47,806 nucleotides of DNA from Alphaproteobacteria bacterium (GTDB lineage: Bacteria; Pseudomonadota; Alphaproteobacteria; Rhizobiales; JAJRRF01). Location: the NCBI GenBank assembly GCA_024279735.1, contig JAJRRF010000166.1, positions 1 through 47,806 of the forward strand, written 5' to 3'. Positions 1-47,806 of the stretch are shown here, piece by piece (within the stretch, counting starts at the first letter, position 1; each line of letters begins with the position of its first letter). Position numbers and translations under genes: made by a program. Under the pieces are notes generated by a model. That model searched no databases, was not told where the DNA came from, and saw nothing but the letters and a program-made list of their open reading frames with translations.

Positions 1-35
1 GCACGTCAAGGGCATCAAAGATGCCGCACAGCGGG

Positions 36-1310
36 TTACCCTTGACGTGATGGCCAGGAATGCGACACTTTTAAAAGGAGAAAAGATGATAATATCACTT
101 TGAAAGTATAAAACAAAAATATTTTAACTGAGTTGATATTCAGGTTGAACTGGAAGGTATGGCGCAAAGAGTTAAAGACATGTTTGTCGACAGGAGCAGG
201 GCGCAGGCCGTGTGTTTTCATGAATTTGTTAATAACTGCCGAGCAACGGTCAGACTTTTCAGCATAGGTGGGGAAGCCGTTTGGGAAGCGGTGCATCGCT
301 TCAAGTGCGCCAGAAACCAAAGGCATATCACGCCTGGAGTGGTGCGTCTTCAGGCTGCGGTGTTTGGTGGCGCGAATTTTCAGATAGGGAATAGGGGCAT
401 CCAGAATAATATGTTCAGGACGCAAGTTGACGATCTCACCAGTGCGAAGTCCTGTCCAGACCTTTATATAAAATATCATTTGGGCTTCCGTATTCAGCCC
501 CTTAAGCGCGTCTTTCTCCAGCAGGACATCCTGGACAAATTCAGGGCTGAATGAGCGCATGGGTGTGTGGCGTTCGCCGCGCAGTCTCATGCCAGAAAAT
601 GGCTTTCCCAGTTCCAGCCTGTGGGCATCAGATATTTCATTGACCATGCGACTGATGGCCGTCATGTCTTTGTTGGCCGTGCCAATGTCAAGACCATCTG
701 CCTTGACCCGCTGCATCCAGTACGTCTTGAAGTCAAGCGCGTCATGACGGGTAATTTCCCTCACCATTTTATTGCCGATCACAGAGGTCAGGTTGCGGAT
801 GGCTTTCTTTCGCGGATTTGTCCAGCGTTTCAGTTGTTCTGGCGACTTGCCCAAAAGGGTGTCAGCAGCAACCTCCATATAGTCCTCAAGCAGGCCGTTC
901 AGGCGGGTATTATAGTCAGGCTTGTCCAGGCCGCCCAGCACGGCACTGACAGCCATCGAGTCCTTGGACATGCCGTTTTTTTCCAAAAATTCCAGCCGAT
1001 CAAAAATATCTGTCAGCTCCCCGCCAGCCAGATCAGAATTGGTCTTATACTGAAATCCCAGGGCAATGGCTCGTTTTACTGCATTGTCATAAGCCTGTTT
1101 TTCATTCGCGCCCTGTCCATCAACTAGGGCCGCCCAATACGCGTCATTAATCCGGTCCAGCCGCTTGGCAACAATAAGGGCCGCAGCCTGGTCATATTGC
1201 CGTGTGGTTTGCCTGATCATCCCACGGCTATCAAGATGGGCATAGTGAGACGGCACACGCCTGACATATTTCCACACATTCCCCACCTTGCTTATATGAT
1301 CTTTCGCCAT
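36..1310 (-). pseudogene. tyrosine recombinase (integrase) of a second, neighbouring integrated element; the C-terminal catalytic segment appears disrupted
   Basis: ORF 36..1376, with a probable start at MAKDHISK (ATG at 1310). Box I WTGLRTGE and box II SLRHTF are present. Directly after RHTF (about nt 170) the frame enters A+T-rich sequence (FQFNLNINSVKIFLFY...) and reaches the stop at 36 without the expected GH...Y catalytic-tyrosine segment. Confidence 0.6.
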
Positions 1311-1445
1311 TCCAAAACTCGCATTGTTACACACTATGTTGCGTGTTTTGTTACACGGTTTTAAGATATGTTTCAATCTATCAGATTAAATAAAATAAAA
1401 AATCATTATATAACAGTATCTTACGGATATTAAAGGGAAAATAAG

Positions 1446-1493
1446 TGGAGGCCTCGTCCGGAATCGAACCGGAGTAGACGGATTTGCAATCCG
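1446..1493 (-). repeat. att direct repeat: a 48-bp copy of the 3' portion (anticodon loop to CCA) of tRNA-Cys
   Basis: TGGAGGCCTCGTCCGGAATCGAACCGGAGTAGACGGATTTGCAATCCG is identical at 1446-1493 and 40362-40409. The flanking bases differ on both sides. Only the right copy continues into a complete tRNA. Confidence 0.95.
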
Positions 1494-1561
1494 TCATTTT
1501 TTGTTTAATTTCAATGGCTTAGGTCTGTGTCTTATGCTGGTCATATGGTGAATCTTGGGAT

Positions 1562-1572
1562 AAAGTCGGAAA
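1562..1572 (+). promoter_or_regulatory. candidate integrase arm-type binding site (AAAGTCGGAAA)
   Basis: The same 11-mer occurs inside the opposite prophage end at 40270-40280. Related copies lie at 40281-40287 (inverted) and 40294-40302. Confidence 0.4.
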
Positions 1573-1581
1573 TTTGTCTTG

Positions 1582-2721
1582 CTAGACAATTATGCCCTCT
1601 TTTTTCATCCAGATGTTGAGTTTGTCTATGGCGGTATCGGCCATGTCTGCGGTGAGTACCATATAATGACGCATAATATCGTGGGCGCGGCGTTGGCTGT
1701 GGCCTGTTATGGCGCATATTTCATAGACTTCGCAGCCAGCGAGTGCCAAGCGTGTCACTGCTGTATCTCTCAAGTCCTGAAAGGTTTTGCCTTTAATCTC
1801 TGGCATGGTGATAATGGCTTGTTTTCGCACTTTGGCAAAGGTTTGGGCGAACATTTCATTGCGGTATGGTCGGCCTGTTGGTTCATAGGTGATCAGCGTT
1901 TCAATAGATGTGATATTGTTTCGACGTTTGCGCGTTCGGATTTGATTAATGCGTGCCATGACCAGGGGGGTCATGGGAATGTCTACTTTTGCGCCGCGTT
2001 TGGCTTGGGTAATCATGATCCTGTTTTTTGTAAAAATGTGATCTGGCAAGGACAGGGTGTCTGCTGGTCTTTGACCTGCATGTGCGGCTATGATGATGCC
2101 ATCCCCAACGCTATGAAGCCCCATTTCATCGGCTGTCTTAACCATTTCTGACACTTCTTGAGGCAGCCACAAAACCGTGCGCGGCGGTGCTTTTTTGACT
2201 TTAAGACGCAAGGCGGGGTTTGTGTTTTCAGCGATCCAGCCGATAATCTCGGCATAAGACAGGGCGGCGCGGGCGGTGGCTATGATTGCAGAGGACATAG
2301 TGAGACCGTGCTTTTTGCGTATTTGCACATAATATTCGTGCATCATAGGTTTTGTGATTTTCGCAACGGGTATTTCTGAGAAAATGCCTAAAAATTTATG
2401 GCCATTATAGCGGTAATCTTTTTGCGTGCGTGGGGCAAGGTCTTTAAAGTTGTGACTGCTATACCAAGACTGGAACAGGGCGTTGGTGGTGCGCTGGGTG
2501 ATGTAATTTTGGCGGGTTTTGCGCGGCTGGCCAAGGCGGAAAGCGTCCAGGTCGGCATTGAGGGCTTCGGCGGCGGTGATGGCGGCGGGCATGGAGAGCC
2601 AGCGGCCTTGGCTGTCTTTTAGGTTTTGGCCTTTAAAGCCTTGGGCGCGGACTGTGGGGCCTGGTTCCCAGCGCGGGCGGCCATCGCGCCATTTGAAATA
2701 TCTGATTTTAATGGTGGCCAT
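1582..2721 (-). CDS. int: phage tyrosine integrase
   Basis: 379 aa, adjacent to the att repeat. The C-terminal box II reads FQDLRDTAVTRLA...ITGHSQRRAHDIMRHY (R, H..R, Y context). SD GAGGA lies 8 nt upstream. Confidence 0.9.
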   Translation of the reverse strand: MATIKIRYFKWRDGRPRWEPGPTVRAQGFKGQNLKDSQGRWLSMPAAITAAEALNADLDAFRLGQPRKTRQNYITQRTTNALFQSWYSSHNFKDLAPRTQKDYRYNGHKFLGIFSEIPVAKITKPMMHEYYVQIRKKHGLTMSSAIIATARAALSYAEIIGWIAENTNPALRLKVKKAPPRTVLWLPQEVSEMVKTADEMGLHSVGDGIIIAAHAGQRPADTLSLPDHIFTKNRIMITQAKRGAKVDIPMTPLVMARINQIRTRKRRNNITSIETLITYEPTGRPYRNEMFAQTFAKVRKQAIITMPEIKGKTFQDLRDTAVTRLALAGCEVYEICAITGHSQRRAHDIMRHYMVLTADMADTAIDKLNIWMKKEGIIV

Positions 2722-2840
2722 TTTTTAGTCCTCGCTTTGCTCGTCTCGCCTTTGCGGCGTTGGCCTAGGTGTCAAGCCGCTGGGCTGTGCCCGTTGGGGA
2801 TGGTCATTGCTTATGTTGGCATTTATCCCGCTTGGCTCAA
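2722..2840 (-). repeat. conserved intercistronic element, copy 1 (5' of int)
   Basis: Sense strand: TTGAGCCAAGCGGGATAA...CATCCCCAACGGGCA...AGCGGCTTG...GCCAACGCCGCAAAGGCGAGACGAGCAAAGCGAGGACTAAAAAATG. Aligned by eye with the four other prophage copies. Confidence 0.85.
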
Positions 2841-2850
2841 TTTTGGAGAA

Positions 2851-3120
2851 TCAGGCTTGGTCTTTGATAAATATCACATCTGTGGCGGGGAGTCTTTGGC
2901 TTGCGCCAAGATAGTAGATAGTGCCTTGTGGCGTGTGGTCTGTAAAGAGCAGGCGGGCGGTGATTTTGCCGTTTTTGTAGATTTGGGTGATAGCCATGGC
3001 AAGCAGTTGGTCGCCATCTGCTTTTTTAATGATGTTTCCTGGGCGCAAAATATGGCCGTCAATGTCCTGCGCTGTCAGTGTCAGGTCGCCCTTCAGGGCT
3101 TTGGTTGTGAACAGTTTCAT
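2851..3120 (-). CDS. hypothetical protein (89 aa)
   Basis: ORF in the leftward operon. Its ATG overlaps the stop of the upstream small ORF (ATGA at 3117-3120). Confidence 0.6.
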   Translation of the reverse strand: MKLFTTKALKGDLTLTAQDIDGHILRPGNIIKKADGDQLLAMAITQIYKNGKITARLLFTDHTPQGTIYYLGASQRLPATDVIFIKDQA

Positions 3121-3296
3121 GTCTGCCTCTGAAATATGCTTTTTTTCTTGGGTTTTTGGTAGAAGTTTTGCAAAAACAGGTAGCGTTCAAGATATTCTGT
3201 CAGCAGTTCTACCTGCTCTGTATCGGCCTGGATGTCTGCTTCGCAGAGGGCGGCCTGGATGGTTTTTTTCAGGCAGCTTTTGGGGATCTTGGTCAT
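3117..3296 (-). CDS. hypothetical small protein (59 aa), not in the supplied ORF track
   Basis: Hand translation: MTKIPKSCLKKTIQAALCEADIQADTEQVELLTEYLERYLFLQNFYQKPKKKSIFQRQT*. It has ATGA start/stop overlaps with both neighbours (3293-3296 and 3117-3120). Confidence 0.55.
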   Translation of the reverse strand: MTKIPKSCLKKTIQAALCEADIQADTEQVELLTEYLERYLFLQNFYQKPKKKSIFQRQT

Positions 3297-3508
3297 TCTG
3301 CGGCTTCTTTTGTTGGTGTGTCTGCCAGCAATTCTTGCCCTAGCTCTTCCAGGGTTTTGCGGGCGGTATATTGCAGGATGGCCAGCAGTACCAGCGCGTC
3401 TTGCTCTTCTGTCAAGATGTCAGGGGCGGTGAAGCCAGGGGGCAGGTTTAGGGTAGCCTCGTGGCGGATTTGACCGATTTGCAGTGTGAGTGTGACTTTG
3501 TGGGTCAT
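3293..3508 (-). CDS. hypothetical protein (71 aa)
   Basis: The ORF is preceded by element copy 2, which ends in AAGGACTAAAAAATG. Confidence 0.6.
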   Translation of the reverse strand: MTHKVTLTLQIGQIRHEATLNLPPGFTAPDILTEEQDALVLLAILQYTARKTLEELGQELLADTPTKEAAE

Positions 3509-3632
3509 TTTTTAGTCCTTACGCCGTAGGCGTTCGTCTCGCCTCAAGGCGTTGGCTTTTGTGCAAGTCTGAAATTGTGCCTGTTGGGGATGCTTGTTCA
3601 TTGTGTGGGCAGTTATCCCTTTTGGCTCAATT
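3509..3632 (-). repeat. conserved intercistronic element, copy 2
   Basis: Sense strand: TTGAGCCAAAAGGGATAA...CATCCCCAACAGGCA...CAAAAGCCAACGCCTTGAGGCGAGACGAACGCCTACGGCGTAAGGACTAAAAAATG. Confidence 0.85.
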
Positions 3633-3637
3633 GGGGA

Positions 3638-3856
3638 TTATGCTGACCCTTTGGCTTTGCTGACATCATATTTGATGGCGAGCTGGTCGCACAGGGAGTC
3701 AGTGGTTTGAGAAACGAGGCTGTCAATCAACATCACGAGATTTGCAAAATCGTCGGGGCTATCCATTTTTGGGATTTTTAGAACTTTATTGTCAATTTTT
3801 CCTTTAAATTCACCTGTGACTTCATCAACTACTATAGTTACTGATATATCTAACAT
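3638..3856 (-). CDS. hypothetical protein (72 aa)
   Basis: ORF packed 2 nt after the upstream gene in the same operon. Confidence 0.55.
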   Translation of the reverse strand: MLDISVTIVVDEVTGEFKGKIDNKVLKIPKMDSPDDFANLVMLIDSLVSQTTDSLCDQLAIKYDVSKAKGSA

Positions 3857-3858
3857 GC

Positions 3859-4164
3859 TTAACTTCCTATTTTCTCTAGTCGTTGTTTTAGGATTGCGCC
3901 CCAGTCTTTTTCTTCTGGGGGGAGGTCTTTGGGGGCGGTTTTGGCCGCTTCGGTGGCGGCGCGGTAGGCGGCAACTGTGATTTTTAGGTCATCGGACAGA
4001 TTGCGGTCGAGCCAGGCATAAACTTGCACCGCTGACCAGATTAACTGGCCGTCTTGAATGGGCGGGGGCATTCCGTCCTGTACCAGCTTTTTCCAATTAT
4101 GGTAGACCCAATCCTTGCTTTTGCCGATTTGGGCAGCCAGTTGGGCGGTGTTGAGGGTGTGCAT
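3859..4164 (-). CDS. excisionase/AlpA-like helix-turn-helix DNA-binding protein
   Basis: The N-terminus LNTAQLAAQIGKSKDWVYHNWKKL...VQVYAWL matches the small MerR/Xis-type HTH pattern. The gene lies in the int-proximal operon. Confidence 0.55.
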   Translation of the reverse strand: MHTLNTAQLAAQIGKSKDWVYHNWKKLVQDGMPPPIQDGQLIWSAVQVYAWLDRNLSDDLKITVAAYRAATEAAKTAPKDLPPEEKDWGAILKQRLEKIGS

Positions 4165-4526
4165 TAGCCTTGCTCCCCATTTTCTTGCTCTTTGAGAGCT
4201 TGTAAATATTGCGCAGAGCCTGTTTTGTAGGCACTGATAAGATCCGCGGCAGTGTGAACCAGCATTTGTTCTGTCTGTGGGAACTGAAAAGGCGGCATGA
4301 GCTGAAACAGGATAGAAATAGCTACGCCAGGGGCTATATTTATCATCACATTTGGGTCAGTGCCGCGCTGGCGTTCTTCGTCCATCAGCTGTTGCAGGAC
4401 AGGGGTGAGATGGTTGAGCATACGGCCATAACAGGCATCGTATTCGTTGTCTGAGGTCATAAGTTCAGCATAAGCCTGACCAGCCTTGCTGCTCTCTATC
4501 ATTGCTGATGTGGCAGATTTTGCCAT
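4164..4526 (-). CDS. hypothetical protein (120 aa from MAKSATS...)
   Basis: Start chosen at the ATG at 4526, preceded by GGGAG. The longer track ORF (to 4652) would run through the operator/promoter region. Confidence 0.55.
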   Translation of the reverse strand: MAKSATSAMIESSKAGQAYAELMTSDNEYDACYGRMLNHLTPVLQQLMDEERQRGTDPNVMINIAPGVAISILFQLMPPFQFPQTEQMLVHTAADLISAYKTGSAQYLQALKEQENGEQG

Positions 4527-4561
4527 AAAAAATACTCCCATAATTTTGGTTATGGGTGTAA

Positions 4562-4580
4562 TGTATCGAATATCAATACA
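4562..4580. promoter_or_regulatory. operator-like 7-5-7 palindrome TGTATCG-AATAT-CAATACA within the leftward early promoter
   Basis: On the minus strand it lies between a TTGACT -35 (complement of 4584-4589) and a TACATT-like -10. It shares its half-site with the palindrome at 6229-6247. Confidence 0.6.
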
Positions 4581-4595
4581 TAAAGTCAAATTATT

Positions 4596-4614
4596 TGTAT
4601 CTAATACAGATACT
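4596..4614. promoter_or_regulatory. second operator-like palindrome TGTATCT-AATAC-AGATACT
   Basis: Same 7-5-7 geometry and GTATC half-site core, 16 nt from the 4562-4580 palindrome. Confidence 0.5.
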
Positions 4615-4652
4615 TTTTGTTTGATCGTTATGTCTGTCAAAAAGTTATGCAC

Positions 4653-4676
4653 ATAAAAATACCCCGTTTTCGGGGT
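4653..4676 (-). terminator. rho-independent terminator ending the repressor-side transcription unit
   Basis: Minus strand: ACCCCG-AAAA-CGGGGT followed by ATTTTTAT, about 40 nt after the stop at 4714. Confidence 0.7.
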
Positions 4677-4713
4677 GAAAACGAGGGTAATATGTTTGAT
4701 TGTTTGCTGCGTG

Positions 4714-5193
4714 TTATTCGCTGCTGTCTGTTGCGACGAAAAAAGGTTGTAGTGCCAACAGGCTATAGCCGTGAATTGCTGGAAAACTTAGCGGATCATC
4801 CCGAAGAAGCTGCCAACGTGTTTCCATTTTTGCATGCTGCCCTGCCAAAAGAGGAAGGCGAAGGAGTTGTATCTGGTAAAGTTTCTGACCTGTCTGATCA
4901 TACGCGTATTTAAGGGCGGTTTCTTGATCTGTCATTGCGGTAGGGCGGAGTACAAAATCAACTATGCCGCAGATTGCTGAGATTTTGGCGGCATTTTTAG
5001 GGAGTTCCTTGTCATGAAGCAAGGCAGTTGTGCGCCTTCGGGCTTCCTCAAGGTTAAAGAATGGTTCGTGATTTCTTATTTCTGTGAGAATGACTTCAGG
5101 CCAAAAGACTTTGCCGAGCTGGAGGTGTAGCTCTATTTCTATGGGTTCTGGTGTGTTGCTGATAAAGTCCTGAATAATGTCTAGTAGGGTCAT
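4714..5193 (-). CDS. hypothetical protein (159 aa from MTLLDIIQD...), co-transcribed with the repressor
   Basis: ORF with an internal ATG at 5193, 8 nt after the stop of the upstream gene. I recognise no motif. Confidence 0.55.
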   Translation of the reverse strand: MTLLDIIQDFISNTPEPIEIELHLQLGKVFWPEVILTEIRNHEPFFNLEEARRRTTALLHDKELPKNAAKISAICGIVDFVLRPTAMTDQETALKYAYDQTGQKLYQIQLLRLPLLAGQHAKMETRWQLLRDDPLSFPAIHGYSLLALQPFFVATDSSE

Positions 5194-5200
5194 GTTGTGC

Positions 5201-5530
5201 CTATTGCATGAAAAAATTGGTGATGACGGTGCTGTATTTTGCAAAAATTTCCCTGCCAAATCCTTGCGCCACACCCACAACGATAAGGCCTGAAGTGAGG
5301 GCGAGGCTTGCCCAGATGCGGCGTTTTCGGCGATGCCATTTTAGCAGCGGCAGGATAAAGGCGCGGGCTTCAATCGCCCTGTCATTTTTGCGCGGCTTGA
5401 GGGCGTGCAATATGTCTTCTAGGATAGGGGGTTGTTTTTGGTGTTTTTCTGCAAGTGCCAGCAGCTTTGTGTTTGTTAAGCTGCACAGATGATCTTCGCT
5501 ATAGAGTTCAAAACGGGGTTTTGCCATCAT
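5201..5530 (-). CDS. hypothetical membrane-anchored protein (about 110 aa from MMAKPRF...)
   Basis: ATG-ATG at 5525-5530, preceded by AAGGAAAT. One hydrophobic helix, IWASLALTSGLIVVGVAQGF, follows a basic stretch HRRKRR. Confidence 0.55.
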   Translation of the reverse strand: MMAKPRFELYSEDHLCSLTNTKLLALAEKHQKQPPILEDILHALKPRKNDRAIEARAFILPLLKWHRRKRRIWASLALTSGLIVVGVAQGFGREIFAKYSTVITNFFMQ

Positions 5531-5550
5531 ATTTCCTTGCTGTTTTTTCT

Positions 5551-5603
5551 GTCGCAATAGCGCGGACGTAAAACCGCTTTGCACTTTTACTGCGATTGCT
5601 TGT
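5551..5603 (-). repeat. ~50-nt hairpin repeat, copy A (directly 3' of the repressor gene)
   Basis: Minus-strand sense: AAGCAATCGCAGTAAAAGTGCAAAGCGGTTTTACGTCCGCGCTATTGCGAC. The first 20 nt are identical to copies B and C. Arms GCAATCG/CGATTGC-like and GTAAAA/TTTTAC can pair. Confidence 0.85.
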
Positions 5604-5604
5604 G

Positions 5605-6162
5605 TTAAAACCGCCCTAGCACTTCGCCGATCCAATCGAGATAGACCTGTTTTTCTGGCGGGCCATTCCAGTTTGTGAGGTCATAGGTGCTGGCAGTGTT
5701 GCCGTTTTCGAGGATGCGGGCAACCATCGGGCCGTTTGTGATTTGAGCCACGCATTCCTTGCCAAGCATATAAGAGGGAATGCCCTTGAGTTTGCGATAA
5801 ATCAGGGCTTCGCCCTCAAAATAACGCGGATAGAGGCTGTTGCCCCTGATGGCGATGGCCACCAGATTATCGCCGAGAATTTTAGGGACGCGGACATTTT
5901 CTGTCCATTTGTTCTGGGGCAGAAAGAAGATCTCGCCCTTCTCATTGGTATAGCCCGTAATGCGCACATCTTGCCAAGGTTCTGAGATGATTTCTTCATA
6001 GGGCACATTAAGGGCTTCTGAGAGGCGGTCTAGCCATGGTTCTATGCCACGGACACCGCGTTCGATATTGCTGAGATTTACTCGCTGCGTCCCAATCAGT
6101 TCAGCAAGCTGCTCTTGTGTCAGACCTTTTTGTTTTCGTATTGTCGCTAGATTATTGTCCAT
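5605..6162 (-). CDS. CI/LexA-like repressor (XRE HTH plus an S24 peptidase-like C-terminal domain)
   Basis: N-terminus: IRKQKGLTQEQLAELIGTQRVNLSNIERG. C-terminus: AIAIRGNSLYPRYFEGEALIY, a G-x-S-(M/L)-x-P-like motif. Divergent from a Cro-like gene. The ATG at 6162 is preferred over the TTG at 6171. Confidence 0.85.
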   Translation of the reverse strand: MDNNLATIRKQKGLTQEQLAELIGTQRVNLSNIERGVRGIEPWLDRLSEALNVPYEEIISEPWQDVRITGYTNEKGEIFFLPQNKWTENVRVPKILGDNLVAIAIRGNSLYPRYFEGEALIYRKLKGIPSYMLGKECVAQITNGPMVARILENGNTASTYDLTNWNGPPEKQVYLDWIGEVLGRF

Positions 6163-6222
6163 AGTATTCAAAATGAATACTTTTATGAGTTGAGTCTATT
6201 TTCAAATACGTCAAAAAAAATA

Positions 6223-6247
6223 TTGACATGTATCGTCATTCGATACA
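6223..6247 (+). promoter_or_regulatory. rightward early promoter -35 plus operator palindrome
   Basis: TTGACA (6223-6228) is followed directly by the perfect 7-5-7 palindrome TGTATCG-TCATT-CGATACA (6229-6247), 10 nt before the ATG at 6258. The -10 is not clearly assignable, and no SD is visible. Confidence 0.6.
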
Positions 6248-6257
6248 TTTATAGATT

Positions 6258-6521
6258 ATGAAACTCATTGACTTTAAAAATAGACAAGGATTGTCAATCC
6301 AAGAATTAGCTGAACTGCTGGAAGGGCCAGTGGCATCTGTTAAGTCATGGCTGTATTCTGACAGATTACCGCGCAGAACAGAACTCATCAAAATTTATGA
6401 CAAGACCAATGGTCTTGTGACACCGAATGATTTTGTGTTGCCTGAAGACCCTGACCCGCCGCCTGAGGAGGAGGAAGAACCGCCGATTTTGGATTGCATC
6501 CAAAAGACAGCGGCTGAATAA
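6258..6521 (+). CDS. Cro-like HTH protein with an acidic, proline-rich tail
   Basis: GLSIQELAELLEGPVASVKSWLYSDRLP is HTH-like. The gene is divergent from the repressor across an 86-bp control region. Confidence 0.65.
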   Translation: MKLIDFKNRQGLSIQELAELLEGPVASVKSWLYSDRLPRRTELIKIYDKTNGLVTPNDFVLPEDPDPPPEEEEEPPILDCIQKTAAE

Positions 6522-6572
6522 AGCAATCGCAGTAAAAGTGCAGCGCGGTTTTACGTCCGTCGATTGCGATAC
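6521..6572 (+). repeat. ~50-nt hairpin repeat, copy B (directly 3' of the cro-like gene)
   Basis: AAGCAATCGCAGTAAAAGTGCAGCGCGGTTTTACGTCCGTCGATTGCGATAC, starting at the last base of the stop codon. Confidence 0.85.
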
Positions 6573-6622
6573 AAAACGGCTTAGGGGTAAGCCCAAAACA
6601 AAAAAAATCAGGGGCAAAGCAT

Positions 6623-7003
6623 ATGCAGGGGGCAACATCACCAACACAGTTGGGCTTTGCGTTTTATTATCCGCCTGAGCGGGTGATTGCGGCTGGGGTC
6701 TATTATCGGGCGGCAGCTTCGCTGATTGGCAAGGGGCGCGGCCAGGTGCGTTTTCCCGTCGGAATGGTATTGCCGCGTGTCAGTTGGCGCAAACGCAAGC
6801 GGCAAGTGGCGGCCTATCTGGCTGTGACCCATGGCGGCTTTGCCCAGGCCGATGTTGCCAATTATCTGGGATTGAGCCGCAATAGTGTGTGGCATGGTTG
6901 CCGCACGATTGAGGCTTGGCGTGATGAGGAGCGGGTGCGCTTTTTTTTACGCAGGCTTGAGGGGCGGCTAGACGAGATGAGGCCATGTCATGCTGGATTT
7001 TAA
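6623..7003 (+). CDS. DnaA domain IV-like HTH protein (candidate replication initiator or regulator)
   Basis: RKRQVAAYLAVTHGGFAQADVANYLGLSRNSVWHGCRTIEAWRDEE follows the pattern of the DnaA C-terminal DNA-binding domain (ARQIAMYL...IG..FG.RDHTTV.HA..KI). This is pattern recognition only. Confidence 0.5.
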   Translation: MQGATSPTQLGFAFYYPPERVIAAGVYYRAAASLIGKGRGQVRFPVGMVLPRVSWRKRKRQVAAYLAVTHGGFAQADVANYLGLSRNSVWHGCRTIEAWRDEERVRFFLRRLEGRLDEMRPCHAGF

Positions 7004-7976
7004 TGCGATTAAAAGCGGCCTTCAGGCACGGATAAACTATCTGGCGCGGGAGCTTGCGCCTGGGGGATATGAGGATAGCGGCAATTATTTTGCCAAAAGC
7101 CCGTTGCGGTATGACCGTAAGATTGGCTCATTTTATATTGGCCTGGTGGAGCGGCCAACTTTTCAGCGCGGGGCTTGGATTGACCAAAGCACGGGCGAAA
7201 AGGGCGATATTATTGACCTGATTGTTGCAGTGCATGGACTGGACAAAGTCGCGGCGTTTCGTTGGGGCGCGGATTATTTGGGGCAGGATTTTGAGGTCAA
7301 GGCTTTGCCTAAAGATAGCGCGCCTGTTTATGGTTCTGCTGGCAAGAAACCGCAAAGCGCAAAAGAGCAAGCGGCCAGTGCGGCCAAGTGGTTTGCGCGG
7401 GCAGGGGCGATAAAGAACACGCTGGCAGAAACATATTTAAGCGCGCGCGGGCTGGCGATGAAAGACTACCCGCGCTGCCTGGGTTTTCTTAACAATGTGC
7501 GCCACCGCGATAATGGCACGTTCCCCTGTATGATGACAGGTTTGACGGATGCCAAGGGCAAAGTAAAGGCGGTTCACCGCACTTTTTTAAAGCATGATGG
7601 GACAGGCAAGGCGGAAGTTGATCCGCCTCGCTTGGTATGGCCTGGCTATAAGGGGCTGATTATGCGGCTGCATAGCACAGATGACAGTCATGATCTCGCC
7701 CTTGTGGAAGGGGTTGAGGATGGTTTGAGCGTGGCCAAGGCCAAGCCTGACCTGAATGTATGGGGGGCGGTTTCGGTCTCAAATTTCAAAAATATAACCC
7801 TGCCTGCGATTTTGGGCACAGTCTATATCTGCGCGGATAATGACGCGGCAGAGTCAAAGGCAGGCAGGGCGTTGGACAAGGCAGTAGCGGCACTGTTGCC
7901 AGAGATTAAACGGCGCGGCGCGCGATTAATGATTGTGCGTTCGCCCGTGGGCAAGGATTTTAATGATGTCTACTAA
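6990..7976 (+). CDS. Toprim-domain DNA primase-like protein
   Basis: The N-terminus (GSFYIGL...GAWIDQSTGEKGDIIDLI) resembles the primase finger-like domain without cysteines. The C-terminus, ALVEGVEDGLS...YICADNDAAESKAG, carries the Toprim E...DxD signature. Confidence 0.7.
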   Translation: MLDFNAIKSGLQARINYLARELAPGGYEDSGNYFAKSPLRYDRKIGSFYIGLVERPTFQRGAWIDQSTGEKGDIIDLIVAVHGLDKVAAFRWGADYLGQDFEVKALPKDSAPVYGSAGKKPQSAKEQAASAAKWFARAGAIKNTLAETYLSARGLAMKDYPRCLGFLNNVRHRDNGTFPCMMTGLTDAKGKVKAVHRTFLKHDGTGKAEVDPPRLVWPGYKGLIMRLHSTDDSHDLALVEGVEDGLSVAKAKPDLNVWGAVSVSNFKNITLPAILGTVYICADNDAAESKAGRALDKAVAALLPEIKRRGARLMIVRSPVGKDFNDVY

Positions 7977-8051
7977 CTGCGTTAGGGCTGTTTTTAGCGC
8001 GCGTGGCTGCGTCTTAGGCAGGATAATAATGATTATGCGGGGGCATAGCTT

Positions 8052-9911
8052 ATGAGTAGTACAACCACGGTTGTTGAGGGCGCGTTTATGGAAGCGCGGC
8101 CTGCGGGTGATGATGGTTTTGAAGACTTTAGCCCTGCTATTGGTGAGCCGCTCAATGGTGTGCCGCCTGGGAAGTGGAACAGGCGGCGGGATGGCCTGCC
8201 AGAGGGCTGCCCTGTGACTCCTTTGGGCATTCAAGGCAAGAATTTTTTCTTTCTCGACCACGCGCAACAATTTTATGGCTATAAAGCCAATGATTTTAAC
8301 CAGGCGGGGCTGGAAACGCTATTTGGGGGCGATTATAACTATCTGTGTTGGGCATGGCCGCGCTGGGGCAAGCCGAAGCAAGGTCGGCCTGCACCTGGGG
8401 AACTGATTGCCCAATTTTCGGCTGATATTGTCGGTTATGACAGTGCCCGCATACGTCCTGCGATGATGGCGGCGTGCAAAACCAAGGGCATTTGGAACGG
8501 GATGGATAAATTGCGCGGTCGGGGAGCTTGGAAGGCTTCGGACGGGCGGTTGTTGCTGCATTGCGGTAATGTGATTGTCGATGGTGATACAGAAAAGCTA
8601 CCTGATGAGATAGACGGTTGCGTTTATCCTGCCCTTGGGCCGTTGTCGCGGCCTTGGCCAAAGGCAGCAGAGGCCGATAGCAAGCATCACGGCGCCAATT
8701 TGCTAAAGCTGTTCAGGCAATGGAATTTTAAGCGTAAGGATGTTGATCCTGTTTTGCTGCTTGGTGCTGTTGGGGTGTGTTTTTTGGGCGGGGCGTTGGA
8801 ATGGCGGTCTGCGACCTATCTGACGGGGGATACAGCCACTGGTAAGTCAACTTTGTTGGGGGTGATAGAGTCTGTGCTGGGTGATTGGGCGATGATGTCC
8901 ACCAATACAACGGCGGCGGGGATTTATCAGAATATTGGCTTTGATGCCACCGCTGTTATTTTGGATGAACTGGAAGCGGCGGAAGATAACCGCAAGATGA
9001 CGGCGATTATTGAGCTGATGCGCCAGGCCAGTAGCGGCGGGCTGATGTTTCGCGGCGGCGGTGAGCATCAAGGGGTCTCGTTTACGAGTCGTTCGGCGTT
9101 TATTTTTGCATCGATCAATCCTGTGCCCTTGGAAAGCCAGGATTTTAACAGGATGGCTTTGCTTCAGCTCCAACCATTGCCGCCTTCCCAGTCCCAACCT
9201 GTGATAAAAGAGGATGAGCTTGCCCTAACGGGCAGGATCATTTTAAAGGCTCTGGCTGATAATTGGCATCGGTTTGACGCGGTTTATCAGCGTTTTGCCC
9301 AGGAGCTGGCTGAAGGCGGGCATAATGGGCGCGGTCAAAAGACCTTTGGTACACTCCTGACCTGTGCGTCCTTGATTGTGGGCGATAAATGGCAGGAGCT
9401 TGATGTGCCGTTGGGTGATGATTTGACCCCGTGGCGCAAGTGGCTGCGGCGCGAGGCCTTGGCAGAGTATGAGGATGCTTTGCCCAATTGGCAGAAATGT
9501 CTCAATAGGCTGCTGACGGTGCATATTGATAAGTGGAGTAGTGGGATGAAAGGCACGATTGGGAAGGAACTGGAACAGTTTTATGAGATGCAGCCAGATC
9601 ATCCCGATACCAATATTGACATGACCAATGGGACTTTGTCCCAAGCGGGGTGTCGGTTGGTCGAGGTTGGCGGGGTTTGGTGGCTGGCTGTTCCCAACCA
9701 GTCTACCGATATGAAGAAAATTTTTGAAGGGTCGCAGTGGGTTGGTGGCTCGACTGGGTCGTGGGGGAATGCGATACGGCAATGGGTCGATGAGGATGGG
9801 TCGCGCTGGCAAAAGAGAAAGGTGCGCGTCAATGGGGCGACGTTGAACTGTACGCTTGTTTCATTAGATGCGCTTTACGGCGATGATGGTGTGATGACGG
9901 ATTGTCTCTAA
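8052..9911 (+). CDS. P-loop NTPase, phage/plasmid replicative (SF3/P4-type) helicase-like
   Basis: Walker A GDTATGKST and Walker B VILDELE. Lies downstream of the primase gene. Confidence 0.7.
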   Translation: MSSTTTVVEGAFMEARPAGDDGFEDFSPAIGEPLNGVPPGKWNRRRDGLPEGCPVTPLGIQGKNFFFLDHAQQFYGYKANDFNQAGLETLFGGDYNYLCWAWPRWGKPKQGRPAPGELIAQFSADIVGYDSARIRPAMMAACKTKGIWNGMDKLRGRGAWKASDGRLLLHCGNVIVDGDTEKLPDEIDGCVYPALGPLSRPWPKAAEADSKHHGANLLKLFRQWNFKRKDVDPVLLLGAVGVCFLGGALEWRSATYLTGDTATGKSTLLGVIESVLGDWAMMSTNTTAAGIYQNIGFDATAVILDELEAAEDNRKMTAIIELMRQASSGGLMFRGGGEHQGVSFTSRSAFIFASINPVPLESQDFNRMALLQLQPLPPSQSQPVIKEDELALTGRIILKALADNWHRFDAVYQRFAQELAEGGHNGRGQKTFGTLLTCASLIVGDKWQELDVPLGDDLTPWRKWLRREALAEYEDALPNWQKCLNRLLTVHIDKWSSGMKGTIGKELEQFYEMQPDHPDTNIDMTNGTLSQAGCRLVEVGGVWWLAVPNQSTDMKKIFEGSQWVGGSTGSWGNAIRQWVDEDGSRWQKRKVRVNGATLNCTLVSLDALYGDDGVMTDCL

Positions 9912-10016
9912 TCCCGACCTGTTTTGATGGTGTGATGGCCTTTGGCTGGGGTCTGGTGGTCTTTCCAGACCTATCTGTGGGTATGGCAGGGCATTTTTGG
10001 GGCGGTTTGTTCTGGT

Positions 10017-10270
10017 TGTTCCAATGATTTTGAAATTGGAACGCTATTGGAACAGCAATTGGAACAGGCAAGTATATGTTTTAAAAGGGTTTTTTGCGCT
10101 TTGTTCCAATGTTCCAGTGTTTTGCAAAGGTCTCTATATGTGCGCGCATGTGGGATGGTATAAATCATTGGAACAGTGGAACATAGATATATATATCCAT
10201 ATAACCTATTGATATATATAGATATTTATTGTTCCAATTGCTGTTCCAATCGCGTTCCAGTCTGGAACAG
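10017..10270. repeat. iteron field: 12 copies of an ATTGGAACAG-type repeat in dyad-symmetric arrays around an A+T-rich core
   Basis: GGAAC cores start at 10038, 10049, 10061, 10170, 10178 and 10264. GTTCC cores start at 10018, 10103, 10111, 10231, 10243 and 10254. 10037-10066 is a near-perfect inverted copy of 10231-10260. An AT-rich run lies at 10184-10230. Confidence 0.85.
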
Positions 10271-10297
10271 AATAAAATAAGGGAGTTTAATCAGGTT

Positions 10298-10837
10298 ATG
10301 GCTAGAAAAGGGGGTTTGGCTTCACTGTTGGATGAAATTGGGGCGTTTGACGCGCCAGCTTGTGACAGTGAGCAACTGGCGTTGTTTGATGACGTTCACG
10401 AGGCCGCACAGGCGGATAGTCTTAATTGCGCTGCTAGGGGCGATAATGGCGATCATGGCGCGGATAGTCTTAATCGCGGGCGTGGCCGTCCTAAGGGCGC
10501 GTTAAATCGCTCTACGGTCGAGATGAGGCGGTATATTGCCAACAAATATAGCGTGTCTCCTTTGGAGTTTCTGGTTGGCCTGCTGAATACGGATACGCAG
10601 ACCATCATTGAAGAAACGGGCTGCAAGGTAGAGAATGTCATCAAAGTACAGACAAGCGCGGCGGTTGCGGCGCTCCCTTATCTTCACCAGAAAATGCCTG
10701 TTGACGTGCATGTAGCGGACACCAAGAGGCATCTGGTGCTGATGGAAGGCATGACCAGCGAAGCTGAGGAGCTGCTACGCAATGAGGACGCTATCATCAT
10801 AGAAGTGGATGAAAATGGGGAAGAAATAGCTGACTAA
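10298..10837 (+). CDS. putative terminase small subunit
   Basis: Start MARKGG at 10298. The basic segment NRGRGRPKGALNRSTVEMRRYI, the acidic C-terminus and the position upstream of terL all fit. The call rests on position and motif only. Confidence 0.5.
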   Translation: MARKGGLASLLDEIGAFDAPACDSEQLALFDDVHEAAQADSLNCAARGDNGDHGADSLNRGRGRPKGALNRSTVEMRRYIANKYSVSPLEFLVGLLNTDTQTIIEETGCKVENVIKVQTSAAVAALPYLHQKMPVDVHVADTKRHLVLMEGMTSEAEELLRNEDAIIIEVDENGEEIAD

Positions 10838-11264
10838 AATAACGACCGATTAAAAATACAATCTCAAAATGAGGGCTTGACTTTTGAATGTCGCAAGACA
10901 GTAACAGTAAACCAGAAGATAAACCCGTCTACTAAATCTAAGTGTAAAACGAAAACGAACTATTAAGTTCGCTAAACTACGCACAAAAAAACGCCTGGGG
11001 GGGGTGTTTTTGTCAGTACACGCAACAAAAAAAGCCCCCCAGAAAATGAAAAATTCTCTCTCTCCCAGGGCTGTCCCCTCGCACACATAGGGATATTTTT
11101 GAGTTTTCGCCTGCCCAAAGCCCGCCTCTTTCTATACAGGCCTGTGGTTATGGGGTTTACAGAGGGTCGAGCTTGGCTGTCTCCTGTTCGGGTCGGGGTG
11201 AGGGTAATAGAGATATGGGGGCTGTAAGCCCAATGGAATAGAGTTTGGAAAGGATAGGGATAGG

Positions 11265-12788
11265 ATGGCAACACAGTTCACAGTCCAGCGTTATAGTCCC
11301 CCTGGGCCTGTTGCAGCGGCTTTTATTGAGGATTTAAGCAAGGTCGCGATTATAGAAGGACCCTACGGGTCTGGGAAAACCACTGCGTGTTTCTTCCGAA
11401 TGCTGAGCCGCGCCATGCGGATGCCAATCTGTCTGGACGGTAAAATACATTATCGCGGCCTGGTGCTACGTAACACCTACCGAAAAATGGAGAAAACCGC
11501 CATCAGGACATGGCTCAAATGGTATCGAAAAGAAGATGGCATTTGGCAAGGCGGGCAAGACCGCCCCTGTAAACATGTGATTGAGTTTGATGTGATGCGC
11601 CGCTTCAAAGACGGTGAGCTTCATAAAGTGCCTGTGATTTTTGAAATAGAATTTGCCGCCGTTGGCGACCAGGATGCGGAAGAATTTTTTGACGGCTATG
11701 AAGTGACAGATATTTTCGTCAATGCCCTAAATACCTGCAATGAGGATATTATGACTTATGGCGTTGGCCGTACAGGCCGCTATCCAGCGGAAAAAGATTT
11801 GCCTGAAGGTGCGATTTATCATGACAGTTTTACGGGCGATACCAACGCGCCAACTGTTGATACCTGGCTAGACCGCTATAGCTATCACTTGCCAAAGCAA
11901 GCACTCTGGTTTCGCCAGCCTGGCGGCAATGAACAGGCGGCCGAAAATTTGCAAAACCTCAAGGGCGGCCGAAAATATTATGATAATCTTTATGATTTGA
12001 ATAAAAATCGTCCCTGGTGGTGCGAACGGATGCTCTCAAACAAACGCGGCTTTAGCCGTAATGGTAAACCTGTTTATGAAGATTTTAATGATGGGATTCA
12101 TGTCGCCCCTCAATCGCTCAAAATTGCCCCCAACTTGCCCCTCTATATTGGCATAGATGGCGGCCTTCACCCTGCGGCCATAGCTGGCCAATGGCGACCC
12201 AATGGGCAACGCCGCATATTGGGAGAGCTTGTGCCTGGCCGCGTTGGCGCGAATGAATTTGGCCGCTTATTGGCCGTTTGGCTTCAGCAGATAGCCCCGC
12301 CTGCGGGCATAAAGGCCATTTTCTGTGACCCTGCCAACTTTTATGGCGGCGGCAATGATGAAGATGACAAGACTTGGACTGAAATTGTCGAGGGCTATCT
12401 GGACATCATCATGACCGAAGCTGATACCAACGCCCTATCTGCCCGCCTGGATGCCGTGCGGCTGCCGCTAAAATATCGGATAGACGGTGTGACCCCTGAG
12501 CTAATTATCTCGCCAGATTGCAAAATTCTCAGGCAAGGATTTAACAGCGGCTATCGTTATCAAAAGCGCAAAAAAACCGATACAGATAATGATGACACCC
12601 AAGATTTTGGCCTTGAGCCACTGAAAAATGACTATAGCCATCCCCATGATGCTCTGCAATATCTCAATCTGGGCATGGGCGGCTTGCGGTCACTGACGGG
12701 CGGCAAAGGCCGCCATGGCTCTGGCACGGCATTCTCTGGCCGCTCTGGCGGCGGCACAATCAAAAACACAACGAAACTATTTGGATAA
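11265..12788 (+). CDS. terL: terminase large subunit
   Basis: Walker A EGPYGSGKTT near the N-terminus. 507 aa, with a conserved C-terminal nuclease-like region (DALQYL). Lies upstream of the portal gene. Confidence 0.85.
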   Translation: MATQFTVQRYSPPGPVAAAFIEDLSKVAIIEGPYGSGKTTACFFRMLSRAMRMPICLDGKIHYRGLVLRNTYRKMEKTAIRTWLKWYRKEDGIWQGGQDRPCKHVIEFDVMRRFKDGELHKVPVIFEIEFAAVGDQDAEEFFDGYEVTDIFVNALNTCNEDIMTYGVGRTGRYPAEKDLPEGAIYHDSFTGDTNAPTVDTWLDRYSYHLPKQALWFRQPGGNEQAAENLQNLKGGRKYYDNLYDLNKNRPWWCERMLSNKRGFSRNGKPVYEDFNDGIHVAPQSLKIAPNLPLYIGIDGGLHPAAIAGQWRPNGQRRILGELVPGRVGANEFGRLLAVWLQQIAPPAGIKAIFCDPANFYGGGNDEDDKTWTEIVEGYLDIIMTEADTNALSARLDAVRLPLKYRIDGVTPELIISPDCKILRQGFNSGYRYQKRKKTDTDNDDTQDFGLEPLKNDYSHPHDALQYLNLGMGGLRSLTGGKGRHGSGTAFSGRSGGGTIKNTTKLFG

Positions 12789-12792
12789 TATC

Positions 12793-13278
12793 ATGCAAGC
12801 ACTACAAAAAGATATAACAACGCTACAAGACTTTGAAAGCCTTCAGGCTTATGGCCTGGTCATTGCCAGGCCATCACGGTTTGAGGACTGGCACGACATT
12901 ATGCGCGCGTCAGGCCGCAAAGCCATGCCGCCGCAATATCTGTCGGCAGCGCGCTACCAGACTGCCTTGCCAACCTCATTTAGCGTCTGGCACAAAGGTG
13001 CCATGCACCGCGTCCCGCTTCTGGTCGGCGGTGCTGTCCCTCTGGTCAATCACTCAATGGTCTGGCTTCAGCCAGGGCCAGAGATGAAAAATAATATGTA
13101 CCGCTGCATAAAATGGGCGCGGGCAGAAATGGCCTGGCAAAAAAAACAGGCAGTCAATGGCAGCCTAAGGCTGGAAGTGCAGCACGGCCATAAGCCTGGC
13201 CAGCGCATGGCGCGGCTGATCGGATTCAAACGTATCTCAATTGGCCAAATGGAAATTTGGGAATTTAATCCCCAATAG
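12793..13278 (+). CDS. hypothetical protein (161 aa)
   Basis: ATG at 12793, 5 nt after the terL stop. I recognise no motif. Confidence 0.5.
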   Translation: MQALQKDITTLQDFESLQAYGLVIARPSRFEDWHDIMRASGRKAMPPQYLSAARYQTALPTSFSVWHKGAMHRVPLLVGGAVPLVNHSMVWLQPGPEMKNNMYRCIKWARAEMAWQKKQAVNGSLRLEVQHGHKPGQRMARLIGFKRISIGQMEIWEFNPQ

Positions 13279-13341
13279 GCAGGTGATAGCGGCCTGGAAC
13301 TAAAATTGCGCCGCGCAGGCGCGGATTTAAACAAGGAAATA

Positions 13342-13563
13342 ATGATGGGCGGAGTAGTGAAAGCGATATTTGGCGGCGGTGACAATGGCCTGGCAGAAGC
13401 CAGGGCGCGGCAAGCGGAGCAGGATCAAAAAATAGCGGCGCGAGAAGCCAAGGTCAATAGGCAAGAAAGTGCCCTAAAGGGGCTACTGTCAGGCGGCAAT
13501 GGCAAAAGCGTACTTGGATTTTCAGGTGAAGATGATGGCAAGGGCGAAACTTTCGGCGGATAA
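13342..13563 (+). CDS. hypothetical small protein (73 aa, Gly-rich ends with a coiled middle)
   Basis: ATG-ATG at 13342, preceded by AAGGAA. Confidence 0.5.
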   Translation: MMGGVVKAIFGGGDNGLAEARARQAEQDQKIAAREAKVNRQESALKGLLSGGNGKSVLGFSGEDDGKGETFGG

Positions 13564-13566
13564 ATT

Positions 13567-15234
13567 ATGAATATTCAAGTCAAACCAAAGCGCAGTGAGG
13601 CAGAACAGCAGGTCTCAAACCTAAAACGCCTGCGTAAGCGGGCGGAAAAACTGGAAAACGGGCGCAGCGCGTGGGATAGCCTGCTTGACCAGGTGAATAA
13701 ATATATTATCCCTTACCGTGCCAATACCCGCGCAGGCAACAATAAGGCAAATGTCGGTGATAATCTGACAGATGACATCTTTGATGCCACCGCGCCAAAG
13801 GCGGTTTTCCGCTTTGCAGGCATGTTTGCCGAACAAATTCTGCCTGAAAATTTCTTTGAGCTGGATGTCGGCCCCGTGCTGGAACTGGCAATACGCAATG
13901 AAGCAGGTGATGAGGCAGACGATCAAATTAAAGCCGAAAAGGAAAGCCTGGATATTGTCAGTAAAATCGTCAAGGCAGGTCTTAATACGGGCAGTTTTGC
14001 CACCTCTAAGCATGAGGCAGGCCTGGACTTGGCCAGCGGCACGGCAGCTTTATTGCTCAATAAAGGTGATCCTGAGCAAGGCGATGATGTGCTGGATGCA
14101 ATGTGCGTCTCTATTCGTGAAGTCACCCCAGAATATGATACCCGTAACAGATTGCGCGGCGTGGTCTGGCCGCGTATGATCCCCGCCGATGAACTGAAAG
14201 AGCAGTGGCCGAAGGGCAGATTTTCCGACAAAATAAAAAAGCTGATGGATGAAGAGCCTGACCAAGAAGTCAAGGTCTATCAATATACCCGAAGGCAGGG
14301 CAAAAAATGGCAGCTCACAGTCTGGTGCGCTGATGATGAAGACAACCAGCCGCCAATTTTTACCGAAGAAAGCCGCACATCGCCCTGGATTATCCCGCGC
14401 TGGTTCGTTGTCCCGGGGGAGCCGTTTGGCCGTGGCCCTGCCATGATCTCCCTGCCATTTGTCAAGGTGCTGAACAAGGCTCAGGAATTGGCACTAATGG
14501 CCGCCGCCTTCGCCGTGATGCCGATTTGGATGGTCAAGGATGACCAGGTATTTAATCCTGATAATGCCCGCCAAGAACCAGGGGCATTCTGGCCAGTGCG
14601 CCATACAGGTGGCCGCGCGGGGTCATCCATCCAGCCTTTGCCCGTGCCAAATAATTTTGATGTGTCGTCTGTGGTGATAGCCGAGTAACGGCAACAAGTT
14701 CAGACTGCCATGTTTGATGAACCGCTCTATAGCCAGTCCGATGCAGTCAGAAGCCCAACCGAAATTGCAGACCGCCGCGCCGTCCATAACCGCGACCTGG
14801 GCGGGGTATTTGGCCGGCAAACCATGGAAACCGTGCGGCCAATAGTCCAGCGCGCAATAGAAATATTATTTGATGCTGGCCAGTTGCCGCGCGATGTCAA
14901 TATCGACCAGCTGCTTTATAAAATCAAGATTGTCTCACCAATGGCAGACCAGATGCAGGCCTTGGAAGTCAAGGCTACTGTTGATTGGCTGTCCATGATC
15001 GGCCAAATGGCAGGCCAGGAAGCGATGATGCTGGCCGTGCGATTGGAAAAGACCTTGCCAGATATAGGCCGCAAAATGGGCGTGCCTGAACAATATATCG
15101 CCACCAAGGAAGACATGAAGCAAATCACCCAGCTGGTTGCCCAAATGCTGGCCGCCCAACAACAAGCCCAGCAAGCAGAGCAAGGCGGCGGACAACAGCA
15201 GGCCGAAGCCCCGCCGCCTGGCTTGCCGGTCTAA
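13567..15234 (+). pseudogene. portal (head-to-tail connector) gene interrupted by one in-frame TAA at 14686-14688
   Basis: Track ORFs 13567..14688 (373 aa) and 14710..15234 (174 aa) are in the same frame. The reading continues ...VVIAE*RQQVQTAMFDEPLY. The combined ~555 codons and the position between terL and scaffold fit a podoviral portal. Confidence 0.65.
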
Positions 15235-15340
15235 ATTTGGGCGCGGTCTTTGCGGCTGAAACACGCCAGCCCTAGCCAGTTTGTGACTTATTTTAAAATT
15301 TTGTCATGTGACAGCTTTGACGCGGGGTTATGCTTGCATC

Positions 15341-15691
15341 ATGCAAAATAATTCCAAACTTCCCTCATCATGGGACAAACTCGGCGGACTATCCAATCCT
15401 CCCTTGTCCCAGTCAGATGAGATCAAAAATATGAAAAATGCCTTTGACCGAATGGCCGACCTGTTTGTGTCAGTGCTGGACACAGACCAGGGCAAACGCC
15501 TTCTGGATTATCTTGAAGCGTCTACTATCCAACGCTCCAGCTTTAACATTGATGATGAGACCTTGGAAAAGGTGGCCTTGCGCGGCGCGTTTCGCGCAGG
15601 TCAAAATGCGGTTGTGATGCAAATGATTGACGTGGTGCGCCACGGCAAAAAAATGAAAGCCATTAACAGGGAGGCTGATAGTGAATCGTAA
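15341..15691 (+). CDS. hypothetical protein (116 aa)
   Basis: ORF between portal and scaffold. The ATG at 15341 is preferred over the GTG at 15308. Confidence 0.5.
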   Translation: MQNNSKLPSSWDKLGGLSNPPLSQSDEIKNMKNAFDRMADLFVSVLDTDQGKRLLDYLEASTIQRSSFNIDDETLEKVALRGAFRAGQNAVVMQMIDVVRHGKKMKAINREADSES

Positions 15692-16607
15692 ACCCCTCAT
15701 TGCCTTTGCGCCTGAAACAGGGGCTGGGGCTGGTGCAGATTCAGGCGCGGCAGAAGCTCCGCCGCCTGCTTCACGTCATGATGCCAGCTATGGCGGCCTG
15801 GTGACAACGCCAGAAGCCCCAGGCAGTGCTGATCCAGCGCAAAACCAGGCTGATCCAGCAACGCCGCCCGCTTCAGACCCCGCTTCAGGGAATGACCAAC
15901 AGCCCCCTGAAAAGGCAGAGACAAAATCATACCAGCCAGAAGGCTTGCCAGATGATCTGCTGGGCGCAAATGACCAGGAAACCATTGACAAAATGTTGGC
16001 AGCGCAGTCTAAAAACGCAGCGCCTGAAACACCAGCAGATTACAAATTTGAGTTTGATCAAAAGCTTAAAGATAGTTTCCCTGGTAATCCTGCGGATGAT
16101 CCCGCCCTGATCGGCTGGTCAGATATTGCCCATAAGCATGGTCTCAGCAATGAGGCCGCCAATAGCATTATCACAGAAGTTATGAATGATTGGCTTGATA
16201 AAGGGCTGGTTGCCAAGCCTGTCAGCCCAGATGAATTTTGGAATGCCCTGGCTGAAAATGGCGGCGGTGCCGCGTCAGGACAAAAGCGCGTCAATGAAGC
16301 AGCCACCTTTGTCCAGGGATTGGAAAACAGCCATGTGTTGACGGCGCAACAAAAAATCAGCCTGACAAATTTTGCCACTGCCGCCCCTGAAAATGTCGCC
16401 ATCATTGAAGCCCTAAAGGGCGCAATGGCAGGCCACGGGGTGCAGACAGGCGGTGATCCGTCTGTGCCAACAGCCTTCACAAAAGACGACCTTGCCCGTC
16501 GCCGTTCTGACCCACGTAACGATAGCCAAAATCATGCCAATTATGACCCGAAATATCGTGCCGAAACAGACAGGCTGGCAAAAAGTCTTTTAAAAACAGA
16601 ATCGTAA
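15681..16607 (+). CDS. putative scaffolding protein
   Basis: GTG start with a strong SD (AGGGAGG). Low-complexity Ala/Pro/acidic N-terminus. Lies immediately upstream of the capsid gene. Confidence 0.55.
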   Translation: MNRKPLIAFAPETGAGAGADSGAAEAPPPASRHDASYGGLVTTPEAPGSADPAQNQADPATPPASDPASGNDQQPPEKAETKSYQPEGLPDDLLGANDQETIDKMLAAQSKNAAPETPADYKFEFDQKLKDSFPGNPADDPALIGWSDIAHKHGLSNEAANSIITEVMNDWLDKGLVAKPVSPDEFWNALAENGGGAASGQKRVNEAATFVQGLENSHVLTAQQKISLTNFATAAPENVAIIEALKGAMAGHGVQTGGDPSVPTAFTKDDLARRRSDPRNDSQNHANYDPKYRAETDRLAKSLLKTES

Positions 16608-16631
16608 AGTTAAAAAAGGTAGGGTAAATAA

Positions 16632-17516
16632 ATGTCAGACGAAGCCATAAATTGGTTTGTAGAAGAGCAAAGTGCTGAAGTGATCCGCCGTTATCAAAAT
16701 GGCGGAAATTTTATGGCAGGCACGCACCGTAAGGTCAAGTCTATTGATGGCAAGAGCCTGACCCTCCGCAATATTGGAAAACTGAAAGTGCGCCCCTTGG
16801 TGCGCAAAGGCAAGGCCGCCCCGCAAAATGCAGAGATGGGCACAATCACCCTGGAGACCCAGGCCAGTCAGATTTTTTACCTGTTGTCGGAAGATGATAC
16901 CGAGCAGATGACACCAGAGGATAAAGACTCTTTATCCCAAGAAAGTGCCGATGCTTTTGGCCGTGAAAAAGACCGTATTTGTTACACCGCATTAGACCAA
17001 GGCGCAGGTCAGTATGGCACTATTATTGGCGATGGCAATCAACCACTGACAGCAGATATGGCTTTGGAGGCCTGTGATGCCATGCAGGACAAGGATGTGC
17101 CTTGGGACGGTAATGTGTTTTGCCCCTTGCCATCACGTCAATGGAATAACTTGCTGACCCATAAGGCTTTTATAGAGGCTGATTATGTTGGGCCTGACCT
17201 GCCATTTGCCAAAAAAATGACCAAAAAAACCTGGAATGGCGTGCATTGGATGATGGCTTATAATGACCTGTTTCCCCGTCTCGGGATGCCCAAGCGCGTC
17301 AAGGGCACATTAAACGCCAAAGATCGTTTCTACATGTATCACTATTCTGCCCTGGCCAGCGGTGATGTCTATGATATTCGCTCTAATACTGTTTGGGACA
17401 ATGACCGCACCGCTTATACCGTCAATAGCCGTATGCGGATGGGGGCAGAGGTGCTGGACAAAGAAGGCGTGGTTGAGTTTTTGGTCAAGGGCAATGCGCC
17501 CCTGGCATTTGCATAA
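16632..17516 (+). CDS. major capsid protein
   Basis: 294 aa, in the expected position after the scaffold. The strong expression context and size are consistent with an HK97-fold capsid. No search was possible. Confidence 0.7.
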   Translation: MSDEAINWFVEEQSAEVIRRYQNGGNFMAGTHRKVKSIDGKSLTLRNIGKLKVRPLVRKGKAAPQNAEMGTITLETQASQIFYLLSEDDTEQMTPEDKDSLSQESADAFGREKDRICYTALDQGAGQYGTIIGDGNQPLTADMALEACDAMQDKDVPWDGNVFCPLPSRQWNNLLTHKAFIEADYVGPDLPFAKKMTKKTWNGVHWMMAYNDLFPRLGMPKRVKGTLNAKDRFYMYHYSALASGDVYDIRSNTVWDNDRTAYTVNSRMRMGAEVLDKEGVVEFLVKGNAPLAFA

Positions 17517-17534
17517 TAAATTAAGGGTATCGTT

Positions 17535-17807
17535 ATGGCAGCACTGATAAAAAATGATAGCCGCATGAACCGTATGGGGGATGGCGGGTCACTGCCCAAC
17601 CGTTCGGTCATGTGCATTTGGCACTTGGCAACAGATGATAGTATCGTCCATGTCGAGGCCGACGGTTATTTTGATAATTTTGCAGACGTTCTGGAAATTG
17701 GTGAGCCAATTATGGCCTCAATGGCTGTTGGTTCTGACCCTGTTCTCAAATTTTACATTGTCGCAACCAATGACGGCCAAGCTGTTACGATCAGTGCTGC
17801 TGAGTGA
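17535..17807 (+). CDS. hypothetical virion-module protein (90 aa)
   Basis: ORF between the capsid and adaptor genes. Confidence 0.5.
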   Translation: MAALIKNDSRMNRMGDGGSLPNRSVMCIWHLATDDSIVHVEADGYFDNFADVLEIGEPIMASMAVGSDPVLKFYIVATNDGQAVTISAAE

Positions 17808-17858
17808 TAATAGTTTGGAGTTATTGCGAGGAATGGCCTTGGCGGCCTTGGAGCGTGA

Positions 17859-18476
17859 ATGATAAGAATTGACATATGCAACCAGGCACTTAGCCGCATT
17901 GGTCTTGAACCCATTGCGTCCGAGGGGGCGGACGGCGCGGACACCATCATAAATATTTATGATGGTGTTTGTGCGAATCTGATCTCGCTGTATGATTGGC
18001 ATTTCTGCCAAGGCCTCGCCCGGCTGCCCAAATTGTCTTTGCCGCCGCAAGACCAGCGACAAGAGCAGCAATATAAATATGCCTTTAAACTGCCTCCTGA
18101 CAGGGTAGGGCCGCCAACAACGGTCTATGATGAAAAGTCCTGCAATGTCCCCCTAAAATGCTTTGCCTTGCGGGAAGCAGATATTTGGGCAGACGCGGAA
18201 GAACTCTGGATTGAATATGTCCATTTGCCTAATCCGCTGAATTGGCCAGGCTATTTTACAGAAATGGTGCTGACGGCGATGATGTCAGAAATTGCCCTGT
18301 CGGTACGTGAAGATAAATCACTGTCACAAATGCACTATCAAAAAGCCTTTGGCAGTCCAAGGGAAGGCGGCATGGGCGGCTTGTTTGAAACAGCCAGAAG
18401 CCGCGAAGCCAGCTCAAAACCAAGCAAAGCTTTTGGCAGGCAAGACAGTATGTTGCTCAGGGCCAGACGTTTTTAA
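17859..18476 (+). CDS. T7 gp11-like tail tubular protein A (adaptor)
   Basis: 205 aa. The N-terminus ICNQALSRIGLEPIASEGADGADTIINIYDGV...LYDWHF parallels the T7 gp11 N-terminal pattern as I remember it (ILASIGEPPVSTLEGD...AN..RIL...SRGWTF). Confidence 0.6.
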   Translation: MIRIDICNQALSRIGLEPIASEGADGADTIINIYDGVCANLISLYDWHFCQGLARLPKLSLPPQDQRQEQQYKYAFKLPPDRVGPPTTVYDEKSCNVPLKCFALREADIWADAEELWIEYVHLPNPLNWPGYFTEMVLTAMMSEIALSVREDKSLSQMHYQKAFGSPREGGMGGLFETARSREASSKPSKAFGRQDSMLLRARRF

Positions 18477-18488
18477 GTGCTAACACCA

Positions 18489-18609
18489 ATCAAGCCGAAA
18501 GGGATCAATGTGCCCTACAAAGCGCGGACATCCCCAACAGGTAAAAAATAGCGGCTTGGTACAAAAGCCCGCGCCTTGAGGCGCGACAAGCAAAGCGAGG
18601 AGTTCAATA
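18489..18609 (+). repeat. conserved intercistronic element, copy 3
   Basis: CAAGCCGAAAGGGATCAA...CATCCCCAACAGGTA...AGCGGCTTGGTACAAAAGCCCGCGCCTTGAGGCGCGACAAGCAAAGCGAGGAGTTCAATAATG. Confidence 0.85.
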
Positions 18610-20742
18610 ATGCCCGAAGTACGTAATGCTTTGACATCAGGCGTTTTAGACCCGCTGCTTAAAGATCGGTATGATCTGAAGCAATATAATGCGGGTCTTG
18701 AAACAGGCGTGAATATTGAGTTCCTGCCTCAGGGCGGGGTGCGCAATCGCGCAGGTCATGCCCATAAGCATATTTTTAGAAATGTTTTGCAGGCTCTGAA
18801 TGTCAATACGCCGTTGCTGACAAAATCGCCCGCAAACCTGCCTAATATATTTGCCCAGTTTGACCAGGGTTTAGTCCAGTCTGTCGCCAGTTTTGATATT
18901 TTTGGCTTTTATGCCGCGCCAGAACAAGCCGCGCAAAGCGCGGATGCGCCAGCAGAAGAAACAGCAGAAGAAAAACTAAAGCGTGAAGAAGCAGAAGCCA
19001 AAGCAGCAAGAGATCTCGCCAGGCGCAACGGCAAGCCCGTTTGTAAAATTAAGTTAGAATATAGTCTGGATAATGCAAGCTGGACGCAATTAGGCGTTGC
19101 CCACGATCTAACTCGAACGCCCCGCACACGCCGTTTTGCTCAGCAAACAGGCACTGTGCAGGCGCGCTATTGGCGTATAACTGTGTTTGATTTAGTTGGT
19201 GCGACTGATCTTGGTGAAATAAAAATTGAACGCCTCAAAATGTGGTCTGAAACACAGACAGTCAGCCCTGTCAAACTGATGAATAATGGGGTTTATACCC
19301 TGGCAATTACGGCTCAAAATATAGATATTTTTAAAAATGGCAACTGGCAAACCTCAGTGCCAGGGGATGCAACGTCTAACCAGTTGCCAATGGTCACGCA
19401 TACTCAAGAATCCGCGACCGTGCTGCTATTCCATCCTGATATTCGCCCTGTGCGTTTGAAACGGCAAGGCAGGGATAACAGTTGGAACCATGATTTTCCT
19501 GTTCTTGAAAATGTGCCTGATGACGTAATGGATGCTGCTTTAGGCTGGCCAAGATGCGGCGTGTTCTACCAGTCGCGCCTAATCTTAGCAGGATTTAAAG
19601 CCGCGCCAGATGTGATCCTGTTTAGCGTCAATGGCGATATTTTTAATTTCAACAAGGGCGAGGGCGACCTGGCAACAGACGCGATGCAATACCGCGTTGA
19701 TGCGGGTTTTCCGCAAATTATTTACCGCATTTTTGTTGGCCGCCACCTGCAATTTTTTACCGACCAGGCCGAGTGGTTTATTGAAGCCAGAACAGTCGAT
19801 GCCACCAAGCCGCTAAACGTCGTACTTGCCACCCGCCACGGCATTAGGCCAGGGGCAGGGGTGCATTTTATCGAAGGCTCAACCGTTTTTGTGCAAAAAA
19901 CAGGCACGGTGTTGCGTGATTTTTTATTCAGTGACGCAGAACTGTCTTACAAAGCAGAGGCCATCACCTTGCTGGCCAGCCACCTGCTGACCAATGTGGT
20001 AGACATTGCCGTCAGGCGGGCGGCGGAAACCAGTGAGGGTAATCTGGTATTCCTGATAAACGCAGATGGCAGCATGACCTTGCTGACATTGTTGCGCTCT
20101 CAATCTGTGGTTGCCGCCGCGCAATGCATCACAGACGGCGATTATCTGGCGGCGGATGTCGATGATAATGATGAGGTCTGGCTGGCGGTGCGCCGCAATG
20201 GCCAGGTCTGCCTGGAGCATTGGGACACAGAAAGTTTGCTGGACGGCGCAAAACATTTTTATTTTGCCAATCCAACCCAAGTCATATCTGGCCTGGAGCA
20301 TTTGGAAGGCAAGACGGTTTGGGCGGTGGCAGACGGCAACCCCTGGGGACCTGATATTGTTCAAAATGGCCAGATTATTCTGGACAAGCCAGCCAGCCAA
20401 GTGGAAGTCGGCCTGTTGCCAGAGCTAAAAATACGACCGATGCCGATGGTGCAACGCACCAGGGACGGCGATGTAGTGCGGCGCAAACGGCGCATTCATA
20501 CGGTCTGGCTCTCACTGATAAAGACAGGTGATTTGCAGCTATCAGCCAATGACGGCCCCGCGCGGCCTGTGCCATTACGCAGTTTTGGCGACAGGGTTCT
20601 TGATATGCCGATGATGGGCGATTTATTTACAGGCGAAAAACGCCTGCAAAACCGCAAGGGGTGCGGCTATCACCCCACAATAGAACTCACCCGAACCGTC
20701 CCGGCCCCCGTGCTGGTACGCTCAATTTTAATGGAGACGTAA
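18610..20742 (+). CDS. T7 gp12-like tail tubular protein B (nozzle)
   Basis: 710 aa, directly after the gp11-like gene. The call rests on size and synteny. An inserted Ala/Glu/Lys-rich coil is followed by a segment ending ARYWRITVFD. Confidence 0.6.
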   Translation: MPEVRNALTSGVLDPLLKDRYDLKQYNAGLETGVNIEFLPQGGVRNRAGHAHKHIFRNVLQALNVNTPLLTKSPANLPNIFAQFDQGLVQSVASFDIFGFYAAPEQAAQSADAPAEETAEEKLKREEAEAKAARDLARRNGKPVCKIKLEYSLDNASWTQLGVAHDLTRTPRTRRFAQQTGTVQARYWRITVFDLVGATDLGEIKIERLKMWSETQTVSPVKLMNNGVYTLAITAQNIDIFKNGNWQTSVPGDATSNQLPMVTHTQESATVLLFHPDIRPVRLKRQGRDNSWNHDFPVLENVPDDVMDAALGWPRCGVFYQSRLILAGFKAAPDVILFSVNGDIFNFNKGEGDLATDAMQYRVDAGFPQIIYRIFVGRHLQFFTDQAEWFIEARTVDATKPLNVVLATRHGIRPGAGVHFIEGSTVFVQKTGTVLRDFLFSDAELSYKAEAITLLASHLLTNVVDIAVRRAAETSEGNLVFLINADGSMTLLTLLRSQSVVAAAQCITDGDYLAADVDDNDEVWLAVRRNGQVCLEHWDTESLLDGAKHFYFANPTQVISGLEHLEGKTVWAVADGNPWGPDIVQNGQIILDKPASQVEVGLLPELKIRPMPMVQRTRDGDVVRRKRRIHTVWLSLIKTGDLQLSANDGPARPVPLRSFGDRVLDMPMMGDLFTGEKRLQNRKGCGYHPTIELTRTVPAPVLVRSILMET

Positions 20743-20745
20743 AAA

Positions 20746-21174
20746 ATGGTAGACGAAACACCTAAACAAGGAAAGCCAACAATAAGAGAGTTGGAAATTG
20801 GAACACAAATGTTCACTAAAGTGATCGCACTTGATGAGCCTTCAAATGGTGGGGCTTCGCATTTATATGTAACGATTCCTGCTGGTTTTGATCTAACAGA
20901 TGCAAACAATGCTATTCCTGCTGTCGTTAGAAATAATGCAATTTGTGAAATACATTTTCAGCAAGGCCCTACAAAAGAAGTGGGTTTAAATGGTGTGCAT
21001 CATGATGATCTTTTGGCCATGATTATTGATAGAATTCAGGGCTTTCAATCTGGGGATTTTAAATGCCGTGAAAATGCTATTGCTATCACAAAATTGGAAG
21101 AGGCTAAGCATTGGCTTGATCATAGGGCAAATAATCGCAAGAAGCGAGGTGTACTAAGTACAAGCAAAATTTGA
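20746..21174 (+). CDS. A+T-rich accessory ORF (142 aa, moron)
   Basis: Intact ORF 3 nt after the nozzle gene stop. Line 20761-20820 is 21/60 G+C by hand count, against about 50-65% in its neighbours. The C-terminal helical motif is FKCRENAIAITKLEEAKHWLDHRANNRKKRGV. Confidence 0.65.
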   Translation: MVDETPKQGKPTIRELEIGTQMFTKVIALDEPSNGGASHLYVTIPAGFDLTDANNAIPAVVRNNAICEIHFQQGPTKEVGLNGVHHDDLLAMIIDRIQGFQSGDFKCRENAIAITKLEEAKHWLDHRANNRKKRGVLSTSKI

Positions 21175-21287
21175 GCCGAAAGGGATCAATGTGAATCAAG
21201 TGATGACCATCCCCAACGGGCAGGCCATAGCGGCTTGAAACCAAAGCCTGCGCCTGAAGGCGAGACGAGCAAAGCGAGGATTTAAAA
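21171..21287 (+). repeat. conserved intercistronic element, copy 4
   Basis: TTGAGCCGAAAGGGATCAA...CATCCCCAACGGGCA...AGCGGCTTGAAACCAAAGCCTGCGCCTGAAGGCGAGACGAGCAAAGCGAGGATTTAAAAATG. The TGA stop of the moron lies inside its first bases. Confidence 0.85.
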
Positions 21288-21800
21288 ATGGCTTCAATGG
21301 TGATGGGTCTGTTTACAGCAATGGGCACGGGGGGCGGTCTGCTGGCAACAGGCAGCGCGGCCCTTACAGGTATGCAAGGGCTGATGACCGCTGGCAGTGT
21401 TTTGTCGTCTGTGGTCGGCGGTATCTCTGCCTATAATACAGGGCAGACCCAGCAAGAATGGGCAAACCTCAATGCGCAAGGCGAGGAGCTGAAAAGCCGT
21501 GATGCCGCCGTTGGCATTCGTAAAGACATGCTCCGCAATCTGGCCAGCCAGCGGGTTGCCTTTGCAGGCAGCGGCGTTGATATTAGCTATGGCACGCCCG
21601 AAACGCTCTATCAAGATACCCTCAATGATGGCCAATATAATATTGACATGACCATGAATAACGGCGCAATCGCAGCCGCTGGCCAACGTTATCGCGGCCA
21701 ACAAGCCGCCAATCGCGGCGCGCTTAGTGCATTGCGCTACGGCGTGAAAGGAGTCAGCACCGCAGGCCGTTATCTGACAGATATTAGCAGAAGGGGATAG
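21288..21800 (+). CDS. gp14-like internal virion protein
   Basis: 170 aa with a Gly/Ala-rich hydrophobic N-terminus (GLFTAMGTGGGLLATGSAALTG). Lies before the gp15/gp16-like genes. Confidence 0.55.
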   Translation: MASMVMGLFTAMGTGGGLLATGSAALTGMQGLMTAGSVLSSVVGGISAYNTGQTQQEWANLNAQGEELKSRDAAVGIRKDMLRNLASQRVAFAGSGVDISYGTPETLYQDTLNDGQYNIDMTMNNGAIAAAGQRYRGQQAANRGALSALRYGVKGVSTAGRYLTDISRRG

Positions 21801-21872
21801 GATGTTTTTTTTAAGTGCTGAATGGCGCACGGCCTTTCGCCCTAATGGGCGGGGCAACGCGAGGAACAAACA

Positions 21873-22000
21873 ATTGAGCCGTGCGGGACAAAAGCCCACA
21901 GATTGCAAGGTCATCCCCAACGGGCAAGGGCTATGCGGCTTGATACCAAAACCCACGCCGCAAAGGCGAGACGCCCCCTTACAGGGGGAGGATTGTTAAT
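21873..22000 (+). repeat. conserved intercistronic element, copy 5
   Basis: TTGAGCCGTGCGGGACAA...CATCCCCAACGGGCA...TGCGGCTTGATACCAAAACCCACGCCGCAAAGGCGAGACGCCCCCTTACAGGGGGAGGATTGTTAATATG. Confidence 0.85.
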
Positions 22001-24241
22001 ATGCCAGCAAACACCAACCGCCGTCCCGTCCAGATGCCTTTGGCAAATGATACCCGCACGGTTGCGCCAACCGCCAGTCTTGACCCAGGCGGCCATGATA
22101 TTGGGGCAGGGGCATTGTTTGACGATCTTGCGCGCGGCTTTGACCGCCAGGCCAGCCAGCTTGGCCAGTTGGCAGACAAGGCCGCACAAACAGAGGGCTA
22201 TGAAAGCGGCCTGACCGCTGGCATGGATAACGAATTTAGGCCGCGCCGTGATAATACTATTCGCGGCAATGCCTTTGATATGGCAGGCATAAAGACCGCT
22301 GGCAACCGCCTGCGCTCAGGGATGCGCAATGATCTTGCGGCGGCGTTTGAAAAATACGGCGATGATCCTGCGGCGCTCAAAAAAGCCCTGTCAGGGGCAG
22401 CCAAAGGCTATATTGGCCAGGCCAATAAAATTGACAAACGCCTTGGGGCAGATTTACAGGGCAGCTATAGCAGCGCGTCCCATACCTTTATGCGCCGTGC
22501 CACCCGCAGGCAGGTCAAGCGCGTCAATGCCCAATATCTGCAAAGCACCAAGGCTGATCTGACCGACCGCGTCAAGACGATGGAACAGGATGCCTATTAT
22601 ATTGGCCTTGATCCTGTGGCTTCAGACTATATGGCGTCAGACTATAGCGCGGTGCAAGCCTCGCTCCAGGCCAGAACCGTAGACGGCAAGCCGCTTTTCA
22701 CACCAAAGCAGCAGCAAAAGCAGCTCAAAGGTCTGAAGGACAATATCACCATTGCCCGCATTTCTGGCACGTTTGAGCGGCTGGAAGGGCTGGAGGCCAA
22801 GGAAAAATTTGTCCAGGATTTGGAAAGCCAGTGGCAAGACAGCAAGGGAATAGCCGCAAGTTTTGACCGTGACGGCCTCGACAAGCTAAAATTGCGCCTG
22901 GGCAAGCATTTGAAACAGGAACAGTCAGGCCGCAAGGTGGCGGTCAAAGCCCTGGAAGGGCAAGTTAAAAAATTTCAAAAACTGGTTGAGTCTGGTCATA
23001 ACCTCAATGTTGAGGATATGGGGCGTTTTGAACTGGACTGGGCCACCAACGCAGACCCAGAGGTGTATCAAAAATATGAAAAAATCAACCGTCTTAACAA
23101 TTTCCAGCAATCCTTCAAGATGCAACATCCAGGCAAAATGGCAGGGATGCTGGAACAGAAGCGGGCGAAACTGGCTCAAGACACAGGGCTTGGCACAGAG
23201 GAACGCCTGCAACTATCCGATGAGCTGGATATGGGCGAAAAAATCCTGGCAACCGTGCGCCAGGAGCTAAAGACCGACCCGCTTAAATGGGCAGCCAAGA
23301 CAGGCCGTTATGCTATTGAACCGCTTGACCGGCAGAATTTTCAGGCCAGCCTGGAAAACCGCATTGCCACGGCTATCACCATTGGCGATGATTTTAATAT
23401 TACCCCGCCTTACTTAAATCCTGCCGAAAAGCAACAAATGTTGGCTTCAGCTTATGACGGCGGTGAGCAGTTTGTCGCCTTGCTTGGCAATATCACCGAA
23501 GCGGCGGGAAGTCATAGCCAGGCGATTTTGGCGCAAGTGTTTGACAAGTCACCAATGCTGGCACAGCTTGGGGCAATGGCACAAAATGCAGCCACCCCTG
23601 ACATGGTGGCGCAAATTGCAGACCATATCAAGCGGCGACGCAGTGGCAAGGAGTATATGGGGGCTGCCTTGTCACAAAAAAAGGCCAAGGAATTTTATGC
23701 CAGCTCAGGTTATGAGTCACTTTTGCGCGGACGGGGAAAAACGCAGGATAGCATAATGGCACTGGCTGGTGCGATTGCTGAAATAAGCGCGAACACAACA
23801 GGCAGGACGGAAGTGGATGAGGCTGATTTTCACAAGGCGATGCGGATAGCCCTTGGGGAGCAGGTGATAAATGGCAAGACTTTTGGAGGTATTCACACAG
23901 AAGACGGTGGCTATCTCTGGGGCAAAGCCAGCCAGACCATCATTCCGCCTTTTGTTGAGGCAAAGCAGTTCAGGCCGTTGGTTGAGGCTATGCGTGATGA
24001 GGATTTGACCAAGCTAGGCAATCCAAAGCATGGCAATGGCACAGCGGCTACGGCGGCTGAAATTAAAGACGGCCAGCTGCATTATATTGGCGATGGTAAA
24101 TACCAGCTTGAAACAGCCCAAGGCTTTTTGGCAGGGGCAGATGGTGGCCGTTGGGTACTCGACTATAAAGCGATGATGCAACTCACAAGCAAGCGGCAAA
24201 GCGCGGGTTTGCCTTTGATGATGCCCTTTCTTCCCTTTTAG
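22001..24241 (+). CDS. gp15-like internal virion (ejectosome) protein
   Basis: 746 aa (T7 gp15 is about 747 aa from memory). Largely helical sequence, positioned between the gp14-like and gp16-like genes. Confidence 0.55.
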   Translation: MPANTNRRPVQMPLANDTRTVAPTASLDPGGHDIGAGALFDDLARGFDRQASQLGQLADKAAQTEGYESGLTAGMDNEFRPRRDNTIRGNAFDMAGIKTAGNRLRSGMRNDLAAAFEKYGDDPAALKKALSGAAKGYIGQANKIDKRLGADLQGSYSSASHTFMRRATRRQVKRVNAQYLQSTKADLTDRVKTMEQDAYYIGLDPVASDYMASDYSAVQASLQARTVDGKPLFTPKQQQKQLKGLKDNITIARISGTFERLEGLEAKEKFVQDLESQWQDSKGIAASFDRDGLDKLKLRLGKHLKQEQSGRKVAVKALEGQVKKFQKLVESGHNLNVEDMGRFELDWATNADPEVYQKYEKINRLNNFQQSFKMQHPGKMAGMLEQKRAKLAQDTGLGTEERLQLSDELDMGEKILATVRQELKTDPLKWAAKTGRYAIEPLDRQNFQASLENRIATAITIGDDFNITPPYLNPAEKQQMLASAYDGGEQFVALLGNITEAAGSHSQAILAQVFDKSPMLAQLGAMAQNAATPDMVAQIADHIKRRRSGKEYMGAALSQKKAKEFYASSGYESLLRGRGKTQDSIMALAGAIAEISANTTGRTEVDEADFHKAMRIALGEQVINGKTFGGIHTEDGGYLWGKASQTIIPPFVEAKQFRPLVEAMRDEDLTKLGNPKHGNGTAATAAEIKDGQLHYIGDGKYQLETAQGFLAGADGGRWVLDYKAMMQLTSKRQSAGLPLMMPFLPF

Positions 24242-24255
24242 TTACAGGATAAAAT

Positions 24256-27200
24256 ATGCTTTTACTTGAAGACGCGCCGCAAGGCAATATTTCAAAAGGC
24301 CCAGCCACTAGCGGGGCTGAAATGTACGCCGCGATGCGGGATGACCAGCTCTATGATAATGGCTCTATCATGAAGCAGAGGGCTGTCAGGAAAGGCTGGG
24401 AAGATAAGCTGGCCAGCATCGAGAAGGCCAGTGGCCAAAAAATAACGTTACCGCTATTTGATGGCGTGTTTATGCCCACTTTTGGCGGCGTTGATCCTGA
24501 ACAAATGCAGCAGCTGCAATTGCGGGCTGTGACTGACTATCGCCAGACAGTTTCCAGGATAGAGCAACTGGCACAGCAATATCCAGAATATTATGAAAAA
24601 TGGATGACTGACCCTGAAACGGCGGGGCATGAGGTCTCGCGGGCGGCTGATAAACGCCTGCGTGATGTATCAGGCCGCAACCAGTCCATGCTTAACAGTG
24701 TCATGGGCTTTGGGGGCGCATTTGTCGGCGGTATGCAAGACCCGATTAATTTGGGCCTTGCCCCGTTTGGCATGACCAAGGCGGTTGGTCAGGGGGCTTA
24801 TCAGGTGGTGCGGGCAGGGGTCATTAATGGCCTGATTGGCGCGGCGGGTGAAGCCGCGATCCAGCCCTTGTCACAGCAATGGCGCAAGGAAGCGGGGCTG
24901 AAATATGGCTGGGGCGAAGCTGCTAAAAATGTCGGGATGGCCTTTGCCTTTGGCTTTGGCATAGATGCAGGAGTGCGCGGCGCATGGCGCGGCGGCAAGT
25001 TGCTGAAGGGCAAGATTGACGGCAAGCCAAGCCAGGCGCAAGCCGATGCCTTTTATGGCGGCCTGAAGGGATTGGATGAGGCCGAAAATCAGGCGCAGGC
25101 TTATGAGATTATAGAGGCAGCTGCTGGCCACCTACCCGGCAATAACCCGTTGCACAAGGCGTTGCTTGGCAAGGATTATAAGTCATTGCTGCAAGCTGTG
25201 CATCAGGTGGACCCTGACCAGGCGCAGGCCTTGAGTCAGGCGCGGGCTGAATACGGCGATGGCAACGCCGCTATTGCTGACGATGAATTAAGAGGGGCGG
25301 CAAATTTTCTCGAGGGGGAAGATGGCCGCGCCGTGCCTGAAGGCCTGCACGCCGCCGATGATACCGCCGCCGAAGTCCAGGCGCAGCGTCATGTCACTGA
25401 CCAGGACGAACCGCCCGCAGTGATGCCAAAGCCGCAGAAAGAAGGGGGGCAATCATTGCAGGACGGGGCGAGACATCCCTTGCCGCCCTCTGGGACATTA
25501 GAAGGCAAGCCCTATACCAGCCAACAGCTGAAACCTTCCCAAATACAGGCCGATGCCAAGACGTTCCAGTTTAAGGAGGGCGGTGATGGCGAGGGTGTCA
25601 CCAGCCGCCTTGGCGATGTTGGTCAGTGGAATCCAGCAGCCAGCGGAAAAACCATGATTTTCCAACGTAATAATGGCGATTATATTATTGCTGATGGCCA
25701 CCAGCGGCTCGGACTTGCCAAGCGGTTAGCCAGGCAGGGAGACGAGATTAGTCTTGATGCGATGATCTTTAAGGAAAGTGATGGTTGGACACCAAAGCAA
25801 GTGCGAGAACAGGCGGCGAAAAAAAATATTCAGGAAGGTTCTGGCACAGCTTTGGACTATGCCAGGCTAATGCGTAGTGCGCCTGAATTGATTGATAATA
25901 GTGTGCCGCAAAATTCAGCCAAGATGACCCATGCCAAGGGGTTGGCAAATTTGTCAGATGATGCCTTTGGCCTGGTGATTAACGAGATTGTGCCAGAAAA
26001 CCATGCCGCGCTTGTCGGGCGGTTGGTGGCAGATCAAGAATTGCATGTTGATATTTTGCAGCAAATGGCCAAGGCAGATTTATCCAGCGAAGCGCAAGCC
26101 CGCATTTTTATTGGCCAGGCCTTGCAGGCAGGCCATGAGGAACTCACCCAAATGACGTTATTTGGTGAAGAGACCGCCAAATTGTCTTTATTGCCCGCAA
26201 GGACAAAAATTCTCAGTGATGCTTTGAAAAATTTCAAGCAGAACAAACGCCTGTTGGCAGCAATCAATGACAATGCGGCGCAGGTCGAGGCGGTTGGCAA
26301 TAAGGTCAATAAGGATGCCAATGCGCAAAAATCCCTGCAATCCGCGCAAATGGCGGAGCTGGTGGAAAAGCTGGCCAGCACCCATGGCCCCGTCTCTGAT
26401 GCTTTGCGCCGTGCGGCTCATATGATGGCGCATGACGATATATCCGTCACCAAAGCCCGCAAAATCTTTATGGAAGATGTAGAGGAGCTGTATAGCAAAC
26501 AAGGGCTGGAAGGGCTGATAAACCCGAAAAAGCCAGATGACCTGACCATTGAACCTGGCAGTCCTGAAGCTGAAAATCAGGGCGACTTATTGGCCGCGCG
26601 GTTTGATGAGTTCCCCGAAAATGCGGAAAGCCCTGCCGATTTTGCCGCCATCGTGCAGCGTCTGCCTGAGCCTGTGCGGGCGGAGCTGGTCAAGGTGATT
26701 GACCTGCCAGAAGGCGCGGCGAAGTCTGTGGATGCTGCCGCTGTCACTGCCACCTGGGACAGGGCGAAAAATCTCATCCAGGTGGCAATGCACAACGCCG
26801 ATCCAGCCGCCAAATTGCGCCATGAAGAAATTCATGCCCTGCGGGATTTAGGGCTGTTTACAGACAGGGAATGGAAAGTTTTACTTGATGCTGGTCAACA
26901 AGCTGGCATTATGGCGGAAAAAATTAATGGTGATATGACCAGACAAGACCTGTATGGCCAGGCCTATGCTGGCCGCTCTGACCTGGCGGAACTTCTGAAC
27001 CAGGAAGTGGTTGCCCATTTGGCAGAACGCCGCAAGGCAGGGGAAGACCTGGGGCAGCAAGTCAACACCATCCTGGACAAGCTGCTGGATTTTCTCCGAA
27101 AGACAGGCAATGCCTTGCGCGGCATGGGATTCCAGACCGCAGAAGATGTGTTTAGGCGGATAGAAAGCGGTGAGATTGGGCGGCGGACGCAGAATGTCCA

Positions 27201-30200
27201 AGGGCAGGATGGAATTGCCTATTCGCTTGAGCCAGCCCCAACTTTCTACTCTAATCTAACGCGCGGTATTGAGGCCGTGAAACAGAACAAAGCCCCTGCC
27301 AAGCAGTGGCAAGCTATGATTTCAAAAATGCCAAGCATATCTAAAGATGAGCTGGAATGGAATGGCGTTCTGGATTGGCTTGGCGAACAGAAGGGCAGTG
27401 TAAGCAAGCAGGATGTGGCTGATTATATCAAGCAAAATGAGATAGTTTTGCGCAAAAATTCTACCAGTAATGAAATTCAATCGACGCCAAGCCGCACTAT
27501 CTTTGATGATAAAATCCAGATTCAGGCTGGGACACATAAATTATATGCCCAAAAAAATGAGTATGATGAGTATAATATTTATCATCCTGCTGCTGACCCA
27601 GATAATCCCGTTTTTGATATGGAGTTCCATCCTGACCACGAATGGGGACAGGAGGAGATTTCAACTTATTTAAATGATAATTATTATTTTTTTGAAAAAG
27701 AATATGCTGAAAACACACAAAAAGGCGGCGATAACTATACTGAGACAACGATAGAGCTGGTGAGTTCACGAGGGGAAAATTTTGATGATCAACATTTTGG
27801 TCCAAATAATACTATTGCTCATATACGTCATAAAGACCGAATAACAGCCAAAGGTGAAAATCTGCTTTATCTGGAAGAGGTGCAATCAGATTGGCATAAT
27901 TCGGGGGCAGATATTGGATACAATACTGCCAGTGAAAAATCCTCTTTGATAGAGCGAAACAGGTTAATTCGTGAGGAAAACAAAGAATCAAACAATAAAT
28001 TAATCAATCAGCAAAATGATATTATTCAAACTGTAGAAAGCGTTTTAGCAGATTCAAATCCTGCTTTAAGCAGGAATATTGATAGCTTGCTTTACAATTT
28101 AGAAAGAGGGGAGTTTGCTGAAGCAAAACAAAAAATTGATAGTTTAGAAGACGGTTTGTCCAAATATCCTGAAATTTTAGTGAAAATAGAAAAATTCGCG
28201 GATCAGGTCTTTGCGCAACCCCCTGCCAAACCCACCCTAAGAGCCGGCGTATCTGACGCCCCATTTAAGGGAGATCGCTGGATGGAGATGTCCCTCAAGA
28301 AGATGCTCCGTCATGCGGTCGATAATGGCTATGAGGCTATTAGCTGGAACAGGGGCGCACAAATTGCAGACGTTTCCGAAGGTAGGTTTTACAACTTGCC
28401 CAAACAAATAAGCTGGAAGTCTGATGGCAAGAAGATTACGCTTGACGGCGTAGATAAACCCTTGACTTTAAAAGAGATTGAACAAGGAATCAGCCCTCAA
28501 CTTGCGGCTGATATTTTTAACGAAACCAAAGCAAAAAAAATAAGCGGAATAGCCGAAAATAAAGCGGACTATAAATTGCCTTCGGAAGGGTTCAGGCTAG
28601 AATATGACCAGAAAATACCGCGCTTTTTAAATAAATTCACCAAGAAATGGGGCGGTAAGGTTGAGTTTGAGATTTTGCCAGATTTTGCCGATACCAATAC
28701 CCCAAATGGGGTATTGCGCATTACTGATGAGATGCGCAAAAGTGTTAAGCAGGGGATGGCTTACTCGCTTGAACCGCGCCGCAGCCAGGACTTGAGCCGC
28801 CAAAAGGGGGAGGACAGCCAAAGCCAAACACGGGCGAATACCCGATCAGCAGCTGTACCGCGCGGGCAAGGGCGAAACGATTCATATAATTCAGCTGATA
28901 TTCCTCCAGGGATAGAGTCCCTAGACATCCAGTCATCCAGCCATTTAAAAAATGATGAATTCTTGATTGATGATGGCGGCTCTTGGTTCAATAAATTATC
29001 CTCGCTGGTTGGTCTTGGTCAGAAAATTGTAGCAAAATATCCTGAAACATTCAATGGGGAGGCTTTCAGGTCATGGTTTGGCGGCTCAAAGGTGGTGACA
29101 AAAAGTAATGAGCCATTGATTTTATATCATTCTACAAATGCAGAATTTGAAACATTTAGGCCAGGGACAGGTGACTTAGGAATGCACTTTGGCACATCAC
29201 AGGCGGCAAGCGACCGATTGCCTGCCCAAAAACAATATGCCAAGGAGGCTGGACGTTATTATAAGGAAGCTGACCAGATATTGCCAGTTGTACTTTCTAT
29301 TAAAAACCCTTTGCACACAGAAGACTATATCAATTGGCATGCCCCCAAAGGTGTGGTAAGTAAAGACGTTCAGGCAGCAGTCATGTCAGCTGATAAAGAT
29401 TTGGGAAAACGCATTGCGGCGGCGGAAAAATATAAATTGCATCCAAATAATATTTTGGAGATTCAGAATATTGGTGTCAAGCAACAGGCAGATATTATCA
29501 GGGCTGATTTGCAAAGGCAGGGCTATGACGGGATTGTCTATACCAACGCCGTTGAGGGCAGGGGTAGTAAAAGTTATATTGCCTTTGAACCCACTCAAAT
29601 TAAGAGCTTGTTTAACCGTGGCACATTTGACGGCAGTGACCCGCGTATCACCTATAGCATAGACCCAGAAGAAGCCCTGGACGGGGTGCGCAAGGCGTTG
29701 GCCGAGGCTGACCAGGCTTTGGGCAAGGGCGGCAGAAGCGCGCAAGACCAGGCGGAGCTGGACCAGCTGGCCAAGGACGCGCCTTGGGAAGACAAGCCAG
29801 GGGCAGAGGGGGCAGGGCAACAGCCGCAAAGCCAAAATCTGGATGATTTTCTCAATCAGATAGGCCAGGAGTTTGCCGCAAAATCTGGCCTGGAGTCAGC
29901 GGTGCGGATAGAGCAGATCAGGGCGAAGGGGCAACAGGCCGGGCTGGATGAAGCGGAAATTCAGCAGGCCGTAGAGCAAATTATGCGGTCTGGCTCTGAC
30001 CCTGTTTCCCTGCCTGGCCAGCGGCCTGAAGCAACGCCAGAGGCAGAGCCTAATTTTAGGGGCACGCCTGAAGAACAAGCCGCGAAACGGGCGCAATATA
30101 TTGAACAGAAACGCCGCGCCGTTCTCACGCTTGTCGCAGCGCAGCGGGTCAAGGCCGATATGATGCGCCATAAAAATGCCAAAGGCCAGCATGACATGGT

Positions 30201-32694
30201 TGCCGCTGCTTTGAGCCATATGGAAAATTTTGGCACGGCCAAGCATAGCGCGATAGCCCAAAGGGAGACCGAAATTCTTGGCCAGGCGATGACGCGGATG
30301 AGCGAATTTGCCCGCGAATTTGAACGCACCAAATTAATGGGTGTGACGCCCAAGCAAAAAATGGGTCTGTTGCATGATATTATTCGCGAAAGCTTTGGCG
30401 AAAAAACGGGCAATCTTCAGGCTGAAAAAATGGCAACCGCCTGGTTTCAAACCCATGAGGGTTTGCGCGGCCGCTTTAACAGGGCAGGCGGCATGATCGG
30501 CAAAATGGACAAATGGGGCTTGCCGCAAAGCCATGACCAGATGGCGGTCAGCAAGGTGACATTTCAGGACTGGTTTGATGTTATCAGCCCGCTGCTGGAC
30601 AGAAATAAGACCGTGCATCATATCACAGGCCAGCGCATGAATGACCAGCAGTGGCATGACAGCTTGCAACATATTTATGAAACCATTGTCACCAATGGCC
30701 AGAACACCAGGCAGCCCAGTTTGCAGGTGCAAGGCAGCGGCGCGCTGTATAAACAGGGCAGTGAAGCGCGTTTTCTAAATTTCAAAAATGCAGATGACTG
30801 GCTGAAATATGCCGAGCAATTTGGTAATGTCTCTGGGACGCATGGCGCAGACCTTGGCTTTCATAGCATGATGCGCCATCTCCAGGGCTTCAGCCGTGAC
30901 ATTGCCGCGATGGAAATATTAGGGCCAAACCCTGCGGCGATGCAAAATTATATGCGCGGCCTGATTGAGCAAGAGCTGGGCAAGTCCCGTCTTGGTCAAG
31001 CCTCAGCTTTACCTGTCGATGGCAGGGATGAGCAGGGCAGGCCTTTTGTCAAAACCCTGACAGGGCGCAAACTCAGCCATGACGATTATGTTGGCAGGGG
31101 GCTTAAAAAACTCGATGACCATTTTGATATTGCGCGCGGGGTGCTGGACAGTCCTGTTGACCAAGGGCGTGCCAATTTTGGCAAGGCGGTGCGCAACTGG
31201 CAGGTGGCCACCAAGCTGGGTTCTGCCACCCTGTCAGCTATTGGCGATATTGCCACCTTCAAGGCAGCACTGAAATTTGCAGGCATGAAAAATCAGCAAC
31301 TTATTATCAAGGATATTTTCAAATATATCCAGGCAGAAGACCGCCATTTTGCCGTCAGGTCAGGCCTGATCCTGGACAGTGCCATGTCTATGGTTGCGAC
31401 GGAAACCCGCTTTGGCGGGGCGGTCGAGGCCGCGACCCGCACAGGTAAAATTGCTGACCGCACCTTGGCCTGGAGCGGACTGGGAGCCTGGACGCAGGCC
31501 ATCAAACATGCCTTTGGCATGGAGACCATGGCCAATTTTGCCCGCGTCCGTGATTTGCCGTTTGACCAGCTTGACCCTAAAATGCGCAGGCTGTTTGACA
31601 ATTACGGCTTAGAGCCTGGCCAGTGGGACTTGTTGCGCAGTTTTGGCACGACCGAGCATAAGGGGGTAAAATTTTTGCGCGGCGTAGACATCTCCAAAGT
31701 GATTGATGAAGCCAGGCCGTATCTCGCCGCCTTGCGTGAAGCAGAAAAGACAGGGCAGTTGGACGACTTTATGGCCAGGCCGCAGCCAGGGCGCGGCTAT
31801 TTTGACCAGCTCAAGGGGCTGCTGGCAGAGCGGCAAAAAAGCGGGCTATATCAAGACCCTGACTTTAATGTCAATTTGCATAATCTCAGCGCGGACATTT
31901 TGGCGGCCAAGCAAAAATATATGGAGATGATCCATGCTGAAACCGAATATGCCGTGCCAACAGGCACAATTGCGTCCCAGGCGATTACCAAGAAATTCCA
32001 GGCGGGCACACCAGAGGGCGAAACCTGGCGGCTATTCTTCCAGTTTAAGGCTTACCCAATCAGCATTTTGATGATGCAAGGCGGGCGCACCATGCGGCTG
32101 GTGCATGGCGAAGGGGCAGCAGCAGGGGCGAAATATGCCGCCAGTACCTTTATGGCTATGACCCTCGCAGGCGGGGTGATTGGCACTTGGCTGAAAGACC
32201 TCAAGGCAGGCCGTGACCCTGATATGGATTTTACCAGCCAAAAAAATTGGGGACGCTGGATGGCGCAAGGCGGCGGCATTGGCATTATGGGGGACTTTTT
32301 GTTCTCTGACCATAACCGCTTTGGCGGCGGCCCCTTATCTACTTTTGCAGGCCCGGCCTTTGGCGAGGTTGAAAAAGTGTTGCGTGCCACTGCTGGCAAT
32401 GCGCAAAAACTATTGACTGGCAAAGACACCAGTTTTGCCAAGGATGCCTTGGGTATCGTGCGTTCAAACACGCCAGCCATAGGCTCTTTGTGGTACACTG
32501 CCACCGCCTATAACCGCGTCTTGCTTGACCAGATGAACTATCTGGTTGACCCGTCTGCCAGCAAAGCCTTTAGGCGCAGGATGAAAAAACGCGAAACAGA
32601 ATATGGCCAACAATATTTCTGGCCGCTTGGTGACACCAGCCCCGCCCGCGCCCCTTCAGGCAGCAGCCTAGGGGAGACGTTTAGTTTTCAGTAG
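24256..32694 (+). CDS. giant (2812 aa) gp16-position internal virion protein with a polyvalent-protein architecture
   Basis: A single uninterrupted ORF. It has a ParB-like segment (NNGDYIIADGHQRLGLAKRL, about 25528-25760), HExxH (HEEIH, 26821-26835), LYLEEVQSDWH (27865-27897), an ART-like module (LILYHST...GMHFGT...GYDGIVYTNAVEG...EPTQIKS, about 29080-29660) and a hydrophobic C-terminal region (about 32038-32356). Confidence 0.8.
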   Translation: MLLLEDAPQGNISKGPATSGAEMYAAMRDDQLYDNGSIMKQRAVRKGWEDKLASIEKASGQKITLPLFDGVFMPTFGGVDPEQMQQLQLRAVTDYRQTVSRIEQLAQQYPEYYEKWMTDPETAGHEVSRAADKRLRDVSGRNQSMLNSVMGFGGAFVGGMQDPINLGLAPFGMTKAVGQGAYQVVRAGVINGLIGAAGEAAIQPLSQQWRKEAGLKYGWGEAAKNVGMAFAFGFGIDAGVRGAWRGGKLLKGKIDGKPSQAQADAFYGGLKGLDEAENQAQAYEIIEAAAGHLPGNNPLHKALLGKDYKSLLQAVHQVDPDQAQALSQARAEYGDGNAAIADDELRGAANFLEGEDGRAVPEGLHAADDTAAEVQAQRHVTDQDEPPAVMPKPQKEGGQSLQDGARHPLPPSGTLEGKPYTSQQLKPSQIQADAKTFQFKEGGDGEGVTSRLGDVGQWNPAASGKTMIFQRNNGDYIIADGHQRLGLAKRLARQGDEISLDAMIFKESDGWTPKQVREQAAKKNIQEGSGTALDYARLMRSAPELIDNSVPQNSAKMTHAKGLANLSDDAFGLVINEIVPENHAALVGRLVADQELHVDILQQMAKADLSSEAQARIFIGQALQAGHEELTQMTLFGEETAKLSLLPARTKILSDALKNFKQNKRLLAAINDNAAQVEAVGNKVNKDANAQKSLQSAQMAELVEKLASTHGPVSDALRRAAHMMAHDDISVTKARKIFMEDVEELYSKQGLEGLINPKKPDDLTIEPGSPEAENQGDLLAARFDEFPENAESPADFAAIVQRLPEPVRAELVKVIDLPEGAAKSVDAAAVTATWDRAKNLIQVAMHNADPAAKLRHEEIHALRDLGLFTDREWKVLLDAGQQAGIMAEKINGDMTRQDLYGQAYAGRSDLAELLNQEVVAHLAERRKAGEDLGQQVNTILDKLLDFLRKTGNALRGMGFQTAEDVFRRIESGEIGRRTQNVQGQDGIAYSLEPAPTFYSNLTRGIEAVKQNKAPAKQWQAMISKMPSISKDELEWNGVLDWLGEQKGSVSKQDVADYIKQNEIVLRKNSTSNEIQSTPSRTIFDDKIQIQAGTHKLYAQKNEYDEYNIYHPAADPDNPVFDMEFHPDHEWGQEEISTYLNDNYYFFEKEYAENTQKGGDNYTETTIELVSSRGENFDDQHFGPNNTIAHIRHKDRITAKGENLLYLEEVQSDWHNSGADIGYNTASEKSSLIERNRLIREENKESNNKLINQQNDIIQTVESVLADSNPALSRNIDSLLYNLERGEFAEAKQKIDSLEDGLSKYPEILVKIEKFADQVFAQPPAKPTLRAGVSDAPFKGDRWMEMSLKKMLRHAVDNGYEAISWNRGAQIADVSEGRFYNLPKQISWKSDGKKITLDGVDKPLTLKEIEQGISPQLAADIFNETKAKKISGIAENKADYKLPSEGFRLEYDQKIPRFLNKFTKKWGGKVEFEILPDFADTNTPNGVLRITDEMRKSVKQGMAYSLEPRRSQDLSRQKGEDSQSQTRANTRSAAVPRGQGRNDSYNSADIPPGIESLDIQSSSHLKNDEFLIDDGGSWFNKLSSLVGLGQKIVAKYPETFNGEAFRSWFGGSKVVTKSNEPLILYHSTNAEFETFRPGTGDLGMHFGTSQAASDRLPAQKQYAKEAGRYYKEADQILPVVLSIKNPLHTEDYINWHAPKGVVSKDVQAAVMSADKDLGKRIAAAEKYKLHPNNILEIQNIGVKQQADIIRADLQRQGYDGIVYTNAVEGRGSKSYIAFEPTQIKSLFNRGTFDGSDPRITYSIDPEEALDGVRKALAEADQALGKGGRSAQDQAELDQLAKDAPWEDKPGAEGAGQQPQSQNLDDFLNQIGQEFAAKSGLESAVRIEQIRAKGQQAGLDEAEIQQAVEQIMRSGSDPVSLPGQRPEATPEAEPNFRGTPEEQAAKRAQYIEQKRRAVLTLVAAQRVKADMMRHKNAKGQHDMVAAALSHMENFGTAKHSAIAQRETEILGQAMTRMSEFAREFERTKLMGVTPKQKMGLLHDIIRESFGEKTGNLQAEKMATAWFQTHEGLRGRFNRAGGMIGKMDKWGLPQSHDQMAVSKVTFQDWFDVISPLLDRNKTVHHITGQRMNDQQWHDSLQHIYETIVTNGQNTRQPSLQVQGSGALYKQGSEARFLNFKNADDWLKYAEQFGNVSGTHGADLGFHSMMRHLQGFSRDIAAMEILGPNPAAMQNYMRGLIEQELGKSRLGQASALPVDGRDEQGRPFVKTLTGRKLSHDDYVGRGLKKLDDHFDIARGVLDSPVDQGRANFGKAVRNWQVATKLGSATLSAIGDIATFKAALKFAGMKNQQLIIKDIFKYIQAEDRHFAVRSGLILDSAMSMVATETRFGGAVEAATRTGKIADRTLAWSGLGAWTQAIKHAFGMETMANFARVRDLPFDQLDPKMRRLFDNYGLEPGQWDLLRSFGTTEHKGVKFLRGVDISKVIDEARPYLAALREAEKTGQLDDFMARPQPGRGYFDQLKGLLAERQKSGLYQDPDFNVNLHNLSADILAAKQKYMEMIHAETEYAVPTGTIASQAITKKFQAGTPEGETWRLFFQFKAYPISILMMQGGRTMRLVHGEGAAAGAKYAASTFMAMTLAGGVIGTWLKDLKAGRDPDMDFTSQKNWGRWMAQGGGIGIMGDFLFSDHNRFGGGPLSTFAGPAFGEVEKVLRATAGNAQKLLTGKDTSFAKDALGIVRSNTPAIGSLWYTATAYNRVLLDQMNYLVDPSASKAFRRRMKKRETEYGQQYFWPLGDTSPARAPSGSSLGETFSFQ

Positions 32695-32756
32695 GCTTTG
32701 ACTCTCTGCCATTTTTATGATTCATATTATTTAATTATGATGAAATGGGGGAGTGT

Positions 32757-33260
32757 ATGGCGCGTAAAGAATTGCATTATGTAACGGTCGAAGAATTTTT
32801 AAAGTTGGTTGAACCTGAGGGCATTCCCGTCTTAAAAACTAAAATGGAAGAAATGAAAATCAATCAAGAGGAATATGATAAGTTGTTTGAGAAAGACAGT
32901 GCTATGTCAGGGTGGCGCATAATATCAGGTATGTTTTTTGCTTTTGTGACAGCAGGCCTTATTTTTGGAAAAAATATTATTTCTGATGTAGGTCGCGTTG
33001 GCGGGGATATAGGTATAGGCTTAGCTTTTTTTGCCTTTCCTGTGTTAATGGCTCTCCAATATAAGAATGAAAAACGTCGTGCCATATTATCAAATAAAAT
33101 TTCTGAGAGCAACAGGATATTTTTTGCCTCTTATTGGGGGGCATATTATTTCCCAAAACCTTGGCGTAAGGGTGCGGATATAGCCCTAGCTTATTCATTA
33201 GCTGAAATTCAAGAAGCAAACATGATAGCTGAGAAGGATTTGTCCTATCTTAATGAATGA
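32757..33260 (+). CDS. A+T-rich two-TM membrane protein (167 aa, moron)
   Basis: The ATG at 32757 is preceded by GGGGAG. Hydrophobic helices are WRIISGMFFAFVTAGLIFG and IGIGLAFFAFPVLMAL. Line 32821-32880 is 18/60 G+C by hand count. Confidence 0.65.
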   Translation: MARKELHYVTVEEFLKLVEPEGIPVLKTKMEEMKINQEEYDKLFEKDSAMSGWRIISGMFFAFVTAGLIFGKNIISDVGRVGGDIGIGLAFFAFPVLMALQYKNEKRRAILSNKISESNRIFFASYWGAYYFPKPWRKGADIALAYSLAEIQEANMIAEKDLSYLNE

Positions 33261-33742
33261 CGGTCAAATTGACCGTCACTGGGAATCTTAAAAAAGATAC
33301 TCGTCTTTTCTCCCTACGCGGCGCACATCTGATTGCGATGCTCGGTCATACTGCTAAAGCCAAAACTTTTCGTAAGGCGGTGCTTGACCTGATAGAGCAA
33401 GAACAGCAGCGGCAAGAAAACAAACTGGTCAAGCAACGGGTCGCGGCGCAAAAGCAAATTGAGGATTTGCGGGCGCGTCAATTACAGCTTGAAGACAAAA
33501 CAAAACAGACAAAGTCTGTGCCCTTTGCCCGTCTTTCAACCCCTGAAGCCATTGAACCAGGCGCAGAAATTGCCACCAACTTTGCCTGCATTCGGGAAGT
33601 CAAGAGCGCGGATATTGGGGTGCAAACCGAAACCGCCTTTCATCAGACCATGGTGTTTGTTTCAAACTTGATCCGCGATAACAGGCGGCTGGAAAATGAA
33701 AACCACACCCTGAAACAAGCCTTTAAGATTTTGAAGCACTAA
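33257..33742 (+). CDS. coiled-coil protein whose N-terminus resembles only the tail of a Bro-N/antirepressor domain
   Basis: The ATGA overlap with the upstream ORF indicates coupling. LFSLRGAHLIAMLGHTAKAKTFRKAVLDLIE resembles the last ~30 aa of Bro-N domains, and a Gln/Glu/Arg-rich coil follows. Confidence 0.5.
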   Translation: MTVKLTVTGNLKKDTRLFSLRGAHLIAMLGHTAKAKTFRKAVLDLIEQEQQRQENKLVKQRVAAQKQIEDLRARQLQLEDKTKQTKSVPFARLSTPEAIEPGAEIATNFACIREVKSADIGVQTETAFHQTMVFVSNLIRDNRRLENENHTLKQAFKILKH

Positions 33743-33892
33743 TTCTTGCGCTTTAAGATGTCACAATCTCGCCACAGCACCCTAAAAATGGGCGCGGTGG
33801 TTTTGGGTTGTAACGCCTTGTCATTGCCCGCTGTCGGGGCATAATCAAAAAAATGCGTGTGACACATTTTGGGCGCATTTATACTCGCCCTC

Positions 33893-35218
33893 ATGTCTTT
33901 GAGTACAATTCCACATAATGACCGCCGTGTCCAATATGCCGCCAGTGCAGGCCAGGTTGAATTTTGGTTTGACTTCCCGTTGGCGCGCGCGCTGGATTTA
34001 TCAGTAACCCGCCAGCGCGGCGGTAGGCTGGATGCCTTGAGCCAGCAGCGTGATTATCACGTCACGTCCCTGAGCAGCACAGGCGGCACAATTCGCCTGA
34101 GCGCAGGGGCGCAAGCGGGCGATGTGCTGGAGCTGTTCGGTGAGCGCAAGATTGAGCGCACCACCAATTTTAGCCAGCGCGGCGATTTTTCCAGCCGCGC
34201 GATAAATGATGAATTAAATCACATCTATATGATCCTTCAAGAGCTGAAGGAAGAGCATGGTGATATGTTGCATCTGCCTGAATCTGCGGCTGATCTGCCA
34301 TCGGCGCAAGGGCTGCATATCCTTGCCCAAGATGCCCAGGGCAACACGGTCAGGCTAGATGCCAACAGCTTTATCGGACCGCAGGGGATTCGCGGCGAGC
34401 GCGGCAAAACGGGGCTGGCTGGCCCGCGTGGTTCTGTGCCTAGCGTGATAGCAGAGTCGCAAAGTGGCTGCGTGGTCGGCAATATTGACGGCGGCTTTTT
34501 TGGCGAGAACTATCCGTGCCAAGACGCGGCTGTTTTTTCCCTAAAAAATATACCGCAAGACGGCGTACTTGGTTGGCATAATCATGATTTTAAGGTGCTT
34601 GGCGTTGATGAATTTAAAGGTGAGCGCGGTGAGACTGGTTTAACTGGCCCGCGCGGTGTTGTGCCGTCTGTGATAGCAGAGGCAGACAATGGGGCTTATA
34701 TCGGCAATATTGATGGCGGCTTTTTTGGCCAAGCTGGCGGCAATATTAGCGGCAATATTTTCTCACTCGAGGCCAGGCCTGGGGTCATGGGCTTTGATGC
34801 AGACGGCAAAGCCAAGCTGTTTGGCTACAATGAATTTAAAGGCCAGCCAGGTGAGCCAGGCTTGCCAGGTATTGCAGGGCCAGTAGGGCCAATAGGCCCG
34901 CGCGGTTCTGTGCCGTCTGTGATTGCTGAAAGTCAAAACGGCGCAATGGTTGGCAATATTGACGGCGGTTTTTTTGGCGAAAATGCCAGCGCGCAAGCGG
35001 CGCTGTTTAGCAGCGTTCGTGCTGATAGCATATCTTATTCCAGTACCACGGTACAAGCCGCGCTTGATGCGCTTGAAGCTGGAAAACTGGGTCGGTCAGA
35101 CCCGGTAGATGGCGGAGAATTTGGAGAAAGTCGTTATCTCGAACTCGAACCGTGGATTTTAGCTCAGGCAACAGAAACAATAACTGATATTACAGACATA
35201 GACGGAGGAATATTTTAG
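33893..35218 (+). CDS. tail fibre protein with three collagen-like repeat modules
   Basis: Three tandem modules (about 34376-34990), each of G-X-Y triplets plus PRG(S/V)VPSVIAE..NG..(V/I)GNIDGGFFG. The protein ends DIDGGIF*. An alternative TTG start lies at 33869. Confidence 0.75.
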   Translation: MSLSTIPHNDRRVQYAASAGQVEFWFDFPLARALDLSVTRQRGGRLDALSQQRDYHVTSLSSTGGTIRLSAGAQAGDVLELFGERKIERTTNFSQRGDFSSRAINDELNHIYMILQELKEEHGDMLHLPESAADLPSAQGLHILAQDAQGNTVRLDANSFIGPQGIRGERGKTGLAGPRGSVPSVIAESQSGCVVGNIDGGFFGENYPCQDAAVFSLKNIPQDGVLGWHNHDFKVLGVDEFKGERGETGLTGPRGVVPSVIAEADNGAYIGNIDGGFFGQAGGNISGNIFSLEARPGVMGFDADGKAKLFGYNEFKGQPGEPGLPGIAGPVGPIGPRGSVPSVIAESQNGAMVGNIDGGFFGENASAQAALFSSVRADSISYSSTTVQAALDALEAGKLGRSDPVDGGEFGESRYLELEPWILAQATETITDITDIDGGIF

Positions 35219-35895
35219 TGGCAATTTTTCAAATTAAGCGCAGGCATAGCGGCGCGGCAGGTGCGCCGACCAATCTCAAGCCTGGCGAATTGGCCTTTAA
35301 CGATGTGGACGGAAAACTTTACATAGGTGAAGGCGCGGCGGGCGCGGGCGGTTTTGCGCCCAATGTGGTCGCGGTGGCGGATAAATCCATCTTGGCTGAT
35401 CCTGTCACCAAGGGCTATGTTGATAATGCGCTGTCAAATGTTGATGCTGTGCCAGCAATTGGCACAGGCTTGTCACTTGTCAGCGGGGCAATTGCGCTGT
35501 CTGATAATGTTGCCCTGGGCGGCGCACCTACCGCGCCCACGCCGCAAGATGATGACGACAGTACGCGCATTGCAACGTCAGAATTTGTGATGCGGGAAAT
35601 TACCCAGCTTTACAATAAAATTGTCAATGCCAGCCCTGCTGAATATGACACCATCAAAGAGGTTTTTACCTATGCCCAGGAAAACAGGGATGCGCGCGAA
35701 CTACTAAATAGCGCGGTTGCTGATAAATGTGCCAAGGCGCAGAATCTCAATGATCTCCAGGACAAGTCCTTGGCACGCAGCAATCTTGGCCTAGGCAATG
35801 TCGCTGAGATGGCTGCTGATGCTGTTAATTTCACAGGCGGCACAATCGGCGCAGGGGTCACAATTTCAGCTGATATTGACGGGGGGACGTTCTAG
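35218..35895 (+). CDS. tail fibre protein
   Basis: GTG start overlapping the previous stop (TAGTG). IKRRHSGAAGAPTNLKPGELAFNDVDGKLYIG and PTAPTPQDDDDSTRIATSEFV are classic tail-fibre motifs. The protein ends DIDGGTF*. Confidence 0.75.
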   Translation: MAIFQIKRRHSGAAGAPTNLKPGELAFNDVDGKLYIGEGAAGAGGFAPNVVAVADKSILADPVTKGYVDNALSNVDAVPAIGTGLSLVSGAIALSDNVALGGAPTAPTPQDDDDSTRIATSEFVMREITQLYNKIVNASPAEYDTIKEVFTYAQENRDARELLNSAVADKCAKAQNLNDLQDKSLARSNLGLGNVAEMAADAVNFTGGTIGAGVTISADIDGGTF

Positions 35896-36794
35896 TGTCT
35901 GATTTGCCAGGTATTTTTTTGTTGCGCGGAAAAAATGCAGGAGATAAGCCAGCGGATGGCCGTTTGCGGCCTGGTGAAATTGGTATTAATGAGTATGATA
36001 AAAAGCTGTTTTTGCACGATCCTGCGTCTGATACGCCCTTTGAATTTAGTTTGAACGGCGGCAGCGGGGCTGTGTCGCGCCGCATATTAGCTTATGACGG
36101 CTATGATATGGGCGCAGCAGCCGATGGCAGTTCTTTTGTCGTTGAGCTTGCGGATGAGCAAATTGTGACATTGCACGATATAGCAGCTTTGAGTGAGGGC
36201 TGGTCTGTTGACCTATTTTTTAATGGCCGGCCCTCTGGGGTTCAAACCTCGTTTATACAGTTTGCGGCAGGGGCAGGGCAGTTTGAATTTCGCGGCGTAC
36301 TGAGTGATAAATTTTACATTTTGGGCGGCGGCGAAGGGTTTCGGCTGATTAAGCGCGGTAATTTTTTAGTGACTTATTGCATCAAGCAACCAGCACCAGT
36401 GAAAATCCATAAGAACAAAACCAACGAGGCCGTCTATCTGTTCGCGGGCGTTTCAGCCTGGACGGCAATGTCGCTGGATGCGGGGTCTCATGTCAATTTT
36501 GAGAACGTGGCGGGCGGGGTGAGAGTGCCTGTAGCGGGGCAATATATTGTGCACTCCAGGATTCTGGCAAAATGGATTGTATCAGGCGGGGACGGCTATT
36601 TAAAAACTAAAGTTGGCAGCGAGACAGAACTGGATCGCGCGATTAACTCTGCCGATAGTTACAAATATCTCAAGAACAACTTGACTGCAAATCTCGAAGC
36701 GGGCGATGTGATAAAAAGTGAGATATATTTAACGCCGAGTGCGCAGTTTTACGCCAATCATAATCTATTAACAGTAGAATTTTCGGGGAGATAA
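35895..36794 (+). CDS. tail fibre / receptor-binding tip protein
   Basis: GTG start at the same TAGTG junction. The N-terminus has RLRPGEIGINEYDKKLFL, related to the previous gene. The C-terminal beta-rich domain is unique. Confidence 0.6.
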   Translation: MSDLPGIFLLRGKNAGDKPADGRLRPGEIGINEYDKKLFLHDPASDTPFEFSLNGGSGAVSRRILAYDGYDMGAAADGSSFVVELADEQIVTLHDIAALSEGWSVDLFFNGRPSGVQTSFIQFAAGAGQFEFRGVLSDKFYILGGGEGFRLIKRGNFLVTYCIKQPAPVKIHKNKTNEAVYLFAGVSAWTAMSLDAGSHVNFENVAGGVRVPVAGQYIVHSRILAKWIVSGGDGYLKTKVGSETELDRAINSADSYKYLKNNLTANLEAGDVIKSEIYLTPSAQFYANHNLLTVEFSGR

Positions 36795-36797
36795 TTG

Positions 36798-37289
36798 ATG
36801 GCGCAATGGGAACATTTTGTCGTGCAGGCTGCAATTTTGCAACATCCCGGGATGTCTGCTTTAGATATACCGTGGAATCTTGCGGAAGATGGCAGTTATG
36901 AAATGGATGAATCCGCCTGGCCAGAACAGTTCGGAGCACTGGATATGGTTGCGCTTCAGGCAGAGGCGGAACAACTCGCGCATAAAGTTACGCGCGATAT
37001 GGTCAACGCTGAAATTCTCGAAAATCTAAAGCTGATTTGGGGCGGGGATACTGAAACCCGCGTTGCGCAAAAGCATCAAAATGCCGTTGGCATTATGACG
37101 CGGCTGCTGAACAAAGAGGGGTCTGAACAGACCGCGCTGACCAGTGAAGAGATGGCTGTGAAGGACAGCATTAAGGGGCAGCTGGAAGCCCATGAGGCGG
37201 TACTGAATGAGGGGCGGCGCATTAAGGCACTGTCCCTCATTCCAGATAATTATAAGGATTTGCTTCAGGCTGCTATTCCGCAGGAATAG
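36798..37289 (+). CDS. hypothetical protein (163 aa); possibly a fibre accessory or assembly protein
   Basis: ORF immediately after the fibre genes. I recognise no motif. Confidence 0.45.
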   Translation: MAQWEHFVVQAAILQHPGMSALDIPWNLAEDGSYEMDESAWPEQFGALDMVALQAEAEQLAHKVTRDMVNAEILENLKLIWGGDTETRVAQKHQNAVGIMTRLLNKEGSEQTALTSEEMAVKDSIKGQLEAHEAVLNEGRRIKALSLIPDNYKDLLQAAIPQE

Positions 37290-37298
37290 AATTTACAA

Positions 37299-37349
37299 AA
37301 GCAATCGCAGTAAAAGTGTGAAGCGGTTTTACGTTCGTCGATTGCGTCC
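37299..37349 (+). repeat. ~50-nt hairpin repeat, copy C, flanked by a 21-bp direct duplication
   Basis: AAGCAATCGCAGTAAAAGTGTGAAGCGGTTTTACGTTCGTCGATTGCGTCC. CTATTCCGCAGGAATAGAATT occurs at 37273-37293 and again at 37349-37369. Confidence 0.85.
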
Positions 37350-37465
37350 TATTCCGCAGGAATAGAATTATAATTTGTGTGGGTTGTGTTGCGTGACATG
37401 CGCGCTGGCGGGCGCGTGAGGGCTGAAAAGCCAATGGTTGTTGCTTTTAGTGTGAGGCGGGTTGT

Positions 37466-38869
37466 ATGAAAAAACATTTGAAAAATTTTGCGCATGGGGT
37501 TTCCCTTGGTGTGTTTAAGAAAAAATTGAATCGCTTTGGCAAACAAGCTGAAGCTACGGCGGACACTCTATCTGATTCGGTCGCAGAGCGTATAGATAAC
37601 GGACTAGAATATGTTGACGATAGTTTGGAGGAAATGCGGCACGACCTTGACGCTTTAAAACGTGAGGATCGTTTTGGCATGTGGCTGGCCAAAATTATCA
37701 TGTTTTGCGCCATCATGCTGATTGTTGCGCTTGAGTTCCTGTTTCAGATCGGCGGCATTAATATTTTTGCCGCCAGGGTCTCCCAAATTCTTTGGGCAAC
37801 ATTGGGAGCAGGCGCGGCAATGGCTTCTATGCCAGCGGCGCGGCAGCTGATGCGGCCTGGGAAAATGTTTCCGCGCGTCGCGGCAGGCATTGTCTTGGCT
37901 ATTGTGATTATGATTTCGTTTTATGTGCTGTTCAATGCCTCTAGCCAGATCAATAGCGGCAGGCTGGGGCGGCAAGATGTTGGCGCAAGCCAGGCTGTGA
38001 GCAATGCCAAGCGGCTAAAAGCCATGCTGGCACAGCAAGAAACTTTGGTTGCCAAAGACTTGCCTTTGGCAGATGAGGACATGCTGGAAGCCAAGGTTGC
38101 TGATGCGCTAAAGGCTGGCAAAGGCAAGCGCCGCCTGGGCTATGCCACCTCAAATTGTAATGCGCGCTATATTGCGCGGCGTTATCGCTCTGCTTGCCGC
38201 ATTGTCAAGAAAGACAGGGCGGTGCTTTCTGATATTCGCAATCTTAAAATGCTGAATAAAGAAATTCCGTTGCTTGAGCAAAAAATTGCAAGCAGCAACA
38301 CCGCAACCAACGGCGATGCCAGCGGCGAGGTGCTGTCTGGCATGGTCGGTGTCAGCCAAAAAATGGTGCAGCTTTATAGCCAGCTTTATATGGTGATTGG
38401 GGTCTGCGCGGTGATCTATCTCTATGAGCTGATCATTTATTATAATTACTGGCAGAAAGTCGGGGCGCAGAAACAGCTGGAAAAAGGCATTCGACAGGGT
38501 GAGCGCGAAGCCAAGCGGGCAGGGGTTGCAGCGCATAAAGCGGCAAATCCTGAGCCTGAGCGAATAACCAAATTTATTGAGAAGAAGCCGCCGCCCTTCA
38601 GCATTGCGCCCGGGTCTGACCATGAGCTGGTGATGCAGTTTTTTCACAAGGGCAATTTTGACCAGGAGGAAAAACTGCCTGAGCTGAACAAGCGTTATAC
38701 GCTATGGCGCGAGGAGCAAGGCAAGACAGGCTTGCTGCTGATTGATTTTCGCAAAGTTGTCAAAAAACTGGTGGATGAAAAGCAGCTGGCGGGGGTGGAG
38801 ATGGGGCAGAACGAGGCCAATATCTTTGTACTTTACGGCCTGGAAACATTTAACGGGGTTGCAGCATGA
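37466..38869 (+). CDS. multi-pass membrane/coiled-coil protein (467 aa), translationally coupled to the endolysin
   Basis: Hydrophobic helices at MWLAKIIMFCAIMLIVALEF, ILWATLGAGAAMASMPAA, VAAGIVLAIVIMISFYVLF and LYMVIGVCAVIYLYELIIYY. Its stop overlaps the endolysin ATG (ATGA at 38866-38869). Confidence 0.6.
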   Translation: MKKHLKNFAHGVSLGVFKKKLNRFGKQAEATADTLSDSVAERIDNGLEYVDDSLEEMRHDLDALKREDRFGMWLAKIIMFCAIMLIVALEFLFQIGGINIFAARVSQILWATLGAGAAMASMPAARQLMRPGKMFPRVAAGIVLAIVIMISFYVLFNASSQINSGRLGRQDVGASQAVSNAKRLKAMLAQQETLVAKDLPLADEDMLEAKVADALKAGKGKRRLGYATSNCNARYIARRYRSACRIVKKDRAVLSDIRNLKMLNKEIPLLEQKIASSNTATNGDASGEVLSGMVGVSQKMVQLYSQLYMVIGVCAVIYLYELIIYYNYWQKVGAQKQLEKGIRQGEREAKRAGVAAHKAANPEPERITKFIEKKPPPFSIAPGSDHELVMQFFHKGNFDQEEKLPELNKRYTLWREEQGKTGLLLIDFRKVVKKLVDEKQLAGVEMGQNEANIFVLYGLETFNGVAA

Positions 38870-39501
38870 GCTGGTCAGAAATAGCTGGCCGTGCCAGCCT
38901 GGCCTTGATTGTGCTGTTGTTCCTGGTCTACCGCGTCATGCCTGTTGTCAGTAGCCATTATTGGCAGCTGGGCAGCATGAAATATGAAGACCTTAATGAG
39001 CAATATCAACAAAGCCGTCAGATAACAGAGCAAGATAGGGACTGGATGACCCGCACTGTGTTTGTTGAGACCCTGGGCGAACCCTTACAAGGGCATATTG
39101 CGGTGGCTTGGGTGATAAAAAACCGATGGCTGGAAAGCCCTTATACCAACTGGTCTAGCATATCCAAAGTGGTCTCGGCTTGCGGCTATATTACCCGCAA
39201 CAAGCAGTCTGTCAAGGTCTGCCAGTTTGAACCCTGGCTATCGAAGGCGAAGAAAAAACGGCTATTTGGTCTGAAAACAGACTCGCGTAATTATGCGCAT
39301 TATCGCGATATTGTCGATGATGTGTTGGAGGGTATGATTGCAGACCCAATTGCTGGCCGCCGCTGCTTTATGAACGCCGCGATAGTGAAGCGGCGCAAGG
39401 GCAAACTGCCCGTCTGCAAAGCAGGCAATTGTCTGACCATTGGCCAGCACACATTTTACTACTGCCCTGGCTGGGCAAGGATGAGGGAGGCTAAAATATG
39501 A
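38866..39501 (+). CDS. SleB/Hydrolase_2-family cell-wall hydrolase with an N-terminal signal-anchor (SAR-type endolysin)
   Basis: MTRTVFVETLGEPLQGHIAVAWVIKNRW...CQFEPW matches the SleB-type hydrolase pattern (EA.GE...AVA.VI.NR...QF..W). The N-terminal hydrophobic segment is ASLALIVLLFLVY. Confidence 0.8.
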   Translation: MSWSEIAGRASLALIVLLFLVYRVMPVVSSHYWQLGSMKYEDLNEQYQQSRQITEQDRDWMTRTVFVETLGEPLQGHIAVAWVIKNRWLESPYTNWSSISKVVSACGYITRNKQSVKVCQFEPWLSKAKKKRLFGLKTDSRNYAHYRDIVDDVLEGMIADPIAGRRCFMNAAIVKRRKGKLPVCKAGNCLTIGQHTFYYCPGWARMREAKI

Positions 39502-39818
39502 GCGAAATATTCGGGTCGTTTTTCCTCGGCGTGTTTGTCACCTGCGTTCTGGGCTGGTCATATATCTGGAACGCGGATGGCCGCTGCATTGCCAGGGCAG
39601 AAAAAGCCAGGGCTGAATATAAGCAGGCGGAGCGGTTGCGCAATGCTGAATTGTCGTCATTTCAGGACGGGCTGGTGGCAGATAATGTATCGAGACAAAT
39701 CAGCCGCGATGCCAGATATAATCATGTCCTGAACAAGTTGCGCGATGTGACCACTAGGGGCTGCATCATTCCTGAAGTGCTGAAAGAAGCATTAATAGAA
39801 GCGGAGTCAATAGAATGA
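39498..39818 (+). CDS. i-spanin (Rz-like)
   Basis: N-terminal TM IFGSFFLGVFVTCVLGWSYIW followed by a charged coil. Overlaps the endolysin stop. Confidence 0.7.
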   Translation: MSEIFGSFFLGVFVTCVLGWSYIWNADGRCIARAEKARAEYKQAERLRNAELSSFQDGLVADNVSRQISRDARYNHVLNKLRDVTTRGCIIPEVLKEALIEAESIE

Positions 39819-40150
39819 AAAAAGATACCCGAAACCAGGATGGCGGCTGGACAGGCTTTGTCCTGTTTTACTTGTTTATCTTGCTGGCCTTTGTGCTGGC
39901 AGCCAGCCTTGGCGGCTGTACCCGTCACCAAGCGGTGCTGGTTCAACCCAATACCCTGCCGCCGCGCCCTGAGCTGATGCAGCAAAGCAAACTGCCCGCG
40001 CCCGATACCACCGAGTCAGAGCCGCTAAAGCGGTGCATCAAAAACCTGGCCAACACCCGCCAGGGCTGCGGCCAGATTGCTGATAAGCATAATGGCCTGG
40101 TCGCTTACGAAAAAAAACGCGCGGCTCAGGCAGGGCGGCGCGTGGAATAG
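39815..40150 (+). CDS. o-spanin (Rz1-like lipoprotein)
   Basis: Signal peptide with lipobox LGGC (…LAASLGGC/TRH) and a Pro-rich mature part. Overlaps the i-spanin stop. Confidence 0.7.
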   Translation: MKKDTRNQDGGWTGFVLFYLFILLAFVLAASLGGCTRHQAVLVQPNTLPPRPELMQQSKLPAPDTTESEPLKRCIKNLANTRQGCGQIADKHNGLVAYEKKRAAQAGRRVE

Positions 40151-40181
40151 TCCGGAAACATAACTCCTCCTGGACTGAACT

Positions 40182-40217
40182 GGCGACCCTTGAGTTTTGC
40201 GTGGGTCGCCTTTTTTT
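40182..40217 (+). terminator. rho-independent terminator of the late/lysis operon
   Basis: GGCGACCC (40182-40189) ... GGGTCGCC (40203-40210), followed by TTTTTTT. Confidence 0.8.
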
Positions 40218-40269
40218 GCGACACCCTAAAATCTCTTAATTGAAAGATCAGAGATAGAACAAAGCTATA

Positions 40270-40302
40270 AAAGTCGGAAACCGACTTATCACAAAAGTCG
40301 GA
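40270..40302 (+). promoter_or_regulatory. cluster of candidate integrase arm-type sites
   Basis: AAAGTCGGAAA (40270-40280), inverted CCGACTT (40281-40287) and AAAGTCGGA (40294-40302), 60-90 bp from the att core. The same 11-mer occurs at 1562-1572. Confidence 0.4.
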
Positions 40303-40361
40303 CGTTGCCATAACGTCTGGCTGTTATTTTGCCTAACCATTTGATCTGTAAGGAGAAAAAT

Positions 40362-40435
40362 TGGAGGCCTCGTCCGGAATCGAACCGGAGTAGACGGATT
40401 TGCAATCCGCTGCGTAGCCACTCCGCCACGAGGCC
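40362..40435 (-). tRNA. tRNA-Cys (anticodon GCA)
   Basis: Hand-folded: acceptor GGCCTCG/CGAGGCC, anticodon stem GCGGA/TCCGT with loop TTGCAAA, T arm TCCGG-TTCGATT-CCGGA, discriminator U and an encoded CCA. 74 nt. Confidence 0.9.
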
Positions 40436-40734
40436 TCATAATAGGTCAGAACCTTAGATGTTTTTCTGGCCAACATAGTTGGTCAAGTGGCTATTCCTGA
40501 ATCTATGGATGCCAGAACAGTTCCTGTCTATTAGAAGAACTTATTAGCAAACTTGATATACTATAACAATCCTTTTCACTCCCTATGTTTAACTTTTATT
40601 GTTATTAACATTTGGGCAGACCATCGGGCTTAAAATAAGCCCCCTGTTTTCCTGGAAGGAAAAGGCAGCTGTTCATTCATAAGGGGCCTGGCGCAAAGCT
40701 TTTGTGCCTTTTGTGATCTTGAATGTGCACGAAA

Positions 40735-40806
40735 CACAAAAGGGCTATTTTTTGCCAAATGAAGGCCATCCCCAACAGGCTAGATATAGCGGCCTGGTGC
40801 AAAACC
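40735..40806 (+). repeat. diverged partial copy of the intercistronic element in host DNA (3' of trpE)
   Basis: CACAAAAGGGCTATTTTTTGCCAAATGAAGGCCATCCCCAACAGGCTAGATATAGCGGCCTGGTGCAAAACC. It lacks the CGCC/GGCG hairpin and the SD part. Confidence 0.6.
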
Positions 40807-40827
40807 TCATGACCTATGTGGTTCTGG

Positions 40828-42366
40828 CTACTGTCCCTTTTTGCCCTGGTTGGCGAAACGGATGGCTTCATCAGCGGCGCGGAACAATGCCTTGGCCTTG
40901 TTGACACATTCATCAAACTCATTTTGTGGCACGCTGTCGGTGACAATTCCGGCACCTGCCTGAACATACATCACCTTGTCCTTGACCACAGCTGTGCGCA
41001 GCACCAGGGCACTGTCCATATTGCCGTCAGCAGAAAAATAACCAACGCAGCCAGCATAAATACCGCGCCTGGATTTCTCAAGCTGGTCAATGATTTCCAT
41101 CGCCCTCACTTTTGGCGCGCCTGAGACAGTCCCTGCGGGGAAACCTGCCATCAGGGCATCAACCTCATCAAATTTGGGGTCAAGCTTGCCCTCTACATTG
41201 GAGACGATATGCATGACATGGCTGTAATATTCCAAAAAGAAGCTGTCTGTTACCTTTACACTGCCAGGGAGGGTAACCCTGCCAACATCATTTCTGCCCA
41301 GGTCAAGCAACATAAGGTGCTCTGCACATTCCTTCTTGTCGGCCAGCAGCTCTTTTGCCAGTTGTTGGTCCTGTTGCTTGTCCTTGCCCCTGGGACGGGT
41401 GCCGGCAATCGGACGGATGGTAACTGTCTTGTCCTGTGCCTTGACCAGAATTTCAGGGCTTGAGCCAACAATAGAGTAGTTATCAAAATTGAGGTAGTAC
41501 AGATAGGGAGACGGGTTGGTGCGGCGCAAGGCGCGGTACAGGGAGAAAGGCGGCAGCTCAAATGGTGTCTCGAATCGTTGCGACAGGACAACCTGGAAAA
41601 TATCCCCTTCAGTGATGTAGTCCTTGGCCTTTTCGACTATTTTTTTATAGGCGGCGGGGCTGGTATTTGATTTGGGCTTGGGGGCTGGCTTGACAATTTC
41701 GGCCTGCTGCATCCCGCGCAGATCCAGCGGTGTTTCGAGTTTGTCGACAGCGTGATCAAGACGCTCCAGGGCGTGTTCATAAGCCACTTTCGCGCTGAGT
41801 TTATTTGGGCGCACAGGAGTCACGAGAGTGATTTCATCCTTTACGCTGTCAAAGACTGCCATGATTGTGGGACGGATCATTACGCTGTCTGGCAAGCCGA
41901 GGTCGTCAGGGTTGTTGTCTGGCAACTGCTCAACCAGCCTGACAGTGTCATAGCCCATATAGCCAAAAATACCGGCTCCCATAGGTGGCAGGTTATCTGG
42001 CAGGTCAATGTGCGACTGTTTCAGTATGGCGCGTAATGAGGTCAGGGTATCCTCTTTACAGGGGATAAAGCCTTTTTTGTCCCCAGCTTTTGCTGTCCTT
42101 ATTTGGGCGGTGTTGCCGTTGGCCTGCCAGACCAGGTCTGGATCCAGCCCGATAATGGAGTAACGACCCCGTGTTGCCCCGCCCTCAACTGATTCAAACA
42201 GGAAGGCATTTTTTTTGTGGGCTGCCAGCTTCAGGAATGCCGAAACCGGTGTCTCAAGGTCTGAGACCAGGGAGGTCCAGACAACCTGTGGTTTGCCAGC
42301 ATTATAGTCGGATTGAAATGTCTTGAAATCTGGTAGGTTTGGCATTGGCTGTCCTGCCATCATCAA
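40828..42366 (-). CDS. trpE: anthranilate synthase component I
   Basis: 512 aa with LLDLGRNDVGR and GTVSGAPKVRAMEIIDQLE signatures. Confidence 0.95.
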   Translation of the reverse strand: MMMAGQPMPNLPDFKTFQSDYNAGKPQVVWTSLVSDLETPVSAFLKLAAHKKNAFLFESVEGGATRGRYSIIGLDPDLVWQANGNTAQIRTAKAGDKKGFIPCKEDTLTSLRAILKQSHIDLPDNLPPMGAGIFGYMGYDTVRLVEQLPDNNPDDLGLPDSVMIRPTIMAVFDSVKDEITLVTPVRPNKLSAKVAYEHALERLDHAVDKLETPLDLRGMQQAEIVKPAPKPKSNTSPAAYKKIVEKAKDYITEGDIFQVVLSQRFETPFELPPFSLYRALRRTNPSPYLYYLNFDNYSIVGSSPEILVKAQDKTVTIRPIAGTRPRGKDKQQDQQLAKELLADKKECAEHLMLLDLGRNDVGRVTLPGSVKVTDSFFLEYYSHVMHIVSNVEGKLDPKFDEVDALMAGFPAGTVSGAPKVRAMEIIDQLEKSRRGIYAGCVGYFSADGNMDSALVLRTAVVKDKVMYVQAGAGIVTDSVPQNEFDECVNKAKALFRAADEAIRFANQGKKGQ

Positions 42367-42488
42367 ATTGGTATTGCAGCTTCACGCCGTATTGGGAGTG
42401 CAGGTTTTGCACTGTTTGGGCAGGGCGGACAAAGGCTTTATGAGATGCAACGAGCCGCCCTGATACAATTTTTGAAGGTCTGTCAGGG

Positions 42489-44366
42489 TTAGTTTTTCCC
42501 CAGCAGCCTGTCAAGCTGTCCCTTATAGACAGTCACCTTATAGCGTTTTTTCAGGCTGTCTATATAGCTTTCCAAGTAATCCTGCTGGTATTGGTTGACC
42601 AATGCCTTGTTGATGCCCTCCAGGGATTTTTTTTCGGGTTTTTCAGGTGTCTCAACCTTGCTGACCTGAAAAATGATCCGCCCCTTGCCGTCATTGGAGC
42701 GGGCAGAGGAGTAGTCATTTTTGTGGATCATATACGCCTGGGCAAGGACTGTCTGGGACAGGTTCTTGTCTTGATCCGTCCGTTTCAGGGCCTTGGTCGT
42801 CTTGACCTTGGTCTTGTATTTTTTTGCCATTTTTGTCAGTGTCTTGCCAGCCTTCAGATCCTTGACAATCTGTGCTGACATCTTGTTTAGGGCTTGCAGT
42901 TTCTCATTGTCCAGCCATGCGGTGAGTACCTTCTTGCTGACATCTTTCAGGTCTCTGTTTTTAGAGGGGATAATGTCGGAGACAGCAAACCAGGCAATGG
43001 CATCCCTGCCCAGTTCTACAGGGTCATTTTGTTGCCCAACATCACTCGCGAACGCATTGACCAGGATACGGGCGGCAATGCCGTCAACCTTTTTGCCAGA
43101 TATATCCTTGCCTTCCTTGTCAGAAACAATACCTTCAGAGAAGGAAAGCTTGTTATTTTTTGCAATGTCACCAAGGCTGGCTCCTGTGGCACGTTGTTTC
43201 TCAATTTTTTCTGCCAGCGTAGAGATTTTGTCCTTGGCTTGTTCCAGAGCCAGCTGGCCAGCTATCTCTTTTTCGACATCCTTAAAGGGGGTGATAACTG
43301 CTTTGGTGACATCCTGGACATAGACCAGGGCGGTTACAAACTCCCCCTGGATGGGTTGGCTGATTTCACCTTTCTTAAGGGTGAACGCGGCCTTGGCGAC
43401 TTTGGGGTCAACCATATCCTTTTGGGTGAGGTTGCCCAGGTCATAGTCTGCCTTGGAGATTTTGCGTTTTTTGGCAAGTGCGAGGAAATCTTTTTTGGTC
43501 TTGAGTTTGCTGCGTGCCTCCTTGGCTTCCTTGATGCCTGGGAACAGTAGTTGTAGCAGGTGACGCTTGGCGGGAGTGCCAAAGCGCGCCTTGTTTTTTT
43601 CATAGCCAGCCTTGATATGGGCTGGATCAACCTTGATGGACTTGGCCAGTTCCTTGGCAGAAAGCTTGAGGAAGGATATCTTGCGGTATTCCGGTGCCTT
43701 GTACTGGCTGGTATGAAGGCTATAATATTTTTTCAGAGCCTCATCAGAAGGGGGCTTGATTTTTGGCAGCCTTTTTTCAGACAGGACAAAGTAGCTTAGA
43801 GTACGTTTTTCATGGTCGTGGCGATAGGCCGCCTCTGACAATACCTTGGGGACATGAACCATGCCTGTCATGGTCTTGGTGAGCTGGCTGCGTATCATGC
43901 TGGTGCGTTGTTCTTTTAGATAGGACTGTTCTGTCAGGTTGTTCAGACTCAAAATTTCCTGAAACCTTTGTTTGCTGAAATTGCCGCCAGACTGGAAAAG
44001 GGGGTTTTTCAGGATGCTCTGCTTGATCTGGTCTTCAGAGACGGTCAGACCCAGGTCATTGACATGGTTGTCAAGTGCTGCGCCGCCCACCATCGTGTTG
44101 AGGACATTCTTGTCAATCTGGAAAGCCCTTGCCTGGCTGTTTGTGATCTGTTGCCTGATCCTTTGTGAAAAGATACGTTTCTGGCGGTCAAAGGCATTGG
44201 AAAATTCTGCGGAAGAAAGTTCTATGTTGCCAATTTTTGCCAGCGTAGTATTCTGCCTGGCTGTGAGCATGTCGCCGATACCCCATGCCCCAAAAGCAAG
44301 AATGATAAGACCGATTAAGATTTTGACGATCCAGCCGCCTGTACTCTTGCGTAATAAATCAAGCAT
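42489..44366 (-). CDS. ppiD: periplasmic chaperone / peptidyl-prolyl isomerase, PpiD family
   Basis: 625 aa with an N-terminal membrane anchor (WIVKILIGLIILAFGAWGIGD), a SurA-N-like region and a parvulin-like segment. Its position next to trpE is typical of Alphaproteobacteria. Confidence 0.8.
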   Translation of the reverse strand: MLDLLRKSTGGWIVKILIGLIILAFGAWGIGDMLTARQNTTLAKIGNIELSSAEFSNAFDRQKRIFSQRIRQQITNSQARAFQIDKNVLNTMVGGAALDNHVNDLGLTVSEDQIKQSILKNPLFQSGGNFSKQRFQEILSLNNLTEQSYLKEQRTSMIRSQLTKTMTGMVHVPKVLSEAAYRHDHEKRTLSYFVLSEKRLPKIKPPSDEALKKYYSLHTSQYKAPEYRKISFLKLSAKELAKSIKVDPAHIKAGYEKNKARFGTPAKRHLLQLLFPGIKEAKEARSKLKTKKDFLALAKKRKISKADYDLGNLTQKDMVDPKVAKAAFTLKKGEISQPIQGEFVTALVYVQDVTKAVITPFKDVEKEIAGQLALEQAKDKISTLAEKIEKQRATGASLGDIAKNNKLSFSEGIVSDKEGKDISGKKVDGIAARILVNAFASDVGQQNDPVELGRDAIAWFAVSDIIPSKNRDLKDVSKKVLTAWLDNEKLQALNKMSAQIVKDLKAGKTLTKMAKKYKTKVKTTKALKRTDQDKNLSQTVLAQAYMIHKNDYSSARSNDGKGRIIFQVSKVETPEKPEKKSLEGINKALVNQYQQDYLESYIDSLKKRYKVTVYKGQLDRLLGKN

Positions 44367-44748
44367 AATAATCCTACAGTTTTAAAAGTTTATAATTGCC
44401 CTGGCCGACTTTATCTTTTAGATAGCTTGGAATAAGTGAGAGATCAAAGCTTTTTATATCTTTCATGTTCACAAGACCTGAAAAGCAGTGCCGTAAATTG
44501 GTTATGGGTATTTTAGAGATGTTTTTTTTAGTGGTTAAGGCTTGCAATAATTGTATATGCCTGAATGTCTTAAGTGCATATTTTAGAAAAATTTACAATG
44601 GCTGAAGTTATAAATTGGCTGAAAAACTGTTCAGTTTGAGGCTGGATGGATGATATGGACCGAAAAAAAACGTTTTGACCCTGCTTTTGGGGTTGGGCAA
44701 GGCGACGAAAGATTAATTAAATATATTTAAGGGAGTGTTGAAAAGAAA

Positions 44749-45507
44749 ATGGCTGATATTAGACCGCTTGTAGCAGGTAACTGGAAAATGAATGGCCTCC
44801 GCAGTGCTGTTGCTGAGCTTGACAAAATGGCTGCAACGCTGAAGGAAAATCCTAGCAAGGGTGCCGATGTCATGATTTGCCCGCCATTTACATTGCTGAT
44901 GGGGGTTGCGAAGACTTTCGCGGATTCTGGGATGCAGCTTGGCGCACAGGACTGTCATGTCAATGTTTCGGGCGCGCATACAGGCGATATTTCTCCTGAA
45001 ATGATTGCCGACACTGGAGCAACCGCCGTGATTGTTGGTCACTCTGAACGCAGGGAAGACCATGCTGAAAAGGATAAACTGGTTGCACAGAAAGCCTTGG
45101 CTGCTTGGCGTGCGGGGCTGACAGCAATCATCTGTATTGGTGAAACAGAGGGGCAGAAACGCCTTGACCTGACACTGAAAGTTGTGGAACGCCAGATTAA
45201 GAACTCATTGCCTGAAGGGGCAACAGCCGAAAATACTGTGATTGCTTATGAACCTGTCTGGGCTATTGGTTCAGGCCTTGTGCCAACAGTTCAGGATATC
45301 AAGGATGTTCATGGTGCAATCCGCAAGCAGCTGGCTGGCATTCTTGGCGGTGAGGGTGAAAAGATGCGTATTTTATATGGCGGTTCTGTCAAGCCTTCCA
45401 ATGCCAAGGAACTTATGTCTGTTGACAATGTTGACGGGGCTCTGGTTGGCGGTGCCAGTCTCAAGGCTGAAGATTTTTTGGGCATTATTGATGCCTATCG
45501 TAGCTAG
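44749..45507 (+). CDS. tpiA: triosephosphate isomerase
   Basis: [31 protein letters not shown] and [10 protein letters not shown] motifs. Confidence 0.95.
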
Positions 45508-45615
45508 GCTTCATAAATGCAGAAGGCTTGCTGTGTAGCAGTTTCATCACTCCAGGTCTTCCTTGTAACTGTTTTGGCAGGCTGTCTTGATATGGACAGG
45601 TAAAACTATTAGGTT

Positions 45616-45646
45616 AAAGCCTGACCGTACTATATGGTCAGGCTTT
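45616..45646 (+). terminator. hairpin, possibly the tpiA terminator
   Basis: AAAGCCTGACC-N9-GGTCAGGCTTT. Only a weak T tract follows. Confidence 0.45.
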
Positions 45647-45705
45647 ATAACGGTTATGGTGTGGCCTGGTTCAGTTCAGAATAATTTGGAAAAGGAAGAG
45701 AGGTC

Positions 45706-46062
45706 ATGAAATTAGGATTGAAGACGACAGGGCTGACTGTTCTTATAGTTCTGGCTGTTATGTCGCCGGCTTTTTCTGCGGTATTGGGGGCGGCTAAAAG
45801 TTGTGACGTGCTGCGGGCGCAACGGAACGCACTCGAAGTGCTTGGTGTGAAGCAAAATATGGCGCACGGGCCAAGCTGGGCAAAAAAAAATCTGCCAAAT
45901 ACAGAAATCTATCTTATCCGTCACTATATATCAATTGACGAAAGGGTACGCTTTTTGTGCCGGGATAACCAAAATGATCCCAAATGGAAGGTGCGTCCCA
46001 AGAAAAAAAGACAGGCCAAGAAAAAAAAGAAGCGTGTGAAGAAAGTTGTAAAAAGAAATTAA
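45706..46062 (+). CDS. hypothetical secreted protein with a poly-lysine tail
   Basis: Signal peptide LTVLIVLAVMSPAFSA. The C-terminus is KKKRQAKKKKKRVKKVVKRN. Confidence 0.5.
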   Translation: MKLGLKTTGLTVLIVLAVMSPAFSAVLGAAKSCDVLRAQRNALEVLGVKQNMAHGPSWAKKNLPNTEIYLIRHYISIDERVRFLCRDNQNDPKWKVRPKKKRQAKKKKKRVKKVVKRN

Positions 46063-46236
46063 TCGGCTGGTATTGGGTTTCGATGGATGGCAGGGCAGGG
46101 GAAAAGGAAAATCTGCCTTTGACTTGTCTGGCTAATATATATAGCCATGACCCAGGCTTAGGCTGTATTTTCTGAATTTTTTTGTTTTTGCTGTTGGTTT
46201 TGTGTCATTATTTTAGACCTGGATGGATAAGACGTT

Positions 46237-46608
46237 ATGGAAACTGTTGTACTAATCATTCACCTGATGATCGCTGTTGCCCTTGTCATTATGGTGTTGC
46301 TGCAAAAGTCTGAAGGCGGCGCATTAGGAATTGGTGGCGGCGGCGGCGGATTTATGTCTGGACGTGGTGCTGCGGATGCTATGACATCAATTACGGCAGG
46401 GCTGGCTGCTGCCTTCTTTGTGACCTCAATAACCCTGACAATCATGTCAGGCTCAGCCAAGACTCCAGGTTCAATTACGGATAACCTTGGGTCGTCAACA
46501 GGTAAAGGCGGTATCAAGCCCATTACCGGTAATGGCACAGGCATTCTGGACAAGCTGTCACCACCAAAAGCCCCTGCTTCTCCAGCCCCTATTGTGCCTC
46601 CCAAATAA
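46237..46608 (+). CDS. secG: preprotein translocase subunit SecG
   Basis: N-terminal TM plus LLQKSEGGALGIGGGGGGFMSGRGAA and a second TM. The tpiA-secG synteny fits. Confidence 0.9.
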   Translation: METVVLIIHLMIAVALVIMVLLQKSEGGALGIGGGGGGFMSGRGAADAMTSITAGLAAAFFVTSITLTIMSGSAKTPGSITDNLGSSTGKGGIKPITGNGTGILDKLSPPKAPASPAPIVPPK

Positions 46609-46977
46609 TCAGTCGGGTACAAAGATCACTTGACTTTATGATGGAATGTTTCCTGATGATGGATGCCACAAAAATGCGGCATCCACCATTAGGATTGGTT
46701 TTCTGTGGGAATTTTCATGTGGATCTCTCATGCATTACTGCTCCCCTCGTAGTGCGGGGCAGGGCTGGTGGCACGGTTAAATTTTGGGTCTGGCGCATGG
46801 TGCAAGCAAACCAGTACGGTTTGCGGGTCTGCGATATGTGACATTAAGGCATTAGGGTGAGGTCTTTTGACCAAATCTGCCTGCGGGTTGCCCTAAGGAC
46901 ACCTGCAATGATAACAAAATCGTTTAGCTTGTTCTTTTGCCTGTCAGTGTCGTTTCAATAATGGTGAGATAATCCCA

Positions 46978-47069
46978 GATCACAAAAGATGCGGCTCTTT
47001 TGCCAAGCCGCCAAACCCCACCTGTTGGGGATTGCCATCACTTGGAAAGTAAGGTTCCCTTTGTGATCT
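46978..47069 (-). repeat. diverged copy of the intercistronic element in host DNA, closed by 11-12-bp terminal inverted repeats
   Basis: Minus-strand sense: AGATCACAAAGGGAACC...GGCAATCCCCAACAGGTGGGG...GGCGGCTTGGCAAAAGAGCCGC...CTTTTGTGATCT. No gene lies downstream on that strand. Confidence 0.6.
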
Positions 47070-47135
47070 GGTATAACACGGCTTTGGTACATGACTATAC
47101 TTTTGGGTGAGTCACTTGATATAGTTGACCACATC

Positions 47136-47296
47136 CACTGTCATGCCGCGCTACGACGCGGTATCCATGCCCTGTACTGTCAACATCAAAAAGACCAGCA
47201 ATTTAACGCTATAGGGTCTCACGCCCCCCAAACAAACATTGTCATTTCAACGCAAATTTCACGGCGTGGATACCGCATTCCTGCGGTATGACAGTG
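47136..47296. repeat. REP-like inverted pair of ~35-bp hairpin units
   Basis: CACTGTCATGCCGCGCTACGACGCGGTATCCATGCC (47136-47171) faces the reverse complement CACTGTCATACCGCAGGAATGCGGTATCCACGCC (47263-47296). Each unit contains its own stem. Confidence 0.7.
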
Positions 47297-47691
47297 ATAG
47301 AGTGTCGTATATTGTGTACTATGATAGTTCACTATGCGCCCATTTCTGTGCCTTGAAGACAAACAAAATTCCTGTGCTATCCTGATCCCTTATTTCTGCG
47401 GGTGACCTAAGTCTTGAGGTCTTGCGCCCAAGGCCTGGGTAGCCTGTGGATACTTTTTTTTCTTCCAAAAAACAATTTACCTGCGGCAAAAAGGGGGCTA
47501 GTCTGTCACGCGACAGGGGAATTCTGCTTTTGTTTCCAGGGCTTTAGGGCTTGGAAATTTTGTTCGCAGGCATTTTTTGGACAAAATATCATGCTCTACA
47601 GCCATGCAGTTTTCTCTCTCTACCCAAGCATTTGGGTTGCGGGTTCGGCATAACAATAAAAACAGAATAACAAACCAAAGAGGATTTACCG

Positions 47692-47806
47692 ATGGCTGAT
47701 GCCAGTGCAGTATTACAGATGATTCAGGAAAAAGGCGTGCGTTATGTTGATTTGCGCTTTACCGACCCGCGCGGGAAATTGCAGCATTTGACGATGGACA
47801 TTGCCC
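47692..47806 (+). CDS. glnA: glutamine synthetase type I, N-terminal fragment (runs off the window)
   Basis: Hand translation [38 protein letters not shown], with SD AAGAGGA at 47678-47684. Confidence 0.8.

Follow-up and report, generated by a model that had tools for sequence, protein, structure and literature searches.

A gene-start-associated intergenic repeat in a podovirus prophage, with partial copies in the DNA of its alphaproteobacterial host

The element described here is an intergenic repeat of ~80-120 nt, found in eight copies in the 47,806-nt window (the whole stretch of DNA that was analysed): six copies lie in a prophage of the HTVC010P/MEP301 type, a podovirus of the T7 supergroup, and two partial ones in host DNA. 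The repeat itself is shown here, with its anatomy, its orientation and register relative to start codons, its sequence constraint and its patchy distribution. The element is previously undescribed, and in its layout it resembles known gene-start-associated repeats.

Copies of the element

The initial annotation had placed five ~120-nt copies, and both nhmmer and the covariance model recover each of them at that position and on that strand (c1 to c5, Table 1). While this list was correct as far as it went, its totals of five or seven copies were not: the window holds eight. A profile made from the five full copies recovers all five with E = 3e-29 to 8e-36 (nhmmer), and the covariance model gives them 120-144 bits; for the core 13-mer, with <=2 mismatches allowed, there are 11 occurrences vs 2.7 expected.

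Table 1. Element copies and attachment-site repeats in the window
Feature	Coordinates	Strand	Description
c1	2722..2840	-	Full copy; nhmmer E 7e-35; covariance model 144 bits
c2	3509..3632	-	Full copy, most divergent; E 3e-29
c3	18489..18609	+	Full copy; profile and covariance model matches
c4	21171..21287	+	Full copy; E 8e-36
c5	21873..22000	+	Full copy; profile and covariance model matches
c6	13259..13341	+	5'-truncated; profile E 8e-8; covariance model 25.9 bits, E 8e-5
c7	~40742..40809	+	Partial, host DNA; E 9e-8; covariance model 18.2 bits
c8	46975..47071	-	Partial, host DNA; E 1.4e-5; covariance model 21.8 bits
attL	1436..1493		Left copy of 58-nt direct repeat (3' part of tRNA-Cys) bounding the prophage
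attR	40352..40409		Within the intact tRNA-Cys gene; the host copies c7 and c8 are on its far side

On the leftward strand, c1 takes up the space that separates the integrase gene (1582-2721) from an 89-aa ORF (2851-3120) and ends in GAGGACTAAAAA-ATG; c2 precedes a 71-aa ORF (3293-3508). The rightward full copies precede virion genes: c3 the gene for tail tubular protein B (gp12-like; 18610-20742); c4 the gp14-like internal virion protein gene (21288-21800), with the TGA stop of the upstream gene (21172-21174) inside its TTTGAGCC block; and c5, which is the 3' 128 nt of a 200-nt gap, the gp15-like gene (22001-24241). A 65-aa ORF (21802-21999) runs through c5 and is probably spurious. The truncated c6 precedes a 73-aa ORF (13342-13563) that is itself upstream of the portal gene, and is made up of a short GGGA-AUUUAA-UCCC hairpin, whose loop holds the stop codon of the upstream ORF (13276-13278), the core AATCCCCAATAGG, GCGGCCTGG, a GCGCC-GCGCA-GGCGC hairpin and the SD AAGGAA-N5-ATG.

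Neither host copy has an SD or a start codon. The first, c7, is the core only, without the CGCC hairpin, and is flanked by tRNA-Cys (40362-40435, -) and by trpE (40828-42366, -) at its 3' end, antisense to both; the adjacent stretch 40702-40741 may be a degenerate second 5' block. The second, c8, consists of the core and a GCGGCT/AGCCGC hairpin (folding z = -4.8), is enclosed by a 12-14-bp inverted repeat (CCAGATCACAAAGG / CTTTTGTGATCTGG) and occupies part of a 1.1-kb non-coding region between secG and glnA (both +), again antisense to both. The att direct repeats are 95% identical. Host sequence makes up only ~7.4 kb of the window, yet two copies are found there; from these partial copies, oriented opposite to their neighbours, it follows that the element is not phage-specific.

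Conserved blocks and predicted folding

The five full copies align over ~135 columns with a mean column identity of 75%; their ends read AATTGAGCC... and ...GCGAGGA, and all five terminate in GAGGA-N6-9-ATG. Pairwise identity in the eight-copy alignment is 61-77%. The blocks listed in the initial annotation are all present: TTGAGCC-N4-GGGAY, CATCCCCAACRGG, GCGGCTTG (replaced by CAGACTTG in c2), AAARCC, CGCC-loop-GGCGMGAC and AGGA-N6-9-ATG. Its description of the segment before the SD likewise holds: this is AGCAAAGCG in three copies, an ACGCC-TAC-GGCGT hairpin in c2 and a CCCCCT-TAC-AGGGGG hairpin in c5. The indels between copies are also as it described them, and no conserved peptide is encoded. 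Conservation is block-wise, the conserved blocks being 74-100% identical vs 44-50% for the intervening ones, and 10 of the 17 invariant columns of the eight-copy alignment fall within one 14-column window (p < 5e-5). The ATCCCCAA-YR-GG block is invariant across 8/8 copies, and a non-palindromic 13-nt block is unchanged in all copies including the host c7 and c8.

Several short helices are compatible with the sequences. Significant covariation was found for no helix among 5-8 sequences, the folding z of single full phage copies is only -0.8 to -2.6 (0.0 for c6), and minimum-energy folds vary from copy to copy. Two helices, GGGA/UCCC and CRGGY/GCYUG, account for every block conserved in all eight copies, with 97% of cells paired across them. 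Four of the five pairs of the latter vary on one side yet remain paired, and the GGGA/UCCC stem is retained in c6 while the 22-24-nt apical part contracts to a 6-nt loop. The stem of the CGCC/GGCG hairpin is invariant in the six prophage copies. A long-range UUGAGCC/GGCUUGA helix has 9 pairs in c3, c4 and c5, 7 in c1 and 5/9 in c2, while c6, c7 and c8 lack it; its one compensatory and three one-sided changes are not above shuffled controls (87-106 of 500). The variant TCAAGCC of c3 breaks a would-be -35 hexamer and improves the pairing with GGCTTGG. GGCUUG can pair with any of three partners, each to the exclusion of the others, so that no one fold can be singled out.

Genomic setting

The initial annotation had the element always in sense and ending in the SD of the next gene. 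This is so for the prophage copies, all six of which are sense to their flanking genes with AGGA 6-9 nt before ATG, and not so for c7 and c8. The resulting sense bias has a two-sided P = 0.03 for the prophage (6/6) and is 6/8 overall. The prophage copies take up nearly all co-directional intergenic gaps of at least 60 nt, and in 4/5 full copies the stop codon of the upstream cistron is 0-13 nt from the 5' clamp. They adjoin int, early genes and virion genes alike and flank gene modules (order c3-gp12-gp13-c4-gp14-c5). The prophage has a cI/cro-type immunity region at 5605-6521 and a rightward operon of ~34 kb. A phage RNA polymerase gene was not found in the window; hence, the gaps are read by the host polymerase within long operons.

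A scan of 2500-22400 with a sigma-70-type consensus finds no promoter within c1, c2, c4, c5 or c6; its sole match, 9/12 at the 3' end of c3, overlaps the start codon. TTGAGC-N17 leads to poor -10 hexamers (AACATA, CACACA, AATCAA and CACAGA), and c3 has TCAAGC. No sense-strand hairpin-plus-U-tract terminator was found in the element, and terminator-like sites are flagged on the antisense strand of c2, c3 and c6. The ends of the five full copies carry no terminal inverted repeats, no direct repeats indicative of target-site duplication lie beside the copies, and the window contains no transposase or RAYT gene.

Searches and a related prophage

The view that the element belongs to none of the known RNA families is borne out by Rfam, which holds no family for it at gathering thresholds or at E<=10: Rfam 15 returns only tRNAs for the whole window at gathering thresholds, and the matches at E<=5-10 in the c1/c2, c4/c5 and c7/c8 regions are at chance level (best 14.5 bits vs a threshold of 44). 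Phage, plasmid, viral-contig and metagenome searches give no element match; with the core pattern, a metagenome scan yields only chance matches and four viral-contig pattern scans none. In phages at ~42% gp12 identity the genes are tightly packed, with no such gaps.

The only other copy recovered is an orthologue of c3, likewise before gp12, in a related prophage, L169, whose contig begins within it (positions 1-47). Over these 47 nt, which include the SD, 41 are identical (87%), against 48-52% identity between the two prophages at the 4-fold-type third positions of the four genes that flank it (binomial P = 3.5e-7). Identity so far above the ~50% at synonymous sites argues for constraint, although its cause could be concerted evolution, by gene conversion between the copies, and not selection. 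At the L169 positions orthologous to c4 (gp14) and c5 (gp15) the element is absent, with at most a doubtful 17-nt vestige at the latter, and is thus dispensable at 2/3 comparable positions. These gaps hold unrelated sequences of 66 nt and 109 nt and are not empty sites; hence, the element replaces intergenic DNA rather than interrupting it. L169 further has an extra deoxyribosyltransferase-like gene at the c5 junction.

Comparison with known systems

By its layout the element is closest to Neisseria REP2, Borrelia IR and mycobacteriophage SAS/ESAS, which are nearer precedents than the RNase III sites of T7. REP2 is 120-150 bp long, lacks TIRs, and has two internal stem-loops and a 3' RBS directly upstream of ORFs; both REP2 and Borrelia IR invariably face the gene and contain 5'-UTR sequence, and the class that they form is defined by layout, the two members not being homologous to each other (PMC3184786). 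The six prophage copies, and not c7 or c8, are comparable in size, absence of TIRs, internal stem-loops and a 3' RBS upstream of an ORF. The comparison concerns layout. REP2 has a functional promoter and ATG and stands before independently transcribed, co-regulated chromosomal genes, whereas the full copies here are intercistronic in phage operons with no detectable promoter, and the host copies lack an RBS. The SAS of cluster K phages, a motif of 13 bp (GGGATAGGAGCCC), is found 3-7 bp before the start codon and may be accompanied by a 17-bp inverted-repeat pair (ESAS); it is limited to non-structural genes, and the host genome is practically free of it (PMC3203893). Like the present element, it is phage-borne, lies in one orientation a few nt from start codons, includes the SD, is sometimes overlapped by the upstream stop, precedes unrelated genes, varies in presence among related phages and has hairpins without covariation support (PMC3203893). 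The present element differs in its length of ~120 nt, its sequence, its position before int, early and virion genes and its partial host copies.

The RNase III sites of the T7 group are likewise repeated, sense-oriented, structured and intercistronic in T7-supergroup podoviruses, and three copies of our element could form a comparable lower stem, asymmetric internal loop and upper stem. It differs from them in that its copies do not all share a long helix (~20 bp), covariation falls short of significance, related phages lack it and the host chromosome has it. The PeSL cassettes of T4-type phages combine a strong sigma-70 promoter with a terminator hairpin, and recombination takes place at them (PMC2839356). 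In common with these, the element forms small repeated cassettes at module junctions where genes are gained, lost or replaced between close relatives (PMC2839356), as with the extra gene of L169; in contrast to them, it has neither promoter nor sense-strand terminator. Correia, ERIC and REP/BIME are intergenic repeats of ~100-150 nt that occur in chromosomes and prophages, are co-transcribed and may affect mRNA processing or stability (PMC3184786). Such MITE/REP-type repeats are matched by the element in intergenic position, size, presence in both chromosome and prophage, predicted folding and, for c8, flanking inverted repeats. Unlike them, its phage copies have no TIRs or TSDs and no overall palindrome, the window has no transposase or RAYT gene, and the orthologous copy is conserved far above neutral sites. 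REP itself is a short (20-40 nt) GC-rich imperfect palindrome of high copy number with a cognate RAYT gene.

Interpretation and alternatives

We tentatively favour a lineage-specific intergenic repeat family whose phage subfamily serves in mRNA as an intercistronic 5'-UTR/RBS cassette. The family would have an ~80-nt core, present in an uncultured marine-type alphaproteobacterium and in its prophage; the 120-nt prophage subfamily would be co-transcribed in sense by host RNA polymerase within two long phage operons. Several short local hairpins would fill the untranslated gap: GGGA/UCCC with a variable apical part; CRGGY/GCYUG or its alternatives; CGCC/GGCG after an A-tract; and an optional hairpin directly 5' of the SD. 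The strong SD (GAGGA) and A-rich 6-9-nt spacer would allow the downstream cistron to initiate independently in a constant context. The invariant junction AUCCCCAACRGG would most likely be the recognition site of a trans-acting factor (a nuclease, an RNA-binding protein or an RNA), and the hairpins would probably also influence processing or stability, so that the mRNA segments on either side could have separate fates. Action as RNA, any processing and any trans factor are what we infer. In favour of the cassette are the orientation and terminal SD of all six prophage copies, their hold on nearly all the longer co-directional gaps, the reading of these gaps by host polymerase, the block-wise conservation, the c3 orthologue, the two helices that cover the blocks common to all copies, the stem retained in c6 and the better pairing of the c3 variant. 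The antisense c7 and c8 without SD, the lack of the element before gp14 and gp15 in L169, the tightly packed genes of more distant relatives, the non-significant covariation, the unexceptional folding energies and the competing partners of GGCUUG are counted against it. A stronger version, which we regard as improbable, would make the element a new class of structured cis-acting RNA, a conformational switch formed by the AUCCCCAACRGG junction and the three exclusive partners of GGCUUG, which would govern how the following cistron is processed and translated in podovirus prophages of marine alphaproteobacteria, with the host copies in a related role; what sets the switch might be termination of the ribosome on the cistron upstream, self-cleavage or a dedicated trans factor.

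Should the phage copies work as RNA cassettes, they would constitute a compact, portable insulator and ribosome-binding-site module, with one design for the lysogeny, early and virion genes of a temperate marine podovirus. They would be a natural counterpart to engineered intercistronic insulators and a handle on how expression is tuned in the very long operons of phages without their own polymerase. A constrained core common to prophage and host also bears on the origin and spread of repeats that carry a 5' UTR and RBS, a question raised for REP2 and SAS/ESAS.

The distribution could also reflect a MITE/REP-like mobile repeat, selfish or neutral, that belongs to the host genome and spread into the intergenic gaps of the prophage, which is possible, though we think it rather unlikely. 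The reverse complement has a GC hairpin and then a T-rich tract, in keeping with the terminator-like antisense strands of c2, c3 and c6; inverted insertions would terminate the operon and be lost, the sense-only orientation would be the mark of this filter, and the SD would merely be part of the copied unit. Taken by itself, the bias in orientation is weak. Mobility is further suggested by the occurrence of copies in both prophage and host DNA, with two in so short a host sequence; by presence and absence differing between related prophages; by the inverted repeat bounding c8; by a TTTTGTGATCT motif like that of c8 adjoining c7, which suggests a mosaic or tandem arrangement; and by the L169 contig beginning within the c3 orthologue, which would fit an assembly broken at a repeat. 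However, the phage copies have neither terminal inverted repeats nor target-site duplications, the L169 gaps contain different sequence in place of empty sites, the window has no transposase or RAYT gene, and the metagenome and viral-contig scans recovered nothing above chance. Block-wise conservation in every copy, together with an orthologue at 87% identity vs saturated synonymous sites, is unexpected for decaying copies. Were the element merely a decaying mobile repeat, the finding would be an ordinary one.

The remaining alternatives assign the conserved blocks to other machinery. Acting at the DNA level, the element could be a regulatory cassette like Neisseria REP2 or Borrelia IR, with a promoter or a site for a phage or host regulator (the invariant CATCCCCAACRGG), a 5' UTR and an RBS, through which int, the early genes and the virion genes would be controlled together. 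This would suit the REP2-like layout (PMC3184786), the invariant non-palindromic block shared even by the host copies, and the elements flanking gene modules, with an extra gene at one junction in L169 (cf. PeSL recombination; PMC2839356). It is rendered doubtful by the lack of any sigma-70-type promoter other than the match over the c3 start codon, by the poor -10 hexamers and the TCAAGC of c3, by the position of copies within operons, where a promoter is not needed, and by host copies that precede no gene. Also unlikely is a T7-like RNase III site, the analogy drawn in the initial annotation, in which a helix UUGAGCCG/CGGCUUGA would stack on GGGAU/AUCCC as an irregular two-stem hairpin, to be cut in the asymmetric internal loop (CAACRGG and the variable segment) so that a 3' hairpin stays on the upstream mRNA. 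The minimum-energy fold of c3 contains this composite helix, the 9-pair form is available to c3, c4 and c5 with the few changes given above, and the podovirus, a member of the T7 supergroup, has its copies between cistrons and in sense; on the other side, the folds of c1, c2, c4 and c5 do not use the helix, which is shortened in c1 and c2, missing from c6-c8 and without covariation above shuffled controls, its interrupted paired length of ~14 bp is short for RNase III, and related phages have no equivalent sites. Lambda nut sites have the order boxA then boxB. A nut/put-like elongation control site, which appears very improbable, would similarly consist of a linear motif (GCGGCUUG..AAAGCC) and then a small GC hairpin with a purine-rich 4-5-nt loop (CGCC-GCAAA/UGAA/UUGA-GGCG), on which an antitermination complex could be loaded or reinforced as host polymerase crosses the ~34-kb rightward operon. 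The phage does need host polymerase for very long operons, the order of motif and hairpin recalls boxA-boxB, and the hairpin stem is invariant in the prophage copies. Yet six sites far exceed lambdoid usage, the boxA likeness is weak and by eye only, the hairpin is missing from the host copies, and no N-like protein was identified; moreover, a different repeated hairpin (6520-6568 / 37298-37346) holds the classical nutR/putR position, just after the cro-like gene.

Copies of the element and their placement

The element is an intergenic repeat of ~80-120 nt, which in its phage copies ends at the 3' side in the Shine-Dalgarno sequence (SD) of the next gene. The five full copies (c1-c5) lie exactly where the initial annotation had placed them, with every block described there present, and they are true repeats: nhmmer recovers them with E-values of 3e-29 to 8e-36, and a covariance model scores them at 120-144 bits. 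Pairwise identity between copies is only 61-77%; hence, the copies are old. To these five we add three partial copies, namely c6 in the prophage and c7 and c8 in host DNA beyond the att sites, with no ninth copy in the window at E<=0.01. Sense orientation and a terminal SD, which had been ascribed to every copy, hold for the prophage copies (6/6; two-sided P = 0.03) but not for the two host copies. Gaps of at least 60 nt between co-directional prophage genes are nearly all filled by copies of the element.

Copies of the element and other features of the contig
Feature	Position	Strand	Remarks
c1, full copy	2722-2840	-	before int
c2, full copy	3509-3632	-	before 71-aa ORF
c3, full copy	18489-18609	+	before gp12-like gene
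c4, full copy	21171-21287	+	before gp14-like gene
c5, full copy	21873-22000	+	before gp15-like gene
c6, partial copy	13259-13341	+	5'-truncated; core and GCGCC/GGCGC hairpin; ends in SD of 73-aa ORF upstream of portal gene
c7, partial copy	~40742-40809	+	host DNA; ~80-nt core only, no SD; antisense to trpE/tRNA-Cys
c8, partial copy	46975-47071	-	host DNA; ~80-nt core only, no SD; antisense to secG/glnA
Prophage	~1436-40409		bounded by 58-nt direct repeat, 3' part of tRNA-Cys
Tyrosine integrase (int)	1582-2721	-	prophage
cI-like HTH repressor	5605-6171	-	faces cro-like gene
cro-like gene, 87 aa	6258-6521	+	prophage immunity region
Second tyrosine integrase	36-1376	-	directly outside attL
tRNA-Cys-like copy	1436-1518		adjoins second integrase
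49-nt repeat, copy 1	6520-6568	+	directly after cro-like gene
49-nt repeat, copy 2	37298-37346	+	before 467-aa gene upstream of lysis genes
142-aa gene (phrog_2428)	20746-21174	+	between tail tubular B and gp14-like gene
2812-aa virion protein	24256-32694	+	ART-PolyVal ADP-ribosyltransferase domain, residues ~1619-1787; C-terminal phrog_684 virion structural region

The interval that holds c8, between secG and glnA (46609-47692), is an unusually long non-coding stretch of ~1.1 kb with no Rfam match at E<=5. A short motif, TTTTTAAGTGCT(A/G)A, is common to the 5' flank of c3 (18469-18482) and the 5' end of the c5 gap (21806-21822), and a weaker form of it, TAAGTAC, precedes c4 (21155-21165); what was copied within the virion module may therefore extend 5' of the TTGAGCC block.

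Conservation and constraint

Conservation across c1-c5 is block-wise: TTGAGCC, GGGAY, CATCCCCAACRGG, GCGGCTTG, AAARCC, CGCC, GGCGMGAC and AGGA are 74-100% identical, as against 44-50% for the segments that separate them. When all eight copies are aligned, 17 columns are invariant, of which 10 lie in a single 14-column window, ATCCCCAA-YR-GG (p < 5e-5). The only other genome found with the element is GCA_054001895.1, whose related prophage has a gp12 that is 79% identical and a contig (L169) that opens within the c3 orthologue. Between the two prophages, gp12-gp15 are saturated at 4-fold-type third codon positions (48-52% identical), whereas the c3 orthologue is 87% identical over the 47 recovered nt (P = 3.5e-7). 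It is this orthologue that argues most strongly for maintenance of the element, be it by selection or by concerted evolution.

RNA structure

The statistics of this section are all drawn from 5-8 sequences. Two helices read by eye in the initial annotation, GGGAT/ATCCC and CGCC/GGCG, are present but never vary; hence, covariation lends them no support and they are uninformative either way. A long-range UUGAGCCG/CGGCUUGA helix forms nine pairs in c3-c5, where it displays one compensatory and three one-sided changes (not above shuffled controls), but c1 and c2 form it less well and c6-c8 lack it. In GGCUU/AAGCC, compensatory changes are not seen. We identified an extra helix, CRGGY/GCYUG, which together with GGGA/UCCC covers all the blocks that are conserved throughout the eight copies: 97% of the cells are paired in these two helices and 4/5 pairs of CRGGY/GCYUG vary, on one side only. 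Since every change is a transition with G or U as partner, the test of CRGGY/GCYUG has no power. A hairpin is supported by c6, which retains the GGGA/UCCC stem despite the shrinkage of the apical 22-24 nt to a 6-nt loop. Single-sequence folding is unremarkable (the full copies have z between -0.8 and -2.6, and c6 has 0.0); the exceptional value of c8 (z = -4.8) is due to a flanking 14-bp inverted repeat. Taken as sequences, the copies are compatible with an RNA structure, even with alternative folds, but do not demonstrate one.

Identities ruled out

Comparison of the element with Rfam was negative, in agreement with the initial annotation, which could place it in no RNA family. A peptide-coding role is rejected since indels break any common frame: c5 is the only copy spanned by an ORF (65 aa, 21802-21999), which is probably an artefact, and c1, c3 and c4 have short frames opening with AUG that lack conservation. 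A phage-polymerase promoter is ruled out since no gene for an RNA polymerase was found in the phage. The sequence likewise does not fit a sigma-70-type promoter, a sense-strand terminator, an ECF or sigma-54 promoter or an IHF site (the last three by eye), nor an integron attC, CRISPR-repeat mimicry, relatedness to the att sites or tRNA-likeness. For the phage form, a MITE is rejected too, as there are no TIRs, TSDs or empty sites.

Interpretation and known systems

We tentatively lean towards a lineage-specific intergenic repeat family, of which the phage subfamily would constitute an intercistronic 5'-UTR cassette in mRNA, though our confidence in this falls somewhat short of even. In such a cassette, local hairpins would fill the untranslated gap, the invariant junction would probably act as a recognition site, and the strong SD with its A-rich spacer would allow the next cistron to initiate independently. 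The main rival, which we consider unlikely but not by far, is a mobile repeat, selfish or neutral, that has been filtered for orientation: the reverse complement is terminator-like in c2, c3 and c6, and the exclusively sense orientation in operons could thereby be explained without a function. The RNase III site suggested by the initial annotation would be a special case of the mRNA cassette, and in that specific form it is improbable. An elongation-control site of the nut/put kind is the least credible of these readings, and we give it very little weight.

By layout, the closest precedents are the Neisseria REP2 and Borrelia IR repeats: they are 120-180 bp long, lack TIRs, have two internal stem-loops, contain a promoter, an RBS and an ATG, and lie immediately 5' of ORFs (PMC3184786). 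Also close are the SAS/ESAS of cluster K mycobacteriophages, which are start-associated, with the SD inside, in one orientation and without covariation support (PMC3203893). The element differs from both in size and sequence, in having no recognisable promoter, in its intercistronic location in podovirus operons of both lysogeny and virion genes, and in its partial host copies. A DNA-level regulatory cassette comparable to REP2 is a rather unlikely reading, marginally ahead of the RNase III site.

Distribution in relatives

Ahead of gp14 and of gp15, the gaps of the related prophage contain unrelated sequence with its own small hairpins and SDs. L169 further has an extra nucleoside 2-deoxyribosyltransferase-like gene between gp14 and gp15 (3201-3641), at a place where the window has only 72 nt (21801-21872) plus c5. 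A possible vestige before gp15 in L169, CGAGACAAGCACAAGCG, is borderline over shuffles (2-6 of 300) and is hence not relied on. In a phage at 42% gp12 identity the genes abut tightly, with no comparable gaps, and the element is lacking in a host relative whose TIM is 67% identical. The element therefore has a narrow distribution and can be dispensed with at certain positions.

Wider searches added nothing: gp12 as query found no relatives for related loci; pattern scans of viral contigs with the core, the 5' block plus core, and the 3' module gave 0 matches each; and blastn of c4 against phage and plasmid collections returned nothing relevant. In genome contigs the pattern ATCCCCAACRGGN{8,12}GCGGC, which is too loose, had at least 120 chance matches in unrelated taxa, none of those listed having the wider element, and a stricter pattern in metagenome contigs had 46, all chance matches in coding DNA. 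The sequence string was not found in the literature. The break of the host contig L121 was dismissed as a sign of the repeat, since it lies within the trpE coding sequence and not at the c7 position.

The L169 orthologue (2197-2625) of the 142-aa gene has a precomputed Pfam match to Acb2_Tad1_hairpin; hence, this gene may encode an anti-CBASS/Thoeris sponge within the structural module.

Prophage and host setting

The window is one complete contig of 47.8 kb. Its prophage encodes a primase/helicase, terminase, portal, capsid, tail tubular proteins A and B, internal virion proteins, the 2812-aa polyvalent virion protein, tail fibres and an endolysin. An RNA polymerase gene was not found among its genes; hence, the host polymerase must read both the leftward operon (int) and the rightward one of ~34 kb. 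Nearest to its tail tubular protein B, at 24-32% identity, are Methylophilales phage MEP301 and HTVC010P-type pelagiphages. Flanking the prophage on the host side are trpE, ppiD, tpiA, secG and the first part of glnA. The host triose-phosphate isomerase does not exceed 67-71% identity with public sequences, bar one relative at 88%, its named matches being Hyphomicrobiaceae-type alphaproteobacteria, and all window proteins form singleton clusters.

The cI-like and cro-like genes constitute a lambdoid-type immunity region. The interval that separates the two genes contains a TTGACA hexamer and an operator-like palindrome, ATGTATCG-TCATT-CGATACAT. The 49-nt repeat is a second family, the two copies of which are 90% identical, sense-oriented and intercistronic, and fold as a long interrupted hairpin (GCAAUCG...CGAUUGC around GUAAAAG/GUUUUAC; z of -0.5 and -2.5). 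The site just 3' of the cro-like gene, where the first copy lies, is the classical nutR/putR position.

The tRNA-Cys-like copy scores 40 bits in Rfam, with no call by ARAGORN. Together with the second integrase, it suggests that two elements integrated in tandem at one tRNA-Cys gene, the second running off the contig. The 2812-aa virion protein is probably an injected polyvalent protein. A 449-aa tail-fibre-like gene has a collagen-repeat match and three ~96-nt direct repeats at 34421-34990 (+), which are 67-74% identical and 225-249 nt apart, and this indicates an internally repetitive fibre.

Follow-up and report, generated by a model that had tools for sequence, protein, structure and literature searches.

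A giant prophage open reading frame that appears to fuse a cargo-bearing carrier to an Epsilon15 gp17-like virion protein

The stretch of DNA analysed here (the window) comprises 47,806 nucleotides of an alphaproteobacterial contig (JAJRRF010000166.1), within which a tRNA-Cys prophage harbours a giant gene. A single unbroken open reading frame (ORF) runs along the forward strand from an ATG at position 24256 to a stop codon at 32692–32694 and encodes a protein of 2812 residues that is entirely free of cysteine. The initial annotation of this DNA had described the same ORF at 24256–32694; its reading frame is intact from start to stop, and every motif quoted in that annotation lies at or within the coordinates given for it. 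The prophage gene order begins with terminase, a T7-type portal, scaffold, capsid, and tail tubes A and B, and continues with a 142-aa ORF, a phrog_418 protein, a 746-aa ORF, the giant ORF, and fibre-like genes. The phrog_418 gene (21288–21800, forward strand) encodes a gp14-like “internal virion protein” of 170 aa, and the 746-aa protein encoded at 22001–24241 on the same strand occupies the gp15 position, with no similarity to T7 gp15 detected; neither contains cysteine. The neighbours stand in the order originally proposed, in which gp14 and gp15 precede a gp16 slot. The portal gene of the same prophage carries an in-frame TAA (14686–14688), so this prophage copy may not make virions. A megablast search against phages yielded no match, and neither did a peptide-pattern search in IMG/VR or an exact-protein look-up.

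The N-terminal region of the protein (aa 1–404; 24256–25467, forward strand) is homologous to the N-termini of carrier proteins of 750–1700 aa, and is 73% identical to the corresponding region of a second giant protein, P0157. It contains the glycine-rich hydrophobic stretch originally described at about 24703–24990, with a hydrophobicity maximum at aa 184–202 (24805–24861). This region is followed by a ParB-like core (aa 405–770; 25468–26565, forward strand) that belongs to phrog_10691 and consists of a ParB N-domain and a helical domain; the segment IFQRNNGDYIIADGHQRLGLAKRL lies at 25657–25728, and a D-G-H-Q-R motif at 25693–25707 is invariant across the 28 sequences of alignment A1. The AF2 model of the core has a pLDDT of 90.6, and its best Foldseek match in the PDB is Noc (7nfu; E 1.9e-5 over 227 columns), followed by ParB (6t1f and 7bnr), KorB, Spo0J, and pNOB8 ParB. 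The best 25 PDB matches are all ParB-type, and sulfiredoxin appears lower in the list. At the level of sequence, no match to ParBc, DdrB-ParB, or any PDB ParB was found at E ≤ 10 with the query and 27 homologs, and the family profile searched against the PDB returned noise only. The ParB/Srx-like segment of the initial annotation is therefore borne out by structure prediction (AF2 and Foldseek), which supports a ParB-like fold, but not by the Pfam, NCBIfam, or PDB sequence profiles. The canonical GERR motif is absent from the core; D-G-H-Q-R may be its counterpart (the G-x-x-R box of ParB, which holds an active-site arginine), and the domain is probably a nucleotide- and DNA-binding one. The glycine-rich region and the ParB-like segment had been listed alongside the putative effector modules; they are instead parts of a conserved carrier and not add-ons. 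Carrier homologs bear interchangeable cargo (Zeta toxin, RelA/SpoT, PBECR3, ART, or SLT domains).

The carrier is followed by an HExxH module (aa 776–987; 26581–27216, forward strand), in which HEEIH at 26821–26835 is the sole HExxH sequence of the protein and a conserved glutamate, Glu917 (encoded at 27004–27006), lies in the next conserved helix. Over 175 instances of the module, His856, Glu857, His860, and Glu917 are conserved at 95%, 92%, 95%, and 95%, respectively, and all four are invariant in alignment A4. The family is large: a search at E ≤ 1e-3 finds 1596 representatives, which occur almost entirely in giant proteins, and the host proteins are almost exclusively 1000–7300 aa long. 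No Pfam match was obtained with the query and six homologs, and the family profile matched only de novo helical proteins in the PDB, with no solved peptidase among them. The conserved HExxH...E signature supports the assignment of a zincin-type module; of the metallopeptidase originally proposed, the motif stands, together with its downstream glutamate, while a match to a peptidase profile is missing.

Beyond the HExxH module, the composition of the gene changes. A low-GC cargo cassette (aa 988–1798; 27217–29649, forward strand) has a GC content of 0.41–0.48 and a GC3 of 0.39–0.44, compared with a GC content of 0.51–0.60 in its flanks, and it is the segment that is replaced in P0157, with homology between the two proteins ending at aa 992 and restarting at aa 1798. 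Horizontal acquisition of a compositionally foreign cassette would form part of the best explanation of these patterns. The edges of the cassette match the positions of a short junction motif, YS[LI][ED]P, which brackets the cargo: the first copy (AYSLEP, aa 988–993; 27217–27234) lies between the HExxH module and the following module, the second (AYSLEP, aa 1502–1507; 28759–28776) at the end of that module, and the third (TYSIDP, aa 1799–1804; 29650–29667) where the last cargo domain ends and the block shared with P0157 starts, all on the forward strand. The two AYSLEP copies use different synonymous codons, and a recent DNA duplication is ruled out as their origin. By a rough estimate, an exact hexapeptide repeat is by itself not rare for a protein this large. 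Downstream of HExxH modules in general, [YF]S occurs at 21.5% against a background of 17%, and no enrichment of [AT]YS[LIVM] was found in other giant proteins, which makes the junction motif lineage-specific.

The first cargo domain, module 4 (aa 988–1501; 27217–28758, forward strand), is a phage domain of about 500 aa with 32 homologs, defined by an invariant EExQSDWH motif (alignment A3) that appears in the window as LYLEEVQSDWH at 27865–27897. Pfam contains no match to it, and its family profile searched against the PDB returned noise. Its AF2 model (pLDDT 65.8) has 24 BFVD matches at E ≤ 1e-3, which are large phage proteins, some of them named LPD or ART-PolyVal. Against the PDB, Foldseek yields weak but recurrent GNAT matches (SSAT at E 0.036, the GNAT domain of ICL2, and Eis), none of them at E ≤ 1e-3, and viral N-acetyltransferases also occur among the weak fold matches of this model. 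Module 4 is best described as an uncharacterised phage domain that, on the evidence of its predicted fold, may be weakly GNAT-like. Its assignment as a PD-(D/E)xK nuclease or a DPPY-type methylase was also considered; both are resemblances of motif only and found no support in the comparison of folds, where GNAT is the one signal that recurs, if weakly.

The second cargo domain, the ADP-ribosyltransferase (ART) module (aa 1601–1798; 29056–29649, forward strand), is the part of the protein that Pfam recognises. PF18760 (ART-PolyVal) matches aa 1619–1787 (29110–29616) with 49.6 bits in the whole protein and 54.9 bits in the isolated segment, above the Pfam cutoff of 31.2, in agreement with the ART-like module claimed at the outset. 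This is the sole Pfam match among nine overlapping segments searched at E ≤ 10, and nothing beyond it was obtained from NCBIfam with the whole protein or from the PDB with phmmer; domain-wise profile searches thus recovered the proposed ART, but neither the proposed ParB nor the proposed metallopeptidase. The motifs LILYHST, GMHFGT, and FEPTQIKS lie at 29116–29136, 29179–29196, and 29584–29607, and GYDGIVYTNAVEG at 29521–29559. According to the family description, the ART-PolyVal active site consists of a histidine in strand 1, a tyrosine in strand 2, and an aspartate in strand 5. The window protein has the histidine (His1625), with GMHFGT in strand 2 (H/F in place of Y) and YTNAVEG in strand 5 (N/E in place of D), which leaves the activity of the domain uncertain. 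The same variant motifs (HFGT and Y.N..EG) are common to many homologs, and the pattern YH[ST]...G.HFGT...Y.N..EG points to a subfamily rather than to decay.

These features bear on the idea that the prophage is defective and its modules have decayed, so that the ORF persists while the ParB-like, HExxH, and ART domains are catalytically dead and serve at most as spacers. The nonsense codon in the portal gene, the departure of the ART from the H-Y-D triad, and a ParB core that lacks GERR and is missed by ParBc profiles would all fit such decay. Against this, neutral decay would hardly be expected to leave an ORF of 8.4 kb free of stops, the unusual ART motifs are shared across a subfamily, the HExxH/E and DGHQR residues are invariant across distant relatives, and the junction peptide has been kept despite synonymous changes. 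Decay of this kind is regarded as distinctly improbable.

The C-terminal block (aa 1941–2812; 30076–32691, forward strand) is a virion structural and putative ejection domain of the Epsilon15 gp17 type. The phrog_684 profile matches aa 1942–2801 over positions 56–835 of its 840 columns (E 4.8e-158), and in tblastn searches the block is 27–32% identical to phiV10 p20 and to proteins of SPN1S and of Vibrio, Pelagibacter, and Pseudomonas podophages. The membrane-like helices annotated at about 32038–32356 are represented by a hydrophobic 19-mer at aa 2628–2646 (32137–32193). The long C-terminal half proposed in the initial annotation is narrower than described: the conserved structural block makes up the last third of the protein. 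Its best BLASTP score against T7 gp16 has an E value of 0.18, which is no detectable homology, and given its membership in the Epsilon15 gp17/phrog_684 family, “gp16” can be used as a positional label only. The description of a gp16-position virion protein consequently holds for the slot and not for homology, while the proposal that a polyvalent part is joined to a virion structural protein agrees with the phrog_684 match in this slot.

Between the cassette and the gp17-like block lies a linker rich in Ala, Glu, and Gln (aa 1799–1940; 29650–30075, forward strand), with a coding-like GC3 of 0.63 and partial conservation in P0157. In about 27 related prophage loci, a carrier gene is located immediately 5' of a separate phrog_684 gene, and the position of the linker is taken up in these two-gene relatives by a stop codon and an intergenic gap, together with cysteine-bearing tail and head segments. 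Among the loci with a carrier and phrog_684, the fused form is found only in the window and in L003. The comparison of these loci indicates that the giant ORF is a fusion of a carrier gene and a gp17-like gene. The separation of the two parts in about 27 loci could be read to mean that there are two genes here as well, joined by an assembly or sequencing artefact or by a very recent loss of a stop codon, and the in-frame stop in the portal gene could indicate sequence errors. P0157, however, comes from an independent NCBI assembly and has the same fused architecture with different cargo. The two proteins share three blocks, which are 73%, 71%, and 64% identical, and the similarity takes in the first part of the linker; this contradicts the possibility raised in the initial annotation that a sequencing error or frameshift has merged several genes. 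Moreover, the 426-nt linker is coding-like in GC3, both terminal cysteine segments are missing rather than simply read through, and no convincing ribosome-binding site and start codon were found for an internal start of the gp17-like part. An artefact is, on this evidence, scarcely credible, and a genuine fusion is the reading retained below. Resemblances to a fusion scar in the linker (“ALAEAD” and “GLESAV”), noticed by eye, are unsupported: when the linkers of the fused proteins were searched with HMMs built from the Cys-tail of the carriers and from the Cys-head of the gp17-like proteins, nothing significant was matched.

The distribution of cysteine differs sharply between separate and fused proteins. 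A cysteine lies within the last eight residues of 105 of 120 carriers and is the only one in 104 of these 105, and all 28 separate gp17-like proteins have one cysteine at residues 5–7. Stand-alone members of the Epsilon15 gp17 family begin with M-x-x-x-x-C, which contains their only cysteine; the window protein, in contrast, lacks the N-terminal head segment of the family (as defined by an HMM) and any cysteine, and both fused proteins (that of the window and P0157) contain none at all. A lone cysteine close to the C-terminus is likewise present in the proteins encoded upstream in phiV10 and in Pseudomonas phage YA3, which are not homologous to the carrier; for phiV10 p19, the equivalent of Epsilon15 gp16, no similarity to the carrier was found. 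In the prophage itself, the three putative internal proteins together comprise 3728 aa without cysteine, compared with 0.8% cysteine in the other ORFs. The presence of terminal cysteines when the genes are separate and their absence when they are fused predicts an end-to-end tether, and in the two-gene relatives the single terminal cysteines probably join the carrier end to end with the gp17-like protein.

Taken together, we favour, with some confidence though well short of certainty, a genuine and conserved fusion of two neighbouring late genes in a temperate podophage of the Epsilon15/T7 type, with the following anatomy and mechanism. The first part (aa 1–770) would be the carrier, whose relatives bear variable C-terminal effector cargo; the second (aa 1941–2812) would be an Epsilon15 gp17-family virion protein in the T7 gp16 slot; and between them would lie the zincin-like HExxH module and the low-GC cassette with the enzyme-like module 4 and ART-PolyVal. 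The giant protein would be made late and packaged with the other cysteine-free internal proteins, and upon infection it would pass unfolded through the tail, its gp17-like end contributing to an envelope-spanning conduit, so that the cargo could enter the cell before or together with the DNA. Inside the host, the ART would modify host targets, and the ParB-like domain would act on DNA or NTPs. In the window protein, the peptide linker would substitute for the cysteine tether, and the HExxH module may, speculatively, free the modules by cleaving the protein at each YS[LI][ED]P junction.

A different role would follow if the protein were a structural component of the tail hub or tube, with its modules acting at the cell surface, within the periplasm, or on proteins or DNA of the phage itself rather than as cytoplasmic effectors. 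Own-phage targets could, for instance, lie in maturation or in genome-end handling. Guichard and colleagues reportedly suggested in 2013 that Epsilon15 gp17 may belong to the tail hub or tube and not to an internal core, and genetic work is reported to have assigned gp15 and gp17 to the central tail tube. Epsilon15 gp17/16 is listed as part of the packaging/injection device, and some carrier homologs bear an SLT peptidoglycan hydrolase, an enzyme of the periplasm. However, the prophage already encodes adaptor and nozzle proteins of the T7 type upstream, the complete lack of cysteine fits passage through an oxidising periplasm, and ART, Zeta toxin, RelA/SpoT, and PBECR RNase cargo require cytoplasmic substrates (for these cargo families NAD+, UNAG/ATP, GTP, and RNA). 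A further point in favour of the structural role is that metallopeptidase (MPTase) domains in polyvalent proteins have been proposed to serve chiefly in self-processing (Iyer et al., PMC5512222). On balance, such a role is considered unlikely, and delivery of cargo by a genuine fusion protein is preferred.

If the cysteine pattern and the fusion are considered jointly, a broader reading can be formulated, in which the protein encoded before gp17 and gp17 itself would form a cysteine-tethered cargo chain in Epsilon15-type podophages of enterobacterial, Pseudomonas, alphaproteobacterial, and marine hosts, dragging a swappable, polymorphic effector cargo into the host at ejection. The window protein would be the hard-wired form of this chain, in which the HExxH module cuts at YS[LI][ED]P and thereby frees a new enzyme family (module 4) and the ART. 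As a whole, this extended reading is put forward tentatively and is considered less likely than not.

Podophage ejection proteins have been viewed mainly as builders of a conduit, and their known enzymatic add-ons are essentially cell-wall hydrolases. The fusion with swappable modules suggests a route for tethering injected anti-host enzymes to the DNA-delivery apparatus of a short-tailed phage. Throughout this lineage of temperate podophages, the slot beside the gp17-like protein would be given over to a carrier whose toxin-type enzymes can be exchanged (ART, Zeta kinase, RelA/SpoT, and RNase), and the carrier can be fused to a structural protein. An end-to-end tether could account for the packaging and export of cargo. 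The analysis also draws attention to two widespread families, module 4 and the HExxH module, the latter comprising about 1600 representative clusters.

Among known systems, T7 gp16 resembles the window protein in its slot after a gp14-like gene and a gene of gp15 size, in its large size, in its C-terminal hydrophobic helix, and in bearing an enzymatic domain on an ejection protein. That domain is an SLT in T7, whereas the window protein has none, and it exceeds the longest of the gp16-like proteins in the review by Swanson and Cingolani (1337 aa) by a factor of 2.1. Epsilon15 gp17 and phiV10 p20 (PHROG 684, “virion structural protein”) are homologous to the C-terminal 870 aa over nearly the whole profile, and their genes share its position as the last of the internal/ejection block, ahead of the fibres; members of this family are stand-alone proteins of about 820–870 aa, while the window protein has an N-terminal extension of 1940 aa. 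The arrangement closest to an unfused form is that of “Dunaliella viridis virus SI2” (YP_009020992 and YP_009020993) and of the approximately 27 alphaproteobacterial and marine prophages, in which the same carrier lies directly 5' of the gp17-like gene and the surrounding synteny is as in the window. Unlike in the window, the genes are separate there and each product has one terminal cysteine, and the carriers (750–1700 aa) bear no cargo or a single domain rather than a multi-module insert. The same ParB-like core also occurs, at 41% identity and at about aa 730–1040, in a different giant protein of Ruegeria phage 45A6 (ANH49087.1; 3912 aa, hypothetical), where it is unannotated; this protein is probably the seed of phrog_10691, and 45A6 is absent among the whole-protein tblastn matches listed. 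Phage 45A6 is an isolated phage whose giant ORF is unstudied.

A further likeness is to the polyvalent proteins of phages and conjugative elements described by Iyer, Burroughs, Anand, de Souza, and Aravind (2017; PMC5512222), which combine unrelated enzymatic domains in one giant polypeptide, among them ART-PolyVal, ParB/Srx-superfamily, zincin HExxH, and “LPD”-type modules, and which are characterised by a late virion-gene context, predicted delivery with the DNA, and cargo that varies between relatives. The likeness proposed in the initial annotation is upheld: the window protein unites a ParB-like fold, an HExxH...E module, module 4, and ART-PolyVal in one prophage polypeptide, in a late/virion-gene context and with domain combinations that vary among close and distant relatives as cargo is swapped. 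It differs from the polyvalent proteins of that study in that its polyvalent part runs covalently into a virion protein of the Epsilon15 gp17 family, within a gene order of the T7 gp14-gp15-gp16 type; the terms “gp16”, “internal virion”, and “ejection” are absent from the text of PMC5512222, and the Pfam models derived from it fail to recognise the ParB-like and HExxH modules of the window. Packaged and injected giants that combine MPTase, ART, or ParB-like domains are also known in the virion RNA polymerases of N4-like phages and in P1 DdrB (PMC5512222); their core functions (RNA polymerase and Dar anti-restriction, respectively) and their location in the virion differ from those of the window protein, and the likeness lies in the types of module. 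The locus is thus a variation on the known polyvalent-protein theme, for which we infer packaging and injection.

The 2812-aa ORF is one intact reading frame on the + strand, running unbroken from the ATG at 24256 to the stop codon at 32692–32694, as the initial annotation had described, and every motif quoted there was found at or inside the positions assigned to it; HEEIH is the sole HExxH in the protein. The ORF lies within a prophage of ~39 kb bounded by an exact 48-bp direct repeat (1446–1493 and 40362–40409) that overlaps a tRNA-Cys gene (40362–40435, − strand) in its 3' part. The integrase is encoded at 1582–2721 (− strand), and trpE-like (40828–42366), ppiD-like (42489–44366), and tpiA (44749–45507) host genes lie to the right of the prophage. 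Just outside attL, a − strand ORF (36–1376) is weakly integrase-like, with both Phage_integrase and Int_N matches below cutoff, and may be what is left of another element at this tRNA site.

The genes before the giant ORF encode the terminase, T7-type portal, T7-type scaffold, major capsid protein, and tail tubular proteins A and B; between these and the giant ORF come a 142-aa ORF, a 170-aa phrog_418 "internal virion protein", and a 746-aa ORF. Downstream lie a gene for a cell-wall hydrolase and fibre-like genes. The portal gene (13567–15234) is interrupted by a single in-frame TAA at 14686–14688 (...VVIAE*RQQVQ...), with its second piece (14710–15234) matching positions 363–488 of Pfam Head-tail_con; this codon is either an error in the sequence or a true nonsense mutation, in which case the prophage would be defective. 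The 142-aa ORF (20746–21174, + strand), which separates the gene for tail tubular protein B from those for the internal virion proteins, matches the Acb2/Tad1 hairpin domain below threshold (PF24729, E 9e-5, 23 bits versus a cutoff of 27), and its homolog in the related locus L003 (2197–2625) is recorded in the same family; a possible role is that of an anti-CBASS/Thoeris sponge-like protein inside the structural module. L003 also has a nucleoside 2-deoxyribosyltransferase-like gene (PF15891, 3201–3641) between its gp14-like and gp15-position genes, where the window has just a short unassigned ORF stretch.

The placement of the giant protein in the gp16 slot is correct by position in the ejection-gene block, but by sequence it is no homolog of T7 gp16: its C-terminal block has no detectable similarity to that protein, and aa 1941–2812 instead match almost the full profile of phrog_684 "virion structural protein" (E 4.8e-158). 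The 746-aa neighbour likewise showed no similarity to T7 gp15. The C-terminal block is 27–32% identical to phiV10 p20 and to proteins of SPN1S and of Vibrio, Pelagibacter, and Pseudomonas podophages; p20 is the equivalent of Epsilon15 gp17, whose virion location is reportedly not settled. A hydrophobic helix lies in this gp17-like end (aa 2628–2646). The size of the protein is exceptional for the slot: gp16-like proteins in the Swanson/Cingolani review reach 1337 aa at most.

The first 1000 aa have homologs of 750–1700 aa, hereafter carriers, which share the N-region (~aa 10–250) and the ParB-like core (~aa 415–750) and diverge thereafter into a variable cargo. Many carry a Zeta toxin/kinase, and others have ART-PolyVal, RelA/SpoT, a PBECR3 RNase, or SLT. 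A carrier gene lies directly 5' of a separate phrog_684 gene in "Dunaliella viridis virus SI2", in one Logan contig, and in ~25 bacterial genome loci, the two-gene loci being mainly alphaproteobacterial prophages (Stappia, Aureimonas, Methylobacterium, Sphingopyxis). The fused form occurs in just two sequences, the window and P0157, a 2421-aa protein encoded at L003 (GCA_054001895.1), which with equal synteny is 73% identical over aa 1–779, 71% over the HExxH module, and 64% over aa 1798–2805. As judged from these sequence comparisons, the giant ORF is a genuine gene fusion. A sequencing error or frameshift joining several genes, the case that would have undone the single-ORF reading, is ruled out by P0157, since this separately assembled protein is an independent copy of the same fusion, diverged to 64–73% identity. 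The ParB-like core also occurs in other giant proteins lacking a gp17-like partner, in ~11 more loci and in Ruegeria phage 45A6. The giant ORFs (2458–4350 aa) of 45A6 (L046, 6808–18546, 3912 aa) and of loci L010 (8840–16216) and L021 (7832–20881) combine it with the HExxH module and module 4, the segment containing LYLEEVQSDWH, and lie in loci that have no gp17-like gene; the protein of 45A6, an isolated roseophage, is annotated only as hypothetical.

The two-gene and one-gene forms differ in their cysteines. The giant protein and the two proteins preceding it, of 170 aa (21288–21800) and 746 aa (22001–24241), contain no cysteine in 3728 aa in total; other prophage ORFs have 0.8% cysteine, a frequency at which zero in 2812 aa has a chance of ~1e-10. 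Cysteine is also absent from 80 of the 149 giant HExxH-module proteins found by exhaustive search. Among stand-alone carriers, 105 of 120 have a cysteine within the last eight residues, the sole one of the protein in 104 of these 105. A cysteine at residue 5–7 was present in each of the 28 stand-alone gp17-like proteins examined, in an N-terminus of the form M-x-x-x-[DS]-C-[LI] (three of the 28 genes start with GTG), and it is the only cysteine in every complete protein except that of L007, which has a second. The pair is also seen with upstream proteins that lack homology to the carrier, as in phiV10 (L004, 7193–11472), with Cys596 of 600 in p19 and p20 beginning MRQEC, and in Pseudomonas phage YA3 (L047, 2620–7085), with Cys634 of 640 upstream and Cys5 in the gp17-like protein. 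Across loci L001–L043 and L047, the upstream cysteine lies 2–11 residues from the C-terminus and its partner at residue 5–7. In the fused proteins of the window and P0157, both cysteines are gone, together with the short segments bearing them. Most simply, the upstream protein would be joined through its C-terminus to the gp17-like N-terminus when in the virion, via a disulfide or a shared metal, and fusion would put a peptide in place of this link. In the literature library searched, no account of such a terminal-cysteine link was found.

The ParB/Srx-like segment proposed initially is supported at the level of fold and not of sequence profile: no ParB match was obtained with Pfam at E<=10 in the query and 27 homologs, or in a PDB profile search of the core. 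In the alignment of the conserved core (aa 405–770), D-G-H-Q-R and several further positions are invariant. The AlphaFold model of the core is confident (pLDDT 90.6), and its top Foldseek matches in the PDB are all of the ParB family, namely Noc (7nfu, E 1.9e-5, 227 columns), Caulobacter and Myxococcus ParB, KorB, and Spo0J, with sulfiredoxin lower in the list; the match covers not just the Srx-like N-domain but also adjacent helical sequence. These structural matches support the assignment to ParB at fold level.

The metallopeptidase reading of the HExxH module (aa 776–987) found no match in Pfam or PDB sequence searches, but its signature is conserved. Exhaustive phmmer searching retrieved 1596 representative proteins at E<=1e-3, nearly all of 1000–7300 aa. 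His856, Glu857, His860, and Glu917 are invariant in the module alignment and 92–95% conserved over 175 instances, the rest being gaps. By sequence, the module carries the zincin signature of polyvalent MPTases, in which the helix bearing HExxH is followed by one with a Glu (Iyer et al. 2017, PMC5512222). The predicted ADP-ribosyltransferase-like module was borne out, as ART-PolyVal (aa 1619–1787), the single Pfam family in the giant protein, scores well over cutoff. Aligned with other copies, it has a subfamily pattern, YH[ST]...G.HFGT...Y.N..EG, versus the H-Y-D triad described for the family; family membership is thus established by the Pfam score, and catalytic competence is putative. Module 4 (aa 988–1501) gives no Pfam match and has 32 homologs with the invariant motifs NY.E, H, AH.R, EE.QSDWH..G...GY, and DAPFK. 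Its structure was modelled with medium confidence (pLDDT 65.8). In BFVD the model has hits at E<=1e-3 to 24 large proteins of uncultured phages, some of which carry LPD or ART-PolyVal labels, and in the PDB it yields no more than weak, though recurring, hits to GNAT acetyltransferases. Module 4 is regarded as an uncharacterised, putative polyvalent-protein module.

Homology between the window and P0157 ends at aa 992 and restarts at aa 1798; between the shared blocks, module 4 is missing from P0157, and the ART-like insert there is a different one. The GC content is 0.41 in module 4 and 0.44 in the ART segment (GC3 0.39 and 0.42) versus 0.51–0.60 in the flanks (GC3 0.53–0.63), and the interval aa 992–1798 is a compositionally foreign cassette. 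The only three YS[LIVM] occurrences in the giant protein lie at the cassette edges and at the internal module border (aa 988, 1502, and 1799), all fitting [AT]YS[LI][ED]P; the outer junctions of P0157 read AYSLD and AYSIS. The synonymous codons of AYSLEP differ between its two copies, which means that conservation at the junctions is of the peptide and not of the DNA. The other polyvalent proteins checked do not generally share the motif. By rough estimate, an exact hexapeptide repeat alone is unremarkable in a protein of this size, and the motif is noteworthy through its coincidence with module borders. The adjoining HExxH module might cleave at these junctions.

The domain architecture, the homologies, the fusion, the exchange of cargo, and the patterns of composition and cysteine content are observations, whereas the delivery route is an inference. 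The giant protein would be packaged along with the other internal proteins and, at infection, exported unfolded via the tail; having no cysteine, it would escape being trapped by oxidation in the periplasm. The conduit may be built in part by the gp17-like end and its hydrophobic helix, and the cargo enzymes would act inside the cell ahead of phage gene expression. Iyer et al. (2017, PMC5512222) proposed such early action for polyvalent proteins, and T4 Alt is a known case.

The classification of the giant protein as polyvalent is judged right, and it represents a variant of a general concept that dates from 2017. What is added to that concept is the two-gene to one-gene relationship of the carrier and the gp17-like protein, the carrier-plus-cargo organisation across a widespread prophage lineage, and the terminal-cysteine pattern, which provides a concrete, testable model of how cargo may be coupled to the ejection machinery.
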